Shown: one piece after another, positions 1 to 49,960 of the stretch
Layout: every line of letters begins with the position of its first letter
Position numbering within the stretch: position 1 is the first letter of the stretch
Source: Pseudomonas phage Motto
Sequence record: ON843697.1
Strand: one strand, 5' to 3'
DNA length: 49,960 nucleotides
Made by a program: the position numbers and the translations under genes
Notes under the pieces: model-generated
Database searches by the model: none
What the model was told of the DNA's origin: nothing
The model's input: only the letters and a program-made list of their open reading frames with translations

Positions 1-1572
1 ATGCTTATTTGGGAAGAATTAACAAAGCTGGAAAAATTAGCAATCAGGGAATTAAGCAAACAGGATTTTGACACGTTTGTTAAAATTTGGTTCCCTATCC
101 AGCAGGGCGAGAAGTGGATCCCTAACTGGCATCACCTTTACATAGCCAGGGCTATCGATGAAATTATTCAGGGTATCCGTAAAGATACGATTTTCAACGT
201 TACGCCCGGATCTGGCAAAACGGAATTGCTTTCGATCCATTTTCCGCCGTATTCATATTTAAAGCTGGACAAGGTTAGAAACCTGAATATTTCGTTTGCT
301 GACACTCTCGTTAAGCGAAATAGTAAGCGTGTGCGCGATCTGTTTAATTCTCCAGAGTGGCAAGAGCTTTACCCAGCCAAAACAGGGACGAGCCGCGATG
401 ATGAATTCCAGGTTCTGAACAGCGCAGGGAAAACGCACCTAGAAATGATCAGTAAATCTATGGGCGGTCAGATCACTGGTTCACGTGGCGGATATATTAC
501 GCCAGGAGTTTATTCCGGTTGCGTTACACTTGACGATCCAGAAAAGCCAGATGATATGTTTTCAAAGGTGAAGCGTGAGCGCGGTCAAATGATCGCGAAG
601 AACACCATTCGATCACGTCGCGCACATTCAGAGACGCCGATTATCGTTATTCAGCAGCGACTACACGCGCAGGATATGACCTGGTTTTTAATGAATGGCG
701 GAATGGGTATCGAGTTTGATCAGATATCAATTCCGGCGATGGTAACGAGAGAATACGGCGAATCATTGCCTGATTGGTTGAAGCCGCATTTTGAAAAGGA
801 TGTTCTTTCGTCTGAATCAGTTGTTATTGACGGAGTAGAATATTTTTCGTTCTGGCCTAAGAAGGAAAGTATTCATGACCTTGTGGCATTGCGTGAGGCT
901 GATTTATATACCTTCCTTTCGCAGTATCAGCAGGAGCCGATCGCGCTTGGCGGCAACGCTCTTGATGTTTCCTGGTTCCAGTATTACGGAACGGGAAGCA
1001 AAGCGACAATGCCAAAACCTGATAGATTTGATTACACTGTTATAACGGCAGATACCGCTCAGAAAGAAGGCGAGCTAAACGACTACTCTGTTTTGTGCTA
1101 TTGGGGGATGTTCAAGGGTCGCGCTTACTTTATTGATGGCGTTCGCGGCAAGTGGGAAGCGCCAATGCTGGAAACGCAATTCAAGGCATTTGTAAATCAA
1201 TGCTGGAAGCGCAATAAAGAATGCGGAACACTGCGAAAAATTTACGTAGAGGATAAGGCGAGCGGTACGGGCTTGATTCAGAATTGCCGGAAAGCATTCC
1301 CGATCGAGATTACGCCAGTGCAACGAGATAAAGACAAAGTGACGCGATGCATGGATGCGCAGCCAGTTATTAAAAATGGTTATGTTGTTCTTCCTGAATC
1401 TCATCACATGTTAAGTGAGTTTTTGGCAGAGGCGGCGGCATTCACCTATGATGATAGCCATCCTCATGATGACATTATGGATAACCTTTTTGACGTGGTT
1501 AACATCGAGATCAACCTTGCAGACAACGCTGTTGACAGAATGAAACGGCTTGCTGGATTAGCGAAGCGTTAA
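1..1572 (+). CDS. terL: terminase large subunit
   Basis: 523 aa; Walker-A-like TPGSGKTELL near the N-terminus, C-terminal nuclease-like region with acidic residues; first gene of the structural block and immediately follows terS across the window junction. Confidence 0.85.
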   Translation: MLIWEELTKLEKLAIRELSKQDFDTFVKIWFPIQQGEKWIPNWHHLYIARAIDEIIQGIRKDTIFNVTPGSGKTELLSIHFPPYSYLKLDKVRNLNISFADTLVKRNSKRVRDLFNSPEWQELYPAKTGTSRDDEFQVLNSAGKTHLEMISKSMGGQITGSRGGYITPGVYSGCVTLDDPEKPDDMFSKVKRERGQMIAKNTIRSRRAHSETPIIVIQQRLHAQDMTWFLMNGGMGIEFDQISIPAMVTREYGESLPDWLKPHFEKDVLSSESVVIDGVEYFSFWPKKESIHDLVALREADLYTFLSQYQQEPIALGGNALDVSWFQYYGTGSKATMPKPDRFDYTVITADTAQKEGELNDYSVLCYWGMFKGRAYFIDGVRGKWEAPMLETQFKAFVNQCWKRNKECGTLRKIYVEDKASGTGLIQNCRKAFPIEITPVQRDKDKVTRCMDAQPVIKNGYVVLPESHHMLSEFLAEAAAFTYDDSHPHDDIMDNLFDVVNIEINLADNAVDRMKRLAGLAKR

Positions 1573-1586
1573 CGTGTAAAATCAAA

Positions 1587-1611
1587 GGCTGGAATATTCC
1601 GGCCTTTTTAT
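1587..1611 (+). terminator. hairpin ggctggaatattccggcc + TTTTTATT, fused to RBS (ttttattggagac) of portal gene
   Basis: near-perfect inverted repeat followed by T-run, seen directly. Confidence 0.5.
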
Positions 1612-1624
1612 TGGAGACAAAACT

Positions 1625-2917
1625 ATGAGCGAAAAAATCAAATCGCTTAAAAGTGACGGCTATAATGAGGTTTTTAAAAGTGGTAAAACCGCTTTTCAGC
1701 CAGTCGCTTTTTATATGCAAGGCGCTAACTTTACAAGCCTTGCAAATTTTTATGAAGAAGATGGAATGGCGCGGAGAATTATCGACGTAATTCCCGAAGA
1801 AATGGTTTCTCCTGGTTTCAAAGTTGACGGCGTAAAGGATGAGAAAGCGTTTAAATCAACTTGGGACGGGTTGCGCCTAAACGGTAAAATTATTGATGCT
1901 CTTGCGTGGTCTCGTTTATTTGGCGGATCTGGTTTGCTGGCAATGGTAAAGGACAACCGGAAATTAACTTCACCAGTCAAAGAAGGTGCGAAACTTGAAG
2001 GTGTCGTTGTTTATGATCGCAATCAGATCACAGTGTCAAAGCGCGTAACAAATATTCGCAGTGTTCGCTATGGAGAACCTGAGTTATACAAAATCGCGCC
2101 CGGTGGAAATGTTGATCCGTTTGAGGTTCATTACACGCGCATTTATATTAGTGACGGCGAGCGAGTATCGAACCGGACGCGCAAACAAAATGATGGCTGG
2201 GGCGCAAGTGTTCTAAACGCTCGTCTTGTTGAAGCAATCGTTGATTATAACTATTGCCACGAATTAGCAACGCAATTGCTACGCAGAAAACAACAAGCAG
2301 TATGGAAAGCGAAAGACCTTGCTCAGATGTGCGATGATGATGAAGGGCGTTACGCAGCACGTTTGCGCCTGGCGCAAGTTGACGATGAAAGCGGGGTTGG
2401 AAAGGCGATCGGTATCGACGCAACAGATGAGGAATACACGATCCTAAACTCTGACGTTTCCGGCGTACCTGAATTCTTGCAAGAGAAAATCGATCGCATT
2501 GTGTCACTAACTGGCATTCATGAAATTATCCTCAAAAATAAGAACACTGGCGGCGTTTCAGCGAGTCAGAATACTGCGTTAAGCACTTTCTACAAGATGA
2601 TTGATCGCAAGCGCGAGGATGAATACAGGCCGCTTCTGGAGTTCCTTTTGCCGTTCATTATCGACGAGGAAGAATGGAGCATCGAGTTTGAACCGCTGAC
2701 CGTTCCGAGCGACAAAGAGAAATCTGAGATCCTGGCTAAAAACGTCGAATCTGTTGTTAAGGCGAAAGCGGAACAAATCATTGATCTGAAAGAGTCGCGG
2801 GAAACGTTGCGCTCTATTTGTCCTGAGCTTAAAATCAGCGACAGCGACACAATCAAGATCGAGGAGCCGCAGGACGTAGATCCGGAGCCAGGTCAAGAAG
2901 GAGGATTGAATAAATGA
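1625..2917 (+). CDS. portal protein
   Basis: 430 aa, directly downstream of terL, acidic C-terminus; position and size typical of siphophage portal. Confidence 0.7.
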   Translation: MSEKIKSLKSDGYNEVFKSGKTAFQPVAFYMQGANFTSLANFYEEDGMARRIIDVIPEEMVSPGFKVDGVKDEKAFKSTWDGLRLNGKIIDALAWSRLFGGSGLLAMVKDNRKLTSPVKEGAKLEGVVVYDRNQITVSKRVTNIRSVRYGEPELYKIAPGGNVDPFEVHYTRIYISDGERVSNRTRKQNDGWGASVLNARLVEAIVDYNYCHELATQLLRRKQQAVWKAKDLAQMCDDDEGRYAARLRLAQVDDESGVGKAIGIDATDEEYTILNSDVSGVPEFLQEKIDRIVSLTGIHEIILKNKNTGGVSASQNTALSTFYKMIDRKREDEYRPLLEFLLPFIIDEEEWSIEFEPLTVPSDKEKSEILAKNVESVVKAKAEQIIDLKESRETLRSICPELKISDSDTIKIEEPQDVDPEPGQEGGLNK

Positions 2918-3585
2918 TGTTTCCCGAAATGACAGAAAGCGACGTTAAAAACGCGCTTGATGAATTAGCGGTTAATATCACTGAGAACGGAGAAGATGTA
3001 GAGGCGGCAATTGCCGCCTTTATGACTCTCGTTTTTGGTTTCGCAATGACCGCTTACAAATATCATACGCGCCAATTTATCAGGATGGCGCAGCGTACAG
3101 GAGGGAAGAATAATCGATCCGTCATTCTCCTGATTGGTGGCGTTTACGGAAATGCTAATGAGCCGTGGTTCAATACAAAATATGCAACGTGGCGCGATTT
3201 AATAGCGGCATCAGTTAGAAAGTTTGCGTATAATGTGCTCGACGATTGGGAAGTTCAGCAGAAAATGAATGATCTTCAAGAGCAACAGGAGACGAAAAAA
3301 CAGATCCAGAAAAGATTACAAAAATATAAAGCGTGGGCGAAAAATCGCTCCGCTGGTTTTGTTGGGTCATGGTATTCTGTTTTGATGTATCAGCGAGTAG
3401 TTGACGCAGGAGTTACCCATTATATTTGGCGTACTCAAGAAGATAACCGCGTCCGTCCTGGTCATGTTGTTCTTAACATGAAAAGGATCTCACTTGCTAT
3501 AAAGCATATTTTTCCGGGGCAAGAATATAATTGTCGATGCTGGGCGCAACCGGATTGGAGCACAGAAAGCGAGGTATATTTATGA
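2914..3585 (+). CDS. minor head / head morphogenesis protein (Mu F / SPP1 gp7-like)
   Basis: 223 aa following portal, ATGA overlap with portal stop; C-terminal YNCRCW motif region typical of Mu F-like family. Confidence 0.55.
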   Translation: MMFPEMTESDVKNALDELAVNITENGEDVEAAIAAFMTLVFGFAMTAYKYHTRQFIRMAQRTGGKNNRSVILLIGGVYGNANEPWFNTKYATWRDLIAASVRKFAYNVLDDWEVQQKMNDLQEQQETKKQIQKRLQKYKAWAKNRSAGFVGSWYSVLMYQRVVDAGVTHYIWRTQEDNRVRPGHVVLNMKRISLAIKHIFPGQEYNCRCWAQPDWSTESEVYL

Positions 3586-4697
3586 AGAAGGTTCAACGCT
3601 TTGATAGCGTAAAAGTAAAGGCACATTTTGACGAGAACGGATTTTTAGTTGATCGTCCTATTGTCGCCCGTATTGGTTTGCAGATTTACCAGACGCCACA
3701 CGGAGAGCGGCGAGAATTCCGCCCCGCTTCCGAGGTTTTTAAGGCTGACAGCCTGGCAACCTATGCAGGGAAACCAATCACGGTTGGACACGTAACAGTT
3801 ACGCCGGAAAACGCGGATCAGGTTGTGGTTGGTTCTTGTGCTGGCGCTGGCGTCCCTAATGGGATCGGGGTTGAAGCGCCGTTAAGCATTTATGTAAAAC
3901 GAGCCATCGAAAGCGCAAAGAAACGTGATACGGCTGAAATCAGCGTTGGTTATACTTCCGTTGATATCGAAAAGCCTGGTTGGGGCTGTAACAAAACTGG
4001 TGAGTACATCTTTGAAGAAGATCTAAAAGCAGGTGAACAGCCGCCAGAAGGATGGGTTAAATTTGACGCGCTTCAAACTAACATCAGCGTGAATCATATT
4101 GCGCTGGTATTTAAAGGCCGCGCCGGAATTGCTAAATTGAATCTTGATAGTGAGCAAGAATTTCCGTATGATAGCGATGTTAAATTTGATGGTGATGGAG
4201 AGATGAATATGACTGTAAAAATCAAGCTTGACGGGGCGGTTGAATTTGACGTTCCGAAAGAGGTTGCAACGTTTATCGACAACCTGAAAAACCAGGTAAC
4301 TACCGCTAATGAAAAAGCCGATGGCCTGGAAGCGGAGCGCGATACTCTGAAAACCAAAGTAGACAGCATTCCGGCGCAGATTGAAGAAGCGTTGAAAAAA
4401 GCGAAAGCTGACGCTGATGAACTGGCGGCTATTGTTGCCGTTGCTAAAGAAGCTGGCGTTAAAACTGACGGCCTGGACGCGAAAGGCGTTAAGCTGGCTT
4501 TTATCAAGGAAGTAACTGGTAAAGATATTAGCGAAAAATCGGACGCCTATATTGAAGCGGCTTTTGATATGGCTAAAGATCTGGATGTTACCGCCGAAAA
4601 CCGCGCAACCGTAAAAGGTGACGCAGAGAAACAGACAAAAGAAGATGGCGAAGATGCTCCTCTGAATCCTTCCGACCGTCTGAACAAAATCAAGTAA
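3582..4697 (+). CDS. capsid scaffolding protein (possibly with N-terminal protease-like region)
   Basis: start ATG 3582 with RBS gagg 9 nt upstream and ttATGAag overlap with previous stop; C-terminal half is charged/coiled-coil (EAERDTLKTKVDSIPAQIEEALKKAKADADELAAIVAVAKEAG). Track start 3531 lies inside previous gene. Confidence 0.55.
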   Translation: MKKVQRFDSVKVKAHFDENGFLVDRPIVARIGLQIYQTPHGERREFRPASEVFKADSLATYAGKPITVGHVTVTPENADQVVVGSCAGAGVPNGIGVEAPLSIYVKRAIESAKKRDTAEISVGYTSVDIEKPGWGCNKTGEYIFEEDLKAGEQPPEGWVKFDALQTNISVNHIALVFKGRAGIAKLNLDSEQEFPYDSDVKFDGDGEMNMTVKIKLDGAVEFDVPKEVATFIDNLKNQVTTANEKADGLEAERDTLKTKVDSIPAQIEEALKKAKADADELAAIVAVAKEAGVKTDGLDAKGVKLAFIKEVTGKDISEKSDAYIEAAFDMAKDLDVTAENRATVKGDAEKQTKEDGEDAPLNPSDRLNKIK

Positions 4698-4712
4698 TAG
4701 GAGATAAAAATT

Positions 4713-5234
4713 ATGGCACAGATTAACGCGGCTTACGCGGTTGAAATGGCTTACGCTCTGCCTGGGCAGGTTTCTGACACTTCCGCCTATAACATCGACG
4801 GCGCTTGTGTGGTAGACGATGAAGCGGCAGCAGTGATCAAACCTGGTTATGCGGTAACTGTAAAATCAGTTGATGCAGAAGGCCACAAAGTTATTCAGGC
4901 GCTAGGCGCTAAGGCTTATGGCGTTGCGATCCGCTCTCATGCTTACACTGAAAACGTAAACGGCGAAATGGTTTACACCCAGGGCGGCGGCATTAACGTA
5001 ATGACTCATGGGCGCGTTTGGGTTGTAACCAAAGATGAAGCGGCACAGACCTTTGACACTCCTGTTAAACTCACCGCAGCAGGTGAAGCAGACGCAGAAG
5101 CCGGAACCGTGGCGACTGGATGGACTTATACGGGACAGTTTACCGTGTGGGGAGAAGGTAGCACCGCCGTGAATCTGGCGGAAATTCAGATCACGCAGAA
5201 TGCACCGATTCCGGCAGCAGCGCCAGCAGAGTAA
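4713..5234 (+). CDS. putative head decoration / capsid accessory protein (gpD-like)
   Basis: 173 aa Ala/Gly/Thr-rich, strong RBS aggag, between scaffold and capsid genes. Confidence 0.4.
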   Translation: MAQINAAYAVEMAYALPGQVSDTSAYNIDGACVVDDEAAAVIKPGYAVTVKSVDAEGHKVIQALGAKAYGVAIRSHAYTENVNGEMVYTQGGGINVMTHGRVWVVTKDEAAQTFDTPVKLTAAGEADAEAGTVATGWTYTGQFTVWGEGSTAVNLAEIQITQNAPIPAAAPAE

Positions 5235-5239
5235 TAATA

Positions 5240-5268
5240 AAAGCGCCTTAACGGGCGCTTTTCTATTT
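5240..5268 (+). terminator. intrinsic terminator aaagcgcc ttaacg ggcgcttttctattt
   Basis: inverted repeat + T-run right after stop at 5234. Confidence 0.6.
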
Positions 5269-5278
5269 GGGGTGAATT

Positions 5279-5695
5279 ATGGATTACAGACCTATTAATT
5301 TTAGCCCTTGCCCTGGTAATTTGCAGGACTCTACAACTTACACCATTAACGGGACGTGCTACGCGGTTGATGATCTTATCCCTGGTGAAATAGTCAGCGT
5401 TATTGAAACCAATCAGAGATATAAAGGCATTGGCAAGTTTAACGGCAATCCGTTTGGTGTCGTATTTATGGATGGTTGCAATTATCAAGAATGTGATCCG
5501 ATTCCAGTTGTATCAAAAGGAAAGATTTTTGCGTTAACCAGATTGCAAGAACAACCTGAACCATTACAACAGGTGTATGTTGATGATGAAGGGCTTGCGT
5601 CACTGACTGGTGTCATTTTCGATCGATGTTTATTCACCGGAACGTTTTACAGGGTAAATTACGATCTCTCGATTGTTGGCATTCAGCTACCATAA
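5279..5695 (+). CDS. hypothetical structural-region protein (Cys-containing)
   Basis: 138 aa ORF with RBS ggggtgaattATG; no recognisable motif. Confidence 0.45.
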   Translation: MDYRPINFSPCPGNLQDSTTYTINGTCYAVDDLIPGEIVSVIETNQRYKGIGKFNGNPFGVVFMDGCNYQECDPIPVVSKGKIFALTRLQEQPEPLQQVYVDDEGLASLTGVIFDRCLFTGTFYRVNYDLSIVGIQLP

Positions 5696-5702
5696 AAAAG
5701 GC

Positions 5703-5730
5703 TTGAACGTTTAACAAAAAATGCTATATT
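5703..5730 (+). promoter_or_regulatory. sigma70-like promoter TTGAAC-16-TATATT upstream of major capsid gene; spacer contains an inverted copy of the cassette 18-mer (TTTAACAAAAAATGCTA)
   Basis: hexamers and spacing read directly. Confidence 0.45.
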
Positions 5731-5732
5731 AA

Positions 5733-5757
5733 AGCCGTTATTATGACGGCTTTTTAA
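5733..5757 (+). terminator. hairpin agccgt TATTATG acggct + TTTTT in 5' leader of capsid gene
   Basis: 6-bp stem, loop TATTATG (same box as cassette family), T-run. Confidence 0.4.
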
Positions 5758-5770
5758 TAGGGGAAAAACT

Positions 5771-6733
5771 ATGTCTAAAGAAACGAAATATGATGAGTTT
5801 GAAGCTGGTGTTGTTGGCTCTTACTTGCAGCAGGTAGGCACGTCAAAGAATGATGCCGTCACCGCTGGGATCTGGACTGCACAAGAACTGCACAAGATCA
5901 AATCTCAGGCTTACGAAAAAGAATATCCGGCTGGTTCCGCTCTCCGTGTATTCCCTGTAACCAACGAACTGAGCGACACCGATAAGACTTTCGAATACCA
6001 GATTTTCGATAAAGTCGGCCTAGCTCAGATTATCGCCGATTACACTGATGATCTGCCAACTGTAGACGCTCTGATGCGTTCCGAGTTTGGCAAAGTGTTC
6101 CGCCTGGGTAACGCCTTCCTGATCTCCATTGACGAAATCAAAGCAGGTCAGCGCACTGGTAAATCTCTGTCTACTCGCAAGGCTAACGCCGCGCAACTGG
6201 CACATGATCAGCTTGTTAACCGTCTGGTGTTTAAAGGCTCCAAGCCGCACAAAATTCCGAGCGTGTTCGAGCATCCGAATATCGCGAAGATTGTTTCCGC
6301 CAAATGGCTGGACGGCGAAACCAAAAAACCGGAAACCGCACAGGATGAACTTGAGAAAGCCATTGAACTGATCGAGACTCAGACCAACGGTATGCATCGC
6401 GCTACCCACATTCTGATCCCGCCGTCAATGCGTAAAGTTCTGATGGTTCGTATGCCTGAAACTACCGAAAGCTATCTTGACTATTTCATGAAGCAGAACG
6501 GCGGTATTACGATCGAATCCATTTCCGAGCTTGAAAACTATGACGGCGCAGGAAATAAAGCCGTACTGGTTTACGAAAAAGATCCGATGAACATGAGCAT
6601 TGAAATTCCAGAAGCGTTCAACATGCTTCCGGCTCAGGCTAAAGACCTGCATTTTAAAGTGCCTTGCACCTCCAAATGCACTGGCCTGACGATTTACCGC
6701 CCGTTAACCCTTGTGTTAATCACTGGCGTGTAA
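5771..6733 (+). CDS. major capsid protein
   Basis: 320 aa, strong RBS, flanked by promoter upstream and strong terminator downstream (high-expression signature); position in head module. Confidence 0.7.
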   Translation: MSKETKYDEFEAGVVGSYLQQVGTSKNDAVTAGIWTAQELHKIKSQAYEKEYPAGSALRVFPVTNELSDTDKTFEYQIFDKVGLAQIIADYTDDLPTVDALMRSEFGKVFRLGNAFLISIDEIKAGQRTGKSLSTRKANAAQLAHDQLVNRLVFKGSKPHKIPSVFEHPNIAKIVSAKWLDGETKKPETAQDELEKAIELIETQTNGMHRATHILIPPSMRKVLMVRMPETTESYLDYFMKQNGGITIESISELENYDGAGNKAVLVYEKDPMNMSIEIPEAFNMLPAQAKDLHFKVPCTSKCTGLTIYRPLTLVLITGV

Positions 6734-6741
6734 TAATATTA

Positions 6742-6768
6742 GGGAATCCGAAAGGGTTCCCTTTTTTA
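6742..6768 (+). terminator. intrinsic terminator gggaatccgaaagggttccc + TTTTTTATT
   Basis: seen directly after capsid stop. Confidence 0.7.
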
Positions 6769-6785
6769 TTGATGGAGAAATCAAA

Positions 6786-7058
6786 ATGGCTGCAAAAAAA
6801 ATCATGCTTGTTAACACTGGTCTTTGTGTAATTTTTTTCAACGGTGAAAAGCTGATGCCGGAACAGGAAATGGAAGTTAAAGAAAAAGACCTTGAACTGC
6901 CTGGCATTGAATCCGCAATCATGCGCGGCGAGCTTACCGTTAAAGATAACAGCGAGCTAAACACGGAAGTTAAAGAGCGCGTTTCTAAACGCAAGAAAAA
7001 AGATCCAGATGAAGGCAAGACAAAAGATCAGCTTGAGGATGGCGGCGAATACAAATAA
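6786..7058 (+). CDS. hypothetical protein (Lys/Glu-rich, 90 aa)
   Basis: ORF with RBS ggagaaatcaaaATG between two terminators. Confidence 0.45.
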
Positions 7059-7064
7059 AATTAA

Positions 7065-7088
7065 GGGCGCATAAGCGCCCTTTTTTAT
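7065..7088 (+). terminator. terminator gggcgcataagcgccc + TTTTTTATTGGAGGT (terminator-RBS module)
   Basis: seen directly. Confidence 0.7.
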
Positions 7089-7099
7089 TGGAGGTTTCC

Positions 7100-7498
7100 A
7101 TGAATGAAATCATTGAACAGATTTACAAATTGGCTCCGCCATTCAGGAAAATTGATCCTGAATTGCTAGAATCCTGGATTGAGCTTGCTCAGGATTTTGT
7201 ATGCCCGAACAGATTTGGTGATAAATACAATCGCGCTGTTGCGCTTTACACTCTCCACCTAATGACGATTAACGGAGCAATGAAGCAGGAAAGCGAAAGC
7301 GTAGAATCGTATTCTCAACGAATCGCATCTTTCTCTCTGACTGGTGAATTTTCGCAAACTTTCTCTAAGGTTAGCGACGACACTAGCGGAAACGTACTGA
7401 GAGAAACGCCATTCGGAAAAATGTATGAGATCCTCAACAAGAAGAAAGGCGGCGGCTTTGGTTTGACTACCGGATTAAGGCGGAGGTGTTGCCGATGA
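7100..7498 (+). CDS. putative head-tail connector / head completion protein
   Basis: ATG 7100 five nt after GGAGG; track start 7088 is TTG inside the RBS; 133 aa, position between capsid and neck genes. Confidence 0.45.
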
Positions 7499-7866
7499 AC
7501 TACGGAAATATTGCAAATCTTGCCACGGCTGGGATCGCGTTTTTCAGTGATAGCGACGGTTATTTTGATTGCATCACGCAACAGGGAAGCGTTGAGATCG
7601 TAAATGGAGTTGAGGTTGATAAACCTGAAATTAGAACGAAAATTTACGGCCTTGTACGCTCGCCACGTGTGCGAGAGGTTGACGGTGAACGAATCATTGC
7701 GACAGACAAGCTAGGCGTTTTTAACAACGCTGTAGAGCTTAAAAACGGCTATCAAGTTATTATTGATGGTGAGCGCTACATCATTAAAGAAACAAGACCA
7801 ATCAGGCAGACAAGCACGACTGTTGCCTATCGCCCGATAATGCGGAGGGTTTCGGTTCATGCCTAA
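7495..7866 (+). CDS. putative head-tail joining protein
   Basis: ATG 7495 overlaps previous stop (ATGA), RBS ggagg 8 nt upstream; track start 7486 is GTG. Confidence 0.45.
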
Positions 7867-8299
7867 CTACACGATTAGAGAATTTCACGGAAACGTGGAT
7901 AAGTGGATCGAGAGTGTAGAGAGCGGTCTTAATGATGTGATCCAGATATTCGGCGAAAAGGTTCACGGCGCATTGGTTTACCTTGCGCCTGTTGACACTG
8001 GTCGATTCAGGGCTAACATGCAGATCACAGCAAACAAGCCGCCGCTTTATGCGCTCAACGATTACGACAAAGACGGCGGAGACACTAAAGCGAGAGGAAA
8101 GCGGCAATTATACGCATTGCTTCACGGTGGCGGCGCTATCCATTCCATTTACTTCTCCAATATGCTGATATACGCAAACGCGCTTGAGTATGGTCATTCT
8201 AAGCAAGCACCCGCTGGCGTATTCGGTATTGTTGCGATCCGCTTGCGTTCATATATGGCTCAGGCAATTAAAGAGGCGAGGATGAAAAATGCATTATGA
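7859..8299 (+). CDS. neck / tail-completion protein (HK97 gp10-like)
   Basis: 146 aa with APVDTGRFRANMQI motif characteristic of HK97 gp10 family. Confidence 0.55.
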   Translation: MPNYTIREFHGNVDKWIESVESGLNDVIQIFGEKVHGALVYLAPVDTGRFRANMQITANKPPLYALNDYDKDGGDTKARGKRQLYALLHGGGAIHSIYFSNMLIYANALEYGHSKQAPAGVFGIVAIRLRSYMAQAIKEARMKNAL

Positions 8300-8684
8300 A
8301 TTATCTGTTGCCGCTCGCGTGGCATTGGCTGAACAATTCGGAAATGCGTTTCCGATCCAATATGAAAACGTTGATTTTGTTCCGCCGTCTGATGGTGGTA
8401 TTTATCTGAAGTATGATTACACGGATGCGGATACGGAATTTTTATCACTGGATCGTAAGTGCAAATCTTATATCGGAATGGTTCAGGTTGGGATCACTTT
8501 TCCGCCTGGTTCTGGAGCTGACAAGGCGCGGCGTATCGCAAAAGATATTGCTGATTTCTTTGAGGATGGTAAAATGCTTTCGACTGGTTATATTTCAGAA
8601 GGTGCAATTACGCACAAATTACAAAAATCAGAAACGGGATGGTTCTATCCGGTTCGTTTCTACGTTCGTTTTGATGGTAAATAA
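8289..8684 (+). CDS. putative tail terminator (gpU-like)
   Basis: 131 aa between neck protein and tail tube gene. Confidence 0.4.
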   Translation: MHYELSVAARVALAEQFGNAFPIQYENVDFVPPSDGGIYLKYDYTDADTEFLSLDRKCKSYIGMVQVGITFPPGSGADKARRIAKDIADFFEDGKMLSTGYISEGAITHKLQKSETGWFYPVRFYVRFDGK

Positions 8685-8695
8685 GGGGGCATAAT

Positions 8696-9358
8696 ATGCA
8701 CTTACCGAATGGATCACAAATTTTCGTCGAGAACATGCGCGGCGAATCAAAAGACGCAACCGCGATCACTAACGCAAAGAATCCGGTTTTCACTGTTGCC
8801 GCTGGCGGCGCTGATTTTGCAAAGGGTGATTATATTATCATCACCGCTGCAAGCTGGGGTAAGTTGCTTGATCGAGTTCTGCGCGTCACTGCATCAGAAG
8901 ATACAAGCGTAACCGTTGAAGGTATCGACACCAGTGACACCAACGTTTTTCCTGCTGGCAATGTAACCGCCTCTTTCGCAAAAATCGAGGGCTGGACTGA
9001 GATCCCATGTGTACAAGACTTGGGGCAAGACGGCGGCGAACAGCAGTTTTACACTTATCAGTGTCTGGCAGACGATCAGGAACAGCAGTTACCGACCTAT
9101 AAGAGCGCGGTTTCTCTGACTTACTCGTTTGCGCATGAATACGATAACCCGATTTATACGCTGTTGCGTAAAGCTGACGAATCCGGCGACGTCAAAGCGT
9201 TGCGCATGTATGTACCGAAAGCGAAAGAAATGCGTTGCTGGGCTGGCGTCCTGTCTTTCAACGAGATTCCACAGACCGCAGTTAACGAAATGGAAACTGT
9301 TTCTCTGTCTGTATCTCTGAAAGGGCGTTTCACCTTCCTTCCGGCTTCCGTAGAGTAA
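8696..9358 (+). CDS. major tail tube protein (gpV-like)
   Basis: 220 aa, RBS ggggcataatATG, followed by strong terminator; precedes G/GT chaperone pair as in lambda-like tails. Confidence 0.6.
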   Translation: MHLPNGSQIFVENMRGESKDATAITNAKNPVFTVAAGGADFAKGDYIIITAASWGKLLDRVLRVTASEDTSVTVEGIDTSDTNVFPAGNVTASFAKIEGWTEIPCVQDLGQDGGEQQFYTYQCLADDQEQQLPTYKSAVSLTYSFAHEYDNPIYTLLRKADESGDVKALRMYVPKAKEMRCWAGVLSFNEIPQTAVNEMETVSLSVSLKGRFTFLPASVE

Positions 9359-9365
9359 CAAACAA

Positions 9366-9390
9366 GGGGCGCATTGCGTCCCTTTTTTAT
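9366..9390 (+). terminator. terminator ggggcgcattgcgtccc + TTTTTTATTT
   Basis: stem with one G-U pair plus T-run. Confidence 0.6.
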
Positions 9391-9432
9391 TTGGTGTAAT
9401 ATCAAGCCAGTTTCAAACAGGAGAATAAAACA

Positions 9433-9747
9433 ATGGCTAAAATGAAATTGAAAACTGTTAAGCGTCTGCCTGACTTCTGGCTTCCGGTTGAGTTTGTATT
9501 GCCAGACGGCAACGTAGCAGAATTTAAATTTAAAGTTAAACATCACACTTCCGACGAACTGAAAGAAATCACCGGACGCGAGCAAGACGATATCGAATTC
9601 ATTCTAGCCATCGCTACTGGCTGGGATCTTGAAGATGAATTTAATATCGAAAATGTTTCCGATCTAGTTAAGACTTATCCGGCGGCGGTGCTTGCACTGA
9701 TGGGTAACTACATGAAAGCGCTGGTTGGTCAACGCGTAAAAAACTAA
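9433..9747 (+). CDS. tail assembly chaperone G
   Basis: 104 aa; ends with slippery A_AAA_AAC immediately before stop TAA 9745-9747. Confidence 0.7.
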   Translation: MAKMKLKTVKRLPDFWLPVEFVLPDGNVAEFKFKVKHHTSDELKEITGREQDDIEFILAIATGWDLEDEFNIENVSDLVKTYPAAVLALMGNYMKALVGQRVKN

Positions 9748-10064
9748 AACGGGCGGTTTATCTGTATTACCAGAAGCCGCCCACAGATGAAGAATTACGT
9801 TCTGTTGGCCTGACGCGAGAGGACTATGACGGAGAAGAACCACCAGAAGTTATCTTTGATGAAAGCATGGCTCAATCGTGGGACGTGTTTTGTGCGATGG
9901 GTACGCAATGGCGATCCGCTGGCATGGGCGCTTATGGCCTTGATTATAATGTTTTGCCTATGCTATTCAGAATCTATAAAATAGACGACGAAGAAGCGGC
10001 GTTAAATGACTTGCGAATCATGGAATCAAAAGCACTTGAAATGATGCAAGCAAATAACAAATAG
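9433..10064 (+). CDS. tail assembly chaperone GT fusion (via -1 frameshift at 9738-9744)
   Basis: frame 0 ORF (track 9867..10064) is open back to the slippery site with no stop; conserved G/GT architecture upstream of tape measure. Confidence 0.6.
9738..9744 (+). other. -1 programmed ribosomal frameshift heptamer A AAA AAC (G to GT)
   Basis: X_XXY_YYZ heptamer in G frame; -1 frame stays open from 9744 to 10064. Confidence 0.65.
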
Positions 10065-10088
10065 CCCCTTTTTAGGGGCTTTTTTATT
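10063..10088 (+). terminator. terminator agcccctttttaggggct + TTTTTTATTGGAGGT
   Basis: hairpin begins at the TAG stop of GT; module identical in 3' part to 7081 and 13058. Confidence 0.65.
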
Positions 10089-10099
10089 GGAGGTAATTT

Positions 10100-13036
10100 A
10101 TGGCTGAACAATTCGCCGGATTGACGCTAGGCGTTGATATCAATCAGGTAAATAAAGCCGTTAAATCATTGCAGGAATTCAAGAAAGCAAATGATGATGC
10201 GGCGAGCGGCGTTAAAAACTTTGAAGAAAGCCAGGCCACTGTTGCGCGTCAAACAAAACAAATGGCTGGCAACCTGAAAAAACAGGCCGAAGGGTACGAT
10301 CAGATAAAGGACGCAATTGATCCAACGTCTAAAAAAATGCGTGAGCTTATCAAGATCTCAAAAGACCTTGATAACTTATGGCAGAAGGGCGTTATTCCTG
10401 ACAATGAATTTTTTGAATTAAGCGGAATCTTGGATACTCAGATCACTAAACTTAATCTTTCAAAGAAAGCATTAACGGAAGAAGGCCGCGCAGCACTTGA
10501 GGAATCACGCGCAAAAGAGAGAGCGGCGACGGCTGGAAAAAACTTCCTTGCAGATCTGCAAGCGCAAGCCAATGCTCTTGGGAAAACTAAATCCGAATTG
10601 CTGGAAATGAAAGCGGCTCAATTAGGTGTTACAGCACAGGCCGCGCCATTCATCGCGCAACTGAAAGCGCAAGAGAAACAGTTGAAAATGACTGGCATCA
10701 GCGCGGGGCAATACAACCAGGCGATGCGTATGCTTCCGGCTCAGATCACTGACGTTGTAACTTCTCTCGCTTCCGGTATGCCTGTATGGTTGGTTGCAAT
10801 TCAGCAAGGCGGACAGATTAAGGATTCTTTCGGCGGTATCGGTAATTCACTGCGAGCGCTTAAATCTTTGATTACACCTGCCAGACTTGGGATCGCTGGT
10901 ATGGCTGGCGCGATGGGTGCACTTGTAAAGGCAAGTTGGGACGCTTACGCATCGCAGAGGGATTTAGAGAAGGCGCTTATTCTGACTGGTAACATGGCGG
11001 ATCTGAACGGCGACAAGTTTATTAATATGTCGCGCAGTATCGCAGAGGCTAACATGACAACAGTCGGAACCGCTCAGGAGGCGATACTTTCAATCGTCAA
11101 AACTGGCGAGTTCTCAGCTAACCAGATCCAGAAGGTTGCAAAGTCAACGCAACAGCTTTCATCTTTAACTGGTAAATCGATCGGTGAGGCGGCAGGAGCA
11201 TTTGAACGGCTAGCGGAAGATCCGATTGAAGGTCTGTTAAAACTCAATGATCAGGTTCGTTTCCTTGAGGATGGTCAGTTAACACTAATTGACTCAATCA
11301 GGAAAACAGAAGGAGAGGCGGCGGCGCTCGACAAGGCTTTACAACTTGCGGCGGAAGGGATGCAGAATGCACACGATCAGATGATTGACTCCGCATTACC
11401 GCTACAGAGAATGTGGATGAATATTAAAACGTGGGCTTCCGAGGCGTGGCAAACGGTAGGGATTTACACCAACACGGCTCTACTTGGAACCATTGATACG
11501 GTTAAGAATGTCATTGCGGCTATCAAGAATCTGATCTCACAGGCTGACGCAAGCATTTTCGGCTTTATGGCTGATATGGCTGATCGAGTAAACAAGGTTA
11601 ACGAAAACTTGGGGATCAGTTTCCGCATTGATGAAAATGGAGAATGGAGAAAGGGACAGCAAGAGGCGCTAAAAATTGCCCAGGAAACAGCCGGAGCATA
11701 TGACGGACTCAAAAAAACATGGGGAGAGTATGAAGCGGAGGTTAGAAAAGGCTATGAGGTTCAAAGGAATGAAAGCCTGGCTACTAACGCACAACTCAGA
11801 AAAGAGAAGAAAGCAATCCAGGAGCGCAACAGGGAAGAAAGTAAGAAAACGCCAGCTTATCGAGTTGATGCAGGAACGAAAGCGCAAGAGCAATATCAGC
11901 GTGAAATTCTGGCATTGCAAACAGAGCTTAAAGTTTTGCAGGATCACAAAACTGTAAACGATAAGATCTCAGCGCAACGGAAACAGCTATTCACGATTGA
12001 AGCGCAACACGCGATCTTGATTGAGGCATCCAAAAAACGCCAGCTAACGGAAGATGAAAAATCGTTGCTTGCCAACTATGACAAAACGTATGAGCTTGCA
12101 AAACAGAAAGCCGAATTAGGCGATCAGATTGAAACTCAGAAGCGTTTAAATGCATTGCAGGACAAAGCGACTAAATTCATTCAAGAGCAGGACGCAGCAC
12201 TGAAAGCGCTTGATTCTAAAAAGCAAGGCATGAGCGATCGAGATTTTCAGCGCGAACAGGCAAGACAGAAATTGATTGCTGATTGGTTGTCTCAGGGTGG
12301 ACAGGCTTCCGACGCAAGACTACAGGAGCAGTTAAGCAAACTGAACGAGGTTTATGCTAAACAGGATGAATTAAGCATGAATGCCGTTGCAGGTATGAAA
12401 ACAGCAATGTCTAACTGGTTGGAGTCGGCTACCGAAATGGGCGCTCAGTTTGGTAACGTCATGACGGCGGCGCTTGATGGTGTTAGCGATCAGTTTGTTG
12501 ACCTGTTGAGCACTGGAAAAGCCAGCTTCAAGGATTTTGCAAACTCAATCATTAAGATGATTTTGCAAATCATCACTAAGCTTTCCATTGCTTACGCTAT
12601 TCAGGCGGCTATGGGCTGGATTGGTGGCGGCACTGGTGGAGGGTTTGCCGGAGGGTTCCAGGGTGTAGGCTTTGCGTCTGGCGGCTATACTGGCGACGGG
12701 GGCAAGTATGATCCGGCTGGAGTTGTTCATAAAGGCGAGTTTGTAATGACTAAGGAGGCAACAAAGAGGATCGGAGTTGATAACCTTTACAAAATGATGA
12801 GGGGCTATGCAAACGGCGGTTATGTTGGCGGAGGCTCTCAGTCTGGCGGCGGAATGGTTATGAGCGGTTCAGCGCCTTCTTTGAGCATTGGAAACATTAG
12901 CGTTGACGTGAACAACGGTTCAGATCCGAAAGGGCTTACAAACGGCGTTAAGGCGATTGTAGCGGAAGAACTGAACAAGTGTTTCTCTCAGGGTGGTCGC
13001 GGTTATGAGTTTGTAATGGAGCGCACGAACAAGTAA
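10100..13036 (+). CDS. tail tape measure protein
   Basis: 978 aa, long alpha-helical/coiled-coil with Gly-rich C-terminal region, downstream of G/GT. Confidence 0.85.
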   Translation: MAEQFAGLTLGVDINQVNKAVKSLQEFKKANDDAASGVKNFEESQATVARQTKQMAGNLKKQAEGYDQIKDAIDPTSKKMRELIKISKDLDNLWQKGVIPDNEFFELSGILDTQITKLNLSKKALTEEGRAALEESRAKERAATAGKNFLADLQAQANALGKTKSELLEMKAAQLGVTAQAAPFIAQLKAQEKQLKMTGISAGQYNQAMRMLPAQITDVVTSLASGMPVWLVAIQQGGQIKDSFGGIGNSLRALKSLITPARLGIAGMAGAMGALVKASWDAYASQRDLEKALILTGNMADLNGDKFINMSRSIAEANMTTVGTAQEAILSIVKTGEFSANQIQKVAKSTQQLSSLTGKSIGEAAGAFERLAEDPIEGLLKLNDQVRFLEDGQLTLIDSIRKTEGEAAALDKALQLAAEGMQNAHDQMIDSALPLQRMWMNIKTWASEAWQTVGIYTNTALLGTIDTVKNVIAAIKNLISQADASIFGFMADMADRVNKVNENLGISFRIDENGEWRKGQQEALKIAQETAGAYDGLKKTWGEYEAEVRKGYEVQRNESLATNAQLRKEKKAIQERNREESKKTPAYRVDAGTKAQEQYQREILALQTELKVLQDHKTVNDKISAQRKQLFTIEAQHAILIEASKKRQLTEDEKSLLANYDKTYELAKQKAELGDQIETQKRLNALQDKATKFIQEQDAALKALDSKKQGMSDRDFQREQARQKLIADWLSQGGQASDARLQEQLSKLNEVYAKQDELSMNAVAGMKTAMSNWLESATEMGAQFGNVMTAALDGVSDQFVDLLSTGKASFKDFANSIIKMILQIITKLSIAYAIQAAMGWIGGGTGGGFAGGFQGVGFASGGYTGDGGKYDPAGVVHKGEFVMTKEATKRIGVDNLYKMMRGYANGGYVGGGSQSGGGMVMSGSAPSLSIGNISVDVNNGSDPKGLTNGVKAIVAEELNKCFSQGGRGYEFVMERTNK

Positions 13037-13041
13037 TATAA

Positions 13042-13064
13042 GCCCCAGCAATGGGGCTTTTTTA
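13042..13064 (+). terminator. terminator gccccagcaatggggc + TTTTTTATTGGAGGT
   Basis: seen directly. Confidence 0.65.
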
Positions 13065-13076
13065 TTGGAGGTTAAA

Positions 13077-13448
13077 ATGATCGAAACTTTCAAATGGTGT
13101 ACGCAGTTGCAATCAAGCGGCGGCGGAATGACAACTGAAAATGATATTAGATCCGTGTCTTTCGGATCTGGTTATGAACAGGTTGCAAGTTCTGGTTTTA
13201 ATTCGACGCGGCGGGAATTTGCGATCGTGTATGCCGGATTAGATTATCTTGATGTGTATAAGTTTTTAAACGCACATTTAACAGATCCTTTTATTTGGCA
13301 AACAACGCAAGGTGATTTGGGTTTGTTTATTGTGAAACAGAATTCGGTTACAATGACGCCTATTAGTTCAACCGTTCAGGAAGTGAAAGCAACTTTCAGA
13401 GAACAGTTTACTTCCGCAGGTGTTCCACCAATTACGCGAGGTTTATAA
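13077..13448 (+). CDS. minor tail protein (lambda gpM-like)
   Basis: ATG 13077 after GGAGG; track start 13065 is TTG; first of M-L-K-I-J tail-tip cluster. Confidence 0.55.
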   Translation: MIETFKWCTQLQSSGGGMTTENDIRSVSFGSGYEQVASSGFNSTRREFAIVYAGLDYLDVYKFLNAHLTDPFIWQTTQGDLGLFIVKQNSVTMTPISSTVQEVKATFREQFTSAGVPPITRGL

Positions 13449-13449
13449 A

Positions 13450-14190
13450 ATGGCTTCATTCGAAAACTGTCTACAAAGCCTTTATCCTGGCGAAATCATC
13501 ACGCTAATCGAAGTTGATGCAACTCGTTTCGGCGGTCAAATTTACCGGATGCATTCGGAGAATATCAAATACACGCCGGAGGAATTGCTAGAGGCTCAGG
13601 CCACAGGAGTGTTACCGCCGAAAGATATTATTTTCCGTGGTAATGTTTTTGGCGCTCGTCCTTTTGGTATTTCTGGAATCGGATTCACTGGCAACGGTAA
13701 AGCAGAAAAACCAAAACTAACGCTATCGAATCTGGATAGCAGAATCAGCGCAATGATCAGATCATATAATGGGATGATGCAAGCAAAGGTTACGATCTGG
13801 ATTACGGCGGCTGAATTAATGGACAACGAAGGAAACGTTGAAGATGGCGCATACAGAAAGCTGATCTATTATGTCGAGCGCCCAAGCCTGGTTAATAAGA
13901 CCGTCGCAGAGTTTGAGCTTACAAGCCCTTACGATATGGATGGAATTATGATCCCAGCGCGGATTACTCAGAGCGTTTGTTATTGGGCGCAAAGGAATTG
14001 GTATAGAAGCGGGAAGGGTTGCGGGTACAACGGAAACCGCATGTTCGACAAAGACAATAAGCCAGTATCCGATCCGTCACTGGATTATTGCGCCGGAACA
14101 GTTACGGCTTGTAAGTTGCGTTTCGGTGAAAACAATCCGTTGGATTTTGGCGGCGCGGCTGTTGCAAGCCTTGTAAGGAGAAATCAATAA
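13450..14190 (+). CDS. minor tail protein (lambda gpL-like)
   Basis: ATG 13450 with RBS gagg; C-terminal Cys cluster (C..C...C..C) as in gpL Fe-S region; track start 13420 is GTG. Confidence 0.65.
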   Translation: MASFENCLQSLYPGEIITLIEVDATRFGGQIYRMHSENIKYTPEELLEAQATGVLPPKDIIFRGNVFGARPFGISGIGFTGNGKAEKPKLTLSNLDSRISAMIRSYNGMMQAKVTIWITAAELMDNEGNVEDGAYRKLIYYVERPSLVNKTVAEFELTSPYDMDGIMIPARITQSVCYWAQRNWYRSGKGCGYNGNRMFDKDNKPVSDPSLDYCAGTVTACKLRFGENNPLDFGGAAVASLVRRNQ

Positions 14191-14924
14191 TGTTACAGGC
14201 AAAGATAAAACTTGAAATTATGCGTCACACTCAGGAGGGTTTCCCTCTTGAGATTTGCGGAGTGGTAACGCAGAAGTCACGCGTTCAAAAATATCACAGG
14301 ATTACTAACGTGCATCCAGATCCAGAAAATCACTTTGAAATGGATGCATCAGAATACGCACAGGCGCTTGATAGCGGCGAGTTAATTGCGGTGGTACATT
14401 CACACCCTGGCGACGGTTGCACCACGTTACCGAGCGTGGCAGACAGCGCACAGTGTAATGAAATGGGTGTTGCATGGGTTATCACTTCCTGGCCGGAGGG
14501 TGATTTGAGAATTGTTCAACCGGAGCGCTTGCCTATGATTGGTCGCCCCTGGTCGCTGGGTTATCAAGATTGCTGGTCTTTGATAATGGCATTCCATAAG
14601 GAATATGGCATCGAGCTAAACAATTACTCAGTACCCCGCGAATGGTGGAAAGATGGAAGCGAGAGAATTTATGATGATAATTGGCAGCGTGAAGGTTTTG
14701 TTGAAATCAACCGCGATCCTATTTACGGTGACATGTGCATGTTTCAATTGCAAGCGCCAGTTACTAACCACGCCGGAATCTATTTAGGCAATAACGAGCT
14801 ATTGCACCACATGAGCGGCAAGTTATCGCGCAAGGATATTTTTTCCGGTTGGTATCAGGATCACATTGTTCGCATTGTTAGGCATAAAGATTTGCCGGAG
14901 GATTTGAAATGTCTGGACTTGTAA
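14190..14924 (+). CDS. tail tip assembly protein K-like (MPN/JAB + NlpC/P60 domains)
   Basis: HSHP motif (VVHSHPGDG) of JAB/MPN and C-terminal Cys/His NlpC-like region; RBS aaggag. Confidence 0.7.
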   Translation: MLQAKIKLEIMRHTQEGFPLEICGVVTQKSRVQKYHRITNVHPDPENHFEMDASEYAQALDSGELIAVVHSHPGDGCTTLPSVADSAQCNEMGVAWVITSWPEGDLRIVQPERLPMIGRPWSLGYQDCWSLIMAFHKEYGIELNNYSVPREWWKDGSERIYDDNWQREGFVEINRDPIYGDMCMFQLQAPVTNHAGIYLGNNELLHHMSGKLSRKDIFSGWYQDHIVRIVRHKDLPEDLKCLDL

Positions 14925-15508
14925 AGATAAAACTTTCTGGGTCTCTTGGGCGTCGATTTGGCGTGTTTCATGAAATGGCTGTTGCTTCATGGCCTGAATG
15001 CATTAGAGCTATGTCAAGCCAGGTTGAAGGATTTAAGGCATTCTTTCAAAGCGAAGTTGGATCGAGAATGAAGTACGCTATATTCTGCGACGGAAAAAAT
15101 ATTTCAATAAACGATGATGAATCATGGAAGGCCGCTAAAGAGATCCGAATTATCCCTATTCCAACTGGTTCAAAATCTGGCGGATTGTTTCAGATCGTAT
15201 TAGGCGCTGTCATAATGGTTGCGGCGTTCTATACTGGCGGCGCATCGCTTGCGGCAATGGGCGCTCTATCATCTTCCGCGTTTATGATGGGCGGCGCTAT
15301 GGTTTTGGGTGGTGTAATGCAGATGATTAGCCCACAGGCTGGAGGTGCTAAGATGCAAGCCGGATCAGCAGAGAATAAACCCTCTTATGCTTTTGGCGGC
15401 GCGGTAAATACCACTGCGGCAGGTTATCCGGTTCCGTTGCCATATGGTGATCGTACCGTTGGCGGCGCTATATTCAGCGCAGGGAGTTACGCGGAAGATA
15501 AAATTTAA
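14909..15508 (+). CDS. tail assembly protein I-like
   Basis: 199 aa, ubiquitin-like N-terminus and Gly/Ala-rich hydrophobic C-terminus, overlaps K gene end. Confidence 0.65.
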   Translation: MSGLVKIKLSGSLGRRFGVFHEMAVASWPECIRAMSSQVEGFKAFFQSEVGSRMKYAIFCDGKNISINDDESWKAAKEIRIIPIPTGSKSGGLFQIVLGAVIMVAAFYTGGASLAAMGALSSSAFMMGGAMVLGGVMQMISPQAGGAKMQAGSAENKPSYAFGGAVNTTAAGYPVPLPYGDRTVGGAIFSAGSYAEDKI

Positions 15509-15516
15509 AACATCAT

Positions 15517-15542
15517 GCCCCGTCTATGCGGGGCTTTTTTTT
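15517..15542 (+). terminator. terminator gccccgtctatgcggggc + 8 T between I-like and J-like genes
   Basis: perfect 6-bp GC stem and long T-run. Confidence 0.7.
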
Positions 15543-15581
15543 AACGTTATACTATGCGCTGTAAACAACGGAGGAATAAAC

Positions 15582-18500
15582 ATGATTAATAATTTACCCG
15601 TTCCAATCGGTGCGAAAGGTGGTTCAAGTAAGCCCAAAACACCTACAGAAATGGAAGATAACCTGATCTCTATAAATAAGATCAGGGTTTTGCTTGCTGT
15701 TTCTGACGGTGAAGTAGATCCAGAGTTCACATTAAGAAACTTATATCTTGATGATGTTCCTGTTCAGAATGCTGATAACACAATGAACTATCCAGGGGTG
15801 AAGGCCGAATTTAGACCCGGGACACAATACCAGGAGCATATAAAGGGATTCTCTGATACTGCCAGCGAAATAACTCTTGCGCGTACAATAACAACTACAG
15901 CGCCTTATGTTATCGCCGTAACTAATAAAACTCTTGATGCCATAAGGATTAAAATCTTAATGCCTAGAGGCGTAAGAGTTGAAGATGATGGCGATCAGGT
16001 TGGTGTACGCGTTGAGTATGCTGTTGACATTGCTGTTGATGGCGGAGCTTATTCCGTATACATGACCGATGTTATTGACGGTAAAACAACAAGCGGTTAC
16101 GACAGAAGCCGCCGCATTGATTTACCGAATTTCAATACGCAAGTTTTATTGCGAATTCGTCGAATAACAGCAGATAGTCAATCAAGCAATGTTGTTGACG
16201 CTATTCAATTGCAAAGTTATGCCGAAGTTGTAGATGCGAAATTCCGTTATCCTCTGACTGGTCTCGTTTACGTGGAATTTGATTCCGAATTATTCCCGAA
16301 TCAGATCCCTAACATTTCCATCAAGAAGAAATGGAAGTTGATAAACGTCCCAACCAATTACGATCCTATTGCAAGAACGTATTCGGGAACATGGAACGGA
16401 TTATGGAAAAAAGCATGGTCTAATAATCCGGCTTTCGTCCTGTATGATTTGATTACCAATCAGCGTTACGGACTCGATCAGCGTGAATTAGGCATCGAGC
16501 TTGACAAATGGAGCATTTACGAATGTGCGCAATACTGCGATCAGATGGTTCCTAATGGGAGAGGCGGAACAGAGCCGCGATATCTTTGTGACGTTGTGAT
16601 TCAGTCTCAGGTTGAAGCGTATCAGCTTATTCGTGATATTTGTTCAATCTTCCGTGGAATGAGTTTCTGGAACGGTGAAAGCCTTTCTATTGTGATCGAT
16701 AAGCCGCGCCAGCCGTCTTACATTTTCAGCAATGAAAACGTGATCGGCGGCGAATTCACTTATACGTTTGCAAGTGAAAAGAGCATGTACACGCAATGCA
16801 ACGTTACTTTCGACGATGCGCAAAACTTTTATGCTCAGGACATTGAAGGCGTTTTTGATCCAGAAATGACTCTGCGATTTGGTCACAATCCAACAGCAAT
16901 TACAGCTATTGGATGCACACGCCGCAGCGAGGCTAACCGCCGAGGCCGCTGGATTCTGAAAACCAACGTTCGAAGCACTACAGTAAACTTTGCTACTGGC
17001 CTTGAGGGTATGATCCCAACCATCGGCGATGTGATCATCGTTGCGGATAACTTCTGGAGCAGCGCCTTGACTATGAATCTTTCTGGTCGCTTGATGGAGG
17101 TTAGCGGGTTACAGGTGTTCTTACCGTTTAAGGTTGACGCAAGGCCTGGCGATCGCATTATCGTGAACAAGCCGGACGGCGCACCAGTAGGTCGCACAAT
17201 TGCCAGCGTAACGCCTGATGGCAAGACAATAACCGTTAATACAGGGTTTGGGTTTGACGTTCTGCCAGATGCAATCTTTGCCATTGAGCGCACAGATTTA
17301 GCGCAGCAGCAATATGTTGTTACTGAAATCAAGCGCGGAGACGGCGAAGAAGAATTTACGTACAGCATTACGGCGGTAGAGTACGATCCGAACAAATACG
17401 ATGAAATTGATTACGGCGTCAACATTGACGATAGACCGACTTCAATCGTGCCACCTGATATCTTGCCAGCGCCTAAGAACGTTAACGTGTCGAGCTATAG
17501 CCGAATTGTTCAGGGGATGAGCGTTGAAACAATGCGCGTAACCTGGGATAAAGTAGAGTACGCAACGTTATACGAAATGCAATGGCGTAAGGATAATGGA
17601 AACTGGAACAACACGCCGCGCACAGCGAGCAATGAAACGGAAGTGGAAGGCATTTACGCCGGAAACTATCACGTGAGAGTTCGTTCTGTTGCGTCGAATG
17701 GTTCAAGTTCTGGATGGTCTGCGATCGTAAGTGTTCACCTTTCCGGCAAGGTTGGCGAGCCTAACGCACCGATTAACATGACTGCCACGGACAACGAAGT
17801 TTTCGGTATTCGCGTTAAGTGGGGTATGCCAGACGGTTCCGGCGATACTGCATACATTGAATTGCACCAGGCACCGAACGGATCGGACGGACACCCGATA
17901 GAAGATGCGGCAAGTTTGCTTTCTCTCATTCCATATCCACAGAATGAGTATTGGCACAGCATTTTGCCAGCAGGACAAGTGATCTGGTACAAGGCGCGGG
18001 CAATTGACAGGATCGGCAACGTTTCAGCCTGGACGCCATTTGTGCGCGGTATGTCTTCCGACGATACCAGTATCATCACGGATCACATTAAGATAGATAT
18101 TGAGAATTCGGAGGGTTATCAATATCTTAAAGAAAACGCAGTAAACACAACTAACAAGGCACATGCAGCAGCAGAGGCCACGATCGAGAATGCGTTGGCT
18201 AACGATAAAGACGTTCGAGTTCAGCGAGTGAAGAACGGAAAATTCACGGCGCAGATCAAAGAGTCTTTACAGCTTATCGCAAACGAGACGGAAGCGCGTG
18301 TTACTCAGGTATCACAACTTGAAGCTGATTTTGACGGCAAAATTACCGCCCAAAATAGCGAACTGAGAGAGGTAATTGCAACTGGTGACGAAGCATTAAG
18401 CCGATCTATTGAAGACCTTAGAGCTGAGATAGGAGACGATATTCAGGGGCAATTAACGGAGGTTAAGGAAGCGATAGTTACGGAAACGGAAGCACGTGTT

Positions 18501-19028
18501 ACGGCTGATACTTCTTTATCGACAAGGATCGGAGATACAGAGGCGGCGTTAAACGAAAAACTTGATTCGTGGATTGATGCTGAAGGCGCTGGTGTGATGT
18601 ACGGCGTAAACCTGGGCTTGAAGTACAACGGGCAGGAATACAGCGCTGGGATGGCGTTGTCACTCGTCGGGTCTGGTTCTGGCGTTAAGTCTCAAATGCT
18701 TTTCTCCGCTGATCGGTTTGCGATTATCAGCAACGCACAGACGGGAGCATTCACACTTCCGTTTGTCGTCGAGAATAACCAGGTGTTTATAAATAGCGCA
18801 TTCATCAAGGACGGCACGATCACAAACGCAAAAATCGGTGGCGACATTCGTTCTAACAACTACGTTCAAAACGTTGCAGGATGGAGGTTAGATAAAGGTG
18901 GGACGTTCGAAAATTACGGCTCAACAGCAGGGGAGGGTTCCATGAAGCAAACCAACCAGACGATAAGCGTTAGGGATCAGAATGGTGTGCTAAGGGTTCA
19001 AATTGGTAGAATAACAGGAGTGTGGTAA
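15582..19028 (+). CDS. host specificity protein J-like (central tail fibre / tip protein)
   Basis: 1148 aa; ATG 15582 with RBS ggagg; two fibronectin-III-like segments around 17460-18060, coiled-coil, conserved C-terminal FAIISNAQTG...FINSAFIKDGTITNAKIG region; track start 15444 lies in previous gene. Confidence 0.85.
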   Translation: MINNLPVPIGAKGGSSKPKTPTEMEDNLISINKIRVLLAVSDGEVDPEFTLRNLYLDDVPVQNADNTMNYPGVKAEFRPGTQYQEHIKGFSDTASEITLARTITTTAPYVIAVTNKTLDAIRIKILMPRGVRVEDDGDQVGVRVEYAVDIAVDGGAYSVYMTDVIDGKTTSGYDRSRRIDLPNFNTQVLLRIRRITADSQSSNVVDAIQLQSYAEVVDAKFRYPLTGLVYVEFDSELFPNQIPNISIKKKWKLINVPTNYDPIARTYSGTWNGLWKKAWSNNPAFVLYDLITNQRYGLDQRELGIELDKWSIYECAQYCDQMVPNGRGGTEPRYLCDVVIQSQVEAYQLIRDICSIFRGMSFWNGESLSIVIDKPRQPSYIFSNENVIGGEFTYTFASEKSMYTQCNVTFDDAQNFYAQDIEGVFDPEMTLRFGHNPTAITAIGCTRRSEANRRGRWILKTNVRSTTVNFATGLEGMIPTIGDVIIVADNFWSSALTMNLSGRLMEVSGLQVFLPFKVDARPGDRIIVNKPDGAPVGRTIASVTPDGKTITVNTGFGFDVLPDAIFAIERTDLAQQQYVVTEIKRGDGEEEFTYSITAVEYDPNKYDEIDYGVNIDDRPTSIVPPDILPAPKNVNVSSYSRIVQGMSVETMRVTWDKVEYATLYEMQWRKDNGNWNNTPRTASNETEVEGIYAGNYHVRVRSVASNGSSSGWSAIVSVHLSGKVGEPNAPINMTATDNEVFGIRVKWGMPDGSGDTAYIELHQAPNGSDGHPIEDAASLLSLIPYPQNEYWHSILPAGQVIWYKARAIDRIGNVSAWTPFVRGMSSDDTSIITDHIKIDIENSEGYQYLKENAVNTTNKAHAAAEATIENALANDKDVRVQRVKNGKFTAQIKESLQLIANETEARVTQVSQLEADFDGKITAQNSELREVIATGDEALSRSIEDLRAEIGDDIQGQLTEVKEAIVTETEARVTADTSLSTRIGDTEAALNEKLDSWIDAEGAGVMYGVNLGLKYNGQEYSAGMALSLVGSGSGVKSQMLFSADRFAIISNAQTGAFTLPFVVENNQVFINSAFIKDGTITNAKIGGDIRSNNYVQNVAGWRLDKGGTFENYGSTAGEGSMKQTNQTISVRDQNGVLRVQIGRITGVW

Positions 19029-19032
19029 CATT

Positions 19033-19050
19033 GCGGGGGTAAAACCCCGC
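19033..19050 (+). other. GC hairpin gcgggggtaaaaccccgc without T-run between J and next gene
   Basis: seen directly; possible RNA stability/attenuation element. Confidence 0.3.
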
Positions 19051-19072
19051 ATTCAATTAAGGAGTTCAAAAC

Positions 19073-19381
19073 ATGGCTTATGGTATTGGAACATGGAACG
19101 CAAACGGCGTTTACAATAACTATGGAATTAAACCAGTATCGGTTATTACAAACATACCACTTGCAAACGGTCAAGTTTCTGGACAATGGAATTTTGATGT
19201 TCCGGCAGGTAAAAAACTTGGGTTTGTCGTTTCTCTTTATGTTGGAGGGACTCAGGTAGGAAGAAGAATTTATGTTTCTGGAAACTCATTAATAGTTACT
19301 TCCGCGCCATCCTCATCTGTTGGGGCTGGTTATTATGCGGCTTCACAGTGTGAAGTTGTGGTTTATCTGGAGAATGCATAA
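19073..19381 (+). CDS. hypothetical tail-tip associated protein
   Basis: 102 aa, RBS aaggag, immediately downstream of J. Confidence 0.45.
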   Translation: MAYGIGTWNANGVYNNYGIKPVSVITNIPLANGQVSGQWNFDVPAGKKLGFVVSLYVGGTQVGRRIYVSGNSLIVTSAPSSSVGAGYYAASQCEVVVYLENA

Positions 19382-20055
19382 TGGCTAATTACGGAGCAAT
19401 GATTGATTATAACGGACAGACGTTTGTCACTCCGCAATCAACGCCTTTTATTCTATATTCAAAAACAACGGCTGTCGCAACATGGAGCACTGGCGATAGA
19501 TGGACGGCTACATCTTCAATCTCAATACCTTCTTCATATCCTGCAATTGGATTTATGAAGGCCAATTATCACGCTGCTTTATCTTGTGGTAGAAGTGGGA
19601 ATAGTGTTGTTTTTAGCGGTACGGCTCAAGGCGGCAACGTTCCACAATTCACGATCACATGCTATTTATTTGCAAGATTTCCTCAACCGTTGCCTAAGTG
19701 GGGGGTTGCTATTTGGGACGCTAGCGGGACGTGTATATTGACGAATGAGAGTAGACCGCTCTCAGATCTTATAACCATTGGAACGCCAGGAGCCAACGGA
19801 GGGATAAATATAGATCAAACGCTATCTGGATCATTTGCCGTAATGCCTTGCTTGATGGGTGCGACATTATTTCAGGTTCAGATACCAGGACAGCAGCCTG
19901 TTGTTGTTCCGGTATCAGGTTATACGGCGGCGTCATTTAATGGATCTACAACAAGGATAAACGCAGCATCAGATCAGTCAGGTGGCGGCTCTCCTGTTGG
20001 GCATTTGAATACAGGAGTTGCAATAACAGCAATAAATACGGCGTCATACGATTAA
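19381..20055 (+). CDS. hypothetical tail-tip associated protein (Gly/Ser/Thr-rich)
   Basis: 224 aa, ATGA-type coupling with previous gene; last gene of structural block. Confidence 0.45.
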   Translation: MANYGAMIDYNGQTFVTPQSTPFILYSKTTAVATWSTGDRWTATSSISIPSSYPAIGFMKANYHAALSCGRSGNSVVFSGTAQGGNVPQFTITCYLFARFPQPLPKWGVAIWDASGTCILTNESRPLSDLITIGTPGANGGINIDQTLSGSFAVMPCLMGATLFQVQIPGQQPVVVPVSGYTAASFNGSTTRINAASDQSGGGSPVGHLNTGVAITAINTASYD

Positions 20056-20078
20056 GGGGGCTTTCGCCCCCCTTCCGC
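20056..20078. terminator. convergent-gene hairpin gggggctttcgcccccc
   Basis: GC hairpin between + and - genes, weak U-tracts. Confidence 0.4.
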
Positions 20079-20079
20079 A

Positions 20080-20313
20080 TTATAGACTGCAATCTGAATT
20101 CTTGAAGTTGTCAACAGTAACCCACTGAAATCCGAATGGATAACCAGGCTTGACAAATGTTCGATCGTTAATGCGCTTAACGCCAAAAATAGCAACTTCA
20201 TAATCCATTCCGCCACTCTCATAAATTGCGCTGCATTCACGCTCAGGCATTGAAGAACAACCAATCAGAGCAAACGCAGCAACAAAAACACAGATAATTT
20301 TTTTCATCTTCAT
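20080..20313 (-). CDS. outer-membrane lipoprotein, Cor/Llp-like superinfection exclusion candidate
   Basis: 77 aa, signal peptide with lipobox LIGC; encoded antisense right after receptor-binding tail genes as cor in T1/phi80-like phages and llp in T5. Confidence 0.5.
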   Translation of the reverse strand: MKMKKIICVFVAAFALIGCSSMPERECSAIYESGGMDYEVAIFGVKRINDRTFVKPGYPFGFQWVTVDNFKNSDCSL

Positions 20314-20317
20314 ATCC

Positions 20318-20410
20318 TCAGAATCCGTTAAAGTTTCCAGCTAAGTTAATCACCCAAAGCATAAAGGCAACAACAGCAAAAGCAAGTACAACACTGATAA
20401 AGTTTTTCAT
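20318..20410 (-). CDS. small membrane peptide (30 aa, MKNFISVVLAFAVVAFMLWVINLAGNFNGF)
   Basis: not in ORF track; preceded by cassette -10 and RBS acggagacaagaaaATG; single TMD. Confidence 0.3.
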   Translation of the reverse strand: MKNFISVVLAFAVVAFMLWVINLAGNFNGF

Positions 20411-20439
20411 TTTCTTGTCTCCGTTTATCTTGTTGAGTT

Positions 20440-20483
20440 CATTATGCACATTGAGAACGTTTTTGTTTTAGCAATTCGTGCTG
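20440..20483 (-). promoter_or_regulatory. cassette copy (minus orientation, hairpin-less): CAGCACGAATTGCTAAAA-23 nt-CATAATG
   Basis: motif 20466-20483, box 20440-20447, drives the small peptide + lipoprotein. Confidence 0.5.
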
Positions 20484-20490
20484 TTGTTCT

Positions 20491-20692
20491 TTTTGTTCCT
20501 CATTGTTCGCTGGATGGCACTCCGCACTTTTGCACACGTTTAGACAACAAAAAGAACACCGAAATGCATAGATAATAATAACGGTGAGTAACTAATTTTT
20601 CTATATAATACATACATTTAAGTAAATTATTTATTTATATATATCTATATTTGTTCTTTCTTGTTTCTCTTGTTCAATTGGTATATGCACAC
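20491..20692 (+). repeat. ~200-bp direct repeat copy A (core 20587-20620 AGTAACTAATTTTTCTATATAATACATACATTTA)
   Basis: aligns with 41041-41232; AT-rich with TTGTTC/TTGTTTC reiterations downstream. Confidence 0.7.
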
Positions 20693-20896
20693 CTGATTTC
20701 TTATGAGAGCATCTATTGATTAATATTTAATCTATTCTGGCATTTTATGAAATGGTGTATAAATATAGGGTACTCCGCAGAATCGAGAACAGAGACAACA
20801 AGAAAATGAACATCAAATTTTCAATGACTTATGACTGATTTTGTTATCATTGTCATTCGAGAGCGTTAGCAAAACAAGAAGAACACATAAAAGCCA

Positions 20897-20924
20897 TTGA
20901 CAACGTATAGGTATGATGTAGAAT
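20897..20924 (+). promoter_or_regulatory. sigma70-like promoter TTGACA-16-TAGAAT for the recombination operon
   Basis: consensus -35, 16-nt spacer, -10 overlapping the track ATG at 20923. Confidence 0.5.
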
Positions 20925-20955
20925 GCACATCAACGACAACAAAGAGGATTCACAG

Positions 20956-22011
20956 ATGAGCGAATTTAAGGTTTTCACCTTTGACCAACTGACTAACGAC
21001 GAGTATCACGATCCTAAAGGATGGGCTGCTGAATACGTAAGCGGTTCTAACCTGGCTGAAATCTTTGCAACTTGTCCGGCTGCATGGAAGTTTAAGAAGC
21101 GTGAAGAAACCAAAGCACTTGTTTTCGGTACGCAGTCACATACCAACTTTCAGAGCGCAGAGCTTTTCAATCAGGAATACCGTAGAGCAACCAATCCAGA
21201 CGATGTAAAAGATCTCATTACAAGCCAGGCGGCATTAGCAGCGAAATTGAAATCTCTTGGCCTGACTGGTACAAGCGGGAAAACCTATCCAGATCTTATC
21301 AAAATCATGGTTGATAGCGATTTAGACTTAAAGGTTTTATGGCTGATTGAAATGATCGAAGAATGCCAGGCCAGAGCAGACGGAGTTCAACTTGTTCCGG
21401 CGAAAGATTACGACGCTTGCGTTACCATGCGCCGCGTACTGGAAAACATACCGGAGCACAACGCCTGTATGAATAGCCCAACAGCACAACGCGAGCTTTC
21501 AATTTTCGGCACTATAGGCGGCGTGAAAGTCAAAGTTAGATTGGATCACGTTGATGTTTGCAGTAATGTTTCAGTAAACAAGAAAACTGGCGTTGATCCT
21601 GATGGGTTCCCGATTTATGAGACTGTTGTTTATGACGAAGCAGTAGTTATTACAGACTACAAGACAACAGCAAGCGCTAACCCGAAAGACTTCTCACGAT
21701 CTGCTTTCGATCATGGTTATTACTTGAAGATGGCTTTGCAGCACGATTTATTCAAACGTGCATACCCTGGAGAGAAGCGGCCTGTTATTGTTCGCCTTCT
21801 TGCTCAGGAAAAGAAAGAGCCTTTTTTGCCGATCGCATTCCGCCTTACAGATGAGCAATTGCAGATCGGGCGATTACAATACATGGGCGTAATTAACCAG
21901 TTTGCAGAATGCAAGGCTCTTGACGTTTGGCCTGGATATTCAAACAACGCCGTTGAGGTTGAGTTAGAAACGCCAGCTTGGATCAGAAAGCAGTATGAGG
22001 GTTTTCTGTAA
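20956..22011 (+). CDS. PD-(D/E)XK family recombination exonuclease (RecE/RecB-Cas4-like)
   Basis: start ATG 20956 with RBS agagga; motifs RLDHVDV ... VITDYKT (D...D-x-K); precedes Erf and SSB. Confidence 0.6.
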   Translation: MSEFKVFTFDQLTNDEYHDPKGWAAEYVSGSNLAEIFATCPAAWKFKKREETKALVFGTQSHTNFQSAELFNQEYRRATNPDDVKDLITSQAALAAKLKSLGLTGTSGKTYPDLIKIMVDSDLDLKVLWLIEMIEECQARADGVQLVPAKDYDACVTMRRVLENIPEHNACMNSPTAQRELSIFGTIGGVKVKVRLDHVDVCSNVSVNKKTGVDPDGFPIYETVVYDEAVVITDYKTTASANPKDFSRSAFDHGYYLKMALQHDLFKRAYPGEKRPVIVRLLAQEKKEPFLPIAFRLTDEQLQIGRLQYMGVINQFAECKALDVWPGYSNNAVEVELETPAWIRKQYEGFL

Positions 22012-22053
22012 TAGCACGAATTGCTAAAAATAATTTACGGTTGGCTGTATAAT
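22012..22053 (+). promoter_or_regulatory. cassette copy (+): TAGCACGAATTGCTAAAA-21 nt hairpin-TATAAT
   Basis: motif begins 1 nt after exonuclease stop; leader CAACCAATCAGAGAGGAAACAAT-ATG. Confidence 0.5.
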
Positions 22054-22082
22054 TGCAGTCAACCAATCAGAGAGGAAACAAT

Positions 22083-22745
22083 ATGAAACTATCAGAAAGC
22101 AGTTCCAACGTAATTAAGGCATTATTTGAAGCGCGTCAAATGTTCACTAAGGTGAAAAAGGATAAGCAGAATACACACCTTAAAAACAGATACGCAACAC
22201 TTGACAGTGTTCTTGATGCGATTATGCCAGCGCTAACAGATAAGGGTATCTTTATCACTCAAGATCAGTACATGAGCGAAGACCTGAAATCTATGACGGT
22301 TCTAACTCGCTTTATTCATGTTGAATCGAATGAATGGATTGAATACAGCTTTACGCTTCCTACTCAGAAACTTGATCCGCAGGGTGGAGGTTCGACAAAC
22401 AGCTATGCGCGGCGTTATGCGCTTTGCACCTGCTTAGGTCTGGCGACGGCTGATGATGATGCTCAATTGGCGGTTAAAACGGCGCAGGACTGGAAAAAAG
22501 ACCTTGACCAATGCGAAGACCTTACCGACCTGCAAGAAACGTTTAAAACAGCTTACAAGCAATCTGACGCAGCCAACAGGACAATCATCAAAGCGCACTA
22601 TGACAAGCTGAAAGCGAAAATGTCGATCGCACAGACAACCGGATTCAAGCCAGCAGAGCCAACCGCCAACCTTGCAAAAAAAGAAAAGGTTGAACCGGAA
22701 CCGAAACCGGAAGTAAAATCTCAATCTATTGAATCTTTCGAATAA
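22083..22745 (+). CDS. erf: Erf-family single-strand annealing protein
   Basis: N-terminal KALFEARQMF..LKNRYATLDSVLDAIMPAL matches ERF signature; track start 22053 is TTG in leader. Confidence 0.65.
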   Translation: MKLSESSSNVIKALFEARQMFTKVKKDKQNTHLKNRYATLDSVLDAIMPALTDKGIFITQDQYMSEDLKSMTVLTRFIHVESNEWIEYSFTLPTQKLDPQGGGSTNSYARRYALCTCLGLATADDDAQLAVKTAQDWKKDLDQCEDLTDLQETFKTAYKQSDAANRTIIKAHYDKLKAKMSIAQTTGFKPAEPTANLAKKEKVEPEPKPEVKSQSIESFE

Positions 22746-22783
22746 TCAACTCGTGGCGGTAACGCCCCAATAAGGAAAAAGAA

Positions 22784-23218
22784 ATGCATATTATCACTGG
22801 TGAAATCCGAAAAGATCCGTTTATCAAGCAAGGCCAGAACGGGACGCTGTACATTGTCGAGCTTTCAGAATCATATAAAGATCGTGAAGGCAATCGACAA
22901 TACACCAACTATAAATTCTTCTTTAACGCAAAAAGTGAAGGTATGAATGGATGGTATGCAGAAGCATTCCAGAAAGGGAAAGTTGTTTCCGTATCGTGCG
23001 ATCAGTTGCGCATTGATTCAAACGAATACAACGGGCAGATTTATAACACTCTGACAAGCGCCGGATTTGCTAACCTGCAATTTAGCCAGCGCGGAGAGGC
23101 AGCGCCACAACAGCAACAGAACGCACAACAGCAACCACGGCAACAGCCGCCACGCCAGAATCCGCCAGCGCCAAATAATGAACCACCGATGGATTTCGAC
23201 GACGATATTCCGTTCTGA
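22784..23218 (+). CDS. ssb: single-stranded DNA-binding protein
   Basis: OB-fold N-terminus, Gln/Pro-rich linker and acidic C-terminal tail DFDDDIPF. Confidence 0.85.
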   Translation: MHIITGEIRKDPFIKQGQNGTLYIVELSESYKDREGNRQYTNYKFFFNAKSEGMNGWYAEAFQKGKVVSVSCDQLRIDSNEYNGQIYNTLTSAGFANLQFSQRGEAAPQQQQNAQQQPRQQPPRQNPPAPNNEPPMDFDDDIPF

Positions 23219-23224
23219 TAAAAG

Positions 23225-23250
23225 AAACCCCGCCGAAGCGGGGTTTTTTA
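23225..23250. terminator. bidirectional terminator ccccgccgaagcgggg with T-runs on both strands
   Basis: between convergent ssb and tail fibre; hairpin identical to 25784-25799. Confidence 0.7.
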
Positions 23251-25710
23251 TTACTTGTTTGCTTTCAGTTCTGCAATCTCTTTTCTCAATTCTTTAACCT
23301 CATTCATTAACGCGAGAATTGCCTCATGATGAAGCGCCGCAGCCACGCCGTATGTATCAACCGATTTTACTTTTTCAACAGTTGATCCGTCTGGCATTTC
23401 AACGTCATTCCCTTCTGTTTCAGATACAGCCCCAGGGAAGAATTTTTCAACCTCATCAGCCATAAAGCCGAATCCTTGAGTGCCAAACGGTTCGTAATAC
23501 CACGAGTAACCGCGCATTGATTCCATAACTTCAAGTGGGTTAGGTATTGTTTCCCACAGGCTTTTAATTCTCCTGTCTGATGTGTTTTGCCATTGTGCAG
23601 CCTGGCCTACTCCGTTTGGGTAAAACATAAATGATGCATTAGTTCCACCCCCATCCGTAATGTTTAATTGCACCTTTGAAAGTAGAGTTGATGAAGATCT
23701 GACTCCGCCAAGTTGCCAAAGACCATTATACCATCTTCCATAAATAGAGTTTATGTATGTTCCAGCAGTAGCAGAAGTTCCATAGTTATCAATTCGAATT
23801 TCATTCTGTTCACCAGCTTGAACACCAACAGCGCCGCCTGCTCTAGCAAAGAAAGATCTAGCTGTTGTGTATGCATCAATAAACATGCCTTTATCTGCAT
23901 TTGAAACGGTAATGCTTGTGCTGTTTCCGCCAGCCGTAGCGGGAAGCGTCATCATTCCATTCTCATCAAACAACCATGCAACACCCTTACTTGTATCATC
24001 GTTATAAGCAGCAAGACGAGCGGCGGCTACATTGTTGTACTTTCTAGCCATTAGTGAGGCGCTTGCATTGTTTGCCCCGGCAGCACGATAAAGAGATACA
24101 ACTTCACCTCCAAACGCTACAGTTCCGGCTTCTGGCTTGTTCTCATCCTCATTAATAACACTCCATTTTGTGTTAGCAGCAACAAAACCACCGGAAGCGC
24201 GGATAATCCAAACACCTGCAAAAGTATTCGGCCTAACTTCTGATGTGTTAGCGCGTCCATACACATCATTGGAATCTGATGCTTTGAAATACGCGTAAGT
24301 ATATCGGTTATTAGTGCTTGTTTCTGACGATGTCACGAAACCTTTTTGCAGTTCAGACTGCGATACACTGAACGCACCTATACCGCTAGATACAATAGCT
24401 CTACCGTTAGCGTCAACAGCGCCTAACCGACCAGTGATATCAGGTGACGCGTTTTCAAAAACAAAACCAGGAACATAAAACCCGCTGCCATCACCACGAC
24501 CATAAAGCCCACGAATTGATCCATCTTGCACGCCGTTTAAGTCTGGTGCTCGGAAAGTTGTTTCACCGTCACCGTTTGACCACATACCGCGCTTAGACGG
24601 AGTTGATAGCCATTCTGCATCATCAATTGGAGAATGCATTTGCGCATGATTCCACAATTCAGGCCAGTCAGTGCGGTTTAGCAATTGACCATCAGCAGGA
24701 ACCGCCCATTGCGGAATAAATGCGCGTGAATCCCATAGCGTCTTTTCACCTACGCCCCAATTTTGTACGCCGTTCATTGTCGCACCAACAACGCCACCTT
24801 GAACAAGGTTCGTCACCCATCGCTTTGTTGTTGCGTCAAGATCATCAACTGGATCGCTTGAGAGCGGAGTTGCACCAATAGGACGAACGTTAAGCCACGC
24901 GGCAGCGCGATCGGCAATTCCTGCAAGGTTATCAGCCTTTAAAAATGTATCGATAGCGGCTGCAACCTCAAGAGCATTTCTTGCGGCTTCTTTATCTGGA
25001 ACGTCTGCAAGGTTCTGATCTTTATGCAGCAGGTTTTCAGGATTAACCTGTTTCGCCCATTCCTCAGCCTGATCACGTGCTGTTTCCGCACCAGCTTTGG
25101 CAGTGTCAGCACCTGCTTTTGCTTCTTCCGCTGCAAATTGAGCCGCTTCTGCTTCATCGCGAGCGTTAAATGCTTCTTGCTTGATTGCCTCAGTATCCGT
25201 AACGGCTGAATCTTTAATCTGTTGCGTTTCCGTCTTGATCTGATTGGTTGCCTGTTGAGCCGCTTCCGCGCCAGCTTGCGCCGCCTGAGCATCAAGTTTT
25301 GCCTGATCCACATCTTTAGCGGCTTGCTCAATTCGAGCAACGAGATCTTTTAATCCCTGCAAATCGAAATCGCGGAAGAATTCAAGAGCGTCAGCAATTT
25401 CTGTTTCTTTGCTTTGATAATAACGCAGTGTTTCCGCTACATCTTGCGCCATTCCGTCAACAGTTAACGAGTCATTCAACAGGATCACATAATTAGTGCC
25501 TTCTGGAATGACTGCGTCATTTGTCTGGATCGCCTTCATTTCAGTGTCACTAACAATGTCACTAATAACAGCCAGATTTAACGGATCTGTAAGAAACACA
25601 ATTGTTGCGCCAGTGCGAATAAGAGAAAGCGGCTCACGCCATTTTGTACCAACGCCAGTGATAACGCCTTGAGCATCCATTGACGCCGTACCAGTACGAT
25701 ATAAAGCCAT
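23251..25710 (-). CDS. tail fibre protein with C-terminal intramolecular chaperone (peptidase S74) domain
   Basis: 819 aa; Ala-rich coiled-coil ([21 protein letters not shown]), C-terminal [11 protein letters not shown] (S-D-x3-K autoproteolysis motif) followed by chaperone-like segment. Confidence 0.8.
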
Positions 25711-25771
25711 AAATTCACCTCATACATTCATTGTTAAAGTATCCGTAATTATGCCTTGTTGCTTGAATTTC

Positions 25772-25800
25772 AGCAATAAAAAACCCCGCCGAAGCGGGGT
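25772..25800 (-). terminator. terminator ccccgcttcggcgggg + TTTTTTATT (minus strand) followed by fibre promoter/RBS
   Basis: identical stem to 23228-23243. Confidence 0.65.
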
Positions 25801-25871
25801 TGTTGAACGACAACGAAAGTCAATGAAGCAAATTAAAAGACAACATCACAGAAGTGTTAGCGGGTATTATA

Positions 25872-26798
25872 TTACAGCAACGTATCCGCCTTGTAAAGCC
25901 TCCTTTCTATCCCTTTCTTAAAATTACCATCAATCGGGATCATAACCTCAAGTTGTCTTTCGTCGGCTGCAATCAATGTTTCTTTATCATCAACTCGGCA
26001 AACAACGCGCATTTTTCGATCTCCTTTGTAGCGATGAGCAACAATCTCAAGATTAGACGGAGTAAAACAGCACCAGATTTCTTGACCTGTTGCCATGTGA
26101 ATATGTTGCGCGTCGATCCAGTCAACACAAAGGTAAATTGTTTTATCCGTCTTTCCAGTTACCGCCACGCTTCCGCGTGTATAGTCTTTCGCGTAAAAGC
26201 TTTGTTGGCCTTCCTCATTAACGAAAAGAATGTTGCACATTTCATCATCCAACTCGTCAGAGTGTACAAGATGGCAAGGAATTGCGTGTATATGCTCATC
26301 ATAGCCACCAGGATTTGATTTCACACCAACTTGATATGATTCACCATCTAACGGATAAAACGCCTCAAAAACGCTTAGATGCGTTGCAGTCATGCTTTCT
26401 GTTTTGCTCATCACATCAACGCACTTTTCATGTGGAGCCTGAGCGCCGAAGTTATAGCCTGAGTCACGGCTTGCGATCTTGTTCGCTTTGTTCACAACCT
26501 CAACAGGAACCAGGTTAAGCCATTCGCCGAGAGTGTCTATTGCTTCACTGTAATTTTCTCCTCGAATACGCATGAACAATCCGATCCCTGAATCGTTGCC
26601 GCACTGGTTGCAGATGTTCCCGCCGTCGCCTTTCTCGTTGATTTTGTCTGTCCAACGAAAGCGATCCTTGCCGCCGCAATACGGGCATGGTTGATGCTTC
26701 CCGTTGAATGTCTGTTGCGGTATGTCACAGAGCTTCATGAGCGCCGCCGCCCACATGCCGCGCATTTTCGGGATCACTTCTTCTTTCTGGTAATGCAT
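25872..26798 (-). CDS. DNA primase (zinc-ribbon + TOPRIM-like)
   Basis: CPYCGGKDRFRWTD...CNQCG zinc ribbon near N-terminus; acidic TOPRIM-like core. Confidence 0.65.
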   Translation of the reverse strand: MHYQKEEVIPKMRGMWAAALMKLCDIPQQTFNGKHQPCPYCGGKDRFRWTDKINEKGDGGNICNQCGNDSGIGLFMRIRGENYSEAIDTLGEWLNLVPVEVVNKANKIASRDSGYNFGAQAPHEKCVDVMSKTESMTATHLSVFEAFYPLDGESYQVGVKSNPGGYDEHIHAIPCHLVHSDELDDEMCNILFVNEEGQQSFYAKDYTRGSVAVTGKTDKTIYLCVDWIDAQHIHMATGQEIWCCFTPSNLEIVAHRYKGDRKMRVVCRVDDKETLIAADERQLEVMIPIDGNFKKGIERRLYKADTLL

Positions 26799-26858
26799 TG
26801 CTATAACTCCATATCAAACACGCGTAAATGATAGCGTTGATTTCCTTATTGGTTTTGA

Positions 26859-27290
26859 TTAATCGTGCTCTTTGCGCTTGTATTCCATCATGTGGCGCTT
26901 TGTGCATTTCGTTGATTTAGCTTTCCCGTTGCTGTCAAAATCCAGATCTGGACGGCAGAAAGCCGCAGTGAATCCGGCGAAGCCGTTCATCTTTCTATGA
27001 TACTGGACGCGCCGCGCTAGTTCAGGCGAAATCATGCCGCGCACTTTATAAGCGTTTCTTACCGTGACATATGGCACTTTAAGCGCTCTTGCCATCGCGC
27101 CAATTCCGCCGTAAAACTCCAATACTTGCTCAAACCTTGCCTTTAGTCCGGCCTTTACTTCTGGCTTTAATACCCAGCGTGGCGGCGCTTTGCGTGGTTT
27201 CTTATCCTTCCCGCGCCTGGTTCCGTTGTTGCCATTGATGCAGCGCTTATCAATAGCGCCCGTTGATTCTGCGATCCGTGGATTGCTCAT
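26859..27290 (-). CDS. HTH DNA-binding protein (Cro/YdaS-like helix-turn-helix), candidate early regulator
   Basis: GIGAMARALKVPYVTVRNAYK HTH; very basic N-terminus; first leftward gene at a divergent hub. Confidence 0.5.
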   Translation of the reverse strand: MSNPRIAESTGAIDKRCINGNNGTRRGKDKKPRKAPPRWVLKPEVKAGLKARFEQVLEFYGGIGAMARALKVPYVTVRNAYKVRGMISPELARRVQYHRKMNGFAGFTAAFCRPDLDFDSNGKAKSTKCTKRHMMEYKRKEHD

Positions 27291-27301
27291 TTCTCACCCC
27301 G

Positions 27302-27343
27302 TAGCACTTTTTGCTAAAACATTTCATCTTGTTTGTGTATGAT
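27302..27343 (+). promoter_or_regulatory. cassette copy (+, hairpin-less): TAGCACTTTTTGCTAAAA-21 nt-TGTGTATGAT
   Basis: in 86-bp divergent region between HTH gene and helicase. Confidence 0.5.
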
Positions 27344-27376
27344 ATTCATCAAATGGCTTTTAGTAAAGGAATTGCA

Positions 27377-29407
27377 ATGATACCTAACATCGAAAAACAG
27401 CTTGCGGAGTTGGGGCAAGAAAAGATTGAAGCGCTTCAAAAGCGCTTTACGGTTGGTGAGATTGTTCCTTATCCTTATCAATGCGTAGCGTACTCTGAGA
27501 TCGCAAAACGCCTTGCTCGATATGAACACCCATTCTTTATAAAAGCGGCTGTATCAGCAGGTAAAACAATCATCTTTGCTATGGTTGCGGCTCAGTGTCG
27601 TAAGATGGGGCTTAAAATGCTCACGCTTGCTCGCCAGTCTGAGATTGTGGATCAGGACTCTAAGGAAATTAGTGCTTTTGGTGTTCCTAATTCTGTTTAT
27701 TGTGCTGGGCTTGGATTGCGCGGCGCTCACTTTCCGATCGTTGTCGGATCGGAAGGGACTGTTATCAATGGGCTTGAAAAGGCGTTAGGTGATTACGTGC
27801 CAGACGTTTTGGGGATTGATGAATGCCATCAAGTTAACTGGAATGATATTGTAGAGGCTCGCGAGAATAACGAAACGTTAGAGCAGATGAAAACGCCGAA
27901 AGGGGAATTTGTTCCAAATCCTGATTACGACATAACAAATCCGAACGGGAAATGTGAATTCCTGATTGGTGATGATGGGTTTCCGCTAAAGGGTACGGGG
28001 CGCACACAATACACAGTTATAATTGAGACAATGAGAAAGCGTTGCCTTGAAGTTAACGGGCGTGAATTGCGTATATTCGGAATGACCGGATCGGAATATC
28101 GCGGAATTGATCCGATTCTTGTCGAAGATTACAAAATACCTGGGTTTTGGCGTGAGCAGGTAACGAATATTGATACTGATTATTTGGTTAAATTCGGCTC
28201 TATTGTTACGACTCATTTCGGTAACGTTGGCGACTTGGGTTATGACCTATCAGAGTTTCACAGTGAAACAGAATTCGGCGTTGCTGATTATTCAGACGCA
28301 CAACTAAAAGCGATGAGTAACAAGATCCATAATTCGGGAACCATGACGCAACAGATAATGAACATGGTTCATGACGTTATGAAAGATCGCCTTTGCGCCC
28401 TGGTAACTTGTGCTGATGCTCGCCACTGCAAAGAAGCCGCAGCCGCACTGCCGGAAGGTACTAAATACCACATTATCACCGGAAAGACAGGAGACAAACA
28501 GCGCCGCGAATGGCTGAATGATGCGTATGAAGGAAAGGTTAAATACATTTTCCAGGTTAAAGCGCTTACTACTGGCGTAAATATTCCGCCGTGGGATACA
28601 TCAATCATTCTACGCAAAATAGGATCGCTTACTTTACTTGTTCAGCTTTTAGGGCGTGGAATGCGCCAGTTAAAGAGCTATCACAAAAACGAGTTAGGCA
28701 TGGTTAAAAATGATCACCTTGTTTTAGATTTTTCTGGAACAATGTTCGAAATGGGTGCTATGTATTTCAATCCACTGCTTGAACAGGCTCAATATCAATT
28801 GCGTAAATTCCAGAACAAAGAGACAAAGTTTTGCCCGATCTGCAACACTGAGAATTCTTTCTATGCTCGCAGATGCATACATGAAGATAACAATGGCACC
28901 AGGTGCGAATATTTTTGGTCATACCAGGAATGCGAGGATATAAAAGATCCTAAAACGAAAAAGATTATCAAGAAAGGTTGCGGTACTAAAAACGATCCAT
29001 CGGCCAGGGTTTGCCGTTGTTGCGGAGAGCGGTTAAAAGATCCGAATGAGGAATTACAGAGAACAGCATACAGGAAGGATGAATTTTACAAGGTTGTTGA
29101 CTTCAAAGTTAAGTTAACAAGTAACCAGAAAGGAATTCTTTTCCAGTATGATTTACTTGGGATAAATGGCGATAGTTTTACGGCATATGAGACGTTTTGG
29201 GTTCACAGTGAATCTAAATGGATTCGCGGAGCCTGGAAGTCAGTTTGCTTTAAACATATTATTGATAAGAGAATTGCAGGTGCTACGGCTGCATATAAAG
29301 ACGCAAGAAAGGTAATGATGAATGCACATCACTTTTTAGCGCCTAAGCGCGTCACGTGGCGCAAGAACACGAAAGGCGATGATATGATCGGCAACAAGGA
29401 GTATTAA
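27377..29407 (+). CDS. SF2 DEAD/DEAH-box DNA helicase with C-terminal Cys-rich zinc-ribbon region
   Basis: Walker A AAVSAGKT, DECH box, motif VI QLLGRGMRQ; C-terminal CPICN...C...CRCCGERL; start ATG 27377 with RBS aagga. Confidence 0.7.
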   Translation: MIPNIEKQLAELGQEKIEALQKRFTVGEIVPYPYQCVAYSEIAKRLARYEHPFFIKAAVSAGKTIIFAMVAAQCRKMGLKMLTLARQSEIVDQDSKEISAFGVPNSVYCAGLGLRGAHFPIVVGSEGTVINGLEKALGDYVPDVLGIDECHQVNWNDIVEARENNETLEQMKTPKGEFVPNPDYDITNPNGKCEFLIGDDGFPLKGTGRTQYTVIIETMRKRCLEVNGRELRIFGMTGSEYRGIDPILVEDYKIPGFWREQVTNIDTDYLVKFGSIVTTHFGNVGDLGYDLSEFHSETEFGVADYSDAQLKAMSNKIHNSGTMTQQIMNMVHDVMKDRLCALVTCADARHCKEAAAALPEGTKYHIITGKTGDKQRREWLNDAYEGKVKYIFQVKALTTGVNIPPWDTSIILRKIGSLTLLVQLLGRGMRQLKSYHKNELGMVKNDHLVLDFSGTMFEMGAMYFNPLLEQAQYQLRKFQNKETKFCPICNTENSFYARRCIHEDNNGTRCEYFWSYQECEDIKDPKTKKIIKKGCGTKNDPSARVCRCCGERLKDPNEELQRTAYRKDEFYKVVDFKVKLTSNQKGILFQYDLLGINGDSFTAYETFWVHSESKWIRGAWKSVCFKHIIDKRIAGATAAYKDARKVMMNAHHFLAPKRVTWRKNTKGDDMIGNKEY

Positions 29408-29409
29408 AC

Positions 29410-29799
29410 ATGTATCATGAATTTTACGACAAGAAAGCAACAGATACCCGTTCAGAAGATGCACACCAGGTTGATTCTATAGCGTGGTTGCGTTACAAGT
29501 TTCCGACCTGGATCGTGTTCCACGTTAACAACGAAGGAAAGAAGGGGATCGGTCAATCGGTAAAGGATCAGATGAAGGGGCTTTTAAAGGGCGTCCCTGA
29601 CATCCTGATAATTCCTGACAGAAGTCAATGCAAGTATGGATTTATCGCGATCGAGTTGAAGCGAGCAAAGAAATCACTTTCTCACGTATCTGATGAGCAA
29701 AAGAAATTCCTTGAGCGCGTGAATGAAAATGGCGGCTTTGGTGCTCTATGTTATGGCGTCGAGCAGGTTAAAGTGGCAATTGAAGAAGCGTTAAAATAG
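29410..29799 (+). CDS. VRR-NUC domain nuclease
   Basis: IAIELKRAKKSLSHVSDEQKKFLERVNENGGFGALCYG matches VRR-NUC core. Confidence 0.55.
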   Translation: MYHEFYDKKATDTRSEDAHQVDSIAWLRYKFPTWIVFHVNNEGKKGIGQSVKDQMKGLLKGVPDILIIPDRSQCKYGFIAIELKRAKKSLSHVSDEQKKFLERVNENGGFGALCYGVEQVKVAIEEALK

Positions 29800-29840
29800 C
29801 ACGAATTGCTAAAACAGCCGCAAAGGAATGCGGCATAATG
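29797..29840 (+). promoter_or_regulatory. cassette copy (+): TAGCACGAATTGCTAAAA-23-ATAATG, hairpin ccgcaaaggaatgcgg
   Basis: TAG of motif is the stop of the VRR-NUC gene. Confidence 0.55.
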
Positions 29841-29871
29841 CACACAATGAAACAAACAGGAGACACAAAAG

Positions 29872-30615
29872 ATGGCTAAAGATATCACAGACAAAGCAAC
29901 TATTGACGGCATCGAGAAAGTTGATGAAATGGATATGCACGAATTGCAACACGGATCTTATTCGAGTATTGCATTGCGCTCAGGTGGTCATTATCAGCCA
30001 GTGAAGCCAAATGTATTCTACCAGGTAACGGGAAACCGATACGCCGGAAGCCATACGCCTGACGTTGTGCGCGATTTGTGGGAAACGCCAGACGAGATTG
30101 TAGATTATCTTTCCGATCGCTACGGTAAATATGATCTTGATGCAGCCGCAAGCGAGAACAATAAAAAATGCGATAAGTTTTACAGCAAAGAAACGAACTG
30201 CTTAAAACGTTGGTGGGGTAGCAATAAACACATTTGGCTGAATCCGCCATATTCAAACCCAGATCCGTTTGTGTTGAAAGCTATTGAACAGATGGAGCAT
30301 GGAAACCAGATTGATATTCTTCTTCCGGCTGATAACTCTACGGCGTGGTTTAGCGATGCAGTGAAACACGCGGCGGAAGTTATCTGGATTACTGGCGAGA
30401 CCTGGACGGATGAAGGCCGTGAATATTCCAGGACTGGACGTGTCGCGTTTATTTCTGGCCTGACTGGTGAACCAGTTAGCGGAAACAATAAAGGCAGTGT
30501 TATTTTCATCATGCGCCAGTTGAAGGAAGGAGAAAAACAACAAACTCACTACGTGCCAATTAGTGAAATTTGCCCTTCCGTTACCAACAAACGCAGCAAA
30601 GCGCGGAGTATTTAA
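29872..30615 (+). CDS. dam: DNA N6-adenine methyltransferase (phage Dam family)
   Basis: NPPY motif (WLNPPYSNP). Confidence 0.75.
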   Translation: MAKDITDKATIDGIEKVDEMDMHELQHGSYSSIALRSGGHYQPVKPNVFYQVTGNRYAGSHTPDVVRDLWETPDEIVDYLSDRYGKYDLDAAASENNKKCDKFYSKETNCLKRWWGSNKHIWLNPPYSNPDPFVLKAIEQMEHGNQIDILLPADNSTAWFSDAVKHAAEVIWITGETWTDEGREYSRTGRVAFISGLTGEPVSGNNKGSVIFIMRQLKEGEKQQTHYVPISEICPSVTNKRSKARSI

Positions 30616-30616
30616 G

Positions 30617-30862
30617 ATGGATGATAAAGTTTTACAGTTAAATGAAGCTGGGTTATGGCTCATGTATCGCGCAATCGTATGTGAAACGATAGTTCAGAAT
30701 GAGCTTGAAGAATACTTTGATCGCGATTTGTGGTCTTGGACTGAATGCCTGGATGCAAGTTTTGAAGAAACGGAAGAGCTTGAGTTTTCGGACTGGCGAC
30801 AAAAAATCGTTGATGATTTGGAAGAATACATTTCATGCGAGATTAAAAGAAAAATGCATTGA
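30617..30862 (+). CDS. hypothetical acidic protein (81 aa)
   Basis: ATG 30617 with RBS ggag; track start 30563 is an upstream extension inside dam. Confidence 0.45.
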   Translation: MDDKVLQLNEAGLWLMYRAIVCETIVQNELEEYFDRDLWSWTECLDASFEETEELEFSDWRQKIVDDLEEYISCEIKRKMH

Positions 30863-30906
30863 TAGCACTTTTTGTTAAAAGCCCCGCAAGGGGCTTTGTT
30901 ATTATG
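30863..30906 (+). promoter_or_regulatory. cassette copy (+): TAGCACTTTTTGTTAAAA-23-ATTATG, hairpin gccccgcaaggggc
   Basis: seen directly. Confidence 0.55.
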
Positions 30907-30936
30907 TATCCAACGAAACGAATTGGAGACGCGAAC

Positions 30937-31134
30937 ATGAAAATTTACAGCAAAAAGGCTTTCAAACTTGCTCAAGAAATCGCTGAAATCGCAGTTAAAA
31001 GCGGAAGCAATAACGGAATGCAATTCGATTGGCATTGCGCAATGATTTTGCTTGAAGTTGCATATGGTTATCACAAAATGAATCCAGAAGATCAGAAGTG
31101 GAGTTATTACTACAATGAAGATCACGAAGGGTAA
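30937..31134 (+). CDS. hypothetical protein (65 aa)
   Basis: ATG after conserved leader CAACGAAACGAATTGGAGAC; track 30859 start reads through the cassette. Confidence 0.45.
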   Translation: MKIYSKKAFKLAQEIAEIAVKSGSNNGMQFDWHCAMILLEVAYGYHKMNPEDQKWSYYYNEDHEG

Positions 31135-31357
31135 AAAGGAAACTTGGGAATTAGCTAAAAAAGGCGGTCTTGATGAAGAGATCGCCAAAATAGCGCAATA
31201 TTTCGATATTAAAGACGTATGCGTTATTGTAGGTGATGAAATGGCGTATGTTGACGAGAAGCCGCGAAAGGTTCACCGTGTGCCAGCAATACCAACAAAG
31301 ATTGATTACAAATCAGTAATTGAGAAAACTAAAGAGCAAAGGAAATATTATAAATGA
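31115..31357 (+). CDS. hypothetical protein (80 aa)
   Basis: ORF overlapping previous gene end. Confidence 0.4.
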   Translation: MKITKGKKETWELAKKGGLDEEIAKIAQYFDIKDVCVIVGDEMAYVDEKPRKVHRVPAIPTKIDYKSVIEKTKEQRKYYK

Positions 31358-31437
31358 CGTCATTTAAATTTATTGGCTCTGTTATGTTGCCGCCTGTTAT
31401 CGCCTGGGTTATGATGTACGCCGTTGTAATGAAATAG
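31354..31437 (+). CDS. small hydrophobic peptide (27 aa MTSFKFIGSVMLPPVIAWVMMYAVVMK)
   Basis: not in ORF track; ATGA overlap with previous stop. Confidence 0.3.
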   Translation: MTSFKFIGSVMLPPVIAWVMMYAVVMK

Positions 31438-31448
31438 AGGAAATAGTG

Positions 31449-32567
31449 ATGGCTTTTACAGCAAAAATTACAGATGAGCAATTTCTTGCAGAGCGCCAGG
31501 CAGGAAAAACATACAAGCAGATCGCAGAGGAATACGGTCTGAATGTTCGCAGTGTAGAGCGCCGCGCTTCCCGTCTTGCTCGCCAGGGTGAAACAGATAT
31601 CAAAGGCGCGCCAGGTTATGCGGTTGTCAGAGAGTCAGTTCTCACTCGCGCAAATGGTGAAGAAGTCATGCGCTGGACTATCACCAATAAAGATAAAGAG
31701 CAGTTGGAAGCGCTTATGCAAGCGGCAATGGATGCATTCAGCGAAGAATTGCCACGCTTGCCAGCACAGCCAGAAACACGCGCTGATTACTCTGAAACTC
31801 TTGCGCTTTACCCGATCTTTGATATGCACATCGGCGCAATGGCTCACAAGCACGAAAGCGGAGAGAATTACGACACAGCAACAGCAGAGCGAACAATGAA
31901 TGCGTTTTTTGATTATGCAGTAGAGAAAGCGCCGAATAGCGAAAAGGCTGTATTGCTGATTGGTGGAGATATGCTTCACAGTGACGGCCTGGAGGCGGTA
32001 ACACCTGCAAGCGGTCACGTTCTGGATCAGGATTCACGCTATGCAAAACTTGTTTATGTTGCCATCCGAGCAACGCGCCGAGCAGTTAGCAAAATGCTGG
32101 AGAAGCATAAAAAAGTTGAGATCCAGATTATCGAAGGGAACCACGACCAATCAGGAATGATCTGGCTACGTGCTGCAATGGCGGCGGCTTATGAGGATGA
32201 GCCACGCGTTTTCGTTGACGTTTCTCCGCGTGTAGTGCATCACACGCAATACGGAAAGACGTTCCTTGCTTATCATCACGGTCACACCGTTAAGAAGCCT
32301 GACGCGCTTATGATGATGTGTGCGGCAGACTGGAAAGAGGATTTTGGTAAATCGTCCTGCATGTATGCGCATGTAGGGCATTGGCATCACCAGACAGTTA
32401 CAGAGACGAGCCTGGGGATTGTTGAAGTACATAGCACTATGGCGGCGAAAGATGCTTATGCGGCGCGTGGCGGTTGGCGCTCTCGACGTCGAGCGGCGGT
32501 TATAGTATATGATAAAGAATATGGCGAAGTTGGGCGCTTCATGTTCTATCCTGAAATGCTCAAATAA
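31449..32567 (+). CDS. HTH domain fused to calcineurin-like metallophosphoesterase
   Basis: N-terminal KTYKQIAEEYGLNVRSVERRASRLARQ HTH; phosphoesterase motifs GGDMLHSD, GNHD, HHGH, GHWHH. Confidence 0.55.
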   Translation: MAFTAKITDEQFLAERQAGKTYKQIAEEYGLNVRSVERRASRLARQGETDIKGAPGYAVVRESVLTRANGEEVMRWTITNKDKEQLEALMQAAMDAFSEELPRLPAQPETRADYSETLALYPIFDMHIGAMAHKHESGENYDTATAERTMNAFFDYAVEKAPNSEKAVLLIGGDMLHSDGLEAVTPASGHVLDQDSRYAKLVYVAIRATRRAVSKMLEKHKKVEIQIIEGNHDQSGMIWLRAAMAAAYEDEPRVFVDVSPRVVHHTQYGKTFLAYHHGHTVKKPDALMMMCAADWKEDFGKSSCMYAHVGHWHHQTVTETSLGIVEVHSTMAAKDAYAARGGWRSRRRAAVIVYDKEYGEVGRFMFYPEMLK

Positions 32568-32667
32568 TAATCAATAAATTTAAAGGCTGGCTAAATGCTG
32601 GCCTTTTTTTGTTTTTGAGTTTAATATAATCAGGTTATTGACAATTTTTAATTTTAAGGATCTGATT

Positions 32668-32892
32668 ATGCGCGAATTTATTAATATGGCAACCTACGGA
32701 ACAGGGGGATCGGCATTTGCTGGGGCTGCAACTGGACAGGTAATTTTAGCCGTACTAACATTTGTTTTCTTTCTGTTATTCGGTTTTTGGGGCGCGTGGT
32801 TGAAATGGCGTGATAGCAAGGCAATTCGTGAAGCACTTGACGCCGGAGATTTAAAGACAGCGCTCAAAGTAAGGAATAAGGAGAAGTGCTAA
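32668..32892 (+). CDS. holin, pinholin-like (S21-like architecture) with possible dual start M1/M7
   Basis: 74 aa; Gly/Ala-rich weak TMD1 (ATYGTGGSAFAGAATG) plus hydrophobic TMD2 and basic C-terminus; directly upstream of SAR endolysin; track start 32638 is TTG. Confidence 0.55.
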   Translation: MREFINMATYGTGGSAFAGAATGQVILAVLTFVFFLLFGFWGAWLKWRDSKAIREALDAGDLKTALKVRNKEKC

Positions 32893-33387
32893 ATGACGAT
32901 CAAAAAAGCAATAGCCGCCACCGTCACAGGGGCGGCTTTAATGGTTGCATCGCCGCTACTTGAAGAAGTGGAAGGTGTAAGATACCAGGTTTATTACGAT
33001 ATCGCCGGAATTCCTACGGTATGCCACGGAATTACAGGAAAGGATGTGATCCCAGGTAAAACATACACCAGGAAAGAATGTGATGCGCTATTGTTCAAGC
33101 ATATGAAAGTTGCCGCCGATGCAGTTGATAAGGCTGTCAAGGTTGAGATCCCTGTTTCAATGAGGGCGGCTATGTACTCGTTTACTTTCAACGCTGGGAC
33201 GGGCGCATTTCGTAAATCAACCATGTTGAAGGATATCAACGCCGGAAGATTTGAACAGGCTTGCAACCGTTTATGGGACTGGACTTATTACACCGATCCG
33301 AAAACTGGCAAGAAAAAGAAATCAAAGGGACTGCAAAACAGGCGAGCGGTTGAATACAAATATTGCATGATGGAGTTGAAAAAATGA
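32893..33387 (+). CDS. SAR endolysin (T4-type lysozyme with N-terminal signal-anchor-release domain, phage 21 R-like)
   Basis: N-terminal KK + [18 protein letters not shown], then [41 protein letters not shown] closely resembling phage 21 R (E-D-T catalytic triad). Confidence 0.8.
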
Positions 33388-33806
33388 AAAAAGACTTGTT
33401 ATATCTCATCGTGATTCCTGCATTTGCCGTTTCTATTATGTTGCTAACAGCTTGCTCACCGTCTACGGCGCTGACTGGTCTGATTGGTAGCAAACCTGAC
33501 GTTACGGCGCAAGTCGGAGCGGAGAATGTGAAACAAACTGTTGGAGTAACTGCAAAGCAGGACACATCAAGCAAGCAGGAAACCACATTCAAAGAGTCGG
33601 CAGTGGGAAAGGTTGACACTTCAAACAAGAAGCAGATCAGCACATCCAGCATTAAGGCCGATAACATTACGGCAGACAGGATCGAGATTAGAAATAATGA
33701 ATCAGATATCTGGCAAATGGCGCTTGCTTTTTTTATCGCTGGCATCATTGCAGGATCTGGAGTTACCGCGATATACGCAACACGCAGAAACAACAAAGCC
33801 CCTTAA
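33384..33806 (+). CDS. unimolecular spanin (u-spanin, T1 gp11-like)
   Basis: N-terminal lipoprotein signal with lipobox LLTAC and C-terminal TMD ([21 protein letters not shown]); ATGA overlap with endolysin stop. Confidence 0.6.
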
Positions 33807-33819
33807 TCGGGGCTTTTGT

Positions 33820-34080
33820 TTATCCAAATGATCTCAAATTAAAATCTTCTTCCGCCTGGTTAGCTACGTTTGTGAACATTTGCTCAAGGCTTTCAAAACT
33901 CATTTTCTTTGCAATCTCATCGGCGCTAAATCCTTCATCTTCAAGTCTTTTTGCTTCACAGTAATGCATTTCAAGATTGTCTAAATATTTGTTTCCTGTT
34001 GGGATTGCTTCATCAATTTTGTCCCACACGATCCAGAAGTTTGTTTTATCCGCCGCCGCTAACACTATGCTGTTTTTCAT
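33820..34080 (-). CDS. hypothetical early protein (86 aa)
   Basis: ATG 34080 after leader ...CGAGGAAAACAAA; track 34113 start is the in-frame ATG inside the cassette box. Confidence 0.45.
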   Translation of the reverse strand: MKNSIVLAAADKTNFWIVWDKIDEAIPTGNKYLDNLEMHYCEAKRLEDEGFSADEIAKKMSFESLEQMFTNVANQAEEDFNLRSFG

Positions 34081-34110
34081 TTTGTTTTCCTCGATTCGTT
34101 TCGTTGAGTA

Positions 34111-34154
34111 CATAGTAGCAAACCCGCCGAAGCGGGTTTTAACAAAAAGTGCTA
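34111..34154 (-). promoter_or_regulatory. cassette copy (-): TAGCACTTTTTGTTAAAA-23-ACTATG, hairpin cccgcttcggcggg
   Basis: TAG of motif is stop of gene 34152..34343. Confidence 0.55.
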
Positions 34155-34343
34155 TTTTCTTCTCAACTCAATAAGCCAACGAACAACAATCTTTCTCGTT
34201 TCGATCCAATCTTCATCCGTGAAATCATCGTATGTTGGCTCAAGGTTTTTATAGTCTGGCGGTTCGTACCGTTCAGGATTAGGAAGGCTGCTTAAAATCT
34301 TCTTCCTCTTTGCGCTTTTGCGTTTATCCCTACCTTTACCCAT
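34152..34343 (-). CDS. hypothetical basic protein (63 aa)
   Basis: RBS aggtga; Lys/Arg-rich N-terminus. Confidence 0.45.
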   Translation of the reverse strand: MGKGRDKRKSAKRKKILSSLPNPERYEPPDYKNLEPTYDDFTDEDWIETRKIVVRWLIELRRK

Positions 34344-34351
34344 AAGATCAC

Positions 34352-34546
34352 CTATTCGAATTTTCTTACGTGTATCAATAATTCGCCGTCTTGCGTTGTA
34401 AGTTGGTGCTCATTGTCGTTAAACGCTTTCATGTCAGAATATAGCAGAACAAGAAGCGCATAAATCAATTCTTCATGCGTGATATTGGTTGCTGAACTTT
34501 CTTTCAAAATAAGATCGATCAAATGCTGGCTTTTGGAATAATTCAT
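34352..34546 (-). CDS. hypothetical protein (64 aa, start uncertain)
   Basis: ORF overlaps upstream gene by 74 nt; no clear RBS. Confidence 0.3.
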   Translation of the reverse strand: MNYSKSQHLIDLILKESSATNITHEELIYALLVLLYSDMKAFNDNEHQLTTQDGELLIHVRKFE

Positions 34547-34859
34547 CGTCTGACATTTTTCCTATGTTCATGATCTCTTTTACGTACTGATTTTTATCAC
34601 CCTCAAGGCTATACAGTTCGAAATTAAACGGCCTGTTGCCTTTGCGCCAGAATTTACCGCTAACCCCGTCTAGATATCTTGCGCTCATCATTCGAGCAAT
34701 AAACTCTTTACTGACACTTGATGCAAAGTAGCGGGGCGTTAACCCCGCGTTTTCTGCCAGGCGCTGACATTCGCGATGGCAATAAACAAATTTCGCTAAC
34801 TCCTGGCGGTTGAATGATTCGCGAGATTCGCAAAACCGATACAGATCCAGAAGAAACAT
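34473..34859 (-). CDS. hypothetical protein (128 aa)
   Basis: ORF following NTPase gene. Confidence 0.45.
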   Translation of the reverse strand: MFLLDLYRFCESRESFNRQELAKFVYCHRECQRLAENAGLTPRYFASSVSKEFIARMMSARYLDGVSGKFWRKGNRPFNFELYSLEGDKNQYVKEIMNIGKMSDDELFQKPAFDRSYFERKFSNQYHA

Positions 34860-34860
34860 T

Positions 34861-36444
34861 TTAAGCCCCCATTAAGCAAGGATTGACATATACTGATTTA
34901 CCAACGCTGCAAACATAATTTCTTTCTTCAAGCATTGGCAAGAGTTTTTCTTCAATGCGCTTCATGATCCCAGCCTGACCAACAAACGGCCTAACCTTAC
35001 GCGCACTTTCATAAATCGCTCTTGCGTTTGTTACGCCTTTGCTTTGCTTAGAAATTCGAATGATGATCTCAATCAGTTTCGTCATTTCCGCCTCATCGCC
35101 AGCATATCCAGATGCGTTAGCCGCGTTGATGTAGGTCTTGCTCAGTTCGCCGAAAATAACCAACGCTTCTTGCATTGTCTCCATTTCTATTTCGCGAGAC
35201 TTTTGCGGGTTCCCGTTATCGTTGAACCAGTTGCGGATCACATGCAGGACAGAAGCGATTCGGATCACTTGCTTATCCATCTTACCCAAAGCGCCGCGCA
35301 ACATTGTGTGAGAATACTTTCCACCGTCTGCTAAATCCGGTTCAAGTTCTTGCCGCGCCAGGTTCAGAACACGCATAGCACCTTTTGACGGTTTCAACAC
35401 AACGTTTTGCTCAGTCATTATGTTATGAACCAACTGGAAGTATTGCGCTTTCAGAGTCTTGTCAACTGGCGTATATTCCAGATCGCCATTCTCGTCAACG
35501 AATTTACGCTTGCCGAGAAACGTTTGCTCACGAACCAATAGGAAACGCTCACTAACACCGATACCACGTGCCCCTGCATCCATGATGCCGTTGATTGTCT
35601 CATCCTGGGCGATTACGCTCATGCAGCCTAACGCGATGAAACTCATGTTATTGTCTGCGTTTGCACGTGCTATAGAAACGTGACCACTATCCCATGCTTT
35701 TAGAACCAATTCGCTGTTGCTCTTGCGATCGCTGTTGGCATACGTCAAGCCGAGCAAGCTGTTAATACTCGTCGCTTCATCGGAGATTACCGCAAAGTTG
35801 CCTTGCCTGTTGTTAATCTTTGCCAGGCCTTCCGGCGTGGTATCGGATACAGGGAAAACTATATCGCAAAGCTTTTCTAACTTTTCCTCTAATTCTTCCT
35901 TTTCCTCATACAGAGCGCCTAACTCAGTTCCAGATCGTTCAGATTTAAGTTCTTTCTCAACGCCTTTTAGCTTTGCCATTACCTTTTTGCGTTCTTTCTT
36001 GCGTTGCTCGTTGATGCGCTCAACTTCACAAATCATAGGTGCAATCGCCAGGCTGTTAATTGCTGATTTCCCTGTTGATGGTGGCTGACTGGTAACAACA
36101 TAAAGCGCCGTTGGTTGTTCAGTGCCGTGATACTCAACAGTAAAGCGTCCGAGCATTGCGGAAGAAACGCAGCCGATAAAATGCATATATGCCGATGCTT
36201 CTGGAAACTGTACAGAATTCGCAATGTTACGCGCCAGCTTTCCGACTACATCAAAATCATTTCCGAGCGAAATCACAGGATAACGATCATTAGCGCCGCC
36301 AATGTCTTTTACAGGTTCCCAAAAGCTTGATGATTGACGATAGCCATTTGACTTAATCGCAACACGAAGCGGAGAAACGTTTTCCGATTCTGCGATGGCT
36401 AATACTTGCTGAGGTGTTAACTTGTTGGTGTCAAAATCAAACAT
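34861..36444 (-). CDS. P-loop NTPase of unknown function (Walker A SQPPSTGKS, Walker B FAVISDEA, coiled-coil insert between them)
   Basis: 527 aa; motifs read directly; preceded by its own cassette copy. Confidence 0.6.
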   Translation of the reverse strand: MFDFDTNKLTPQQVLAIAESENVSPLRVAIKSNGYRQSSSFWEPVKDIGGANDRYPVISLGNDFDVVGKLARNIANSVQFPEASAYMHFIGCVSSAMLGRFTVEYHGTEQPTALYVVTSQPPSTGKSAINSLAIAPMICEVERINEQRKKERKKVMAKLKGVEKELKSERSGTELGALYEEKEELEEKLEKLCDIVFPVSDTTPEGLAKINNRQGNFAVISDEATSINSLLGLTYANSDRKSNSELVLKAWDSGHVSIARANADNNMSFIALGCMSVIAQDETINGIMDAGARGIGVSERFLLVREQTFLGKRKFVDENGDLEYTPVDKTLKAQYFQLVHNIMTEQNVVLKPSKGAMRVLNLARQELEPDLADGGKYSHTMLRGALGKMDKQVIRIASVLHVIRNWFNDNGNPQKSREIEMETMQEALVIFGELSKTYINAANASGYAGDEAEMTKLIEIIIRISKQSKGVTNARAIYESARKVRPFVGQAGIMKRIEEKLLPMLEERNYVCSVGKSVYVNPCLMGA

Positions 36445-36471
36445 ACTTCATGATCTCCTTTCTAATGCCGC

Positions 36472-36515
36472 CATTATAGCGGCATTATGTTACCCTCTTT
36501 TAGCAATTTGTGCTA
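36472..36515 (-). promoter_or_regulatory. cassette copy (-): TAGCACAAATTGCTAAAA-23-ATAATG with box in hairpin loop gccgcTATAATGgcggc
   Basis: seen directly. Confidence 0.5.
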
Positions 36516-36761
36516 TTCGATCCGCTCGACTCTCGCCAGTAAATGACCGTCAATGATGCTTTTCGCTTCAAGCGTTACAGGGTCAAAATCAAGCGATCGG
36601 TGAAATGATGTACCAATCAGGAATGATGAATGCTTATCCTTCACCAGATAAACCACGTCGCCAGGCTTCATTGTGCTTATATCGCTGAACGTGCAACGAA
36701 AAGCATTTTGCATCATGATCCGCGATTTATGCGGAGTGTAGTCTTTTTCAGGTAGATTCAT
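36513..36761 (-). CDS. hypothetical protein (82 aa)
   Basis: ORF. Confidence 0.4.
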   Translation of the reverse strand: MNLPEKDYTPHKSRIMMQNAFRCTFSDISTMKPGDVVYLVKDKHSSFLIGTSFHRSLDFDPVTLEAKSIIDGHLLARVERIE

Positions 36762-37189
36762 GAGTATTTAGCCTCAAACAGATAAGCGCCACCAGCCGCA
36801 GAGAATCCTACTTCTTCACGATACAGCGTAAAGCGATCGCCATTCTCATCGAACACGTATCCGGCAACCGCGCCCAAAACCCGACCTTGCTCGACCTGGT
36901 AACGCTTGCCAGGTTTGAACGTCTTTTTGATCTGCATTGAGTGATTCACCCACGTGCATTTGATCGTTTTAGTTTTCAGTTGGACGAATTGCGCGGTTAA
37001 CGGTTCGCCGTCTGTTGTTTCACCGTGTGCAAAGAGTTTTTCATCCAGCTTATGCCAGCCTTTAGGCGCAAATTTAACGAAGATATTTCCGTCATTATCA
37101 ATCTTTCCGGCGTAGAGCTTATCGGCGGTGAAAAATAGTTTCATGTTGCTTTCTACGCATTTCAGTTTGATTGATTTAGCCATCTTCAA
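36758..37189 (-). CDS. hypothetical protein (143 aa)
   Basis: ORF. Confidence 0.45.
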   Translation of the reverse strand: MKMAKSIKLKCVESNMKLFFTADKLYAGKIDNDGNIFVKFAPKGWHKLDEKLFAHGETTDGEPLTAQFVQLKTKTIKCTWVNHSMQIKKTFKPGKRYQVEQGRVLGAVAGYVFDENGDRFTLYREEVGFSAAGGAYLFEAKYS

Positions 37190-37195
37190 TTCTCC

Positions 37196-37378
37196 TTATT
37201 TAAATAATGCAACAACTCGACCGGATGGGGTATGAGCGGATCTCATTTCAACATCAAAATGATATTCACTTTCATATTCACCCTCAATGCAAATCATGCC
37301 GTTAGTGTATTCTATTAATCTATACTCTTTGCCAGGCGTAAACAAAAAGGTCTCACTTGATATGCATTCAAATTTCAT
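37196..37378 (-). CDS. hypothetical protein (60 aa)
   Basis: ATG 37378 after conserved leader; track extends to 37411 through cassette box. Confidence 0.4.
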   Translation of the reverse strand: MKFECISSETFLFTPGKEYRLIEYTNGMICIEGEYESEYHFDVEMRSAHTPSGRVVALFK

Positions 37379-37408
37379 TTTGTTTTCCTCAGTTCGTTTC
37401 GTTAAAAG

Positions 37409-37452
37409 CATTATGCCGGATACGTGATCCGGCGTTTTAACAAAAAGTGCTA
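37409..37452 (-). promoter_or_regulatory. cassette copy (-): TAGCACTTTTTGTTAAAA-23-ATAATG, hairpin gccggatcacgtatccggc
   Basis: TAG is stop of methyltransferase gene. Confidence 0.55.
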
Positions 37453-38145
37453 TTTCTGATTTGCAAGGCAGACAGCCAGGGCGAAGCCGCGAGGCGTGAG
37501 AGAACGGATCAACTTTGTGCGTTTAGACTTTCCGCCGAGCTTTAGCCAGCCAGGATTAGCATTTCCAGTTGGCAACACTGCTTTAGTGTCTGGCATTTCA
37601 AAGCCGTTACCCGTCCAGAGGCAGGTTTTCTTTGTGTAAGCGTCACGCGCCGGAATGATTTCAGGGAAATGAGGATGCTTATCATCTTCCGGCAGGTATC
37701 CACCAAACCCGCAAGGATGGAAAATATAATCAGGTTGCCGCCACATCGTCGATAACACGCTGATCGGATTTTCTACCATGTACGGAACACCAAACCATTC
37801 CCCCAACTCACTTGCAATCATTGCCGTTTCTGTTGCCTTAATCTGGAATTCAGGATCACGCTCACGCTTTGCCGCGAAGTGACGCGAGCCACTAACAGCC
37901 AGGTCAGTGCAAGGCGGAAACGCAATGATGAAATCAGGAATTCCCCACTCTTTACTGATGGCGCGAACGGTAAAACGCCCATCAATCCAGACATTCACAT
38001 ACTCTATATTGGGATGGGTAATGCGCACCTGGTGATAGTCTCCATGATCAGCATCATCGTAATTGAAACAAATCACTTTGTGACCACGTTCCGCCCACGG
38101 AAGCGCGTCATAACCGGAACCGCTAAAAAGTGAAAAAATCAACAT
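37450..38145 (-). CDS. short DNA (cytosine-5)-methyltransferase-like protein
   Basis: motif I LFSGSGYD, motif IV FPPCTD (PC), ENP(ISVL) motif; start ATG 38145 with RBS gagagg (track start 38205 is further upstream). Confidence 0.5.
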   Translation of the reverse strand: MLIFSLFSGSGYDALPWAERGHKVICFNYDDADHGDYHQVRITHPNIEYVNVWIDGRFTVRAISKEWGIPDFIIAFPPCTDLAVSGSRHFAAKRERDPEFQIKATETAMIASELGEWFGVPYMVENPISVLSTMWRQPDYIFHPCGFGGYLPEDDKHPHFPEIIPARDAYTKKTCLWTGNGFEMPDTKAVLPTGNANPGWLKLGGKSKRTKLIRSLTPRGFALAVCLANQK

Positions 38146-38242
38146 GCCTAAATCCTCTCTGTAACGCGTTGTGAGACGCTTTGTTTTATGGCTATGCAAT
38201 CGCATTGCCTTGATAAAGAAAAGGCCGCAGCGTTAGCCGCAG

Positions 38243-38320
38243 CCGTGTAATTTTCACTTACAGAACGGACAAGTTGACTTTGTTCCGCTTCCGCCGTGTA
38301 TTGGACAGCAAATTTTCTCG
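38243..38320 (-). CDS. Cys-rich zinc-ribbon peptide (25 aa MTPIEKICCPIHGGSGTKSTCPFCK)
   Basis: not in track; strong RBS aaggagtgatcaaaATG. Confidence 0.3.
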
Positions 38321-38343
38321 ATTGGTGTCATTTTGATCACTCC

Positions 38344-38577
38344 TTAGAATGGGAAACATCTTGGACAGCTTGGATCAAACCCGCAATCGCAATCATTCAT
38401 GATTGTTGCTGGATCTGCAATAATAGCGCCTGATTGTTGCGATTCTTGATCCATATCCATTTCACCTAATGCCTCATCAAGCGTTATCAGCTTGTAAGCG
38501 ACTTCAAGCGCCGCCTCTTTGTTCAAACCTGCTTCCTCTGCTTCATGCAGACGGGCAAAGAATGCATCTTGTACCAT
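38344..38577 (-). CDS. hypothetical protein with C-terminal Cys cluster (CDCGFDPSCPRC)
   Basis: ORF; start overlaps stop of upstream peptide (TGATG). Confidence 0.4.
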   Translation of the reverse strand: MVQDAFFARLHEAEEAGLNKEAALEVAYKLITLDEALGEMDMDQESQQSGAIIADPATIMNDCDCGFDPSCPRCFPF

Positions 38578-38580
38578 CAG

Positions 38581-38696
38581 AAAAACCCCGTAACATCAAG
38601 CATTGAGATAACCATAACCGCAACAATGCCAACACAAGATATGGCCAGGCAAGCAAGGCAAAACGCCAGAATCAGATCGACAGTCTTGTTTTTCAT
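38581..38696 (-). CDS. small membrane peptide (38 aa)
   Basis: not in track; RBS ggag 8 nt upstream; hydrophobic LILAFCLACLAISCVGIVAVMVI. Confidence 0.3.
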
Positions 38697-38698
38697 AA

Positions 38699-38920
38699 TC
38701 AACTCCACTTCTCAATAAACATACTTAGATCATCAATCATCGCGTATGCATCGCTTTCCGTCATTCGGCGAATTCTTCCGCCAGGGTGTTCCCCTACCGC
38801 GTAACCGGATTTTACGCGGGTAATCGTTAACTGAAAGAATCCAGAAGCACGATCCATTTTCAGGACTACGCGCCCATGAGCTTTTACCAGGTTCATGATT
38901 GATTCAGTTTTCAGTTTCAT
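38699..38920 (-). CDS. hypothetical protein (73 aa)
   Basis: ORF preceded by ~200-nt untranslated leader. Confidence 0.4.
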   Translation of the reverse strand: MKLKTESIMNLVKAHGRVVLKMDRASGFFQLTITRVKSGYAVGEHPGGRIRRMTESDAYAMIDDLSMFIEKWS

Positions 38921-39115
38921 ATTTAACTTTCCTTTGTTGTTTCAGTTGGTTGACAGGTGTTTCTTCGTCGATGGCCTTAACATATTGCATGATTACGCGT
39001 TCTCTCTTTCGAGTAGTGGATCATGTTACGTATCACGGTTGGGAATCCTGACACTACGATCAAGCCCCTGCGTTGCCCCTCTCCAGTAGCAATCCTTGCC
39101 ACCCGTCTATGTGTG

Positions 39116-39158
39116 TATAATATCAGAATGGTTCAATGTGTTTTAGCAATTCGTGCTC
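39116..39158 (-). promoter_or_regulatory. cassette copy (-) located inside the 3' end of gene 39123..39311 (AGAGCACGAATTGCTAAAA ... ATTATA)
   Basis: motif encodes EHELLK of the upstream protein. Confidence 0.4.
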
Positions 39159-39311
39159 TTTTACCGCGATGAACGGATATCCGCTTAAATCGCCGTTGCG
39201 ATACCTGGCAGACCTGATCCAGTTCCCGCACTTGCTCAGGTATAACGCTTTATGATGGCGATGGTTGACGCGGTAGAATCGACCGCTTTTAACATTCTTG
39301 AAGTATGTCAT
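39123..39311 (-). CDS. hypothetical basic protein (62 aa)
   Basis: ORF. Confidence 0.4.
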   Translation of the reverse strand: MTYFKNVKSGRFYRVNHRHHKALYLSKCGNWIRSARYRNGDLSGYPFIAVKEHELLKHIEPF

Positions 39312-39538
39312 AACCTGATCTCGTTAAACTCAATGAAGTCTTGCACGTAAGCGCATTCTTTCGGCGACTCCTGGCCTTTCAGCACTTCACACCCGTTATT
39401 CATCAAGTGGCAATAATGGCAAAGGTTGCCGCCGCAATTATCCTCTACAATTATGATCCCATTGCAAGCGCCACCGCCGAACCGATGCGGGAAATCGTAA
39501 GCACTGCAACGGCAGGTCACTTGATGGCGCTTTCGCAT
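39308..39538 (-). CDS. hypothetical Cys-rich protein (76 aa)
   Basis: multiple CxxC/CHxC pairs. Confidence 0.4.
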   Translation of the reverse strand: MRKRHQVTCRCSAYDFPHRFGGGACNGIIIVEDNCGGNLCHYCHLMNNGCEVLKGQESPKECAYVQDFIEFNEIRL

Positions 39539-39726
39539 TATTCGCTCTCCATCACCACAACCGGATCCAGACGCTCCAACACCACGCGGAAATCGGCGAA
39601 GAAATTCGGACGTTTCTCTGTTAAATCCGTGTAAGTGTTCAAGGCAAGCGTTGCGCTCTTGCCTTCAAAGCACATTACACGCTTTCCGGTTTCACGGCTT
39701 ATTGCTGTAACTCTGTATGTGTTCAT
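39538..39726 (-). CDS. hypothetical protein (62 aa)
   Basis: ORF. Confidence 0.4.
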   Translation of the reverse strand: MNTYRVTAISRETGKRVMCFEGKSATLALNTYTDLTEKRPNFFADFRVVLERLDPVVVMESE

Positions 39727-39998
39727 TTAATGGCCTCTTTTGCAATGAATGCGATAACTTCACGAAGGTGTTTCTCATCCTTGATTGTTGCCGGAAGTTC
39801 TTCCTTAACATCGTCTGACAGGTAGATATTACCGCGCCAGGTGAATGTTCCGTCACTGTTGATAAAATATGAGCACATCCATTCGCAATCGTTATCAGCT
39901 TCCCAGATGCAAAGCACATCCAGATCATCAAATTGCTCAACTGATAATTCAATCCCACGCTTGCCAGCAAAATTTGTTGTTGTCTTGGATACCATCAT
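39723..39998 (-). CDS. hypothetical acidic protein (91 aa)
   Basis: ATG after conserved leader. Confidence 0.45.
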   Translation of the reverse strand: MMVSKTTTNFAGKRGIELSVEQFDDLDVLCIWEADNDCEWMCSYFINSDGTFTWRGNIYLSDDVKEELPATIKDEKHLREVIAFIAKEAIK

Positions 39999-40029
39999 TT
40001 TGTTGTTCTCCAGTTCGTTTCGTTGAAGT

Positions 40030-40073
40030 AACTATATCAATTCGGCGCGATCCGGTTTTAACAAAAAGTGCTA
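40030..40073 (-). promoter_or_regulatory. cassette copy (-): TAGCACTTTTTGTTAAAA-23-ATAGTT
   Basis: TAG is stop of gene 40071..40289. Confidence 0.55.
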
Positions 40074-40289
40074 TTCAACAATGACGCGGTAAGCGTGATC
40101 GCTCACATACTCCAGGCTGATAACGCCACTCTTGATTAGCTCGTCAATCGTGGCGCTATGCCAACCAGTTTGCACCACGTCAGGAAAGTGATAGCTCATG
40201 CAGTATCCATGATGTCGCTGGATCACGATTTTGTTTTTGCTCTTTTTGAAGCACTCAAGAAAGCGCCTTTCATCGCGGCTCATAACCAT
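40071..40289 (-). CDS. hypothetical protein (72 aa)
   Basis: ORF. Confidence 0.4.
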   Translation of the reverse strand: MVMSRDERRFLECFKKSKNKIVIQRHHGYCMSYHFPDVVQTGWHSATIDELIKSGVISLEYVSDHAYRVIVE

Positions 40290-40678
40290 TCCCCCGACAC
40301 AATGAAGCGCGTGAAATCATCCTGATCGGTGATTGTGTCTTGACCATAGTCAGCCTTGCGATCCGCAATCCATGACATAAAGCGTGAGTTGCGTTGCGCC
40401 ACAGTACCGGAATAGACGTAATTGAATCCCATGTGTGCAATGAATGCCACAAAGCGGATCTGAAAACCTTGATTCTCAAGCATGGCCTGCTCTACCAGTG
40501 AGAAAAAGTTGTCACGATTAACTTTCGGCTTAACCGGAACCATAGTACCTAACTCGATCATGCGGTTGAACATTTCCAGATCCATACGCGCTTTAGATGT
40601 GATGTCACTATTGCCGTAGTAGATAACGCCATTCTCGATCCAGTAGGTCAGGCCATTGTAGGTGTTGGTGTATTTCAT
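40280..40678 (-). CDS. hypothetical protein (132 aa), first gene of leftward early block
   Basis: ATG 40678 after leader CATCGAAACGAACTGAGGAATTCACC. Confidence 0.45.
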   Translation of the reverse strand: MKYTNTYNGLTYWIENGVIYYGNSDITSKARMDLEMFNRMIELGTMVPVKPKVNRDNFFSLVEQAMLENQGFQIRFVAFIAHMGFNYVYSGTVAQRNSRFMSWIADRKADYGQDTITDQDDFTRFIVSGEWL

Positions 40679-40709
40679 GGTGAATTCCTCAGTTCGTTTC
40701 GATGAGCAC

Positions 40710-40753
40710 ATTATGCCTGATCGGTCTGTTGCTGTTTTAGCAAAAAGTGCTAT
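40710..40753 (-). promoter_or_regulatory. cassette copy (-): TAGCACTTTTTGCTAAAA-23-ATAATG
   Basis: first element of leftward block. Confidence 0.55.
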
Positions 40754-41040
40754 TGATGTGATTTGATTGTTAATGCTCGTTCTGATTACATTTTGTGCAT
40801 CTTGAGTGCATGATGATTATGATTAATCAATTTTGAGTGTGTGAGTGATTGCTCTCAATCAATCGACTCTGTTTGATTGTTTCAGTTGATGCAATAATTA
40901 AAAGGACTGTTGCGCCAGATGAAATAATAATTTTCTCGCCACGCATCAAATCACCCGAGAAGCCAGGCGGGGCAACCGTTCAGAGCGATTCCGGCTTGCA
41001 CATTCCAGGCTCATCCTGGCTCGCTCGTCCGGCGCTGTAG

Positions 41041-41232
41041 TCTTTTGTTCCGCGCCGTTCACTGGATGACACTCCGTAGTTCTCCGACAAAAAGAACAAT
41101 CAAATTGATGGTAATTACTAACCGTTAGTAACTAATAATTCTATATAATACATACACTTAAAGTTTTAATTATTTATATATATTTGTATTTGTTTCGTTC
41201 TTGTTCTCTATGTGTGGCTATATATAGACACC
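41041..41232 (+). repeat. ~200-bp direct repeat copy B (core 41127-41160 AGTAACTAATAATTCTATATAATACATACACTTA)
   Basis: aligns with 20491-20692. Confidence 0.7.
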
Positions 41233-41428
41233 CCATGTTGATTATTGGTTTATTTATATAGGGTGATGATAGTTGCGCCTGGTTACCAGGGTGCAATTTT
41301 TAGAAGTGTATTTATATATGGTATCCGGCGAATCGGCGGGAAAACGATAACGTAGTTAACACAATTTTGAACAGACTATATTAATCAGTAACTTACGATA
41401 ATTTGGTGTGCATAATATAATCAATTTT

Positions 41429-41449
41429 GTGTGACGGCATATTTCACAC
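41429..41449. promoter_or_regulatory. 21-bp palindrome GTGTGA-N9-TCACAC (operator-like)
   Basis: seen directly upstream of first rightward early gene. Confidence 0.35.
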
Positions 41450-41531
41450 GTTAGCAGAAAAGAAAAAACAATTGACACCCAGGATTGATGGCGCTATCGT
41501 ATGCGCAGACCAAACGAAAGGAGGAAAAACA

Positions 41532-41996
41532 ATGAACTACATCACCACTAAGCAGTTTTGCGACGGGTTGCGCAAAGAGGCCGAGCGCCTGGCGGCTGGC
41601 GAAAAAGAGGTTTCAGTGATTGAACTGATTCAGATCGAATGCTGGCTTGATGAGAATGACCGCGAAAAAATCAATCAGTCATACATTCGCACGATCATGA
41701 ATCGGCATCCAGCCATCAAGGAGATCGGCACTGTCAAGGTTAAGAAGTTCGACGGTAGCGATGGAGACGTTCCGCGTTATGAGATTACGCTGAATCGCGA
41801 GCCGAATCGCGTTGTGTACACGAAAGACGATATTCCGGCGATCCAGAAAAAAGCGGTTGATAAAGCGATCCGTTCCGTGATGGATATCAGTCCGAGCTTT
41901 GCACACCTGGACGACGAACAAATCATTGTGGCGGTCAAGGCCGTTGAACAGTACAAAGACCTGATCCGCAAAGTATTCGGCATTGGAGGAGAATAA
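41532..41996 (+). CDS. hypothetical early protein (154 aa)
   Basis: ATG with RBS aaggagg and AACGAAA leader; track start 41427 lies in regulatory region. Confidence 0.5.
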   Translation: MNYITTKQFCDGLRKEAERLAAGEKEVSVIELIQIECWLDENDREKINQSYIRTIMNRHPAIKEIGTVKVKKFDGSDGDVPRYEITLNREPNRVVYTKDDIPAIQKKAVDKAIRSVMDISPSFAHLDDEQIIVAVKAVEQYKDLIRKVFGIGGE

Positions 41997-41998
41997 TC

Positions 41999-42232
41999 AT
42001 GTTGAGTGAAAAGCAAATCGAAAACATCGTTGAAGCAATCAAGGTAATGAGTGAAGGCAACGAGATATCAAAGGCGGAATGGGAACATATAAAAATGCGA
42101 GTCGATACCAGGCTTGCGCGTGTTTACGGTGACGGGTTCGATAACCGTTTTCCAGTTGGTAGCGCGGCATTCTCTCAAGCCGTCAACGGCCTGGCTAACA
42201 ACGGCGTGAAGTTCAGCGTGGAGTATGAATAA
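41999..42232 (+). CDS. hypothetical protein (77 aa)
   Basis: ORF, RBS ggagga. Confidence 0.4.
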   Translation: MLSEKQIENIVEAIKVMSEGNEISKAEWEHIKMRVDTRLARVYGDGFDNRFPVGSAAFSQAVNGLANNGVKFSVEYE

Positions 42233-42477
42233 TGAAAGTCAAGTGCATCAATAGCAGTTGCAATTGGTTCACCCAGGGGCGGGAATACTCCGCCCAACAA
42301 TATGACCACCTCACGATCGCAATCTTACAGGATGATATGTGCTCAGACCTGGGCGAAAACGATGATGCGTGGTATGCGACGAAAGCCAGGTTGCGCGGCG
42401 TAGAGGGTGATATGTACACGATACAGACGTTTAACCCGTTCCGATACCTTGCGGCGTTTACTCTGATTGGTGAATAG
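42232..42477 (+). CDS. hypothetical protein (81 aa)
   Basis: ORF. Confidence 0.4.
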   Translation: MKVKCINSSCNWFTQGREYSAQQYDHLTIAILQDDMCSDLGENDDAWYATKARLRGVEGDMYTIQTFNPFRYLAAFTLIGE

Positions 42478-42518
42478 CACTTTTTGTTAAAACTCATCCG
42501 GTGGATGCTGGCATAATG
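42475..42518 (+). promoter_or_regulatory. cassette copy (+): TAGCACTTTTTGTTAAAA-23-ATAATG
   Basis: TAG is stop of previous gene. Confidence 0.55.
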
Positions 42519-42547
42519 CATTCATCGGAACAAATGAGGAAAACAAA

Positions 42548-42706
42548 ATGGTTAAGTTAATCACCTGGGAACACGAAAACAGCCAGCCACAAACGAGAGA
42601 ATTTGAAACGGTATCGGCTTGCTATAACCTGGCGGCTAATGGCGGTTTCTACAAGGCGCAAATCGTAAACGATCAAGGAGTTGTAGACTATGAGTTTAAA
42701 GCGTGA
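42548..42706 (+). CDS. small protein (52 aa MVKLITWEHENSQ...)
   Basis: not in track; ATG after leader GAGGAAAACAAA. Confidence 0.3.
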   Translation: MVKLITWEHENSQPQTREFETVSACYNLAANGGFYKAQIVNDQGVVDYEFKA

Positions 42707-42881
42707 CGTGACCTATCAGAGTAAGATGAGCGATCGCCAATACAAATGGGATGGCTTGCACGTTTGGACGCGCATCCCTGGCGATATCTGGCGGCTGGCG
42801 GCTGGCTGGCCTCAACCGTCAATGTCAAAGAGGGATCTTGAATACTACGTTAACAAGGGCGAATTCGTGGAGGCTGAATAA
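42690..42881 (+). CDS. hypothetical protein (63 aa)
   Basis: RBS aggag. Confidence 0.4.
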   Translation: MSLKRDVTYQSKMSDRQYKWDGLHVWTRIPGDIWRLAAGWPQPSMSKRDLEYYVNKGEFVEAE

Positions 42882-43093
42882 TGATCGAGTTCAACGGATG
42901 CAATTTACCGGATAACACTGTAAAGGCCGTACCTGGCAACCGTTCCGGCGTGTATTTCATGACTGATGATAATCAGCACTGGTTCACGAATGAAATGCAC
43001 AAAACAGGCTTGAAGGTTGGCGAGCGCGGTTATTACGCCGGATCTAACTTGCGAGTCAGCGAAGAAAAATACTTTAAGGAGATCACAGAATGA
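42881..43093 (+). CDS. hypothetical protein (70 aa)
   Basis: ORF. Confidence 0.4.
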   Translation: MIEFNGCNLPDNTVKAVPGNRSGVYFMTDDNQHWFTNEMHKTGLKVGERGYYAGSNLRVSEEKYFKEITE

Positions 43094-43548
43094 AGCACCT
43101 GGTATGCACTGCAACACGTTACGCTGATGATTGCGGATTAAACCATATCGGCGAATACGGACAATACCTGTTCTGCAAGAAGCCGGAAATCAAAAGAGAA
43201 TGGGGATACAAGCCAACGGATATCGAAATCAATAACGATGATATTCCATGCTACATCATGAAGCGGATCGGCAAGAACAAGTATTCTGCCTATGGCGACT
43301 CATCCGTTTACACTGCGATCCCAATGCGCAAGAGGCTAATCAACGCTTTCCAGGAGTGCGCGATCACATACGGTTGGATGAGCAAGCGCCAGGCGCGGAA
43401 GTGGGCGCGTTGTGTTGCGGATTGCTATTTCGAAAAGGATGGAAGCGCATCATGTGAAATGATCAGGACGTTCACTGATTGGTACAATGGCGACTACTGC
43501 CAGGCAAACTTTGACGATTTCGCAATGACGGAAATCAGCTATTGGTAA
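43090..43548 (+). CDS. hypothetical Cys-containing protein (152 aa)
   Basis: ORF. Confidence 0.45.
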   Translation: MKHLVCTATRYADDCGLNHIGEYGQYLFCKKPEIKREWGYKPTDIEINNDDIPCYIMKRIGKNKYSAYGDSSVYTAIPMRKRLINAFQECAITYGWMSKRQARKWARCVADCYFEKDGSASCEMIRTFTDWYNGDYCQANFDDFAMTEISYW

Positions 43549-43549
43549 A

Positions 43550-43598
43550 TAGCACTAAAAGCTAAAACACGATCGCGGGGTTATCGTATGGTAGCCCC
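43550..43598 (+). promoter_or_regulatory. cassette copy (+), variant TAGCACTAAAAGCTAAAA with weak box
   Basis: seen directly. Confidence 0.4.
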
Positions 43599-43623
43599 AC
43601 ACAAACAACAGAAGGAAAGCTAA

Positions 43624-43842
43624 ATGAAAAACGTCAAAATCAGGCTCCTTAATGATGGCGATTATCCTTTCAAAGATGAGCACAATCGCACGTTTCCTGT
43701 TATCGTAAATGGTTATATTGGCGATGGTTATTCCGGCCTTGTTCATGTTTATTACGAAGATTGCAAAGCGATCGGTATGTATCCGACTGATGGCGTGGAT
43801 TACCCATTTTACCTAGTTACGGAAGCGGAGATCGTGAAATGA
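43624..43842 (+). CDS. hypothetical protein (72 aa)
   Basis: ORF. Confidence 0.4.
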   Translation: MKNVKIRLLNDGDYPFKDEHNRTFPVIVNGYIGDGYSGLVHVYYEDCKAIGMYPTDGVDYPFYLVTEAEIVK

Positions 43843-44084
43843 GTTGCTATATCATTCAAATCGCGCCAGTCGAGCAAATGCCAGTAGGCGCAACTCTGCA
43901 TTATATCCAGCGCAAAGATGGCGAATGGGACGAACTGAGATTCAAGCCGCGCCGCATTGAAGTACACGACGATGTTATTTGCCTGCTCTCCGGTTACGCT
44001 GGAGCATACAAGACAGGAAACAATTACGGCGCTGAAATAAACATAACTCGCGGTACAAAAATCAAATACAGCACGAATTGCTAA
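43839..44084 (+). CDS. hypothetical protein (81 aa)
   Basis: stop TAA lies inside cassette 18-mer. Confidence 0.4.
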   Translation: MSCYIIQIAPVEQMPVGATLHYIQRKDGEWDELRFKPRRIEVHDDVICLLSGYAGAYKTGNNYGAEINITRGTKIKYSTNC

Positions 44085-44112
44085 AACAGCCTGGAGCGGT
44101 TGCGATATAGTG
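44069..44112 (+). promoter_or_regulatory. cassette copy (+): CAGCACGAATTGCTAAAA-23-ATAGTG
   Basis: seen directly. Confidence 0.5.
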
Positions 44113-44143
44113 ACCGCACACAAACGAACAAAAGGAAATAAAA

Positions 44144-44443
44144 ATGAAATTAGCACGTAACGCGGTATTCGCAATTGTTGACGGCTACAATGTGAGGGCA
44201 TTCTTGCACGTAAATAAAGATGATCTTATTAATCCTTTCTGGGTTAGCGATTACGGCAAAAACGGGTTTAGTGTTCATGGTGAGTTGTGCAAGGCTCTTG
44301 GCGATGCTGGCGGTCATGAGCACTGGAGAGGCGTTTGTGATGGTCATCATGAAATCATCATGATTCAAAGCCACGTAACGAGCGCCGATAAAGTTGATTT
44401 CAAGCGCTGCATGAAGTTCTTTAAAAAGCGCACAAAACGCTAA
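44144..44443 (+). CDS. hypothetical protein (99 aa)
   Basis: ORF. Confidence 0.4.
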   Translation: MKLARNAVFAIVDGYNVRAFLHVNKDDLINPFWVSDYGKNGFSVHGELCKALGDAGGHEHWRGVCDGHHEIIMIQSHVTSADKVDFKRCMKFFKKRTKR

Positions 44444-44509
44444 AACTTCCGCAAGCCCATTCGCTAAAGTGGGCTTATTGAAGCAAGGCAACCAATCAGA
44501 GGAATAACC

Positions 44510-44770
44510 ATGCAACAGGTAAAGATTATCAATAGCGATTACATCACATTCGATCCGGTAGTGTGTGAGATCGTAAACGCCAGGCGTTTTGGCAATGGCT
44601 GGATGATTAAGGTTAGCGAGTCATTCATATTTTGCAGAGATAACGCCAGGGTTTGGAGCGGTGACGAAGATCAGGAAATGTATTTTGGTTCTTGGGAAGT
44701 TGAAGAAGTTAAAAGCCCGTTCGCATACTGGAATAAACTTAAATCAGGGACACTACATGCAGAGCTTTAA
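44510..44770 (+). CDS. hypothetical protein (86 aa)
   Basis: preceded by hairpin + CAACCAATCAGAGGAATAACC leader (degenerate cassette). Confidence 0.4.
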   Translation: MQQVKIINSDYITFDPVVCEIVNARRFGNGWMIKVSESFIFCRDNARVWSGDEDQEMYFGSWEVEEVKSPFAYWNKLKSGTLHAEL

Positions 44771-45287
44771 TTTATGGGATCGAAGATATCCGCTTTCATC
44801 GCCGAAAGGTGTCGTTATTGTGGATTATGACGGAACGTTGAGCAACGGAACGCACCGCTTGCACCTGTTGCCAACGGAAAACTTACACCTTACTGAATCA
44901 TGGAGTGAGTTTAATCGCGCCGCCGTGAACGATACGCCATTCAGTAGCACGATAGCTGTGATTAACTCGCTATGGGTTGCAGGTCACGCAATCATTATCC
45001 TAACAGGGCGAAGTGATGAGGTTGAGGCTGAATCTCACAAATGGCTAAAGGATAACGGCGTGAAATATGATTTCATGATCATGCGCCGCGCAACTGACAA
45101 CCGGAAAGATACCGTTATCAAAGAGGAAGTTTTACGCGCTATCGGCCTGGAAAATATAGTGTGCGCCTTTGATGATTCTCCAAGCGTGATCCGCCACTTC
45201 CGCAGCCTGGGGATCGCAACATTCGCGGTAACTGAGTACGATAAGCCGCATTCACACTTACAGAGTCACGGAGTTGATGAGCTATGA
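44757..45287 (+). CDS. HAD-superfamily phosphatase (polynucleotide 3'-phosphatase-like)
   Basis: motif I VIVDYDGTL, motif II ILTGRSD, motif IV FDDSPSV; start uncertain (ATG 44757). Confidence 0.5.
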   Translation: MQSFNLWDRRYPLSSPKGVVIVDYDGTLSNGTHRLHLLPTENLHLTESWSEFNRAAVNDTPFSSTIAVINSLWVAGHAIIILTGRSDEVEAESHKWLKDNGVKYDFMIMRRATDNRKDTVIKEEVLRAIGLENIVCAFDDSPSVIRHFRSLGIATFAVTEYDKPHSHLQSHGVDEL

Positions 45288-45436
45288 CAACATGGTTATT
45301 GATCGCAATTAGCTATTATGGCGGAATGCAGCCTGTTGAATTTACAAGCCATAAGGCTTGTATTGAGGCCAGGGAAACAGTTAAAAAACACACCCCTGTG
45401 GGTTGGGCTAATACTTACGTTTGCGTCAAGAAATAG
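45284..45436 (+). CDS. small protein (50 aa)
   Basis: not in track; ATGA overlap; stop is TAG of next cassette. Confidence 0.3.
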   Translation: MTTWLLIAISYYGGMQPVEFTSHKACIEARETVKKHTPVGWANTYVCVKK

Positions 45437-45477
45437 CACGAATTGCTAAAAGCGGGGCGCAATACCCCGCTATAATG
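45434..45477 (+). promoter_or_regulatory. cassette copy (+): TAGCACGAATTGCTAAAA-23-ATAATG, hairpin gcggggcgcaataccccgc
   Basis: seen directly. Confidence 0.55.
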
Positions 45478-45505
45478 CAACCAACGAAACAACAAGGAGA
45501 TAACA

Positions 45506-45808
45506 ATGAAAGTTTTTTATTACAGCTTTGCGTCACTAAGTGCTTATTACATTGTTGACGATGGCGGTTTGGTGATGGTTTCCAAAACTCCATTCATCAC
45601 TAAAAACTCACAGCGTAGCGCGGTTAGCGAAAATGAGGTTTTAGAGTTGGCTTACAATGGTCACTTTGCGCCGCATAACCTGAAAGCGGCGGTTGCATTG
45701 AAAGAGTATCGCGATACAAATCGCAAGAAGCGAAACGTCAGCCTTACAATTCTTGGGATTGGCGTTGCGGTGATGGTGTTATCAATTCTTAGCGGGTGGT
45801 GGTCATGA
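45506..45808 (+). CDS. hypothetical protein with C-terminal membrane anchor (100 aa)
   Basis: C-terminal LTILGIGVAVMVLSILSGWW. Confidence 0.4.
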   Translation: MKVFYYSFASLSAYYIVDDGGLVMVSKTPFITKNSQRSAVSENEVLELAYNGHFAPHNLKAAVALKEYRDTNRKKRNVSLTILGIGVAVMVLSILSGWWS

Positions 45809-45987
45809 TTCTGGATAATGACATTGCAACAACAAAGACGATCAACTATCTGCGCACCCTGGCGGATATGCTGGAAAACAAACAGGTATACGTGAACGAT
45901 ATTTCTATTGAATCGCGTAATGTATGCTGGAACGTAGAAGAAGAAACATTAACTTTGCAGACAATGAAGGCGGTAAACAATGGCTAA
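45805..45987 (+). CDS. hypothetical protein (60 aa)
   Basis: ATG 45805 overlapping previous stop; track start 45796 is GTG. Confidence 0.35.
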   Translation: MILDNDIATTKTINYLRTLADMLENKQVYVNDISIESRNVCWNVEEETLTLQTMKAVNNG

Positions 45988-46564
45988 AATCATTCTACTC
46001 AACGCCCCGAAAGGGGCAGGAAAGGACACTGTAGCAAACGCAATTTGTGAGCGCCTGGATTACCCGCGCAAAGCAAGCTTTAAAGCGCCAATGTTTCAGA
46101 TCGCGCTTGCCATCCTGGGGCAACATAATTATTGCCGATTCCTTGACGTTTACGGCGACAGAGAGCAGAAGGAAAAAGCACATGATTTCCTGATGGGTAT
46201 GACTTGCCGCCAATTCATGATCTGGATTAGCGAAGAAGTGATTAAACCGAAGTTTGGTGAAAAGTATTTCGGCAAACGCCTGTCAGACCTGGCCGCTAAT
46301 TCTGATTATCCTGTTATCGTCTCAGATTGCGGATTTGAGCAAGAAGTGATTGCGCTGATTGAGGGCGGTCATGAAGTGAAGTTGGTTCGTATGCATCGCC
46401 AGGGATTCGAGTTTGACGAAACTGACAGCCGAAACTACGTTTACTTGCCAGCGTGCTACTACGGCGAAAACGGATATGAAGAAATCGACGTTGATTTGTT
46501 CGATGGCGATCCGGTATATACCGCTTATGAACTTATTCACAAGTTCAAACTTAAACAGCACTAA
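45980..46564 (+). CDS. deoxynucleoside monophosphate kinase-like P-loop kinase (T4 gp1-like)
   Basis: N-terminus MAKIILLNAPKGAGKDTVANAI closely resembles T4 dNMP kinase MKLIFLSGVKRSGKDTTADFI. Confidence 0.55.
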   Translation: MAKIILLNAPKGAGKDTVANAICERLDYPRKASFKAPMFQIALAILGQHNYCRFLDVYGDREQKEKAHDFLMGMTCRQFMIWISEEVIKPKFGEKYFGKRLSDLAANSDYPVIVSDCGFEQEVIALIEGGHEVKLVRMHRQGFEFDETDSRNYVYLPACYYGENGYEEIDVDLFDGDPVYTAYELIHKFKLKQH

Positions 46565-46599
46565 TTGCTAAAGCTTGCTAAGAGGCATTTGATATAGTG
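46556..46599 (+). promoter_or_regulatory. cassette copy (+): CAGCACTAATTGCTAAAG-23-ATAGTG
   Basis: kinase stop TAA lies inside motif. Confidence 0.45.
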
Positions 46600-46632
46600 C
46601 CTCTTGTCGAGTGAACCAATCAGGAGAATCAA

Positions 46633-46812
46633 GTGAAAACGACTTTAATATATATCGCGCTTTTGGTGGCTGGTATCTGGCTTTTAGATGGCGACTGGCT
46701 TACTACCCTGGGCGGTCTGTTGATTTTCATTGCTGGCGGTATTGTTGGCGAACAATCAGCAAAGGAGAAGAACAAAATAAGCGATCACTTACGGAGCATG
46801 ACAAAACGATGA
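46633..46812 (+). CDS. small membrane protein (59 aa, GTG start)
   Basis: GTG 6 nt after AGGAG in conserved leader GAACCAATCAGGAGAATCAA; two hydrophobic segments; different frame from track ORF 46611. Confidence 0.35.
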   Translation: MKTTLIYIALLVAGIWLLDGDWLTTLGGLLIFIAGGIVGEQSAKEKNKISDHLRSMTKR

Positions 46813-46994
46813 TATACGCGCACAACGAAGATTTTGCGGTTTATACTCCTGGCGTGAGCTATGAAATTAAAACGGTTAATCATCGCAAGTGCGCCGAGTA
46901 TGCCCTAATAACTTACGATAAAGATGGCGATTTGCTAAATACGATAATGCTTACGCCTGAACAACACGAAAACTTGAAAGTGGAGATTTGTTAA
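46809..46994 (+). CDS. hypothetical protein (61 aa)
   Basis: ATGA overlap with upstream stop; 3' part of track ORF 46611..46994. Confidence 0.4.
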   Translation: MIYAHNEDFAVYTPGVSYEIKTVNHRKCAEYALITYDKDGDLLNTIMLTPEQHENLKVEIC

Positions 46995-47443
46995 TGAAAA
47001 TTTTAATGGTTGCAAAGAAAACTGTTGATGGAATTATCACAGAGGGCAAGCAATACGCAGTTGAGGATTTCACCGATTCTCTTTACATGGTGAAAGGCGA
47101 CAATGGAAAGTATGCAATTGTAAAGGAACACTTTGAAAGTCCTTTCTTAAATAGCGTCAAGCAGATCGCAAATAAGGCTGATGAGCTTGCAAAGAAAGAG
47201 CGTGAGCGTGTACGCGATAACGTATTAAACGCGCCTTTTGTTGGTGGGGCTGGATGGCGCATTCATCGTGAAGGTGATGTTACATTCGCTGATATCAAGA
47301 GCAACAATTTCCAACCTAATGCATACTTTGATACCCTTGATGAATTGCGCAAGATTCTACGTGTGCCAGAGGGTGATAACATTCTGACTCATGCCAGGAT
47401 GGTTAGAGAATTGGCTGACGTTCTGATCAAATTGCAGAAATAG
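46994..47443 (+). CDS. hypothetical protein (149 aa)
   Basis: ATG 46994 in TAATG overlap; track start 46988 is TTG. Confidence 0.45.
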   Translation: MKILMVAKKTVDGIITEGKQYAVEDFTDSLYMVKGDNGKYAIVKEHFESPFLNSVKQIANKADELAKKERERVRDNVLNAPFVGGAGWRIHREGDVTFADIKSNNFQPNAYFDTLDELRKILRVPEGDNILTHARMVRELADVLIKLQK

Positions 47444-47484
47444 CACTTTTTGTTAAAAGCCGGAATTCGTTTCCGGCTATTATC
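47441..47484 (+). promoter_or_regulatory. cassette copy (+): TAGCACTTTTTGTTAAAA-23-ATTATC, hairpin gccggaattcgtttccggc
   Basis: TAG is stop of previous gene. Confidence 0.55.
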
Positions 47485-47515
47485 TTCTCAACGAAACAAC
47501 ACAGAGGAATAAAAA

Positions 47516-47728
47516 ATGAAAATCCGTATCACTAAAGTTGATTGCCGCGAATGCGATGAAAGTTTGACTCTTGCTGATTGCGGTTTCCAGGTTGGTGACG
47601 TTGTTGAAGTAGATGGTCACTTTGCCGATGGTAGTTACTGCGTGTTAGCAATCCGCAACACTGATGAAATCGAGATCGGCGATAACGTAAGCGTAGAACA
47701 TTATGAATGCGAGGTTGTAGAAGAATGA
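47516..47728 (+). CDS. hypothetical protein with CxxC pairs (70 aa)
   Basis: CRECD...CGFQ; ATG after leader CAACGAAACAACACAGAGGAA. Confidence 0.4.
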   Translation: MKIRITKVDCRECDESLTLADCGFQVGDVVEVDGHFADGSYCVLAIRNTDEIEIGDNVSVEHYECEVVEE

Positions 47729-47994
47729 TCACAATTAACCTTTCAGAGAAACAGGCTAAATCACTTCTTGATAGTCTTGGCTGGCGCTGGTGTGACGATC
47801 CGGCAAGTCACGACAATGTTACAATCGAGAGCGGCGTTTCAGATGAGCTTTTTAGACAGCTTGAGCAGCAGTTAACCCCACGATCAACAAGCGCGGCGGA
47901 ATTGGCAGTATGGCGGCATGAAGGCGGGTTAACAGAAATGGAAGTTGAGCGATGGAAACGCAAGAACGAAACGGCGGAGGGTTGCGGCTTATGA
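47725..47994 (+). CDS. hypothetical protein (89 aa)
   Basis: ATGA overlap. Confidence 0.4.
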   Translation: MITINLSEKQAKSLLDSLGWRWCDDPASHDNVTIESGVSDELFRQLEQQLTPRSTSAAELAVWRHEGGLTEMEVERWKRKNETAEGCGL

Positions 47995-48314
47995 TCTGGA
48001 TTCATACATACGGGATCGGCAAGTTCAAGCGCACAATCTTGCGAACGGTTCACGACACGGAAGAAAGCGCAAAGTTTGCGCAGGATGTTTTAGGCGGTGA
48101 AATCGTCGCCTATGAAAAAGCTGATGATGTGGCGGCGCTGAACTACCACATTGAACAAATCGCTATGAGCGAGATCTCAGAGTTGATTGATTCGCTATCG
48201 ACGGAAGCACCAGGTTCACCGCGAGAACTTGAGGCCGGATCGTCAGAGTGGGATTGCTGGAAGGTTGAAACAATGAACCGCTTTTCTGATATCCTAAACG
48301 GAAAATTTAACTAA
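47991..48314 (+). CDS. hypothetical protein (107 aa)
   Basis: ATGA overlap, RBS ggaggg. Confidence 0.4.
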   Translation: MIWIHTYGIGKFKRTILRTVHDTEESAKFAQDVLGGEIVAYEKADDVAALNYHIEQIAMSEISELIDSLSTEAPGSPRELEAGSSEWDCWKVETMNRFSDILNGKFN

Positions 48315-48379
48315 ATCGAATAGTGTTTAAAGCGCCTCAAACGCATTCTAAGAGGCGCAAATTTTAGAGGTACGTTTGC

Positions 48380-48607
48380 ATGTTTGGACTAAATGAAGCG
48401 CAGTACAACGCAGTGAAGCGCGTAGCGCGTGAATGTTCAGTTGATATCAAAGACGAGATTAAGCGCGGCGGAAAGTATGACCAAATCGCGGCTGGAATAA
48501 TCACAAAGCACCATAGCAAAATTTCGACGATTATCACGCGCTTGCGCTTTATCTGGCTTGTTGGATACCTTGAAGGGCGTTACGGGCAAGCTGGCGAGTA
48601 CGAATAA
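48380..48607 (+). CDS. hypothetical protein (75 aa)
   Basis: RBS agagg; preceded by degenerate cassette. Confidence 0.4.
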   Translation: MFGLNEAQYNAVKRVARECSVDIKDEIKRGGKYDQIAAGIITKHHSKISTIITRLRFIWLVGYLEGRYGQAGEYE

Positions 48608-48794
48608 TAAGCAAATGAACGCCTTACGATTGACGCCGATCTTCCTGATTGGTAACATGCAAGGCGTTTAATTAAGAGGCTCAGACGAGCAACGCGCGGC
48701 GCGATAGCCGCTTATAAGGTGGATGCAAGATCGGTTGTGAAAGATAACAACGCCGGATTCCGTAACCGCGCATCACCACTCAGAGGAAAAGCAA

Positions 48795-48956
48795 ATGAGC
48801 AATAAAGAAGTTGCAAAGGTAACAATCATCGTCGAGCGCAACGGCGTAAAGACAAAGTTTAAAAAGCGCTTTGCAAAAGGCGAGGCGGCGTTAGGTCGGG
48901 TTGGCGACTTCATGGTTAAGTTGCAAGAGGATAAGCCTGATGAAGTGGCGCGTTAA
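48795..48956 (+). CDS. small basic protein (53 aa)
   Basis: not in track; RBS agaggaaaagcaaATG. Confidence 0.3.
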   Translation: MSNKEVAKVTIIVERNGVKTKFKKRFAKGEAALGRVGDFMVKLQEDKPDEVAR

Positions 48957-49125
48957 CATGACGATTCGGCGCATGGGGCGCAATTGCGGATCGTGTAGAC
49001 AAGAGTTCGAAACAGTGGTTACAGCGTGTAGTGCTGAAATGGCTGTAAGGTTCGCGAAAGAATATTCTTGCGCAGATCCTGAAACTCATCAATTTTCCAT
49101 CAATCGTGTAGAGGTGATTAAATGA
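48940..49125 (+). CDS. hypothetical Cys-containing protein (61 aa)
   Basis: ATG 48940 with RBS gagga; track start 48901 is TTG. Confidence 0.35.
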   Translation: MKWRVNMTIRRMGRNCGSCRQEFETVVTACSAEMAVRFAKEYSCADPETHQFSINRVEVIK

Positions 49126-49352
49126 TTGCATTTATCGGCGGCTTTGTTGTTTGTGGGATTCTGGCGTTTGTTCTTTATTGCCTTATCTCTTTTGGGATTA
49201 TCGCTTGTGTTAAGGATCGCGAATTGGCGATCGCCATTTATCGGAAGAAAACCGACACTTGGGAAGTAACGAAAACGTTCGATCAAGTTGTTCAGACTAT
49301 TGAAGTGCGTAAGCGGTTTGGTCGGCCTGGCGCAGTAAAATACATTGATTGA
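49122..49352 (+). CDS. small membrane protein (76 aa)
   Basis: N-terminal TMD MIAFIGGFVVCGILAFVLYCLISFGIIAC. Confidence 0.4.
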   Translation: MIAFIGGFVVCGILAFVLYCLISFGIIACVKDRELAIAIYRKKTDTWEVTKTFDQVVQTIEVRKRFGRPGAVKYID

Positions 49353-49358
49353 TTCACT

Positions 49359-49381
49359 AACCCGCTACGGCGGGTTTTTTT
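49359..49381 (+). terminator. terminator acccgctacggcgggt + TTTTTTTG
   Basis: seen directly. Confidence 0.65.
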
Positions 49382-49393
49382 GTGCCTGTTATT

Positions 49394-49402
49394 TGCTATA
49401 AT
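49394..49402 (+). promoter_or_regulatory. extended -10 promoter TGcTATAAT upstream of terS
   Basis: seen directly, 27 nt upstream of RBS aggagg. Confidence 0.4.
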
Positions 49403-49428
49403 CCACAGCCTAACAGGAGGATTTACAC

Positions 49429-49950
49429 ATGAGCAAAAAAGAAACTGTTGCGGCTGAATGCCTTAATTTTAAAAAGCTATATAACAAAAAGTTTGCTGAT
49501 ATCGTCGGCGGCGGCGTTGATGGCAGGGCGCAATTAACGCCAGAGCAATTAATGAATCTTGTTGTTAGCTATTTTGAATGGGCTGAAACAAACGCTATCA
49601 AAGCTGGTGAAACCGCATCATTCCAGGGTAAAACATACGAAGATACGATCCACAGGCCGCGAGTGTTTACATGGGCTGGGCTAACCCTGTTTTGCGGCGT
49701 ATCAACTGGCATCATTCAGAAGTGGAAACGTCAACCTGGATATATGCAGGTTTTAGACTTTGCTGAAACCGTTATCAGAGAACAAAAATACCAGTATGCA
49801 GCAAACGGAATGATTAACACGAACATGATCGCAAAAGAGCTTGGCATTGATAAGGGCGACACGTTCAACATTACCGCGAGCGCAGAGGCAGAAGCCAATA
49901 CTCAAGAGGCGATGGAAAAAGCAGTAGAGAATGTGTTAAGCAAGCTGTAA
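49429..49950 (+). CDS. terS: terminase small subunit
   Basis: 173 aa, last gene before terL across the window junction; predicted HTH-like N-terminal region and acidic C-terminus. Confidence 0.5.
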   Translation: MSKKETVAAECLNFKKLYNKKFADIVGGGVDGRAQLTPEQLMNLVVSYFEWAETNAIKAGETASFQGKTYEDTIHRPRVFTWAGLTLFCGVSTGIIQKWKRQPGYMQVLDFAETVIREQKYQYAANGMINTNMIAKELGIDKGDTFNITASAEAEANTQEAMEKAVENVLSKL

Positions 49951-49960
49951 GGGGGGCATC

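Follow-up and report, generated by a model that had tools for sequence, protein, structure and literature searches.

The window, the whole 49,960-nucleotide stretch of DNA analysed here, comes from a T1-like genome of the Drexlerviridae, in which a compact promoter cassette occurs in about 18 copies. Each contains a version of the 18-mer TAGCACNNNNTGYTAAAA, present in 12 exact copies against 0.00 expected from shuffles, while five further copies carry one or two mismatches (20466, 39141 on the minus strand; 43550, 44069, 46556 on the plus strand). All copies are intergenic or overlap gene ends, and each has the orientation of the next gene. A sequence-only reading had reported this family, and all 17 copies listed there were recovered, the one given as 40736 starting at 40735. 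Two degenerate copies were missing from that list (44428, plus; 5709, minus). In 8 of the 17 copies, the upstream ORF uses the repeat's TAG as its stop codon, and the first-in-operon copies 40735 (minus) and 27302 (plus) have no gene upstream. The cassettes and associated features are as follows, where marbox denotes the segment that matches the host activator site discussed below.

5708..5727, minus: orphan marbox, antisense in the capsid module; GCATTTTTTGTTAAA, perfect 15-mer; adjoins a terminator; no -10 at the right distance; kept in Vc1, T1 and TLS.
20408..20484, minus: cassette; marbox 20465-20484 (ACAGCACGAATTGCTAAAAC); -10 CATAAT 20441-20446; predicted start 20434; ATG 20410.
22011..22085, plus: cassette before an Erf-like gene; marbox 22011-22030; -10 TATAAT 22048-22053, spacing 1 nt below usual; ATG 22083.
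26859..27290, minus: conserved gene for a Cro-like HTH 'transcriptional regulator' (phrog_2856), a rival candidate reader of the repeat.
27301..27379, plus: cassette before a helicase gene; marbox 27301-27320; -10 TATGAT 27338-27343, 1 nt shorter; ATG 27377; overlaps the divergent regulator-gene promoter.
27339..27367, minus: the regulator gene's canonical sigma-70 promoter, TTTACT-17-TATCAT, with a -10 that overlaps the helicase-cassette -10 and a transcript that crosses the marbox antisense.
29796..29874, plus: cassette before a dam gene; marbox 29796-29815; spacer hairpin GCCGCA/TGCGGC; -10 CATAAT 29834-29839; predicted start 29846; ATG 29872; TAG doubles as the VRR-NUC gene stop codon.
30862..30939, plus: cassette; marbox 30862-30881; terminator-like hairpin GCCCC-GCAA-GGGGC plus T-run; TGT-TATTAT 30900-30905; predicted start 30912; ATG 30937.
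34078..34155, minus: cassette before a holin gene; marbox 34136-34155; hairpin CCCGC-TTCG-GCGGG; TGC-TACTAT 34112-34117; predicted start 34105; ATG 34080.
36442..36516, minus: cassette before a DUF3987 helicase-like gene; marbox 36497-36516, perfect 15-mer GCACAAATTGCTAAA; 9-bp stem around -10 TATAAT 36473-36478; predicted start 36466; ATG 36444.
37376..37453, minus: cassette; marbox 37434-37453; spacer hairpin GCCGGAT/ATCCGGC; -10 CATAAT 37410-37415; ATG 37378; TAG doubles as the dcm gene stop codon.
39110..39159, minus: cassette without a gene directly behind it; marbox 39140-39159 (AGAGCAC...); TGA-TATTAT 39117-39122; predicted start 39110; may drive a structured RNA candidate, 38950-39110.
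39996..40074, minus: cassette; marbox 40055-40074; TGA-TATAGT 40031-40036; predicted start 40024; exact leader CAACGAAACGAAC; ATG 39998.
40676..40753, minus: first cassette of the leftward early arm; marbox 40734-40753; -10 CATAAT 40710-40715; predicted start 40703; ATG 40678.
42474..42550, plus: cassette; marbox 42474-42493; TGG-CATAAT 42512-42517; predicted start 42524; ATG 42548; phage Vc1 homology restarts exactly at its 5' edge.
43549..43626, plus: cassette; marbox 43549-43568 (GCACTAAAAGCTAAA, 1 mismatch); -10 TATGGT 43587-43592 within a GGGG/CCCC stem; ATG 43624.
44068..44146, plus: cassette; marbox 44068-44087 (ACAGCACGAATTGCTAAAAC); stem GCGGT/ACCGC around -10 TATAGT 44106-44111; ATG 44144.
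44427..44512, plus: degenerate cassette, absent from the earlier list; GCACAAAACGCTAAA, 1 mismatch to the marbox 15-mer; -10 TAAAGT 44465-44470 within stem AAGCCCA/TGGGCTT; ATG 44510.
45433..45508, plus: cassette; marbox 45433-45452; spacer hairpin GCGGGG/CCCCGC; -10 TATAAT 45471-45476; predicted start 45483; ATG 45506.
46555..46635, plus: cassette; marbox 46555-46574, perfect 15-mer GCACTAATTGCTAAA; stem AAGAGGCA/TGCCTCTT around TGA-TATAGT 46593-46598; GTG 46633.
47440..47518, plus: cassette; marbox 47440-47459; hairpin GCCGGAA/TTCCGGC; -10 TATTAT 47478-47483; predicted start 47490; ATG 47516.

The anatomy of the cassette was derived from a pooled set of 142 distinct copies, taken from four annotated genomes (T1, TLS, Vc1 and this window) and from IMG/VR metagenomic loci. 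In 87% of them, the motif [T/C]AnnnT lies exactly 19 nt past the 18-mer, with every other offset at 9% or less. This single fixed offset bears out the proposal that the ATAATG-type box is a -10 element. Between TTGYTA and the -10 hexamer there are 22 nt in 14 of the 17 listed copies and 21 nt in three (22012, 27302 and 39141); the 23 nt reported previously is the same spacing, because the box had been shifted by one base. The -10 is of the extended type (G at -14 in 86%, T at -15 in 48%), and a CA (C at -1 in 77%, A at +1 in 89%) marks a consensus start site 7 nt past the hexamer. A Shine-Dalgarno sequence and ATG follow about 25 nt beyond the predicted start. No -35-like hexamer at 17-nt spacing was found in the cassettes and, with a gap of 22 nt, the repeat itself cannot serve as a -35. 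Instead its centre, at about -41/-42, occupies the position of a class II activator site, again as suggested from the sequence. The conserved block downstream likewise fits an initial transcribed leader in the 142-cassette profile. Its proposed sequence, CAACGAAACGAAC, is matched within 2 mismatches in 8 of the 17 cassettes (about 2 such matches are expected by chance in the whole window), but is not general, and other copies use a second leader type, AACCAATCAGAGGAA. We found no transcription start map for any member of the Drexlerviridae in the literature.

Between -31 and +10, 66% of cassettes contain a strong perfect stem, compared with 6% of shuffles. These spacer hairpins are variable in sequence, and the GenBank record of T1 labels several such stems as terminators.

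Positions -47 to -33 of the cassette fit the E. coli marbox consensus, GCAHWWWWTGYYAAA (PMC6900184). The window contains 11 perfect matches, where 0.03 are expected, and 19 with at most one mismatch, where 1.03 are expected; this set of 19 coincides exactly with the cassettes and takes in the degenerate copies outside the 18-mer pattern. At the same threshold, T1 has 22 sites, TLS 21 and Vc1 12, and the unrelated phage Arya has none. When compared with the 20-bp form of the marbox, AYnGCACnnWnnRYYAAAYn (PMC3709825, PMC2064960), 13 of the 14 specified positions are satisfied in at least 98% of copies. The sole mismatch, an A at position 19, also occurs in the micF marbox ACAGCACTGAATGTCAAAAC, and the phage element varies only at degenerate positions of the consensus (T/C at position 2, A/T at 10, C/T at 14). 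In class II promoters of this regulon, a forward marbox lies over the -35 region and is centred near -41, a -35 cannot be recognised and the -10 is normal (PMC12052159, PMC10268841, PMC9638938, PMC8811837). In the micF promoter, as read from an E. coli genome, 20 nt separate YAAA from TAGAAT downstream, a distance also found in the phage cassettes.

The phages do not appear to bring an AraC-type reader of their own. Searching the four genomes by tblastn with MarA and SoxS gave nothing better than E = 0.64 (the MarA query was checked against PDB entry 1BL0), and an AraC/HTH_18 domain was absent from 20 phage proteins scanned against Pfam.

The repeat matches the site of MarA, SoxS and Rob and is placed where host promoters have it, so the early genes of the phage are probably switched on through these activators. 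We consider it somewhat probable that each cassette is a sigma-70 class II marbox promoter packed together with the terminator of the preceding gene. This reading builds on what was computed: the anatomy, its conservation across genera, the host-consensus match, the micF-identical geometry and the failure to find an AraC-type gene in the phage. A forward-oriented marbox of 20 bp, from -50 to -31 (A-T/C-A-GCAC-nnW-TT-G-Y-T-AAA-A-C), would be bound by a monomeric host activator with two HTH motifs: Rob, MarA or SoxS in E. coli, with RamA as an additional candidate in Klebsiella, Salmonella, Citrobacter and Enterobacter. The activator would stand in for the missing -35 contact and bring RNA polymerase to the extended -10 (TGnTAtaaT). 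We infer from sequence that transcription starts at these sites, that a host protein binds and that binding activates. The start would fall at the conserved CA, 7 nt past the hexamer, and an A-rich leader of 23-27 nt with GAGGA would then load ribosomes. The GC hairpin, usually within -30 to -16, the only sequence-free part of the cassette, may stop or stabilise the upstream transcript.

Several observations sit less easily with a host activator. T1-like phages thrive in ordinary broth, yet unstressed cells contain little MarA or SoxS and keep most of their Rob sequestered (PMC10268841), so the extended -10 may alone give enough basal activity. The phage element is also much more uniform than host marboxes, with A at -48, TT at -40/-39 and A at -32 fixed although the consensus leaves them free. 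This excess uniformity could stem from a phage-encoded reader with stricter demands, or from copies that evolve in concert. Moreover, the perfect palindrome of the GAA class, and a conserved Cro-like protein with the element in its own leader, fit a phage factor equally well in geometry.

The sequence-only reading had pointed to the palindrome TAGCA-N5-TGCTA and named the HTH protein 26859..27290 as one candidate binder. On this explanation the repeat would be an operator with a pseudo-palindrome centred at -42, at which the Cro-like dimer activates early transcription (class II, cf. lambda cI at PRM, Mu Mor) or later shuts it off, and the likeness to the marbox would be coincidence or mimicry. 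All four genomes (the window, Vc1, T1 and TLS) and each of the 21 related loci recovered carry the regulator gene; it is one of just three TLS genes with a canonical sigma-70 promoter, which in 4/4 genomes transcribes across an antisense copy of the repeat, an arrangement that resembles an autoregulatory switch. The half-sites, at a distance of 10 bp, flank an A/T-rich centre. The predicted fold is a Cro/YdaS-type all-alpha HTH (pLDDT 81), with Xfaso-1 Cro, N15 Cro and YdaS as best fold matches, albeit weak ones (best E-value 0.03), and homologues have precomputed Pfam P22_Cro/YdaS matches. However, the recognition helix differs between the window/Vc1 and T1/TLS clades, with a one-residue indel, while the repeat is identical in both, and the best conserved part of the protein is its disordered basic N-terminus. 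The element is asymmetric and always oriented, with C at -44 opposite T at -40 and A-runs flanking it on the same strand; the palindrome is broken (TTGTTA) in 46 of 142 copies, and a repressor would not need the exact -10 spacing. Since the variable positions are the degenerate positions of a marbox, read by monomeric MarA, SoxS or Rob, the palindrome is probably not a dimer site, and we regard the operator explanation as unlikely.

A second alternative dispenses with any factor: the cassettes would be self-sufficient extended -10 promoters kept alike by duplication and gene conversion, with the repeat mainly a homology patch for shuffling, in a role like that of the promoter-early-stem-loop (PeSL) modules, or an upstream DNA-shape element. 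The G at -14 in 86% fits this, but the full TG is present in only half of the copies. Cassette paralogues are about 80% identical over about 85 nt, and their discrete centre triplets (GAA in 50 and TTT in 68 of 142) are linked to C/T at -37, as in copy families. Cassettes hold 3 of 12 homology block ends against Vc1, the closest relative, and alignment end points are 2-fold enriched at them (p = 0.009), which we take as modest evidence for shuffling there. Nevertheless, the repeat has not changed between subfamilies in which the genes around it no longer resemble each other at the DNA level, so selection must act on the repeat sequence itself, and the host-consensus match in the right place and orientation is beyond chance. 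We consider this alternative improbable. It is very improbable that the repeat acts in read-through RNA, as a small UAGCA/UGCUA hairpin that with the next GC hairpin marks where the upstream message ends (3') or is processed: C/T at -37 preserves pairing (G-U) on the sense strand only, the upstream stop codon begins the repeat in those 8 copies and a hairpin follows in two thirds, but the stem is just 5 bp without compensatory changes seen, the exact -10 spacing and CA start are left unexplained, and the two first-in-operon copies have no message upstream.

The repeat itself is already known. Phage TLS, also of the Drexlerviridae, has 18 intergenic 21-nt direct repeats, DR1-DR18, aaATAGCACnnnTTGnTAAAA, stated to exist also in T1, Rtp and Rogue1; stoperator, enhancer and UP-element ideas were raised, with the function put as an open question (PMC11447400, 2024). 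The window shares this sequence and its classes (TTT, GAA, AAA), and the element is no different; in both it is intergenic, runs along transcription and lies about 76 nt from the start codon. That paper makes no mention of a fixed or extended -10, a start site or a match to the marbox.

Among host systems, the cassettes share with micF-type class II promoters the marbox sequence and its forward orientation, a centre near -41, a 20-nt distance between YAAA and the -10, a sigma-70 -10 and the lack of a -35. The micF promoter is structurally solved, in cryo-EM complexes with SoxS, Rob and RamA. Host class II sites are single and degenerate, whereas this virulent phage has about 18 near-consensus copies in 30 kb, most with an extended -10 and with a terminator hairpin in the spacer; binding to them is predicted from sequence. 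In galP1-type class II promoters, an extended -10 without a -35 is likewise combined with an activator centred at -41.5 (PMC8811837). There the activator is a CRP dimer, while the phage repeat is not a CRP site and is probably read by a two-HTH monomer.

The PeSL modules of T4-type phages, to which the cassettes had been likened, are also repeated promoter and stem-loop units between small early genes, with a stem-loop thought to halt upstream transcription and copies that are candidate sites of homologous exchange (PMC2839356, PMC4122927). The likeness holds as an analogy. PeSL modules have consensus -35/-10 elements, AT-rich upstream DNA and a stem-loop beside the promoter; in the cassettes, an activator-type site replaces the canonical -35, an AT-rich UP region is lacking and the stem-loop lies inside the promoter spacer, and the evidence for recombination is weak. 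Finally, the stoperators of mycobacteriophage L5, the comparison raised by the TLS authors, are also many short asymmetric intergenic sites that all run along transcription. A temperate-phage repressor recognises the stoperators, which have no set relation to a -10, whereas the sites described here belong to a virulent phage and keep an exact spacing to the -10.

The window comprises all or nearly all of the genome of a T1-like siphophage of the Drexlerviridae; no tRNA genes were found in it. Structural genes occupy positions 1-20000, and the cassettes sit in the early/replication half, where both directions are transcribed. Vibrio phage Vc1 (Jhansiroadvirus) is collinear with the window, at 84% identity over 76% of this half; Tlsvirus, Tunavirus and Klebsiella phages are more distant relatives. 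Twenty unannotated records labelled 'Campylobacter phage' (e.g. A15a, A131 and A113) align with window 27000-47500 at 73-76% identity over kilobases. As matches to an enterobacterial T1-like window, their host labels look doubtful.

The repeat that opens each cassette, TAGCACNNNNTGYTAAAA, has 12 exact copies in the window and none in 100 shuffles. Together with five near copies carrying one or two mismatches, these are the 17 sites listed in the sequence-only reading. All of these sites are real, with one start corrected from 40736 to 40735; two degenerate copies had been overlooked, at 44428 (plus strand) and at 5709 (minus strand, capsid module). The 17 copies are intergenic, run along transcription and are co-oriented with the next gene, and in most of them 72-78 nt lie between the first base of the 18-mer and the ATG. 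In eight copies (29797, 34137, 36498, 37435, 40056, 42475, 45434 and 47441) the upstream ORF ends on the TAG of the repeat. At cassettes 44069 and 46556, the upstream ORF stops at a TAA within the repeat. For a broader view, 142 distinct cassette sequences were collected from the window, Vc1, T1, TLS and multi-copy IMG/VR loci. In 95 of these, AAA or GAA precedes the TAG, so that the last residue of a protein ending there is fixed as Lys or Glu. The IMG/VR pattern scan gave many single chance matches in unrelated contigs, and several copies together only in contigs of ~50 kb.

The repeat itself has already been described. The 2024 re-annotation of phage TLS lists 18 intergenic 21-nt direct repeats, aaATAGCACnnnTTGnTAAAA, which run along transcription ~76 nt ahead of start codons and fall into classes A, T and G; similar repeats are carried by T1, Rtp and Rogue1 (PMC11447400). 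The window holds 12 exact and 5 near copies of this consensus, and we recovered the TLS copies at their published coordinates. The same authors report only three canonical sigma-70 promoters in TLS, propose stoperators, enhancer sites or UP elements, and list the function of the repeats as an open question, describing no -10 box, start site or host factor (PMC11447400). In the searchable literature, no earlier work identifies the cassettes as class II marbox promoters, the reading proposed here.

Within the 142 cassettes, a hexamer of the form [T/C]AnnnT lies exactly 19 nt past the 18-mer in 87% of cases, and any other offset accounts for at most 9%. This single offset bears out the earlier proposal that the ATAATG box is a -10 element. 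The fixed gap between repeat and box was likewise confirmed: counted to the hexamer, which is shifted by one base relative to the box as first drawn with a 23-nt gap, TTGYTA is followed by 22 nt in 14 of the 17 window copies and by 21 nt in the other three.

Consensus profile of the 123 cassettes with the hexamer at 19 nt, with the hexamer numbered -12 to -7.
-52 to -50: AAA
-49 to -44: TAGCAC
-43 to -41: (T/G)(T/A)(T/A)
-40 to -32: TTG(C/T)TAAAA
-31: C
-30 to -16: free sequence
-15 and -14: T (48%) and G (86%)
-12 to -7: TAtaaT, with A at -11 and T at -7 invariant
-1 and +1: C (77%) and A (89%)
from +1: A-rich leader
+14 to +18: GAGGA
about +24 to +28: start codon

No -35 element is present, since nothing matches at a spacing of 16-18 nt and the hexamer at 17 nt reads AAAAnn. 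TTGYTA fits a -35 at four of six positions, but in 87% of copies 22 nt separate it from the -10, so that the repeat is not a -35, as had been argued from the window alone. The predicted box, at -50 to -31, overlaps the -35 region and is centred near -41, which agrees with the class II activator-type position suggested earlier. By sequence, the cassettes have the anatomy of an extended -10 sigma-70 promoter that lacks a -35 and whose start site lies at the canonical distance. The spacer keeps its length but has a different sequence in each copy, so that the length is under selection. We regard it as highly probable that the cassettes are promoters, and the view that they depend on an activator is well supported. 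Standard promoter consensus scans detect almost none of them; with the cassette model, start sites, true start codons and terminators can be predicted for the majority of early genes in the Drexlerviridae.

The leaders fall into two families (for example, window 40013-40025 versus 22063-22080 and 46614-46630): CAACGAAACGAAnnGAGGA, mostly after TTGTTA-type boxes, and AACCAATCAGAGGAA, both of which recur in T1 and TLS. This suggests that cassettes are built from exchangeable sub-modules, or that they undergo concerted evolution.

The upstream element matches a host activator site. The E. coli MarA site has been given as 5'-GCAHWWWWTGYYAAA-3' (PMC6900184). This 15-mer matches the window perfectly at 11 sites (0.03 expected) and with no more than one mismatch at 19 (1.03 expected); the 19 are the 17 cassettes and the two degenerate copies, with no other site in the window. 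With the same tolerance there are 22 matches in T1, 21 in TLS and 12 in Vc1 (four of them perfect in Vc1, and 11-12 in each of the other three genomes, which hold 19-22 matches), and none in a 24.5-kb stretch of the unrelated phage Arya. The classical 20-mer marbox, AYnGCACnnWnnRYYAAAY(n) (PMC3709825, PMC2064960), fits equally closely, with 13 of its 14 specified positions satisfied by at least 98% of copies and exactly one mismatch in 16 of the 19 window copies. The sole misfit, A for Y at position 19, is shared with the micF marbox. The polymorphic positions of the repeat (T/C at -49, A/T at -41 and C/T at -37) are the degenerate marbox positions Y2, W10 and Y14. The copy in the capsid module is an orphan: window 5708-5727 (minus strand) carries a perfect marbox 15-mer, GCATTTTTTGTTAAA, antisense within the capsid genes, adjoining a terminator hairpin and lacking a -10 at the usual spacing. 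It is conserved at the corresponding position in Vc1, T1 and TLS (DR7 of TLS).

In class II promoters, a forward box overlaps the -35 region and is centred near -41, and a normal -10 is present with no recognisable -35 (PMC12052159, PMC10268841, PMC9638938, PMC8811837). All cassettes are forward-oriented, with GCAC distal and AAA proximal to the -10 on the non-template strand, as is micF, a class II promoter solved by cryo-EM with SoxS and RamA, whose box is centred at -41.5 or ~-41 and whose top strand reads CACT-7N-AAA (PMC8811837, PMC9638938). Read from an E. coli chromosome, micF consists of acAGCACTGAATGTCAAAAc, 18 nt, TAGAAT, 7 nt and the micF start, and the distance from YAAA to the hexamer is 20 nt both in micF and in the phage cassettes. 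MarA-type proteins bind an asymmetric site as monomers (PMC6900184), which would explain why the phage element is always oriented despite its partly palindromic look. By sequence and spacing, the upstream element is thus a predicted marbox, and the cassette has the geometry of a class II marbox promoter.

Which protein would read it? The recorded hosts of these T1-like phages are enterobacteria that possess Rob, MarA and SoxS (or RamA). No AraC-type protein was found in the phages: tblastn of the four genomes with MarA (query checked against PDB 1BL0) and SoxS gave a best E-value of 0.64, and none of twenty early phage proteins matched the AraC/HTH_18 Pfam families. Host Rob, MarA and SoxS, joined by RamA in Klebsiella, Salmonella and relatives, are thus the readers that require the fewest assumptions, and we consider proteins of this type the somewhat better than even choice. 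MarA and SoxS are produced under stress, and T1-like phages multiply well in plain broth. Rob has the highest marbox affinity, yet is largely aggregated without inducers (PMC10268841). Growth in broth, where the activators are scarce or aggregated, is thus the main weakness of the host-activator model. The extended -10 may provide basal activity that host activators would boost. Our literature search found neither start-site maps for Drexlerviridae nor papers tying T1-like phages to the marbox, marA or soxS. In the Vibrio phage Vc1, cassette positions are kept and many copies have decayed (for example TTGCAAAAA, TTGATAAAA, CAGCAG, and CAAAAT as -10). If the Vibrio label is right, this could reflect relaxed selection in a host with other activators.

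An unlikely alternative is that the repeat is read by the phage's own Cro-like regulator (26859-27290, minus strand; phrog_2856). This protein is conserved and modelled as an all-alpha Cro/YdaS-like HTH fold (pLDDT 81), its best fold matches being Xfaso-1 Cro, N15 Cro and YdaS, every one with a weak E-value. In each of the four genomes the gene is preceded by a canonical sigma-70 promoter, whose -10 overlaps that of the divergent helicase cassette and whose transcript crosses the marbox antisense; this arrangement is suggestive of a switch. However, clades with an identical repeat differ in the recognition helix, including an indel, so that the co-variation test was negative, and conservation is highest in a disordered basic N-terminus rather than in the HTH. 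The regulator homologues found all lie in Drexlerviridae-sized contigs, and therefore offer no phylogenetic contrast. The face-to-face promoters share their -10 region at window 27301-27367 (helicase cassette on the plus strand, regulator promoter on the minus strand) in the four genomes, and in the regulator leader the antisense marbox lies only 12 nt ahead of the start codon. The most conserved regulator residues, 5-34 (STGEIDKRxINGNNGTRRGKDKKPRK), are predicted to be disordered (pLDDT <50).

Other readings of the repeat were rejected. A site for Lrp, with its YAAGHAWATTWTDCTR-like consensus, YAGHAWATTWTDCTR, fits in its arms but leaves the invariant C at -44 and the flanks unexplained, and was set aside in favour of the marbox, to which all conserved positions fit. 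A sigma-54 promoter (GG and GC exactly 10 nt apart; TGGCAC-N5-TTGC) would need GG where the repeat has AG, the TTGC of the repeat is 2 nt too close, and the conserved -10 and CA start would remain unexplained. An UP element is discounted by CACnnnTTG at -46 to -38, which has no A-tract, though the centre is A/T-rich.

One cassette is followed by a sequence of separate interest. Behind cassette 39141, ~155 nt of conserved sequence (38950-39112, minus strand) begin exactly at the predicted start site. The sequence is missing from the orthologous TLS cassette and is common to the unrelated Jilinvirus phage Arya and four Arya-like IMG/VR contigs, with an identical 62-nt core. Conservation across the downstream 'ATG' region is in different reading frames, so the sequence is non-coding. 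RNAalifold on five sequences predicts 46 pairs, of which 15 show compensatory double changes. No Rfam family matched at gathering score in the whole window, nor at E up to 1 in ~38600-39300. The element is a candidate for a new structured phage RNA moved between phage families.

It is conceivable, though we hold this only tentatively, that a virulent enterobacterial phage family has wired its early and middle genes to the host stress activators MarA, SoxS, Rob and RamA. Lytic phages normally carry strong, self-sufficient promoters or factors of their own, and early genes dependent on host stress regulators would be an unusual strategy. If the early and middle genes are wired in this way, bile salts, salicylate, redox stress and antibiotics would tune infection, and better hosts would be found in mar or ram up-mutants, which are common among multidrug-resistant clinical isolates. 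Replicating phage DNA, with its hundreds of consensus marboxes, could also titrate the activators off the host resistance regulon. The same regulators raise efflux through AcrAB-TolC and lower porins, and TolC, the TLS receptor, is itself marbox-controlled. Drexlerviridae are often used in Klebsiella and E. coli phage therapy, on which, as on phage-antibiotic combinations, the regulator link would bear. The marbox reading also speaks to the question that the TLS authors left open on repeat function in T1-like phages.

The cassettes also carry hairpins. A strong perfect stem lies between -31 and +10 in 66% of cassettes against 6% of shuffles, with a different stem sequence in each copy. In one half of these cassettes the stem is confined to the spacer, with its end at -13, and in the other half it encloses or overlaps the -10, with its end near -1. 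Since they end before the start site, the stems belong to transcripts arriving from upstream. A T-run follows only some of them, the T-rich -10 region follows several, and the T1 record annotates several cassette stems as rho-independent terminators. The cassette would thus be terminator and promoter in one. Three ends of homology blocks with Vc1 lie inside cassettes (20459, 37371 and 42473), and in one case the cassette is retained and the gene behind it replaced. Of the 159 distinct end points in 119 loci, 16 lie in cassettes, whose share of the region is 5.2% (p = 0.009), with noisy end points in distant relatives. These data fit exchange at repeats, for which they are weak evidence.

Host class II promoters, like the cassettes, combine a sigma-70 -10 with no recognisable -35 (PMC10268841). 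A cassette of terminator plus promoter matches the 'transcripton' idea, credited in the TLS paper to the authors of the T1 genome (PMC11447400). Exchange at repeats has been proposed for the promoter-early-stem-loop (PeSL) cassettes of T4-type phages (PMC2839356, PMC4122927), and the sequence-only reading had drawn this comparison. The promoter does not fit this comparison: PeSLs have a consensus sigma-70 -35 and -10 with an AT-rich upstream region, whereas the cassettes have no -35 at 16-18 nt. The stem-loop of a PeSL is adjacent to the promoter and acts as a terminator, and the stems of the cassettes lie inside the promoter itself, at -31 to -1.

What the first reader, a model, noticed from the sequence alone, without database searches (positions are those of the whole stretch)
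20491..20692. ~200-bp direct repeat at the two divergent regulatory hubs (20491-20692 and 41041-41232) with a 34-bp near-identical AT-rich core
The two regions align over about 200 bp. The core is AGTAACTAAT(TT/AA)TTCTATATAATACATACA(T/C)TTA at 20587-20620 and 41127-41160, with 31 of 34 positions identical.

Both copies face rightward. Each sits just upstream of the first rightward early operon of its hub, recE/erf/ssb at the first and the 41532 block at the second.

The core has a perfect TATAAT with an A/T-rich UP-like tract but a poor -35. It reads as a duplicated strong early promoter.

The repeats also flank a 20.5-kb segment, so homologous recombination between them would delete or invert the whole replication/lysis/fibre region.
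Basis: seen in the sequence. Interest (0 to 1): 0.7.

Follow-up and report, generated by a model that had tools for sequence, protein, structure and literature searches.

The report
Paired control modules of T1-like phages
The two similar AT-rich stretches are real and are the upstream halves of a roughly 470-bp non-coding module that T1-like phages keep in exactly two copies, each ending in an ordinary early promoter; it is probably a protein-bound early-gene switch and possibly the still-unknown replication origin of this phage family.

Summary
The repeat is real. Local alignment of 20480-20673 against 41034-41213 scores 137, against 23 +/- 2.7 for shuffles.

It is the upstream half of a ~470-bp module (20471-20944 and 41011-41483). 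Five complete genomes from three Drexlerviridae lineages each hold exactly two copies. Both hub regions of TLS and of a Klebsiella phage also carry one.

Module layout, in order:
- a phased array of short boxes (TTGTTC here)
- an A-tract plus an inverted box
- a conserved TATAAT with no -35
- about 40 bp of pure A/T, the least stable duplex in the genome
- a second box array
- a second AT box
- inverted boxes
- a canonical sigma-70 promoter, followed by recE or a DUF7174 gene

The box word changes with phage lineage, not with host, so the binder is probably phage-encoded.

The near-identity in this phage comes from A-type sequence replacing the centre of a B-type module.

My best reading is a co-regulated tandem-promoter and operator region. 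A promoter-coupled, iteron-flanked replication origin is a serious rival and is not exclusive. The "strong early promoter" reading of the core is only partly supported. Function is untested.

The parts
20471..20944 (+). Module A, the whole conserved non-coding module upstream of recE
   Evidence: nhmmer profile of 10 aligned modules, E 7e-100; alignments
41011..41483 (+). Module B, the paralogous module upstream of the DUF7174 gene
   Evidence: nhmmer E 4.5e-75. Each of the five complete genomes searched holds exactly two matches
20480..20673 (+).
   Evidence: Local alignment score 137 vs shuffles 23 +/- 2.7
41034..41213 (+).
20484..20508 (+). Upstream array of three TTGTTC boxes spaced 9-10 bp (starts 20484, 20493, 20503)
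   Evidence: A pair of forward boxes exactly 10 bp apart occurs in 13 of 15 elements
41045..41062 (+). Upstream boxes of copy B: TTGTTC at 41045 and CGTTCAC at 41056, 10 bp apart
20547..20558 (+). A-tract plus inverted box, ACAAAAAGAACA
   Evidence: AAAAGAAC is invariant in all 10 aligned modules and about 43-fold enriched over genome background
41087..41098 (+). A-tract plus inverted box, ACAAAAAGAACA, copy B
20558..20589 (+). 32-nt clade-specific insertion that moves the A-tract box about three helical turns away from the TATAAT
   Evidence: Present in window A and B, Vc1 A, STSR3 A and HCF1 A. Absent in Stevie, TLS, STSR3 B, Vc1 B and ERZ B
41098..41129 (+). The same 32-nt insertion in copy B (an A-type feature inside a B-type module)
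20604..20609 (+). Conserved TATAAT (-10-like hexamer with no -35); inferred start near 20616
   Evidence: No -35 or TGn (and direct reading)
41144..41149 (+). Conserved TATAAT of copy B; inferred start near 41156
20593..20652 (.). Most A/T-rich and least stable duplex of the genome (55/60 A+T)
   Evidence: Ranked first at 30-, 40-, 60- and 100-bp windows. Nearest-neighbour dG -45.1 vs genome mean -68.5, sd 4.3
41134..41193 (.). Second most A/T-rich and second least stable duplex (53/60 A+T)
   Evidence: dG -46.5
20651..20675 (+). Downstream array: TTGTTC, TGTTTC, TTGTTC
41191..41206 (+). Downstream array of copy B: TGTTTC, CGTTC, TTGTTC
20756..20812 (+). Second AT box (TGTATAAATATAGGG), then TCCGCA, then inverted boxes GAGAACA, GACAACA and TGAACA
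41306..41373 (+). Second AT box (GTGTATTTATATATGG), then CCGGCG, then degenerate inverted boxes GAAAAC, GATAAC and GAACA
20897..20924 (+). Canonical sigma-70 promoter TTGACA-16-TAGAAT (11/12) for recE, preceded by the A-tract box AAGAAGAACACA
   Evidence: Orthologous to TLS P51
41472..41500 (+). Canonical sigma-70 promoter TTGACA-17-TATCGT (10/12) for the DUF7174 operon
   Evidence: Orthologous to TLS P01
20956..22011 (+). recE-like exonuclease, first gene after module A
   Evidence: Vc1 annotation
41532..41996 (+). DUF7174 protein, first gene after module B; candidate box-binding protein with a winged-helix-like N-terminal domain
34861..36444 (-). DUF3987 MCM-like helicase with a C-terminal winged helix (residues about 450-520); alternative candidate binder
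   Evidence: Pfam; model pLDDT 87.5; Foldseek hits to MCM2-7 and Orc1/Cdc6; PMC4889955
25872..26798 (-). Primase homologous to the N-terminal primase part of P4 alpha
   Evidence: tblastn with P4 alpha residues 26-243, E 1.8e-12; Zn_Ribbon_Prim

Best explanation
The two repeats are the upstream halves of an ancient pair of paralogous non-coding control modules of about 470 bp that T1-like phages keep in exactly two copies. One drives recE/erf/ssb. The other drives the early block that begins with a DUF7174 gene.

Proposed mechanism:
1. Right after infection, host sigma-70 RNA polymerase fires the canonical promoter at the 3' end of each module. This step is shown only as sequence.
2. A phage-encoded DNA-binding protein then occupies the helically phased, lineage-specific boxes (TTGTTC/GAACA here). 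The best candidate is the winged-helix-like DUF7174 product, the first gene transcribed from module B.
3. Boxes next to the canonical promoter would shut off or autoregulate both early operons together.
4. The box next to the TATAAT, which lacks a -35 and sits in the most easily melted DNA of the genome, would make it a factor-dependent second promoter. This is the tandem early/middle arrangement known from T4.

Steps 2-4 are inference.

The unusually high similarity of the two copies in this phage is not functional. It reflects replacement of the centre of the B module by A-type sequence.
For: Conservation:
- The profile finds exactly two copies in each of the five complete genomes searched: the window, Stevie, STSR3, Vc1 and (weakly) T1. 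It also matches both hub regions of the independent Klebsiella phage RCIP0096, at E 1e-40 and 1e-23. Both TLS hubs carry the module by alignment.
- Every intact copy has the orientation of the operon it precedes and ends in a sigma-70 promoter. The exception is Vc1's second copy, which is inverted and truncated before the promoter.
- The TLS orthologues P01 and P51 are two of only three sigma-70 promoters accepted there.

Core and boxes:
- TATAAT is exact in 12 of 15 elements while neighbouring A/T sequence varies.
- Box layout is conserved: a forward pair 10 bp apart upstream, one inverted box with an A-tract before the TATAAT, forward boxes at +48 to +68, inverted boxes at +160 to +216 spaced 8-11 bp, and one more 16-24 bp upstream of the -35.
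- The box word differs by lineage: TGTTCAC/TTGTTC in Tempevirinae and this clade, TGTTTC in RCIP0096, GTGTAACA and GATTAAC in T1. T1 and TLS share a host, which argues for a phage-encoded binder.
- TGTTC/GAACA density peaks at hub A, 9 per 500 bp against a mean of 1.4.

Candidate binder:
- DUF7174 follows module B in every lineage examined and models as a winged-helix-like domain plus a helical hairpin.
- Its most conserved motif, SYIRTIMNR, is kept in lineages with TGTT(T)C boxes and is not alignable in T1.

Mosaic origin of the similarity:
- The centre of window B is 79-81% identical to A-type modules, including the 32-nt insertion, against 45-48% to B-type modules.
- Its downstream flank is orthologous to a short-type B module from a metagenomic relative.
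Against: - No transcription start, protein binding or expression data exist for any T1-like phage in the literature I could search.
- The 32-nt insertion moves the A-tract box from about -31 to about -63 relative to the TATAAT in this clade. This fits poorly with a strict activator-at-minus-30 model.
- An extreme, 40-60 bp A/T tract that is the least stable DNA of the genome in four of the five complete genomes searched is more than a promoter needs. It is the classic mark of an unwinding element.
- The boxes are only 5-7 bp, and module B of the window has few perfect ones.
- Co-variation of its helix with the box word rests on three or four lineages.
Confidence: 0.45

Rival explanations
1. 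The two modules, and specifically the repeated upstream halves, are the replication origins of the phage. Phased iteron-like boxes flank a DNA-unwinding element. A built-in -10 supplies transcriptional activation or an R-loop primer, as in T4 oriF/oriG and the T7 origins. A winged-helix protein (DUF7174, or the C-terminal winged helix of the MCM-like DUF3987 helicase) binds the boxes and recruits the helicase and the P4-alpha-like primase. The two distant copies would act as two origins, or as an ori/crr-like pair as in satellite phage P4. This does not exclude a regulatory role.
For: - The cores are the first- and second-least stable DNA of the genome, more than 5 sd from the mean. In Stevie, T1 and STSR3 they are likewise the two most A/T-rich 60-bp windows.
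- Box arrays spaced one helical turn apart lie on both sides of the A/T tract.
- The best box form in relatives, TGTTCAC, is 13-fold enriched. It equals the core of the P4 type-1 iteron TGTTCACC, which the P4 GenBank record annotates in ori and in crr, 4.7 kb apart, at 9-11 bp spacing.
- The primase is homologous to P4 alpha residues 26-243.
- The DUF3987 helicase models as an MCM/Orc1-like AAA+ domain plus a winged helix. Kazlauskas et al. call the family replicative helicases.
- The TLS and SU57 papers state that no origin has been found in T1-like phages.
Against: - Every intact copy is coupled at a fixed distance and orientation to a sigma-70 promoter and an operon. That is what a regulatory region predicts and is not required of an origin.
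- The boxes are much shorter than classical 17-22 bp iterons.
- The helicase family shows no detectable sequence relation to P4 alpha (hhalign probability 0.3%). The shared box word may therefore be coincidence.
- GC skew only follows transcription direction.
- T1-like phages carry recE/erf/ssb and might start replication by recombination.
- There are no experimental data.
Confidence: 0.3
2. One reading: the core is simply a duplicated strong immediate-early sigma-70 promoter, with a perfect -10 and an A/T-rich UP-like tract compensating for a poor -35.
For: Perfect TATAAT conserved across lineages, A/T-rich surroundings, and the right orientation and position for early operons.
Against: - There is no -35 at 16-18 bp and no TGn in either copy, and the consensus scan does not call it.
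- The -35 region is not conserved between lineages.
- A near-consensus promoter lies about 290 bp downstream in each module.
- This reading does not explain the phased lineage-specific boxes, the second AT box or the 470-bp extent.
Confidence: 0.1
3. The module is a packaging or terminase recognition element. In the T1 and TLS records the genome end (pac end, with the terminal repeat) lies inside hub B, and small terminases often bind arrays of short repeats.
For: - The T1 record annotates positions 1-2800 as a repeat_region, taken here to be the terminal redundancy.
- The T1 and TLS records start about 215 bp upstream of the hub B core.
Against: - The record starts fall in the non-duplicated, GATTG-rich part of hub B (window 40755-41010), not in the module.
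- A second full copy upstream of recE would create a second packaging series. From memory, none is described for T1.
- TATAAT and a sigma-70 promoter are not features of pac sites.
Confidence: 0.05
4. The repeat encodes a small structured RNA or a short peptide, or it is a functionless scar of a recent duplication.
For: It is a long non-coding region with a possible promoter.
Against: - No Rfam family matches.
- Leader folds are not more stable than shuffles (z -1.7 and -1.4).
- The region downstream of the core is the least conserved part and is full of indels that are not multiples of three.
- No ORF is shared.
- Paired copies in T1, Tempevirinae, the Jhansiroadvirus clade and a Klebsiella phage rule out a recent scar.
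Confidence: 0.03

Closest known systems
Satellite phage P4 ori plus crr (bipartite origin bound by the alpha primase-helicase)
   Same: - Two distant cis elements carry arrays of a short box at 9-11 bp spacing, in both orientations, next to A/T-rich DNA.
- The P4 box TGTTCACC (GenBank annotation) shares its core with the TGTTCAC/TTGTTC boxes here.
- The phage primase is homologous to the alpha N-terminal domain.
   Different: - The helicase here is a separate MCM-like DUF3987 protein, not the SF3 domain of alpha, and there is no detectable alpha winged helix.
- The copies are 20.5 kb apart rather than 4.7 kb.
- Each intact copy is fused to a sigma-70 promoter and contains a conserved TATAAT.
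- Replication function is untested.
T4 oriF(uvsY)/oriG(34) and the T7 primary and secondary origins (promoter followed by an A/T-rich unwinding element); from general knowledge
   Same: A promoter element is followed immediately by 40-60 bp of very A/T-rich, easily melted DNA. In T4 the promoter is a -10-only, activator-dependent middle promoter.
   Different: - There is no MotA box or phage RNA polymerase promoter.
- The flanking box arrays are absent from the T4 and T7 origins.
- There is no evidence of R-loop priming here.
T4 tandem early/middle promoters and the T7 A1-A2-A3 early promoter cluster; from general knowledge
   Same: Several promoter-like elements lie in tandem in a long non-coding leader in front of early operons and are read by host RNA polymerase. 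A canonical promoter is paired with a promoter that lacks a -35.
   Different: - The paralogous duplication at two loci, the lineage-specific phased boxes and the extreme A/T tract are not features of those clusters.
- The activator, if there is one, is unknown.
Iteron plasmids (for example F RepE, or RK2): iterons, an A/T-rich region, inverted repeats over the rep promoter, then the rep gene; from general knowledge
   Different: - Boxes are 5-7 bp, not 17-22 bp.
- Module A is followed by recE, not by a binder gene.
The 21-22-nt direct repeats of T1-like phages (aaATAGCACnnnTTGnTAAAA; TLS, Stevie, T1)
   Same: Both are conserved, orientation-dependent intergenic elements of unknown function in the same phages. 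One of them (20464-20485, minus strand) abuts module A.
   Different: That is a different word with about 20 copies per genome, each in front of a gene, and it is already published. The module described here is not mentioned in those papers.

Membership tests
Sigma-70 promoter (the repeat core) | -10 hexamer close to TATAAT | tested here: met
   TATAAT at 20604-20609 and 41144-41149. Exact in 12 of 15 elements from four lineages
Sigma-70 promoter (the repeat core) | -35 hexamer close to TTGACA, 16-18 bp upstream | tested here: not met
   CGGTGA/ACGGTG/AACGGT in A and CCGTTA/ACCGTT/AACCGT in B match at most 2 of 6. The scan does not report the site. The region is not conserved between lineages
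Sigma-70 promoter (the repeat core) | Extended -10 (TGn) that could replace the -35 | tested here: not met
   The sequence before the hexamer is TTCTA in both copies
Sigma-70 promoter (the repeat core) | Mapped transcription start | not testable with these tools
   No TSS data for T1-like phages found in the searchable literature
Sigma-70 promoter (3' end of each module) | -35 and -10 hexamers with 16-18 bp spacing | tested here: met
   TTGACA-16-TAGAAT, 11/12. TTGACA-17-TATCGT, 10/12. Orthologous to TLS P51 and P01
Iteron-type replication origin | Array of directly repeated initiator sites with helical phasing | tested here: inconclusive
   Arrays of 2-3 boxes at 9-10 bp spacing lie on both sides of the core. 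The boxes are only 5-7 bp and are degenerate in module B
Iteron-type replication origin | Adjacent A/T-rich unwinding element | tested here: met
   The two least stable 50-bp stretches of the genome, dG -45.1 and -46.5 against a mean of -68.5, sd 4.3. The two cores are also the two most A/T-rich 60-bp windows in Stevie, T1 and STSR3
Iteron-type replication origin | Initiator protein shown to bind the repeats | not testable with these tools
   Only candidates: DUF7174 and the winged helix of the DUF3987 helicase
Iteron-type replication origin | Replication shown to start there | not testable with these tools
   GC skew follows transcription only. The literature says the origin is unknown
P4 ori/crr system | Type-1 iteron TGTTCACC | tested here: inconclusive
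   The window has six TTGTTC in A and two in B, plus one GTTCAC, but no full TGTTCAC. Relatives have TGTTCAC 13-fold enriched. The P4 word was confirmed from its record
P4 ori/crr system | Alpha protein: primase, SF3 helicase and winged-helix origin binder in one chain | tested here: not met
   Only the primase part is homologous (E 1.8e-12). The helicase is MCM-like DUF3987, with hhalign probability 0.3% to alpha
Promoter-plus-unwinding-element origin (T4 oriF/oriG, T7) | Promoter directly upstream of an A/T-rich unwinding element | tested here: inconclusive
   The sequence arrangement is present, with TATAAT followed by about 40 bp of A/T. Promoter activity is unproven and the -35 is missing
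Structured non-coding RNA | Match to a known family, or a fold more stable than shuffles with conserved structure | tested here: not met
   No Rfam match. z -1.7 and -1.4. The transcribed part is the most variable part
T1-like 21-nt direct repeat (ATAGCAC...TAAAA) | The consensus word, oriented with a downstream gene | tested here: not met
   The repeat core does not contain it. The copy at 20464-20485 belongs to the leftward genes (family D7)

The most novel reading that the evidence does not exclude
The two modules are the long-sought replication origins of T1-like phages. Each would be a promoter-coupled origin in which a phage winged-helix protein binds helically phased pentamer or heptamer iterons on both sides of the most meltable DNA of the genome. 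That protein (DUF7174, or the winged helix of the MCM-like DUF3987 helicase) would load the MCM-like helicase and the P4-alpha-like primase. The two distant copies would work as twin origins or as a P4-like ori/crr pair, while also timing the two early operons.
Probability: 0.3. Interest if true: 0.75.

Novelty: new variant of a known kind. Interest (0 to 1): 0.55.

Why it matters
T1 is one of the seven classic T phages, and Drexlerviridae are common laboratory contaminants and therapy candidates. Even so, their origin of replication and their transcription programme are still unknown. The 2024 TLS paper reports finding no iterons and lists basic regulatory questions as open.

This analysis defines a conserved pair of modules with a precise layout. 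It names two or three candidate binding proteins and marks the two most meltable sites of the genome. That turns [quoted passage not shown] into a few direct experiments.

It also shows that the two modules exchange sequence. This matters for genome stability and for engineering these phages.

Tried and rejected
- **Megablast:** the two regions against phage records gave nothing. Sensitive blastn was needed.
- **IMG/VR pattern scans:** scans with TCTATATAATACATACA and with AAAAAGAACA-gap-CTATATAAT returned mostly chance hits in A/T-rich giant viruses.
- **The search for related loci with single proteins:** this found one locus and none.
- **Rfam:** no family matched.
- **RNA folding of the putative leaders:** not better than shuffles.
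- **GC skew:** it only mirrors gene direction, so it gives no origin signal.
- **Profile comparison of the DUF3987 helicase family with P4 alpha:** negative. PDB sequence searches with the helicase and the primase were empty.
- **The HTH regulator (26859-27290) as box binder:** its putative recognition helix is more alike between Stevie and T1, which have different boxes, than between Stevie and the window, which share a box. I ranked it last.
- **A literature search for TGTTCACC:** useless, as it returned primer sequences.
- **The T1 genome paper (Virology 2004):** not held, so I cannot exclude that it mentions these regions.
- **An earlier conclusion, now withdrawn:** I first concluded that Vc1 lacks module B. 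This was wrong; the copy is present but inverted and displaced.

Full report
**What the window is.** The 49,960-bp window is a complete genome of a T1-like siphophage (Drexlerviridae), written from the large terminase gene to the small one. Its left 25 kb is 87.7% identical, over 86% of its length, to Vibrio phage Vc1 (Jhansiroadvirus). It is about 77% identical to many Tempevirinae such as TLS and Stevie (annotation of Vc1).

Copy A of the finding lies between two small leftward genes (20080-20449, minus strand) and recE (ATG at 20956). Copy B lies between the leftward gene 40280-40711 and the rightward gene at 41532.

**The observation.**
The 34-nt core is 31/34 identical, and the longest exact run is 18 nt.
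- A gapped local alignment joins 20480-20673 to 41034-41213 with score 137. Three hundred dinucleotide-preserving shuffles give 23.1 +/- 2.7, maximum 35. The repeat is therefore far above A/T-rich background.
- The homology continues, with indels, down to the promoters in front of the genes.
- A profile built from ten aligned modules matches 20471-20944 and 41011-41483 and nothing else in the window.

**It is an old, family-wide pair, not a local duplication.**
- Stevie, TLS, STSR3 and T1 carry the same module at both places: upstream of recE, and between the leftward early genes and the first rightward gene.
- The profile finds exactly two copies in each of the five complete genomes searched. 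It also finds both hubs of Klebsiella phage RCIP0096, which was not used to build it, at E 1e-40 and 1e-23.
- The papers I could search describe the 21-22-nt direct repeats, the terminators and three sigma-70 promoters of these phages, but not this module. Two of them say no origin was found.
- The T1 genome paper of 2004 was not available.

**Anatomy**. Reading rightwards:
1. Two or three forward boxes, 9-10 bp apart. These are TTGTTC at 20484, 20493 and 20503, and TTGTTC plus CGTTCAC at 41045 and 41056.
2. A TCCGCA-like word.
3. An A-tract with an inverted box, ACAAAAAGAACA. AAAAGAAC is invariant in all ten aligned modules.
4. (C)TATATAAT.
5. About 40 bp of pure A/T ending in TTATATATAT.
6. 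Three more forward boxes.
7. A variable stretch of about 80-100 bp.
8. A second AT box (GTATTTATATATGG-like), followed again by a TCCGCA or CCGGCG word.
9. Two or three inverted boxes, 8-11 bp apart.
10. ACTTACG.
11. Another A-tract plus inverted box.
12. Then, 16-24 bp further on, a near-consensus sigma-70 promoter: TTGACA-16-TAGAAT at 20897-20924, and TTGACA-17-TATCGT at 41472-41500.

The TLS orthologues of these two promoters, P51 and P01, are two of the only three sigma-70 promoters accepted in that genome.

**The core.**
- TATAAT is exact in 12 of 15 elements, although the neighbouring A/T sequence differs between lineages.
- There is no -35 at 16-18 bp and no TGn, and the -35 region is not conserved.
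- The two cores are the first- and second-most A/T-rich stretches of the whole genome at 30-, 40-, 60- and 100-bp windows.
- They are also the two least stable duplexes: nearest-neighbour dG is -45.1 and -46.5 kcal/mol per 50 steps, against a genome mean of -68.5, sd 4.3.
- In Stevie, T1 and STSR3 the two cores are likewise the two most A/T-rich 60-bp windows.

**The boxes.**
- TGTTC/GAACA density peaks at hub A, with 9 per 500 bp against a mean of 1.4.
- In the ten aligned modules, AAAAGAAC is about 43-fold and TGTTCAC about 13-fold over genome background.
- The word changes with lineage while the layout stays the same. It is TGTTCAC/TTGTTC in Tempevirinae and this clade, TGTTTC/GAAACA in RCIP0096, and GTGTAACA plus GATTAAC in T1.
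- T1 and TLS both grow on E. coli, so the binder is more likely a phage protein than a host factor. This is inference.

**Why the two copies are so alike in this phage.**
- Orthologous A modules resemble each other, and B modules resemble each other.
- The centre of window B (ACAAAAAGAACA to the downstream boxes, about 41087-41213) is 79-81% identical to the A modules of its clade. It shares their 32-nt insertion.
- That same centre is only 45-48% identical to B modules.
- Vc1 and STSR3 keep a long-type A and a short-type B.
- A metagenomic phage whose DUF7174 protein is 64% identical has a short-type B core. Its downstream part is clearly orthologous to that of window B.
- A 95%-identical relative already has the long core.
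- So A-type sequence replaced the centre of a B module in the recent ancestry of this phage. The near-identical 34-mer is a product of that exchange plus constraint on the TATAAT.

**Candidate proteins.**
- The primase (25872-26798, minus strand) is homologous to residues 26-243 of P4 alpha (E 1.8e-12).
- The 527-aa DUF3987 protein (34861-36444, minus strand) models with pLDDT 87.5 as an MCM/Orc1-like AAA+ domain followed by a winged helix at residues about 450-520. This agrees with Kazlauskas et al. 2016, who call the family replicative helicases with a C-terminal winged helix. It shows no relation to P4 alpha by profile comparison.
- The first gene after module B is a DUF7174 protein in every lineage checked.
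  - Its model (pLDDT 84.6) has a winged-helix-like N-terminal domain and a helical hairpin.
  - Its most conserved motif, SYIRTIMNR, is kept (AYMRTVINR) where boxes are TGTT(T)C and is not alignable in T1.
- The putative recognition helix of the HTH regulator does not track the box word.

**Interpretation.** The fixed coupling of every intact copy to a sigma-70 promoter and an operon points to a shared control region for the two early operons. So do the inverted boxes next to that promoter, and a winged-helix-like gene as first product of module B. I rate this reading most likely (0.45). In it, the TATAAT without a -35 acts as a factor-dependent second promoter.

The best box form equals the core of the P4 type-1 iteron, which the P4 record annotates in ori and crr. 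I rate this reading at 0.3, and it is not exclusive of the first. Nothing computable here separates the two readings. GC skew only follows transcription, and no TSS or replication data exist in the searchable literature.

An RNA gene, a peptide, a scar and a pac site are unlikely.

**On recombination.** The copies are direct, so exchange would delete or duplicate the 20.5 kb between them, not invert it. The deletion would remove the primase, both helicases, the lysis genes and the tail fibre (Vc1 annotation), so it could persist only as a defective particle.

**Verdict.** The element is a new, undescribed variant of a known kind of control region (box arrays, an A/T tract and promoters). It is of moderate to good interest because it gives concrete handles on two open questions of T1 biology.

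Noticed in passing
window 22010-22029, 29795-29814, 30860-30938, 42472-42550, 43548-43567, 44066-44144, 45431-45509, 46554-46573, 47439-47458 (+); 20464-20485, 34074-34156, 36496-36517, 37372-37454, 39139-39160, 39993-40075, 40672-40754 (-): About 16 or more copies of the 20-22-nt word AATAGCAC-N5-TGCTAAAA, always pointing towards a gene. Each is followed by a G+C-rich hairpin, then a (C/T)ATAATG -10-like word about 22 nt after TTGCTA, then a ribosome-binding site. The word itself is known from T1, TLS and Stevie and its function is unknown. The hairpin between the word and the -10-like element is not discussed in those texts.
   Followed up: partly
window 40755-41010: Hub B has an extra, non-duplicated stretch of about 250 bp rich in GATTG, TGATG and GTGAG words, with small direct and inverted repeats. 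A similar stretch is present in hub B of Stevie, TLS and T1. The T1 and TLS records, which begin at the packaging end (T1 positions 1-2800 are annotated as a repeat_region), start inside it, about 215 bp upstream of the core. It may hold the pac site.
   Followed up: partly
L001 (Vibrio phage Vc1) 23302-23651 minus strand, and 39201-41420: In the Vc1 record the B module is inverted, truncated before its sigma-70 promoter and fused to the last codons of the tail-fibre gene next to ssb. A tail-fibre-like gene sits where hub B should be, yet the 15 kb between them is collinear with the window. This is either a double rearrangement with a breakpoint inside the module or a misassembly.
   Followed up: partly
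window 20558-20589 and 41098-41129: A 32-nt insertion (about three helical turns) lies between the A-tract box and the TATAAT. It is shared by the A modules of the Jhansiroadvirus-like clade (Vc1, STSR3, HCF1) and by both copies here. It contains (G/A)(G/A)TAAC, which might be a degenerate box near position -30.
   Followed up: no
window 41532-41996: DUF7174, a family with no assigned function, is the first gene after module B in all T1-like lineages checked. It models as a winged-helix-like domain plus a helical hairpin, so it may be a DNA-binding early protein.
   Followed up: partly
window 25872-26798 and 34861-36444 (both minus strand): The replication proteins are split. One is a primase that matches only the N-terminal half of primase-helicase fusions (P4 alpha residues 26-243; PHROG profile positions 11-318 of 667). 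The other is a separate MCM-like DUF3987 helicase with a C-terminal winged helix.
   Followed up: yes
window 32604-32663 and 31315-31374: These are the third and fourth most A/T-rich 60-bp stretches of the genome (49/60 and 47/60). They lie in intergenic DNA before the lysis genes and before the phosphoesterase-like gene at 31446. The module profile does not match them.
   Followed up: no
window 20923-20955: The longest recE ORF starts at 20923, upstream of the start inferred from the promoter's -10 (20919-20924). The ATG at 20956, behind AAAGAGGA, is the likely start, as annotated in Vc1.
   Followed up: partly

Follow-up and report, generated by a model that had tools for sequence, protein, structure and literature searches.

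Sequence-variable hairpins nested in the repeated, marbox-like putative promoter cassettes of T1-like phages

Repeated cassettes in the Motto genome

The window, i.e., the whole stretch of DNA analysed here (49,960 bases of Pseudomonas phage Motto, record ON843697.1), comprises almost the whole genome of a T1-like siphophage (Drexlerviridae). Vibrio phage Vc1 is collinear with it, with ~82% identity across a 6-kb stretch, and phages TLS and T1 are also related to it. A repeated cassette was found upstream of many early and middle genes, with 17 full copies in the window and, besides these, one degenerate copy at 5708-5727 on the minus strand. Each cassette consists, in order, of the box (a)ATAGCACnnnTTGYTAAAA, ~18-20 variable bases, a -10-like hexamer (C/TATAAT, TATAGT, TATTAT and similar) and a conserved leader (..CAACGAAACGAAC..GAGGA..ATG). 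The box is denoted as the marbox hereafter.

RNA folding predicted a stable hairpin in 12 of the 17 cassettes (z <= -2.3), in one of two registers. Class A hairpins lie in the spacer alone. Class B hairpins begin with a 5' arm in the spacer, enclose the -10 hexamer in their loop and close with a 3' arm that forms the discriminator and ends at about -1. The 17 cassettes are listed below by class, with strand in parentheses.

29817-29834 (+), class A hairpin, -11.0 kcal/mol, z -3.4; marbox 29796-29815; -10 hexamer CATAAT 29834-29839; predicted +1 near 29846 and start codon of a Dam methylase gene at 29872; the upstream ORF (29410-29799) ends at a TAG within the marbox
30878-30897 (+), class A hairpin, -14.1 kcal/mol; marbox 30862-30881; -10 hexamer TATTAT 30900-30905; followed by TTTGTTATTAT (TTTGT), which is terminator-like, and also called by a terminator scan
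45451-45471 (+), class A hairpin, -13.4 kcal/mol, z -2.6; marbox 45433-45452; -10 hexamer TATAAT 45471-45476
47458-47478 (+), class A hairpin, -13.8 kcal/mol, z -3.9; marbox 47440-47459; -10 hexamer TATTAT 47478-47483
37415-37433 (-), class A hairpin, -11.7 kcal/mol; marbox 37434-37453; -10 hexamer CATAAT 37410-37415
34120-34139 (-), class A hairpin, -12.9 kcal/mol; marbox 34136-34155; -10 hexamer TACTAT 34112-34117; followed by TTTGC, which is terminator-like
22039-22064 (+), class B hairpin, -17.3 kcal/mol, z -6.3; marbox 22011-22030; -10 hexamer TATAAT 22048-22053 at the apex of the stem-loop
42497-42529 (+), class B hairpin, -18.5 kcal/mol, z -4.8; marbox 42474-42493; -10 hexamer CATAAT 42512-42517 in the loop
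43575-43600 (+), class B hairpin, -15.0 kcal/mol; marbox 43549-43568; -10 hexamer TATGGT 43587-43592
44096-44117 (+), class B hairpin, -13.2 kcal/mol; marbox 44068-44087; -10 hexamer TATAGT 44106-44111
46573-46612 (+), class B hairpin of 16 bp, -20.9 kcal/mol, z -6.1; marbox 46555-46574; -10 hexamer TATAGT 46593-46598
36463-36487 (-), class B hairpin, -15.4 kcal/mol, z -5.1; marbox 36497-36516; -10 hexamer TATAAT 36473-36478 in the loop
27301-27343 (+), cassette without a hairpin, z +0.6; marbox 27301-27320; -10 hexamer TATGAT 27338-27343; first of its gene block and divergent from the gene of a Cro-like regulator at 26859-27290 (-)
20441-20484 (-), cassette without a hairpin, z +0.15; heads a leftward unit and has no co-directional upstream gene
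40710-40753 (-), cassette with a weak fold, -6.8 kcal/mol, z -1.0; heads the leftward early block
40031-40074 (-), cassette without a hairpin, z +0.5; an exception in that a co-directional upstream ORF ends in its marbox
39117-39159 (-), cassette without a hairpin, z +0.2; spacer of 21 nt, TGn before the -10 hexamer and a long leader

The initial annotation had described six spacer stems of unrelated sequence, which correspond to the class A hairpins above. All six were located correctly, and with folding energies of -11 to -14 kcal/mol and z-scores of -2.3 to -3.9 they exceed chance, as only 0-4 of 200 dinucleotide shuffles folded as well. Three copies that had been called stemless (20466/20483-, 27302+ and 39141/39158-) were indeed unstructured, with z about 0. 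As an inventory, however, the list was incomplete. Six class B hairpins, which at -13 to -21 kcal/mol match or surpass the class A hairpins in strength, had been overlooked because only the spacer had been folded, and they are revealed once the folded region also takes in the -10 hexamer and the bases past it.

Pairing across related phages and the folded strand

Cassettes were collected from Vc1, TLS, T1 and IMG/VR contigs, giving 766 unique cassettes in 255 orthogroups. A stable hairpin was present in 74% of them (27% class A and 47% class B) and absent from 26%; the classes were set by RNA folding, which biases percent-paired figures and leaves the strand test and shuffle controls given below unaffected. 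The hairpins are therefore not limited to a single 23-nt window, as had been proposed, since the second register is the commoner one family-wide. The constant spacing initially noted holds across the family: counted from TTGYTA, the -10-like hexamer comes after 22 nt in ~88% of cassettes and after 21-23 nt in the others. The original observation is thus real and highly non-random, and it is broader than first described.

In a subset of 248 cassettes, 68% of the 44-nt regions folded at -11 kcal/mol or lower, compared with 3-4% of shuffles; random 44-mers from four T1-like genomes did so in 10% of cases. Typical stems have 6-12 bp and loops of 3-7 nt, and about a quarter of 114 class B stems reach 14-17 bp. 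Class A stems span about -29 to -12. Class B stems span about -24 to -1, and their 3' ends peak sharply at -1, directly before a conserved C-A, which would suit transcription starting 7 nt past the hexamer. No Rfam family was matched.

Pairing is under selection. In box-anchored alignments, the covariation score was 0.58 versus 0.22-0.25 in shuffles, in both registers, and none of 500 shuffles reached the observed value; the alignment sets were picked for folding, so that the percentage of paired positions is biased while the variety of pair types is not. The observed covariation was also far above that of versions with shifted partner columns. Among 82 disjoint orthologous pairs, 89 stem pairs were altered on both sides (56.5 expected), and pairing was retained in 81 of these 89 (91%). 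Relative to Vc1, the hairpin at 29817-29834 carries a compensatory G-C to C-G change, that at 42497-42529 two compensatory pair changes, and that at 36463-36487 two compensatory changes as well, the last belonging to an orthogroup with at least six different arm sequences. Compensatory arms of the window and Vc1 include CCGCA/TGCGG vs CCCCA/TGGGG, GGATGC/GCATTC vs GGGTGT/ACACCC, and AATGCCGC/GCGGCATT vs GATGCCGT/AGCGGCATC. Chimeric stems assembled from orthologous arms lost ~4 kcal/mol. Within orthogroups, the stem was often rebuilt from other sequence or shifted between registers A and B. Maintenance of the stems in related phages had been set beforehand as a test of the initial annotation, and pairing was found to be kept in orthologues through compensatory change.

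The strand on which the hairpin folds was addressed with Watson-Crick-only helix detection, which is strand-symmetric, by counting isolated mismatches flanked by at least three pairs on each side. G·T mismatches outnumbered A·C mismatches by 36 to 3 (p = 4e-8), and by 26 to 3 after orthogroup de-duplication; therefore, the fold is selected on the sense single strand. Together with the covariation and the compensatory changes, these strand-biased mismatches support the earlier suggestion of selection on structure in a single-stranded nucleic acid. The folded strand is probably RNA. A transcript that starts at the cassette itself does not contain the 5' arm and is unable to form the hairpin, which makes RNA read through from the upstream gene the obvious candidate. 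A double-stranded cruciform was ruled out, as it would give no G·T/A·C bias. Antisense RNA, or an antisense terminator with the stem followed by TTTTA on the opposite strand, would reverse the bias and were likewise ruled out; the antisense terminator is further contradicted by class B stems, which are not adjacent to TAAAA. It should be noted that the G·T excess would also be compatible with a hairpin in the non-template DNA strand.

Promoter geometry and the fixed spacing

The marbox is a 20-bp asymmetric element, ATAGCACnnWTTGYTAAAAc, whose GCAC covers -47 to -44 and whose TAAA covers -36 to -33, and its orientation is always that of the downstream gene. It is separated by 18 bp from the -10 hexamer. 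Next come the conserved C-A (-1/+1) and, with GAGGA in it, an A-rich leader. The classical marbox consensus is AYnGCACnnWnnRYYAAA(Yn), and this 18-mer had 15 matches in the window versus 0.11 expected. Family-wide, 231 of 301 unique boxes were perfect marbox matches. Box positions left free in the search still followed the consensus (A1 92%, W10 98%, Y14 93%), and position 19 is A instead of the consensus Y, as it is in micF. The published marbox pattern gcannwwntgnnaaa (PMC12052159) had 17 matches in the window versus 1.45 expected, of which 16 are cassettes and the 17th is the degenerate minus-strand copy; the one cassette that departs from this pattern is that at 43550.

The E. coli micF promoter, read from the chromosome, consists of ACAGCACTGAATGTCAAAAC, 18 nt, TAGAAT, 7 nt and the start site. 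A phage cassette set beside it has ATAGCACGAATTGCTAAAAC, 18 nt and CATAAT, and shares 14 of 20 box bases with micF in the same orientation and with the same gap. The phage element thus resembles micF-type class II marbox promoters in having an asymmetric 20-bp box with GCAC and YAAA elements that lies in forward orientation, overlaps the -35 region and stands 18 bp from the -10 hexamer. It differs from them in being repeated ~17 times within a 50-kb virulent genome, in cassettes that have their leader in common. Furthermore, the 18-bp gap of the phage usually encodes a hairpin, probably of RNA, whereas that of micF does not.

In a cryo-EM complex, Rob contacts -47G and -45A, and sigma region 4 is displaced from the -35 element (PMC9178005), and a soxbox is centred at -41.5 (PMC9638938). 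The position of GCAC in the forward-oriented phage box, which overlaps the -35 region, matches these Rob contacts. From this likeness in sequence and spacing we infer that the cassette belongs to the class II (MarA/SoxS/Rob, or marbox) sigma-70 promoters. Such a geometry would leave a gap that is fixed in length and free in sequence, and that can therefore hold an RNA-coding palindrome. The fixed window of the hairpins would then be set by the class II marbox promoter and not by the hairpin itself. The initial annotation did not contain this promoter geometry.

Other assignments of the box were considered. TTGYTA as a -35 hexamer was ruled out by its spacer of 21-23 bp, and a promoter scan with spacers of 16-18 bp found no cassette, returning 25 sites between 29 and 48 kb where 36.7 were expected by chance. 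A sigma-54 promoter, whose TGGCAC-N5-TTGC resembles TAGCAC-N3-TTGC, was rejected, since the phage box lacks the GG and its spacing falls short by 2 bp. Neither a Pfam search of 18 early ORFs nor tblastn with a MarA sequence found an AraC/MarA-like phage protein. The annotated phage regulator (26859-27290, minus strand) is Cro/YdaS-like, with PF14549 and PF15943 in its homologues. This regulator could instead use the partly palindromic TAGCA-N5-TGCTA.

The box has been seen before in phage TLS, where a 21-nt direct repeat, aaATAGCACnnnTTGnTAAAA, was described in 18 intergenic copies that are oriented with transcription and lie about 76 nt before start codons (PMC11447400). This repeat is the same element as the box of the Motto cassette. 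The authors left its function open and suggested a stoperator, an enhancer site or a UP element, and this 2024 reannotation of TLS recorded only three sigma-70-like promoters (PMC11447400). The fixed -10 hexamer, the marbox match and the hairpins are not mentioned in the TLS paper, in which the words 'hairpin' and 'stem' occur 0 times each. The orientation bias and copy number of the cassette would fit a stoperator as in mycobacteriophage L5, where numerous oriented repressor sites within transcription units stop elongation. A -10 hexamer that carries A-11 and T-7 and always stands 18 bp away, together with the start-site C-A, is a requirement of a promoter and not of a stoperator. Literature searches found nothing relevant linking the marbox or MarA/SoxS with phages, including T1, and no paper describing nested hairpins or a marbox match in these phages; a full-text search for the motif sequence returned noise only.

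Hairpins and the end of the upstream gene

Hairpins go together with co-directional genes upstream. Of the cassettes preceded by a co-directional ORF, 81% carry a hairpin, compared with 4 of 31 divergent, block-initial cassettes; by orthogroup, the counts were 166/209 and 1/7, respectively, orthologous cassettes being non-independent and the group-level numbers (seven divergent orthogroups) smaller. The three block-initial cassettes of the window (27302+, 20483- and 40752-) all lack a stable hairpin. The association has exceptions on both sides, as about 19% of the cassettes with a co-directional upstream gene are hairpin-less (in the window, 40073-) and a few divergent cassettes do carry a hairpin (e.g., T1 36445). 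The upstream stop codon usually lies within the marbox, as the TAG of ATAGCAC or the TAA of TAAAA, and there is therefore no room for a hairpin elsewhere. Where a hairpin-less cassette follows an ORF that ends at least 18 nt before the box, the gap between them contains a hairpin in 55-59% of cases. Upstream ORFs that end with the TAA at offset 13 are hardly ever followed by class A hairpins (2 vs 51 class B), as expected if the terminating ribosome must clear the stem. Class A stems would start about 5 nt past this later TAA. These results support a tie between the hairpin structure and the upstream gene.

Since some stems are followed by T-rich sequence, terminator-promoter junctions had been suggested earlier. 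This is plausible for 30878-30897 and 34120-34139, the only hairpins of the window with a convincing resemblance to real intrinsic terminators, and it is unsupported as a general rule, because only ~6% of the hairpins have a T-tract. In its general form, with rho-independent terminators throughout and the T/A-rich -10 box serving as the U-tract, we consider the proposal unlikely. It can draw on the TTTGT and TTTGC tracts of these two hairpins and the scan call for the first of them, and on the stops, since the stems avoid stop-codon proximity as a co-transcriptional terminator would need. Several of the stems are annotated as terminators in the T1 GenBank record, and the stem between the regulator and primase genes of TLS and T1, an annotated terminator, is class B with a full T-tract. 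In the TLS paper, T57 and T62, the latter directly after DR12, are likewise entered as terminators (PMC11447400). However, a T-rich tail (five or more T among the following 8 nt) follows only 32 of 566 hairpins, in 10 of 255 orthogroups. Class B stems, which are the majority, are followed by the A-rich leader, and in 73% of them the 8 nt past the stem contain 0-1 T. The discriminator after class A stems has no more T than that of hairpin-less cassettes (1.54 vs 1.65, p = 0.34). Of the two hallmarks of an intrinsic terminator, the transcript thus has the GC-rich stem-loop and mostly lacks the U-rich tract directly after the stem. Most of the hairpins are not canonical terminators, and the intrinsic-terminator reading fits a minority only.

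Intrinsic terminators and 3' stabiliser hairpins (REP-type, or 3' ends cut back to a stem once Rho has terminated transcription) are nevertheless similar in form, being GC-rich, covarying sense-RNA stems of 6-12 bp after a stop codon. The phage hairpins differ in that about 94% have no U-tract and in that they are nested in or around the core elements of the next promoter, not in free intergenic space. For those without a T-tract, a 3'-end barrier or a processing mark would be the most economical role. We favour, with a probability of roughly 0.58, a marbox promoter with a sense-strand hairpin nested in its gap that serves the 3' end of the upstream transcript. At class II marbox promoters the activator replaces the -35 contact, and the stretch from about -32 to -13 must then keep its length but is free in sequence. 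In the phage cassettes an inverted repeat has been built into this stretch, either within the spacer alone (about -29 to -12) or straddling the -10 hexamer and ending at -1. The folded strand would be RNA read through from the upstream gene, and the hairpin would define the 3' end of the upstream mRNA and, once processing or read-through has taken place, shield it from exonucleases. Where a U-tract follows, as in the minority, it would work as a true intrinsic terminator. As an outcome, each early gene would form a compact, insulated unit.

The same read-through RNA could be structured for the benefit of the downstream cistron, either as a 5' stem-loop left by an RNase E cut in the U-rich RNA of the marbox or as a local insulator, by which base-pairing between the GAGGA ribosome site and the GC-rich discriminator would be prevented. 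The sense-strand fold agrees with this, as do the position of the hairpin just 5' of a conserved, unstructured A-rich leader and the class B stems, which end exactly at -1 and leave that leader free. The RNA of the T-type marbox (UUUUUGUUAAAA), which we take to resemble an RNase E target, would also count in its favour. However, hairpins lying upstream of the marbox where room exists fit a role at the upstream 3' end better, and class A stems begin at least 4-6 nt past the likely cut, which is far for 5'-end protection, so that we regard a downstream role as improbable. RNase III processing sites between cistrons, as in the early region of T7, have even less in their favour. The long-stem minority, including the 16-bp stem at 46573-46612, would suit such sites, and the T7 sites resemble the present hairpins in lying between early cistrons of a lytic phage, where cleavage would leave a stable 3' stem on the upstream RNA. 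Most of the stems, at 6-12 bp, are too short for RNase III and fall below about two helical turns of dsRNA. The Motto stems are much shorter than those of T7, lack the T7-like internal-loop motif and overlap a promoter for the host polymerase, which makes RNase III sites very unlikely.

A role of the inverted repeats in promoter DNA, as a supercoiling-tuned cruciform or extruded hairpin or as a hairpin promoter of the N4 type, is similarly remote. Early promoter hairpins of N4 are DNA structures read by the virion RNA polymerase and are centred near -12, as are the class B hairpins, and the repeats of the present cassettes occupy fixed promoter positions. In addition, the first promoter of each block is hairpin-less, which may reflect different regulation. 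The 36:3 mismatch ratio is incompatible with a cruciform extruded from the duplex, in which each G·T would be mirrored by an A·C in the opposite strand. Moreover, the two registers lie >10 bp apart relative to the -10 hexamer, orthologues switch between them, and 26% of otherwise identical cassettes have no hairpin at all. The virion RNA polymerase of N4 has roughly 3,500 aa; the longest ORFs of the window have 1194 and 978 aa, and none is of the size of such a polymerase.

Returning to the hairpin as a structure of the upstream 3' end, the arrangement would be a new combination of known parts, in which a promoter of the host-activator type carries the RNA hairpin of the upstream gene in its gap. 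Extended to the whole genome, it would mean that T1-like phages have wired nearly all of their early genes to the host activators MarA/SoxS/Rob/RamA, through about 17-18 micF-type class II marbox promoters per genome, with the gap hairpin closing the preceding transcript. We put this forward tentatively, as somewhat less than an even chance. If true, early phage expression would read the stress state of the host through activators that sense stress and bile, and no more than about 75 nt would separate each gene, as an insulated unit, from its neighbour. How T1-like phages transcribe their early genes, left open by the TLS work, thereby becomes testable; searches of the literature found no transcript-end, start-site or half-life data for T1-like phages.

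Overlapping signals are packed closely in the cassettes, where about 50 bp hold a stop codon, a putative activator site, a probable RNA stem and a -10 element. The cassettes also affect the annotation of Drexlerviridae, which are widely used in phage therapy collections, as promoter and terminator predictors miss or mislabel the cassettes, and the ATG within the ATAATG box gives false gene starts.

Marbox-like boxes and sigma-70 sites

At 29796-29815 and at 16 other sites in the window, the repeated 18-mer box of the cassette, the early-gene promoter unit, matched a MarA/SoxS/Rob marbox in its sequence, its orientation, and how far it lies from the -10 hexamer. The geometry of the cassette is that of the E. 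coli micF promoter. Together, the marbox match and this geometry suggest that the early phage promoters would require host stress activators. Between 29000 and 48000, sites resembling a canonical sigma-70 promoter with a spacing of 16-18 bp numbered 25, below the shuffled-sequence control (36.7 ± 6.4). One good sigma-70 match was located at the head of the rightward early block, and a marbox-like copy lay in the late capsid region:

41472-41500, TTGACA-17-TATCGT
5708-5727 (-), marbox-like copy ATATAGCATTTTTTGTTAAAC, antisense, between 5279-5695 and 5771-6733

The late-region copy lacked a proper -10 and was kept at the equivalent place in the related phages Vc1, TLS (where it is the direct repeat DR7), and T1.

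The -10 hexamer and hairpin class

In spacer-hairpin cassettes, whose stem lies in the gap between box and -10, the stem-opening base is paired with the C or T at position 1 of the -10 hexamer (alignment A2, columns 21 and 38), as 25 G-C, 9 A-U, and 4 G-U pairs. This pairing probably explains why the hexamer is frequently CATAAT rather than TATAAT. Among cassettes gathered across the phage family, an extended -10 (TGn) was found in 61% of those with the -10 in the hairpin loop and 45% of the hairpin-less ones; in the spacer-hairpin class the share was only 21%. In the main register of the -10-in-loop class, G was invariant at -14 (alignment A1, column 36).

Stop codons, leaders, and start codons

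In the window cassettes, the upstream gene usually takes its stop codon from the box (e.g., 29797-29799, 30860-30862, and 40071-40073). Across the family-wide set, about half of these stops were the TAG within ATAGCAC and about 10% the TAA within TAAAA. TGA or TAA frequently sat immediately 5' of the box, so that stops occur in all three frames. In most cassettes, the predicted start site is followed by a conserved A-rich leader, (c)AACGAAACGAAC..GAGGA, which might serve them as a common element for enhancing translation or for RNA processing. Examples, among others, are:

29846-29871, A-rich leader
37378-37403 (-), A-rich leader
47490-47515, A-rich leader

The real start codon sits after GAGGA, ~30 nt downstream of the ATG within the cATAATg box, which produced false ORF starts in the mechanical ORF list (e.g., ORF 37196-37411 (-), with its ATG at 37409-37411, and at other ATAATG boxes).

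Divergent promoters at the regulator/helicase junction

Two divergent promoters overlap within 27290-27372:

27338-27343 (+), helicase cassette -10 TATGAT, overlapping the opposing -10 by 5 nt
27344-27339 (-), canonical promoter -10 TATCAT
27366-27361 (-), -35 TTACTA of the same canonical promoter

The minus-strand promoter, whose TLS counterpart is the promoter P57, is predicted to drive the gene of a Cro-like regulator, which starts at the codon at 27290. The marbox at 27301-27320 falls within the leader of this gene, so the two promoters look mutually exclusive.

Follow-up and report, generated by a model that had tools for sequence, protein, structure and literature searches.

Why do genes of a phage end inside a repeated element, on a stop codon that the repeat itself supplies? 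The question is raised by positions 34152-34154 of a 49,960-nucleotide stretch of Pseudomonas phage Motto (ON843697.1), called the window below, where a minus-strand gene ends on the TAG of such a repeat. The original prediction listed ten stop codons, eight TAG and two TAA, that are provided in this way by an 18-mer. All of these coordinates are right, and all ten are real ORF ends in the ORF list. The window represents almost the whole genome of a T1-like phage (Drexlerviridae); its closest relative is Vibrio phage Vc1 (Drexlerviridae), with which it is colinear at ~83% identity.

The 18-mer is the core of a 21-nt direct repeat, aaATAGCACnnnTTGnTAAAA, that has previously been described in phage TLS and is found also in T1, Rtp and Rogue1 (German, Kropinski, Misra et al. 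2024, PMC11447400). That paper terms the repeats intergenic and of unknown function, with a stoperator, an enhancer site or an UP element as guesses (PMC11447400). It mentions neither stop codons nor an overlap of repeats with genes, and it reports three sigma-70-like promoters only, without linking the repeat to a -10 at fixed spacing, a hairpin or a leader. A literature search for mapped promoters or transcriptomes of the T1 family found nothing relevant. The window holds 18 copies, 16 with no mismatch to AGCACN5GYTAAAA and 2 with one mismatch, against a baseline of 10.5 +/- 3.2 loose matches in the shuffled window. The repeats of the window and of TLS have the same sequence and the same sub-types (TTT, GAA, AAA), and they also agree in how many there are, how they are oriented and how far from the start codon they lie. 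Specifically, the family profile gives the consensus aaATAGCACnnnTTGnTAAAA with conservation highest at ATAGCAC and TAAAA, every copy points the same way as the gene that follows it, the 21-mer begins 77-78 nt before the ATG (about 76 nt in TLS), and the host genome is a T1-like member of the Drexlerviridae with about 18 copies. The repeat is thus already known, and its role in stop codons and the cassette architecture described here are modest additions.

The copies, with the sequence that follows each up to the next gene (the cassette), are given below together with the upstream stop codons. Offset 0 is the T of TAG in the repeat, and "-10" denotes a predicted hexamer.

29794..29871 (+), cassette: repeat 29794-29814 (AAATAGCACGAATTGCTAAAA), hairpin present, -10 CATAAT at 29834-29839, Dam methylase ATG at 29872; TAG 29797-29799 ends the VRR-NUC-like ORF 29410..29799
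42472..42547 (+), cassette: repeat 42472-42492, -10 at 42512-42517, next ATG at 42548; TAG 42475-42477 ends the ORFan 42232..42477
45431..45505 (+), cassette: repeat 45431-45451, -10 TATAAT at 45471-45476, next ATG at 45506; TAG 45434-45436 ends 45284..45436 (phrog_5579, alignment reaches the last residue)
47438..47515 (+), cassette: repeat 47438-47458, -10 at 47478-47483, next ATG at 47516; TAG 47441-47443 ends 46988..47443 (phrog_13504, alignment reaches the last residue)
34081..34157 (-), cassette: repeat 34137-34157, hairpin ACCCGCTTCGGCGGGT, -10 at 34112-34117, ATG of a holin-like gene at 34080; TAG 34152-34154 ends 34152..34343, which has an annotated orthologue in Vc1
36445..36518 (-), cassette: repeat 36498-36518, hairpin enclosing the -10 TATAAT at 36473-36478, helicase-like ORF from 36444; TAG 36513-36515 ends 36513..36761 (phrog_12725)
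37379..37455 (-), cassette: repeat 37435-37455, -10 at 37410-37415, next ATG at 37378; TAG 37450-37452 ends the Dcm-like methylase 37450..38205
39999..40076 (-), cassette: repeat 40056-40076, weak hairpin, -10 TATAGT at 40031-40036, ATG at 39998 (phrog_6147); TAG 40071-40073 ends 40071..40289 (phrog_37078)
44066..44143 (+), cassette: CAG replaces TAG, next ATG at 44144; TAA 44082-44084 (+13, in TGCTAAAA) ends 43839..44084, with the motif-encoded tail YSTNC
46553..46632 (+), cassette: CAG replaces TAG, hairpin enclosing the -10 TATAGT at 46593-46598, next GTG at 46633; TAA 46562-46564 (+6, CACTAATTG) ends the dNMP kinase 45980..46564
44425..44509 (+), degenerate cassette: GCGCACAAAACGCTAAAA, copy at 44429, next ATG at 44510; TAA 44441-44443 (+13) ends 44144..44443; both cassette and stop were missing from the original prediction
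43546..43623 (+), cassette: next ATG at 43624; TAA 43546-43548 (-4, TAAATAGCAC) ends 43090..43548 and overlaps the leading A's of the repeat
22009..22082 (+), cassette: follows the exonuclease gene, next ATG at 22083 (Erf-like annealing protein in Vc1); TAA 22009-22011 (-3) ends the exonuclease gene and abuts the repeat TAG as a tandem TAATAG
30860..30936 (+), cassette: strong terminator-like hairpin GCCCCGCAAGGGGC followed by TTTGTTATTAT, next ATG at 30937; TGA 30860-30862 (-3, TGATAGCAC) ends the upstream ORF
27299..27376 (+), cassette with no upstream same-strand gene: TAGCAC kept, no hairpin (dG -2.7), helicase ATG at 27377
40679..40755 (-), cassette, first of a leftward operon with no upstream gene: ATAGCAC kept, weak hairpin (dG -4.5), ATG at 40678
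20411..20486 (-), cassette: CAGCAC, no clear upstream ORF, no hairpin, next ATG at 20410
39141-39161 (-), repeat copy in the element 39116..39161: GAG replaces TAG, no hairpin, no SD/ATG at the usual distance
26859..27290 (-), gene of a candidate DNA-binding regulator: phrog_2856 "transcriptional regulator", weak sub-threshold match to a YdaS/Cro-like HTH

The cassette at 27299..27376 sits in a divergent region beside the regulator gene 26859..27290 (-). Behind the cassette at 40679..40755, the mechanical ORF 40280..40711 is aligned to its PHROG only from residue 12 on, and so the true start is at offset +74. The odd copy at 39157 (-) has no tRNA and no Rfam match on its 3' side, where the fold z-score is 0.04.

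Among the 15 copies in the window that have an upstream ORF on the same strand, 14 have the stop codon of that ORF within -4 to +15 of the repeat. Four of these stops come on top of the ten originally listed (those of 44144..44443 and 43090..43548, and the codons at 22009-22011 and 30860-30862). The lone exception is the GAG-bearing copy at 39157 (-), through which the ORF 39123..39311 (-) runs to a TGA at +33. Eight of the 14 stops fall on one exact position (p ~7e-13, uniform model) and 11 lie in the frame of TAG, against one third expected (p = 7e-4). It is important to note that the repeats contain 8 of the roughly nine credible TAG stops in the window. Eight of the ten originally listed ORFs match PHROG families, several of them aligned through the final residue. 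Neither PHROGs nor a tblastn search of phage genomes gave a homologue of the ORFan 42232..42477, and tight packing behind a real gene is the sole support for this ORF. A chance origin of the stop pattern is excluded.

The same pattern is seen in a family-wide set of 444 repeat copies from relatives, which covers T1, TLS, Vc1 and more than 100 metagenomic loci. In this set, whose copies are phylogenetically related and in which the gene calls of the IMG/VR loci are crude (longest-ORF greedy), 340 copies have an upstream ORF and 87% of these ORFs stop in or against the repeat. The stops are found at offsets 0 (169 ORFs), -4 (32), -3 (27), -1 (9), +6 (15) and +13 (43). Counted by unrelated upstream protein families, 98 of 116 (84%) stop in the repeat, 54 of them at TAG, and the split between frames is 68:16:14 with the TAG frame in excess (p = 3e-13). 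The repeat also leaves its mark on the proteins: K or E is the last residue in 49 of the 58 families that end at TAG, and proteins with the stop at +13 have the C-terminus NSTNC or NSTFC, encoded by the motif. Where TAG is mutated the ORF becomes longer, as in the VRR-NUC gene of Vc1, which extends to +72, and at the window copy just described. Among copies with no upstream ORF, conservation reaches 0.90 for the A at -1 and 0.81 for the T at 0; with an upstream ORF it is 0.85 overall for the T. As ATAG is conserved equally well where no gene precedes it, the DNA motif comes first and the coding sequence adapts to it.

What the motif may do as DNA is suggested by its fixed distance to the elements downstream. 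A -10 hexamer is located at +37 in 276 of the 444 copies and at +/-1 of this position in 31 more. The spacing from repeat to -10 is a rigid 19 nt. G at -14 is present in about 88% of the copies and TG in this region in about 45%; conservation is also seen for C at +48 and for A at +49, and the position of the ATG peaks at +74/75. This is not a canonical sigma-70 promoter: no -35 is found at 16-18 nt, a scan for canonical -35/-10 pairs gave 25 in the region versus 34 expected and none at the cassettes, and the distance from TTGnTA to the -10 is 22 nt, too far for a normal sigma-70 -35. A sigma-54 promoter (TGGCAC-N5-TTGCW) was also rejected, because the repeat reads TAGCAC-N3-TTGC, with AG in place of GG and a spacing 2 nt short. 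The sequence TAGCA-N5-TG(C/T)TA is centred at offset 7, which corresponds to -42 provided that transcription starts with the A at +49. Since this 5-bp inverted repeat (TAGCA-N5-TGCTA) is centred near -42, the repeat is possibly a protein-binding site; compared with a class II activator site near -41.5, the dyad consists of 5 bp only and its flanks are asymmetric. The only candidate binder is the HTH-like protein of phrog_2856, for which, as for the other of the two annotated "regulators", Pfam gave sub-threshold matches only. This protein is ST23 in T1 and gp57 in TLS, and its gene adjoins the primase gene in T1, TLS and Vc1, a conserved arrangement. We infer that this regulator may act on the repeat.

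Based on these results we consider it probable that the repeat belongs to a composite terminator/promoter cassette of ~75 nt, and that genome compaction together with gain and loss of modules at the 5' edge of the repeat has put stop codons inside it. The repeat would be the 5' end of this fixed-geometry cassette, which would fill the whole intergenic space, and would serve as an upstream promoter element at the level of DNA, spanning roughly -50 to -32 when counted from the predicted start of transcription. Next would come a hairpin, its sequence differing between copies, that occupies the spacer or covers the -10, then the G at -14, a TATAAT-like -10 at +37, a CA start at +48/+49 and a conserved leader of ~25 nt that leads to SD and the ATG at +74/75. 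The hairpin would serve the upstream transcript as a terminator, an attenuator or a 3' stabiliser. The motif offers TAG in frame 0 and TAA at +13 in frame 1, and it tolerates a TAA at -4 or -3. Units made of a cassette and one or more genes would be gained, lost and swapped, with the left breakpoint at the 5' edge of the repeat. In such an exchange the resident stop would be replaced by that of the motif, often with the gain of a single codon for Lys or Glu, or of a short tail that the motif encodes.

The hairpin bears directly on this reading. In copies with the stop at offset 0 the folding energy has a mean of -12 kcal/mol and 95% are at or below -6; in copies without an upstream ORF the mean is -7 with 48% at or below -6, and in shuffled sequence -4 with 22%. 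The four window copies at which no ORF ends have values of 0 to -4.5. The hairpin thus appears essentially only where a gene ends, and in four T1 cassettes the terminators annotated for this phage coincide with offsets +19 to +50, which is consistent with a terminator. The same correlation would be expected if the stop position were itself selected, with translation ending at a fixed point ahead of hairpin and promoter so as to give a defined minimal 3' UTR, to leave the terminator free to fold or to keep ribosomes off the promoter. Such a functional coupling also has in its favour the excess of the TAG frame, among families as well as in the window, and the position of the stem, which begins ~22 nt downstream of a stop at 0, clear of the terminating ribosome. 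However, 44 of the 98 families stop at -4, -3, -1, +6 or +13 instead, and the T of TAG is equally conserved when no gene lies upstream. Moreover, a stop at +13 leaves only ~12 nt before the stem, and the stem is not shifted significantly to compensate (median start 24.75 with +13 stops versus 22.25, p = 0.06); ribosome-hairpin spacing was for this reason rejected as the cause of the TAG preference. We regard coupling as unlikely, and selection for a defined 3' end, which the original prediction had offered as one of two explanations, is not borne out, with stops at -4, -3, +6 and +13 all tolerated and the p value of the hairpin shift at 0.06. It should be added that passive run-in alone does not explain the frame split of 68:16:14. 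The composite cassette needs an extra assumption here, a candidate for which is either selection against motif-encoded tails or microhomology joining at TA(A/G).

The other half of the composite-cassette reading concerns how genes are packed and exchanged. Genes separated by a cassette have a median gap of 69 nt, this being the cassette itself, and genes with none between them a median of 3 nt. The earlier statement that the cassettes stand flush against coding sequence with no spacer is therefore correct, and it is general. As no free intergenic DNA is kept, upstream ORFs end on or against the repeat. At the junction at 42476 (+) homology to eight other phages starts exactly at AATAGCAC, and at 37451 (-) it stops exactly at the downstream ATG: relatives keep the upstream gene and the cassette 37379..37455 (-), and the genes from the ATG onward are unrelated. 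Two boundaries of blocks shared with Vc1, 42473 and 37371, lie on cassette edges. Among gene indels a cassette is present at the left junction in 26 of 67, compared with a background of 15% (p = 2.6e-6), and ten indels consist in the presence or absence of units of a cassette with its gene or genes. In the short forms, where the unit is absent, the upstream gene bears its own TAA or TGA, and so the stop travels with the cassette. The same genes without the cassette and with other stops had been named beforehand as a sign of coincidence; they do occur, yet they point the opposite way.

Evidence that the cassettes are preferred points of exchange is mixed. Only 1 of the 67 indels has cassettes on both sides, no enrichment of cassettes was found at the right edges of these indels, and junctions without cassettes are also shuffled a lot. 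The ends of BLAST HSPs are weakly enriched in cassettes (10% versus 5.6%), a poor measure of breakpoints because most HSP ends reflect divergence inside genes. When the conservation of gene partners is compared, single-partner families make up 31% versus 56% with the upstream gene as anchor (p = 0.008), and with the downstream gene as anchor there is no effect. Gene-by-gene modular acquisition, the other explanation originally offered, thus stands as far as the exact junctions, the enrichment at left edges and the ten cassette-plus-gene events go; the single double-flanked indel, the unenriched right edges and the shuffling at cassette-less junctions speak against it. Of the two things that were to be looked for in relatives, a breakpoint at the 18-mer is seen at the 5' edge of the repeat (AATAGCAC), and presence/absence polymorphism of cassette-plus-gene units in ten cases.

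These junctions allow for two further explanations. The repeat could be a linker with a dual role, a site at about -42 where one regulator, from the phage or the host, would bind to control about 18 units, and at the same time a preferred annealing and crossover site at which the Erf/exonuclease system exchanges promoter-led cassettes, with stops in all usable frames for any gene that comes to lie upstream; we think this rather improbable. Alternatively, it could be a dedicated recombination site, an attC-like or PeSL-like crossover, recognised by a recombination function of the phage, at which repeat-bounded units move and built-in stops cap the upstream gene. Homology that breaks exactly at the 5' edge of the repeat, the left-edge enrichment of indels and the ten cassette-plus-gene events fit such a site, and these phages encode an exonuclease, an Erf-like annealing protein and an SSB. 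Against this, nearly all indels lack a second bounding cassette and right edges are unenriched, cassette-less junctions are mosaic too, no integrase-type gene is present in the annotated relatives, and the fixed register of the -10 is explained by promoter function and not by recombination. We therefore give a dedicated site a low probability.

The promoter register bears also on the idea that the repeat is an RNA element, a 3'-UTR signal in the upstream transcript (for RNase E, Hfq, ProQ or processing) whose overlap with stops reflects this role. The repeat is AU-rich, single-stranded and directly 5' of the hairpin in most copies, and it is always co-oriented with transcription, as such a signal would be. 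Nevertheless, a 3'-end signal in RNA needs neither a rigid 19-nt spacing to a -10 nor a CA start, and where no gene lies upstream the repeat is kept and the hairpin lost (27303 (+), 40751 (-) and 20482 (-) in the window, 35845 (+) in TLS, 36446 (+) in T1), which makes this role very unlikely. Finally, that a TAG-bearing motif in AT-rich DNA simply ends any preceding mechanical ORF is hardly credible and is refuted: stop triplets in two frames do make it likely that an entering ORF ends there, and one of the eight TAG-ending ORFs is the unverified ORFan, but 8 of the ten ORFs belong to real protein families, 84% of 116 unrelated families reach the repeat with no earlier stop, the statistics of exact position and frame exclude chance, and T1, TLS, Vc1 and more than 100 metagenomic loci repeat the pattern.

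The closest known counterpart of the composite cassette are the PeSLs, promoter-early stem-loop cassettes of T4-type phages (Arbiol et al. 2010, PMC2839356; Comeau et al. 2014, PMC4122927). Like PeSLs, the T1-like units would be small repeated terminator/promoter cassettes; they too reach from the upstream stop to the next SD/ATG, have a stem-loop that overlies the -10 or separates it from an upstream element, are concentrated among small accessory genes and may act as junctions of modular exchange. PeSLs differ in having a consensus sigma-70 -35 and -10, whereas the T1-like cassette is without a -35 at a workable spacing, and their stop merely lies in an AT-rich stretch, whereas the T1-like motif has the stop among its invariant positions. 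The T1-like cassettes occur in siphoviruses (Drexlerviridae), and the sequences of the two are not homologous as far as seen. In addition, mini-circles and promoter and terminator activity have been shown for PeSLs; in the T1-like cassettes promoter and terminator are predictions from sequence.

Morons of lambdoid phages, studied by Hendrix and colleagues, are reportedly promoter-gene-terminator units inserted between conserved genes. They resemble the present units, which would likewise be self-expressed, in being present or absent between otherwise adjacent genes (ten events here). The T1-like units differ in that all share a standard promoter cassette, that the predicted terminator precedes the promoter instead of following the gene, and that the left edge of the unit gives its neighbour the stop codon. 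Stoperators of the temperate mycobacteriophage L5 are repressor sites (cited in PMC11447400). They too are many short asymmetric sites in one orientation to transcription and in short intergenic spaces, but they have no fixed -10 register, while the T1-like phages are virulent and their repeat stands in a promoter geometry. No repressor or integrase is annotated in the relatives, and the fixed register with a promoter speaks against the repeat being a roadblock and nothing more. In integron attC sites the stop codon of the cassette ORF often lies inside the recombination site. There as well a conserved boundary element of a mobile cassette ends the adjacent ORF; the difference is that attC, which is without a promoter, follows its own gene on the 3' side, while here there is no integrase and the repeat belongs to the downstream unit.

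The biology is incremental and not surprising. What it offers is to turn the open question of repeat function in the 2024 TLS paper into a concrete model that can be tested: a standard terminator and an extended -10 promoter, in which transcription is predicted to start 49 nt after TAG and positions -50 to -32 hold an upstream element, and by which about 18 units would each be insulated from their neighbours. The model accounts for the Lys-TAG and Glu-TAG ends and the NSTNC-type tails of many unrelated phage proteins and for nearly all TAG stops in these genomes. For annotation, the cassette allows stops and starts to be predicted; several starts, deposited or mechanical, extend into it, and loss of TAG gives spurious-looking extensions such as that of the Vc1 VRR-NUC gene. 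The cassettes also show the sites of gain and loss of accessory genes, which is useful for the engineering of T1-like phages. If the linker with a dual role were true, it would be a siphovirus counterpart of PeSLs or of integron attC with the stop built into the site. The cassette model extends the idea behind PeSLs beyond T4-like myoviruses.

Upstream stop codons coincide with the repeat in a way that is genuine, highly non-random and family-wide. By repeat we mean the 21-nt direct repeat of T1-like phages, and by cassette the ~75-nt unit of repeat, hairpin, -10 and leader up to the next ATG; offsets are counted from the T of the repeat TAG. The original prediction had ten genes ending within the repeat core. 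The mechanical ORF list bears out all its coordinates, and four extra repeat copies have a stop in or against the repeat:

Stop codons at repeat copies in the window
29410..29799, plus strand: ORF, stop is the TAG of TAGCAC
42232..42477, plus strand: ORF, stop is the TAG of TAGCAC
45284..45436, plus strand: ORF, stop is the TAG of TAGCAC
46988..47443, plus strand: ORF, stop is the TAG of TAGCAC
34152..34343, minus strand: ORF, stop is the TAG of TAGCAC
36513..36761, minus strand: ORF, stop is the TAG of TAGCAC
37450..38205, minus strand: ORF, stop is the TAG of TAGCAC
40071..40289, minus strand: ORF, stop is the TAG of TAGCAC
43839..44084, plus strand: ORF, stop is a TAA within the repeat, offset +13
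45980..46564, plus strand: ORF, stop is a TAA within the repeat, offset +6
44429: extra repeat copy, upstream stop TAA at +13
43551: extra repeat copy, upstream stop TAA at -4
22013: extra repeat copy, upstream stop TAA at -3
30864: extra repeat copy, upstream stop TGA at -3

The stop lies inside or abuts the repeat at 14 of the 15 window copies having an upstream ORF on the same strand. Eight of these 14 stops share one position (exact-position test, p ~7e-13) and 11 are in the TAG frame (p = 7e-4). Nearly all credible TAG stops of the window genome are repeat TAGs. Eight of the ten predicted ORFs fall into PHROG families, and for several the alignment extends through the final residue; 34152..34343(-) has an annotated orthologue in Vibrio phage Vc1, and 42232..42477 is an unverified ORFan.

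The window (49,960 bp) is an almost complete T1-like siphophage genome (Drexlerviridae), colinear with Vc1 (Jhansiroadvirus, NC_054898.2) at ~83% identity; TLS, Stevie, T1 and many Citrobacter, Salmonella and Escherichia phages are more distant relatives. Matches at ~77% nucleotide identity include "Streptococcus phage MBBL140" (OR786094.1) and ~20 further records with Campylobacter jejuni as host label; the window genome is of the enterobacterial T1-like type, and the host labels or sample purity of these records look doubtful. Vc1, TLS, T1 (NC_005833.1), STSR3 (MT500539.1) and 120 IMG/VR loci retrieved by motif formed our comparative set. The STSR3 record is unreliable for annotation-based comparison: product names seem displaced relative to genes ('Ssb protein' is a helicase-sized CDS of 1.9 kb, 'terminase small subunit' one of 1.5 kb) and numerous CDSs are apparently fragmented. 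The set yields 444 unique repeat copies, 340 with a clear upstream ORF; gene calls in the metagenomic loci are crude and the copies phylogenetically non-independent. Stops fall at offset 0 in 169 of the 340, at +13 in 43, -4 in 32, -3 in 27, +6 in 15 and -1 in nine, and 87% lie in or at the repeat. Collapsed to 116 unrelated upstream protein families, the stop is in the repeat in 98 and at the TAG in 54, with a frame use among these families of 68:16:14 (chi-square p = 3e-13).

Free intergenic DNA is not kept in these genomes: the median gap between genes is 3 nt without a cassette and 69 nt with one. The repeat carries a frame-0 TAG and a frame-1 TAA and tolerates TAA at -4/-3, so that ORFs terminate in it or abut it. 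Passive run-in by itself leaves the frame-0 excess unaccounted for; selection that disfavours motif-encoded tails and frame-2 read-through may be behind it or, alternatively, microhomology joining at TA(A/G). A constraint on ribosome-to-hairpin spacing is unsupported (p = 0.06).

It appears from the sequences that the DNA motif is primary and the upstream coding sequence fits itself to it, because the motif is conserved without an upstream gene, protein ends are motif-encoded and ORFs run on where the TAG is mutated. In copies lacking an upstream ORF, A at -1 is conserved at 0.90 and T at 0 at 0.81, equal to copies with one. Proteins ending at the TAG have a C-terminal Lys or Glu in 49 of 58 families (AAA or GAA is motif sequence), and in those stopping at +13 the motif encodes the tail, for instance NSTNC or NSTFC. 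The Vc1 repeat that separates VRR-NUC from dam (29699-29773) has AAGCAC for TAGCAC, and the deposited VRR-NUC CDS (29381..29773) therefore extends through the entire cassette to +72, with its TAA just ahead of the dam ATG; the cause is a natural read-through variant or, alternatively, an error in sequencing. At window copy 39157(-) GAG replaces TAG and the upstream ORF reads on to +33. This cassette has no hairpin, and its leader is ~190 nt (next ATG 38920) as compared to the usual 25 nt; within 38925-39161(-) no tRNA or Rfam match was found and the fold z-score is 0.04.

Family profile and register test over the 444 copies give a fixed layout. A -10 hexamer lies at +37 in 276 copies, within 1 nt of it in 31 more and almost nowhere else. 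Relative to the inferred start site, G stands at -14 in ~88% of copies (TG in ~45%), a putative extended -10. Conserved C at +48 and A at +49 would fit a transcription start site, and downstream ATGs peak at +74/75. With the start taken as +49, the repeat covers about -50 to -32. The distance from TTGnTA to the -10 is 22 nt, 5 bp beyond the sigma-70 -35 limit; a consensus scan found no canonical promoters at cassettes. Likeness to a sigma-54 promoter was rejected (wrong spacing, GG missing). TAGCA-N5-TG(C/T)TA forms a short inverted repeat with its centre close to -42, a layout matching that of class II activator sites. Since the symmetry is only 5 bp, this putative site is no more than a lead, and the conserved HTH-like regulator phrog_2856 (26859..27290, minus strand) is by inference a candidate binder. 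Mechanical ORF starts at 34113, 37411 and 40711 (all minus strand) fall inside cassettes at or near the -10, as does at least one deposited start (Vc1 holin, 33696..33989). The true starts are likely the conserved SD/ATG at +74 (34080, 37378, 40678); the PHROG alignment of ORF 40280..40711 begins at residue 12, i.e. 40678.

Fold energy over +15..+52 averages -12 kcal/mol where the stop is at offset 0 (<= -6 in 95%), -7 without an upstream ORF (48%) and -4 in shuffled sequence (22%). The four window copies at which no ORF ends have 0 to -4.5, and all but one of the rest -10 or lower. Four 'rho-independent terminator' features of T1 coincide with cassette hairpins at ~+19 to +50 (38973-39001, 39998-40024, 41980-42007 and 35930-35971, the minus-strand one reaching +64), and therefore terminator and presumed promoter overlap. 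Because folding strength tracks the presence of an upstream gene end, the hairpin probably serves the upstream gene, while repeat, -10 and leader would serve the downstream gene as a putative promoter. Such a division of labour speaks against a role of the repeat as a signal for RNA 3' ends.

Two other elements were noticed. An AT-rich element of ~200 bp containing TTCTATATAATACATACA and a TATATATAT stretch occurs at 20460-20670 and 41043-41209 (79% identity), in two divergent control regions adjoining the leftward cassettes 20482(-) and 40751(-). Vc1 carries it too (20493-20672 matches window 41043-41209); possible identities are a strong early promoter and an origin-like region. A repeat-like copy, AGCATTTTTTGTTAAAC, lies antisense in the head-gene region (5709-5725, minus strand), with equivalents in TLS (DR7, 15044..15024, minus strand) and T1 (15084, minus strand), and may be an antisense promoter conserved within the late operon.

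The proposal that cassettes are modular exchange units is partly supported. At junction 42476+ the downstream gene is common to eight phages, the upstream genes are unrelated and homology begins exactly at AATAGCAC. At 37451- the Dcm gene and cassette are conserved and downstream genes diverge from the ATG on; window/Vc1 homology blocks start at 42473 and 37371, each of them a cassette edge. Among 67 indels of 1-3 genes, a cassette lies at the left junction in 26 (15% background, p = 2.6e-6), and right junctions show no enrichment. Other results count against the proposal: a single indel is flanked by cassettes at its two ends, HSP ends are only weakly enriched at cassettes, and the lower partner conservation at cassettes is seen with the upstream gene as anchor (p = 0.008) but is not significant with the downstream gene as anchor. 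Presence/absence polymorphism in relatives was found: cassette plus gene(s) is present or absent in ten of the 67 indels, units that resemble morons. Where the unit is missing, the gene upstream carries a TAA/TGA of its own and sits close to the following gene. Such cassette-less contexts had been expected to imply coincidence; they are indeed observed, yet they show that the stop travels with the cassette. Integron attC sites likewise supply their neighbour's stop.

TLS has 18 intergenic copies of the 21-nt repeat aaATAGCACnnnTTGnTAAAA, following the direction of transcription ~76 nt ahead of start codons; the same repeat was noted in T1, Rtp and Rogue1, and its function was left open, the suggestions being a stoperator, an enhancer site or a UP element (2024, PMC11447400). 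That paper nowhere mentions stop codons or gene overlap, and none of the other papers in the literature searched shows the motif in connection with phages. The window element shows all three defining features of this family and is a member of it. The repeat is thus already known; no description appears to exist of its role in ending upstream genes, or of its position within a fixed, putative terminator/promoter cassette. PeSLs of T4-type phages are terminator/promoter cassettes at modular exchange junctions (PMC2839356, PMC4122927). Identity with them was rejected, since the window cassette has no sigma-70 -35, belongs to another phage family and has the stop as an invariant motif position, while in PeSLs the stop is merely nearby. 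By analogy, the cassette would work like a PeSL: a composite putative terminator/promoter running from upstream stop to downstream ATG at junctions of modular exchange.
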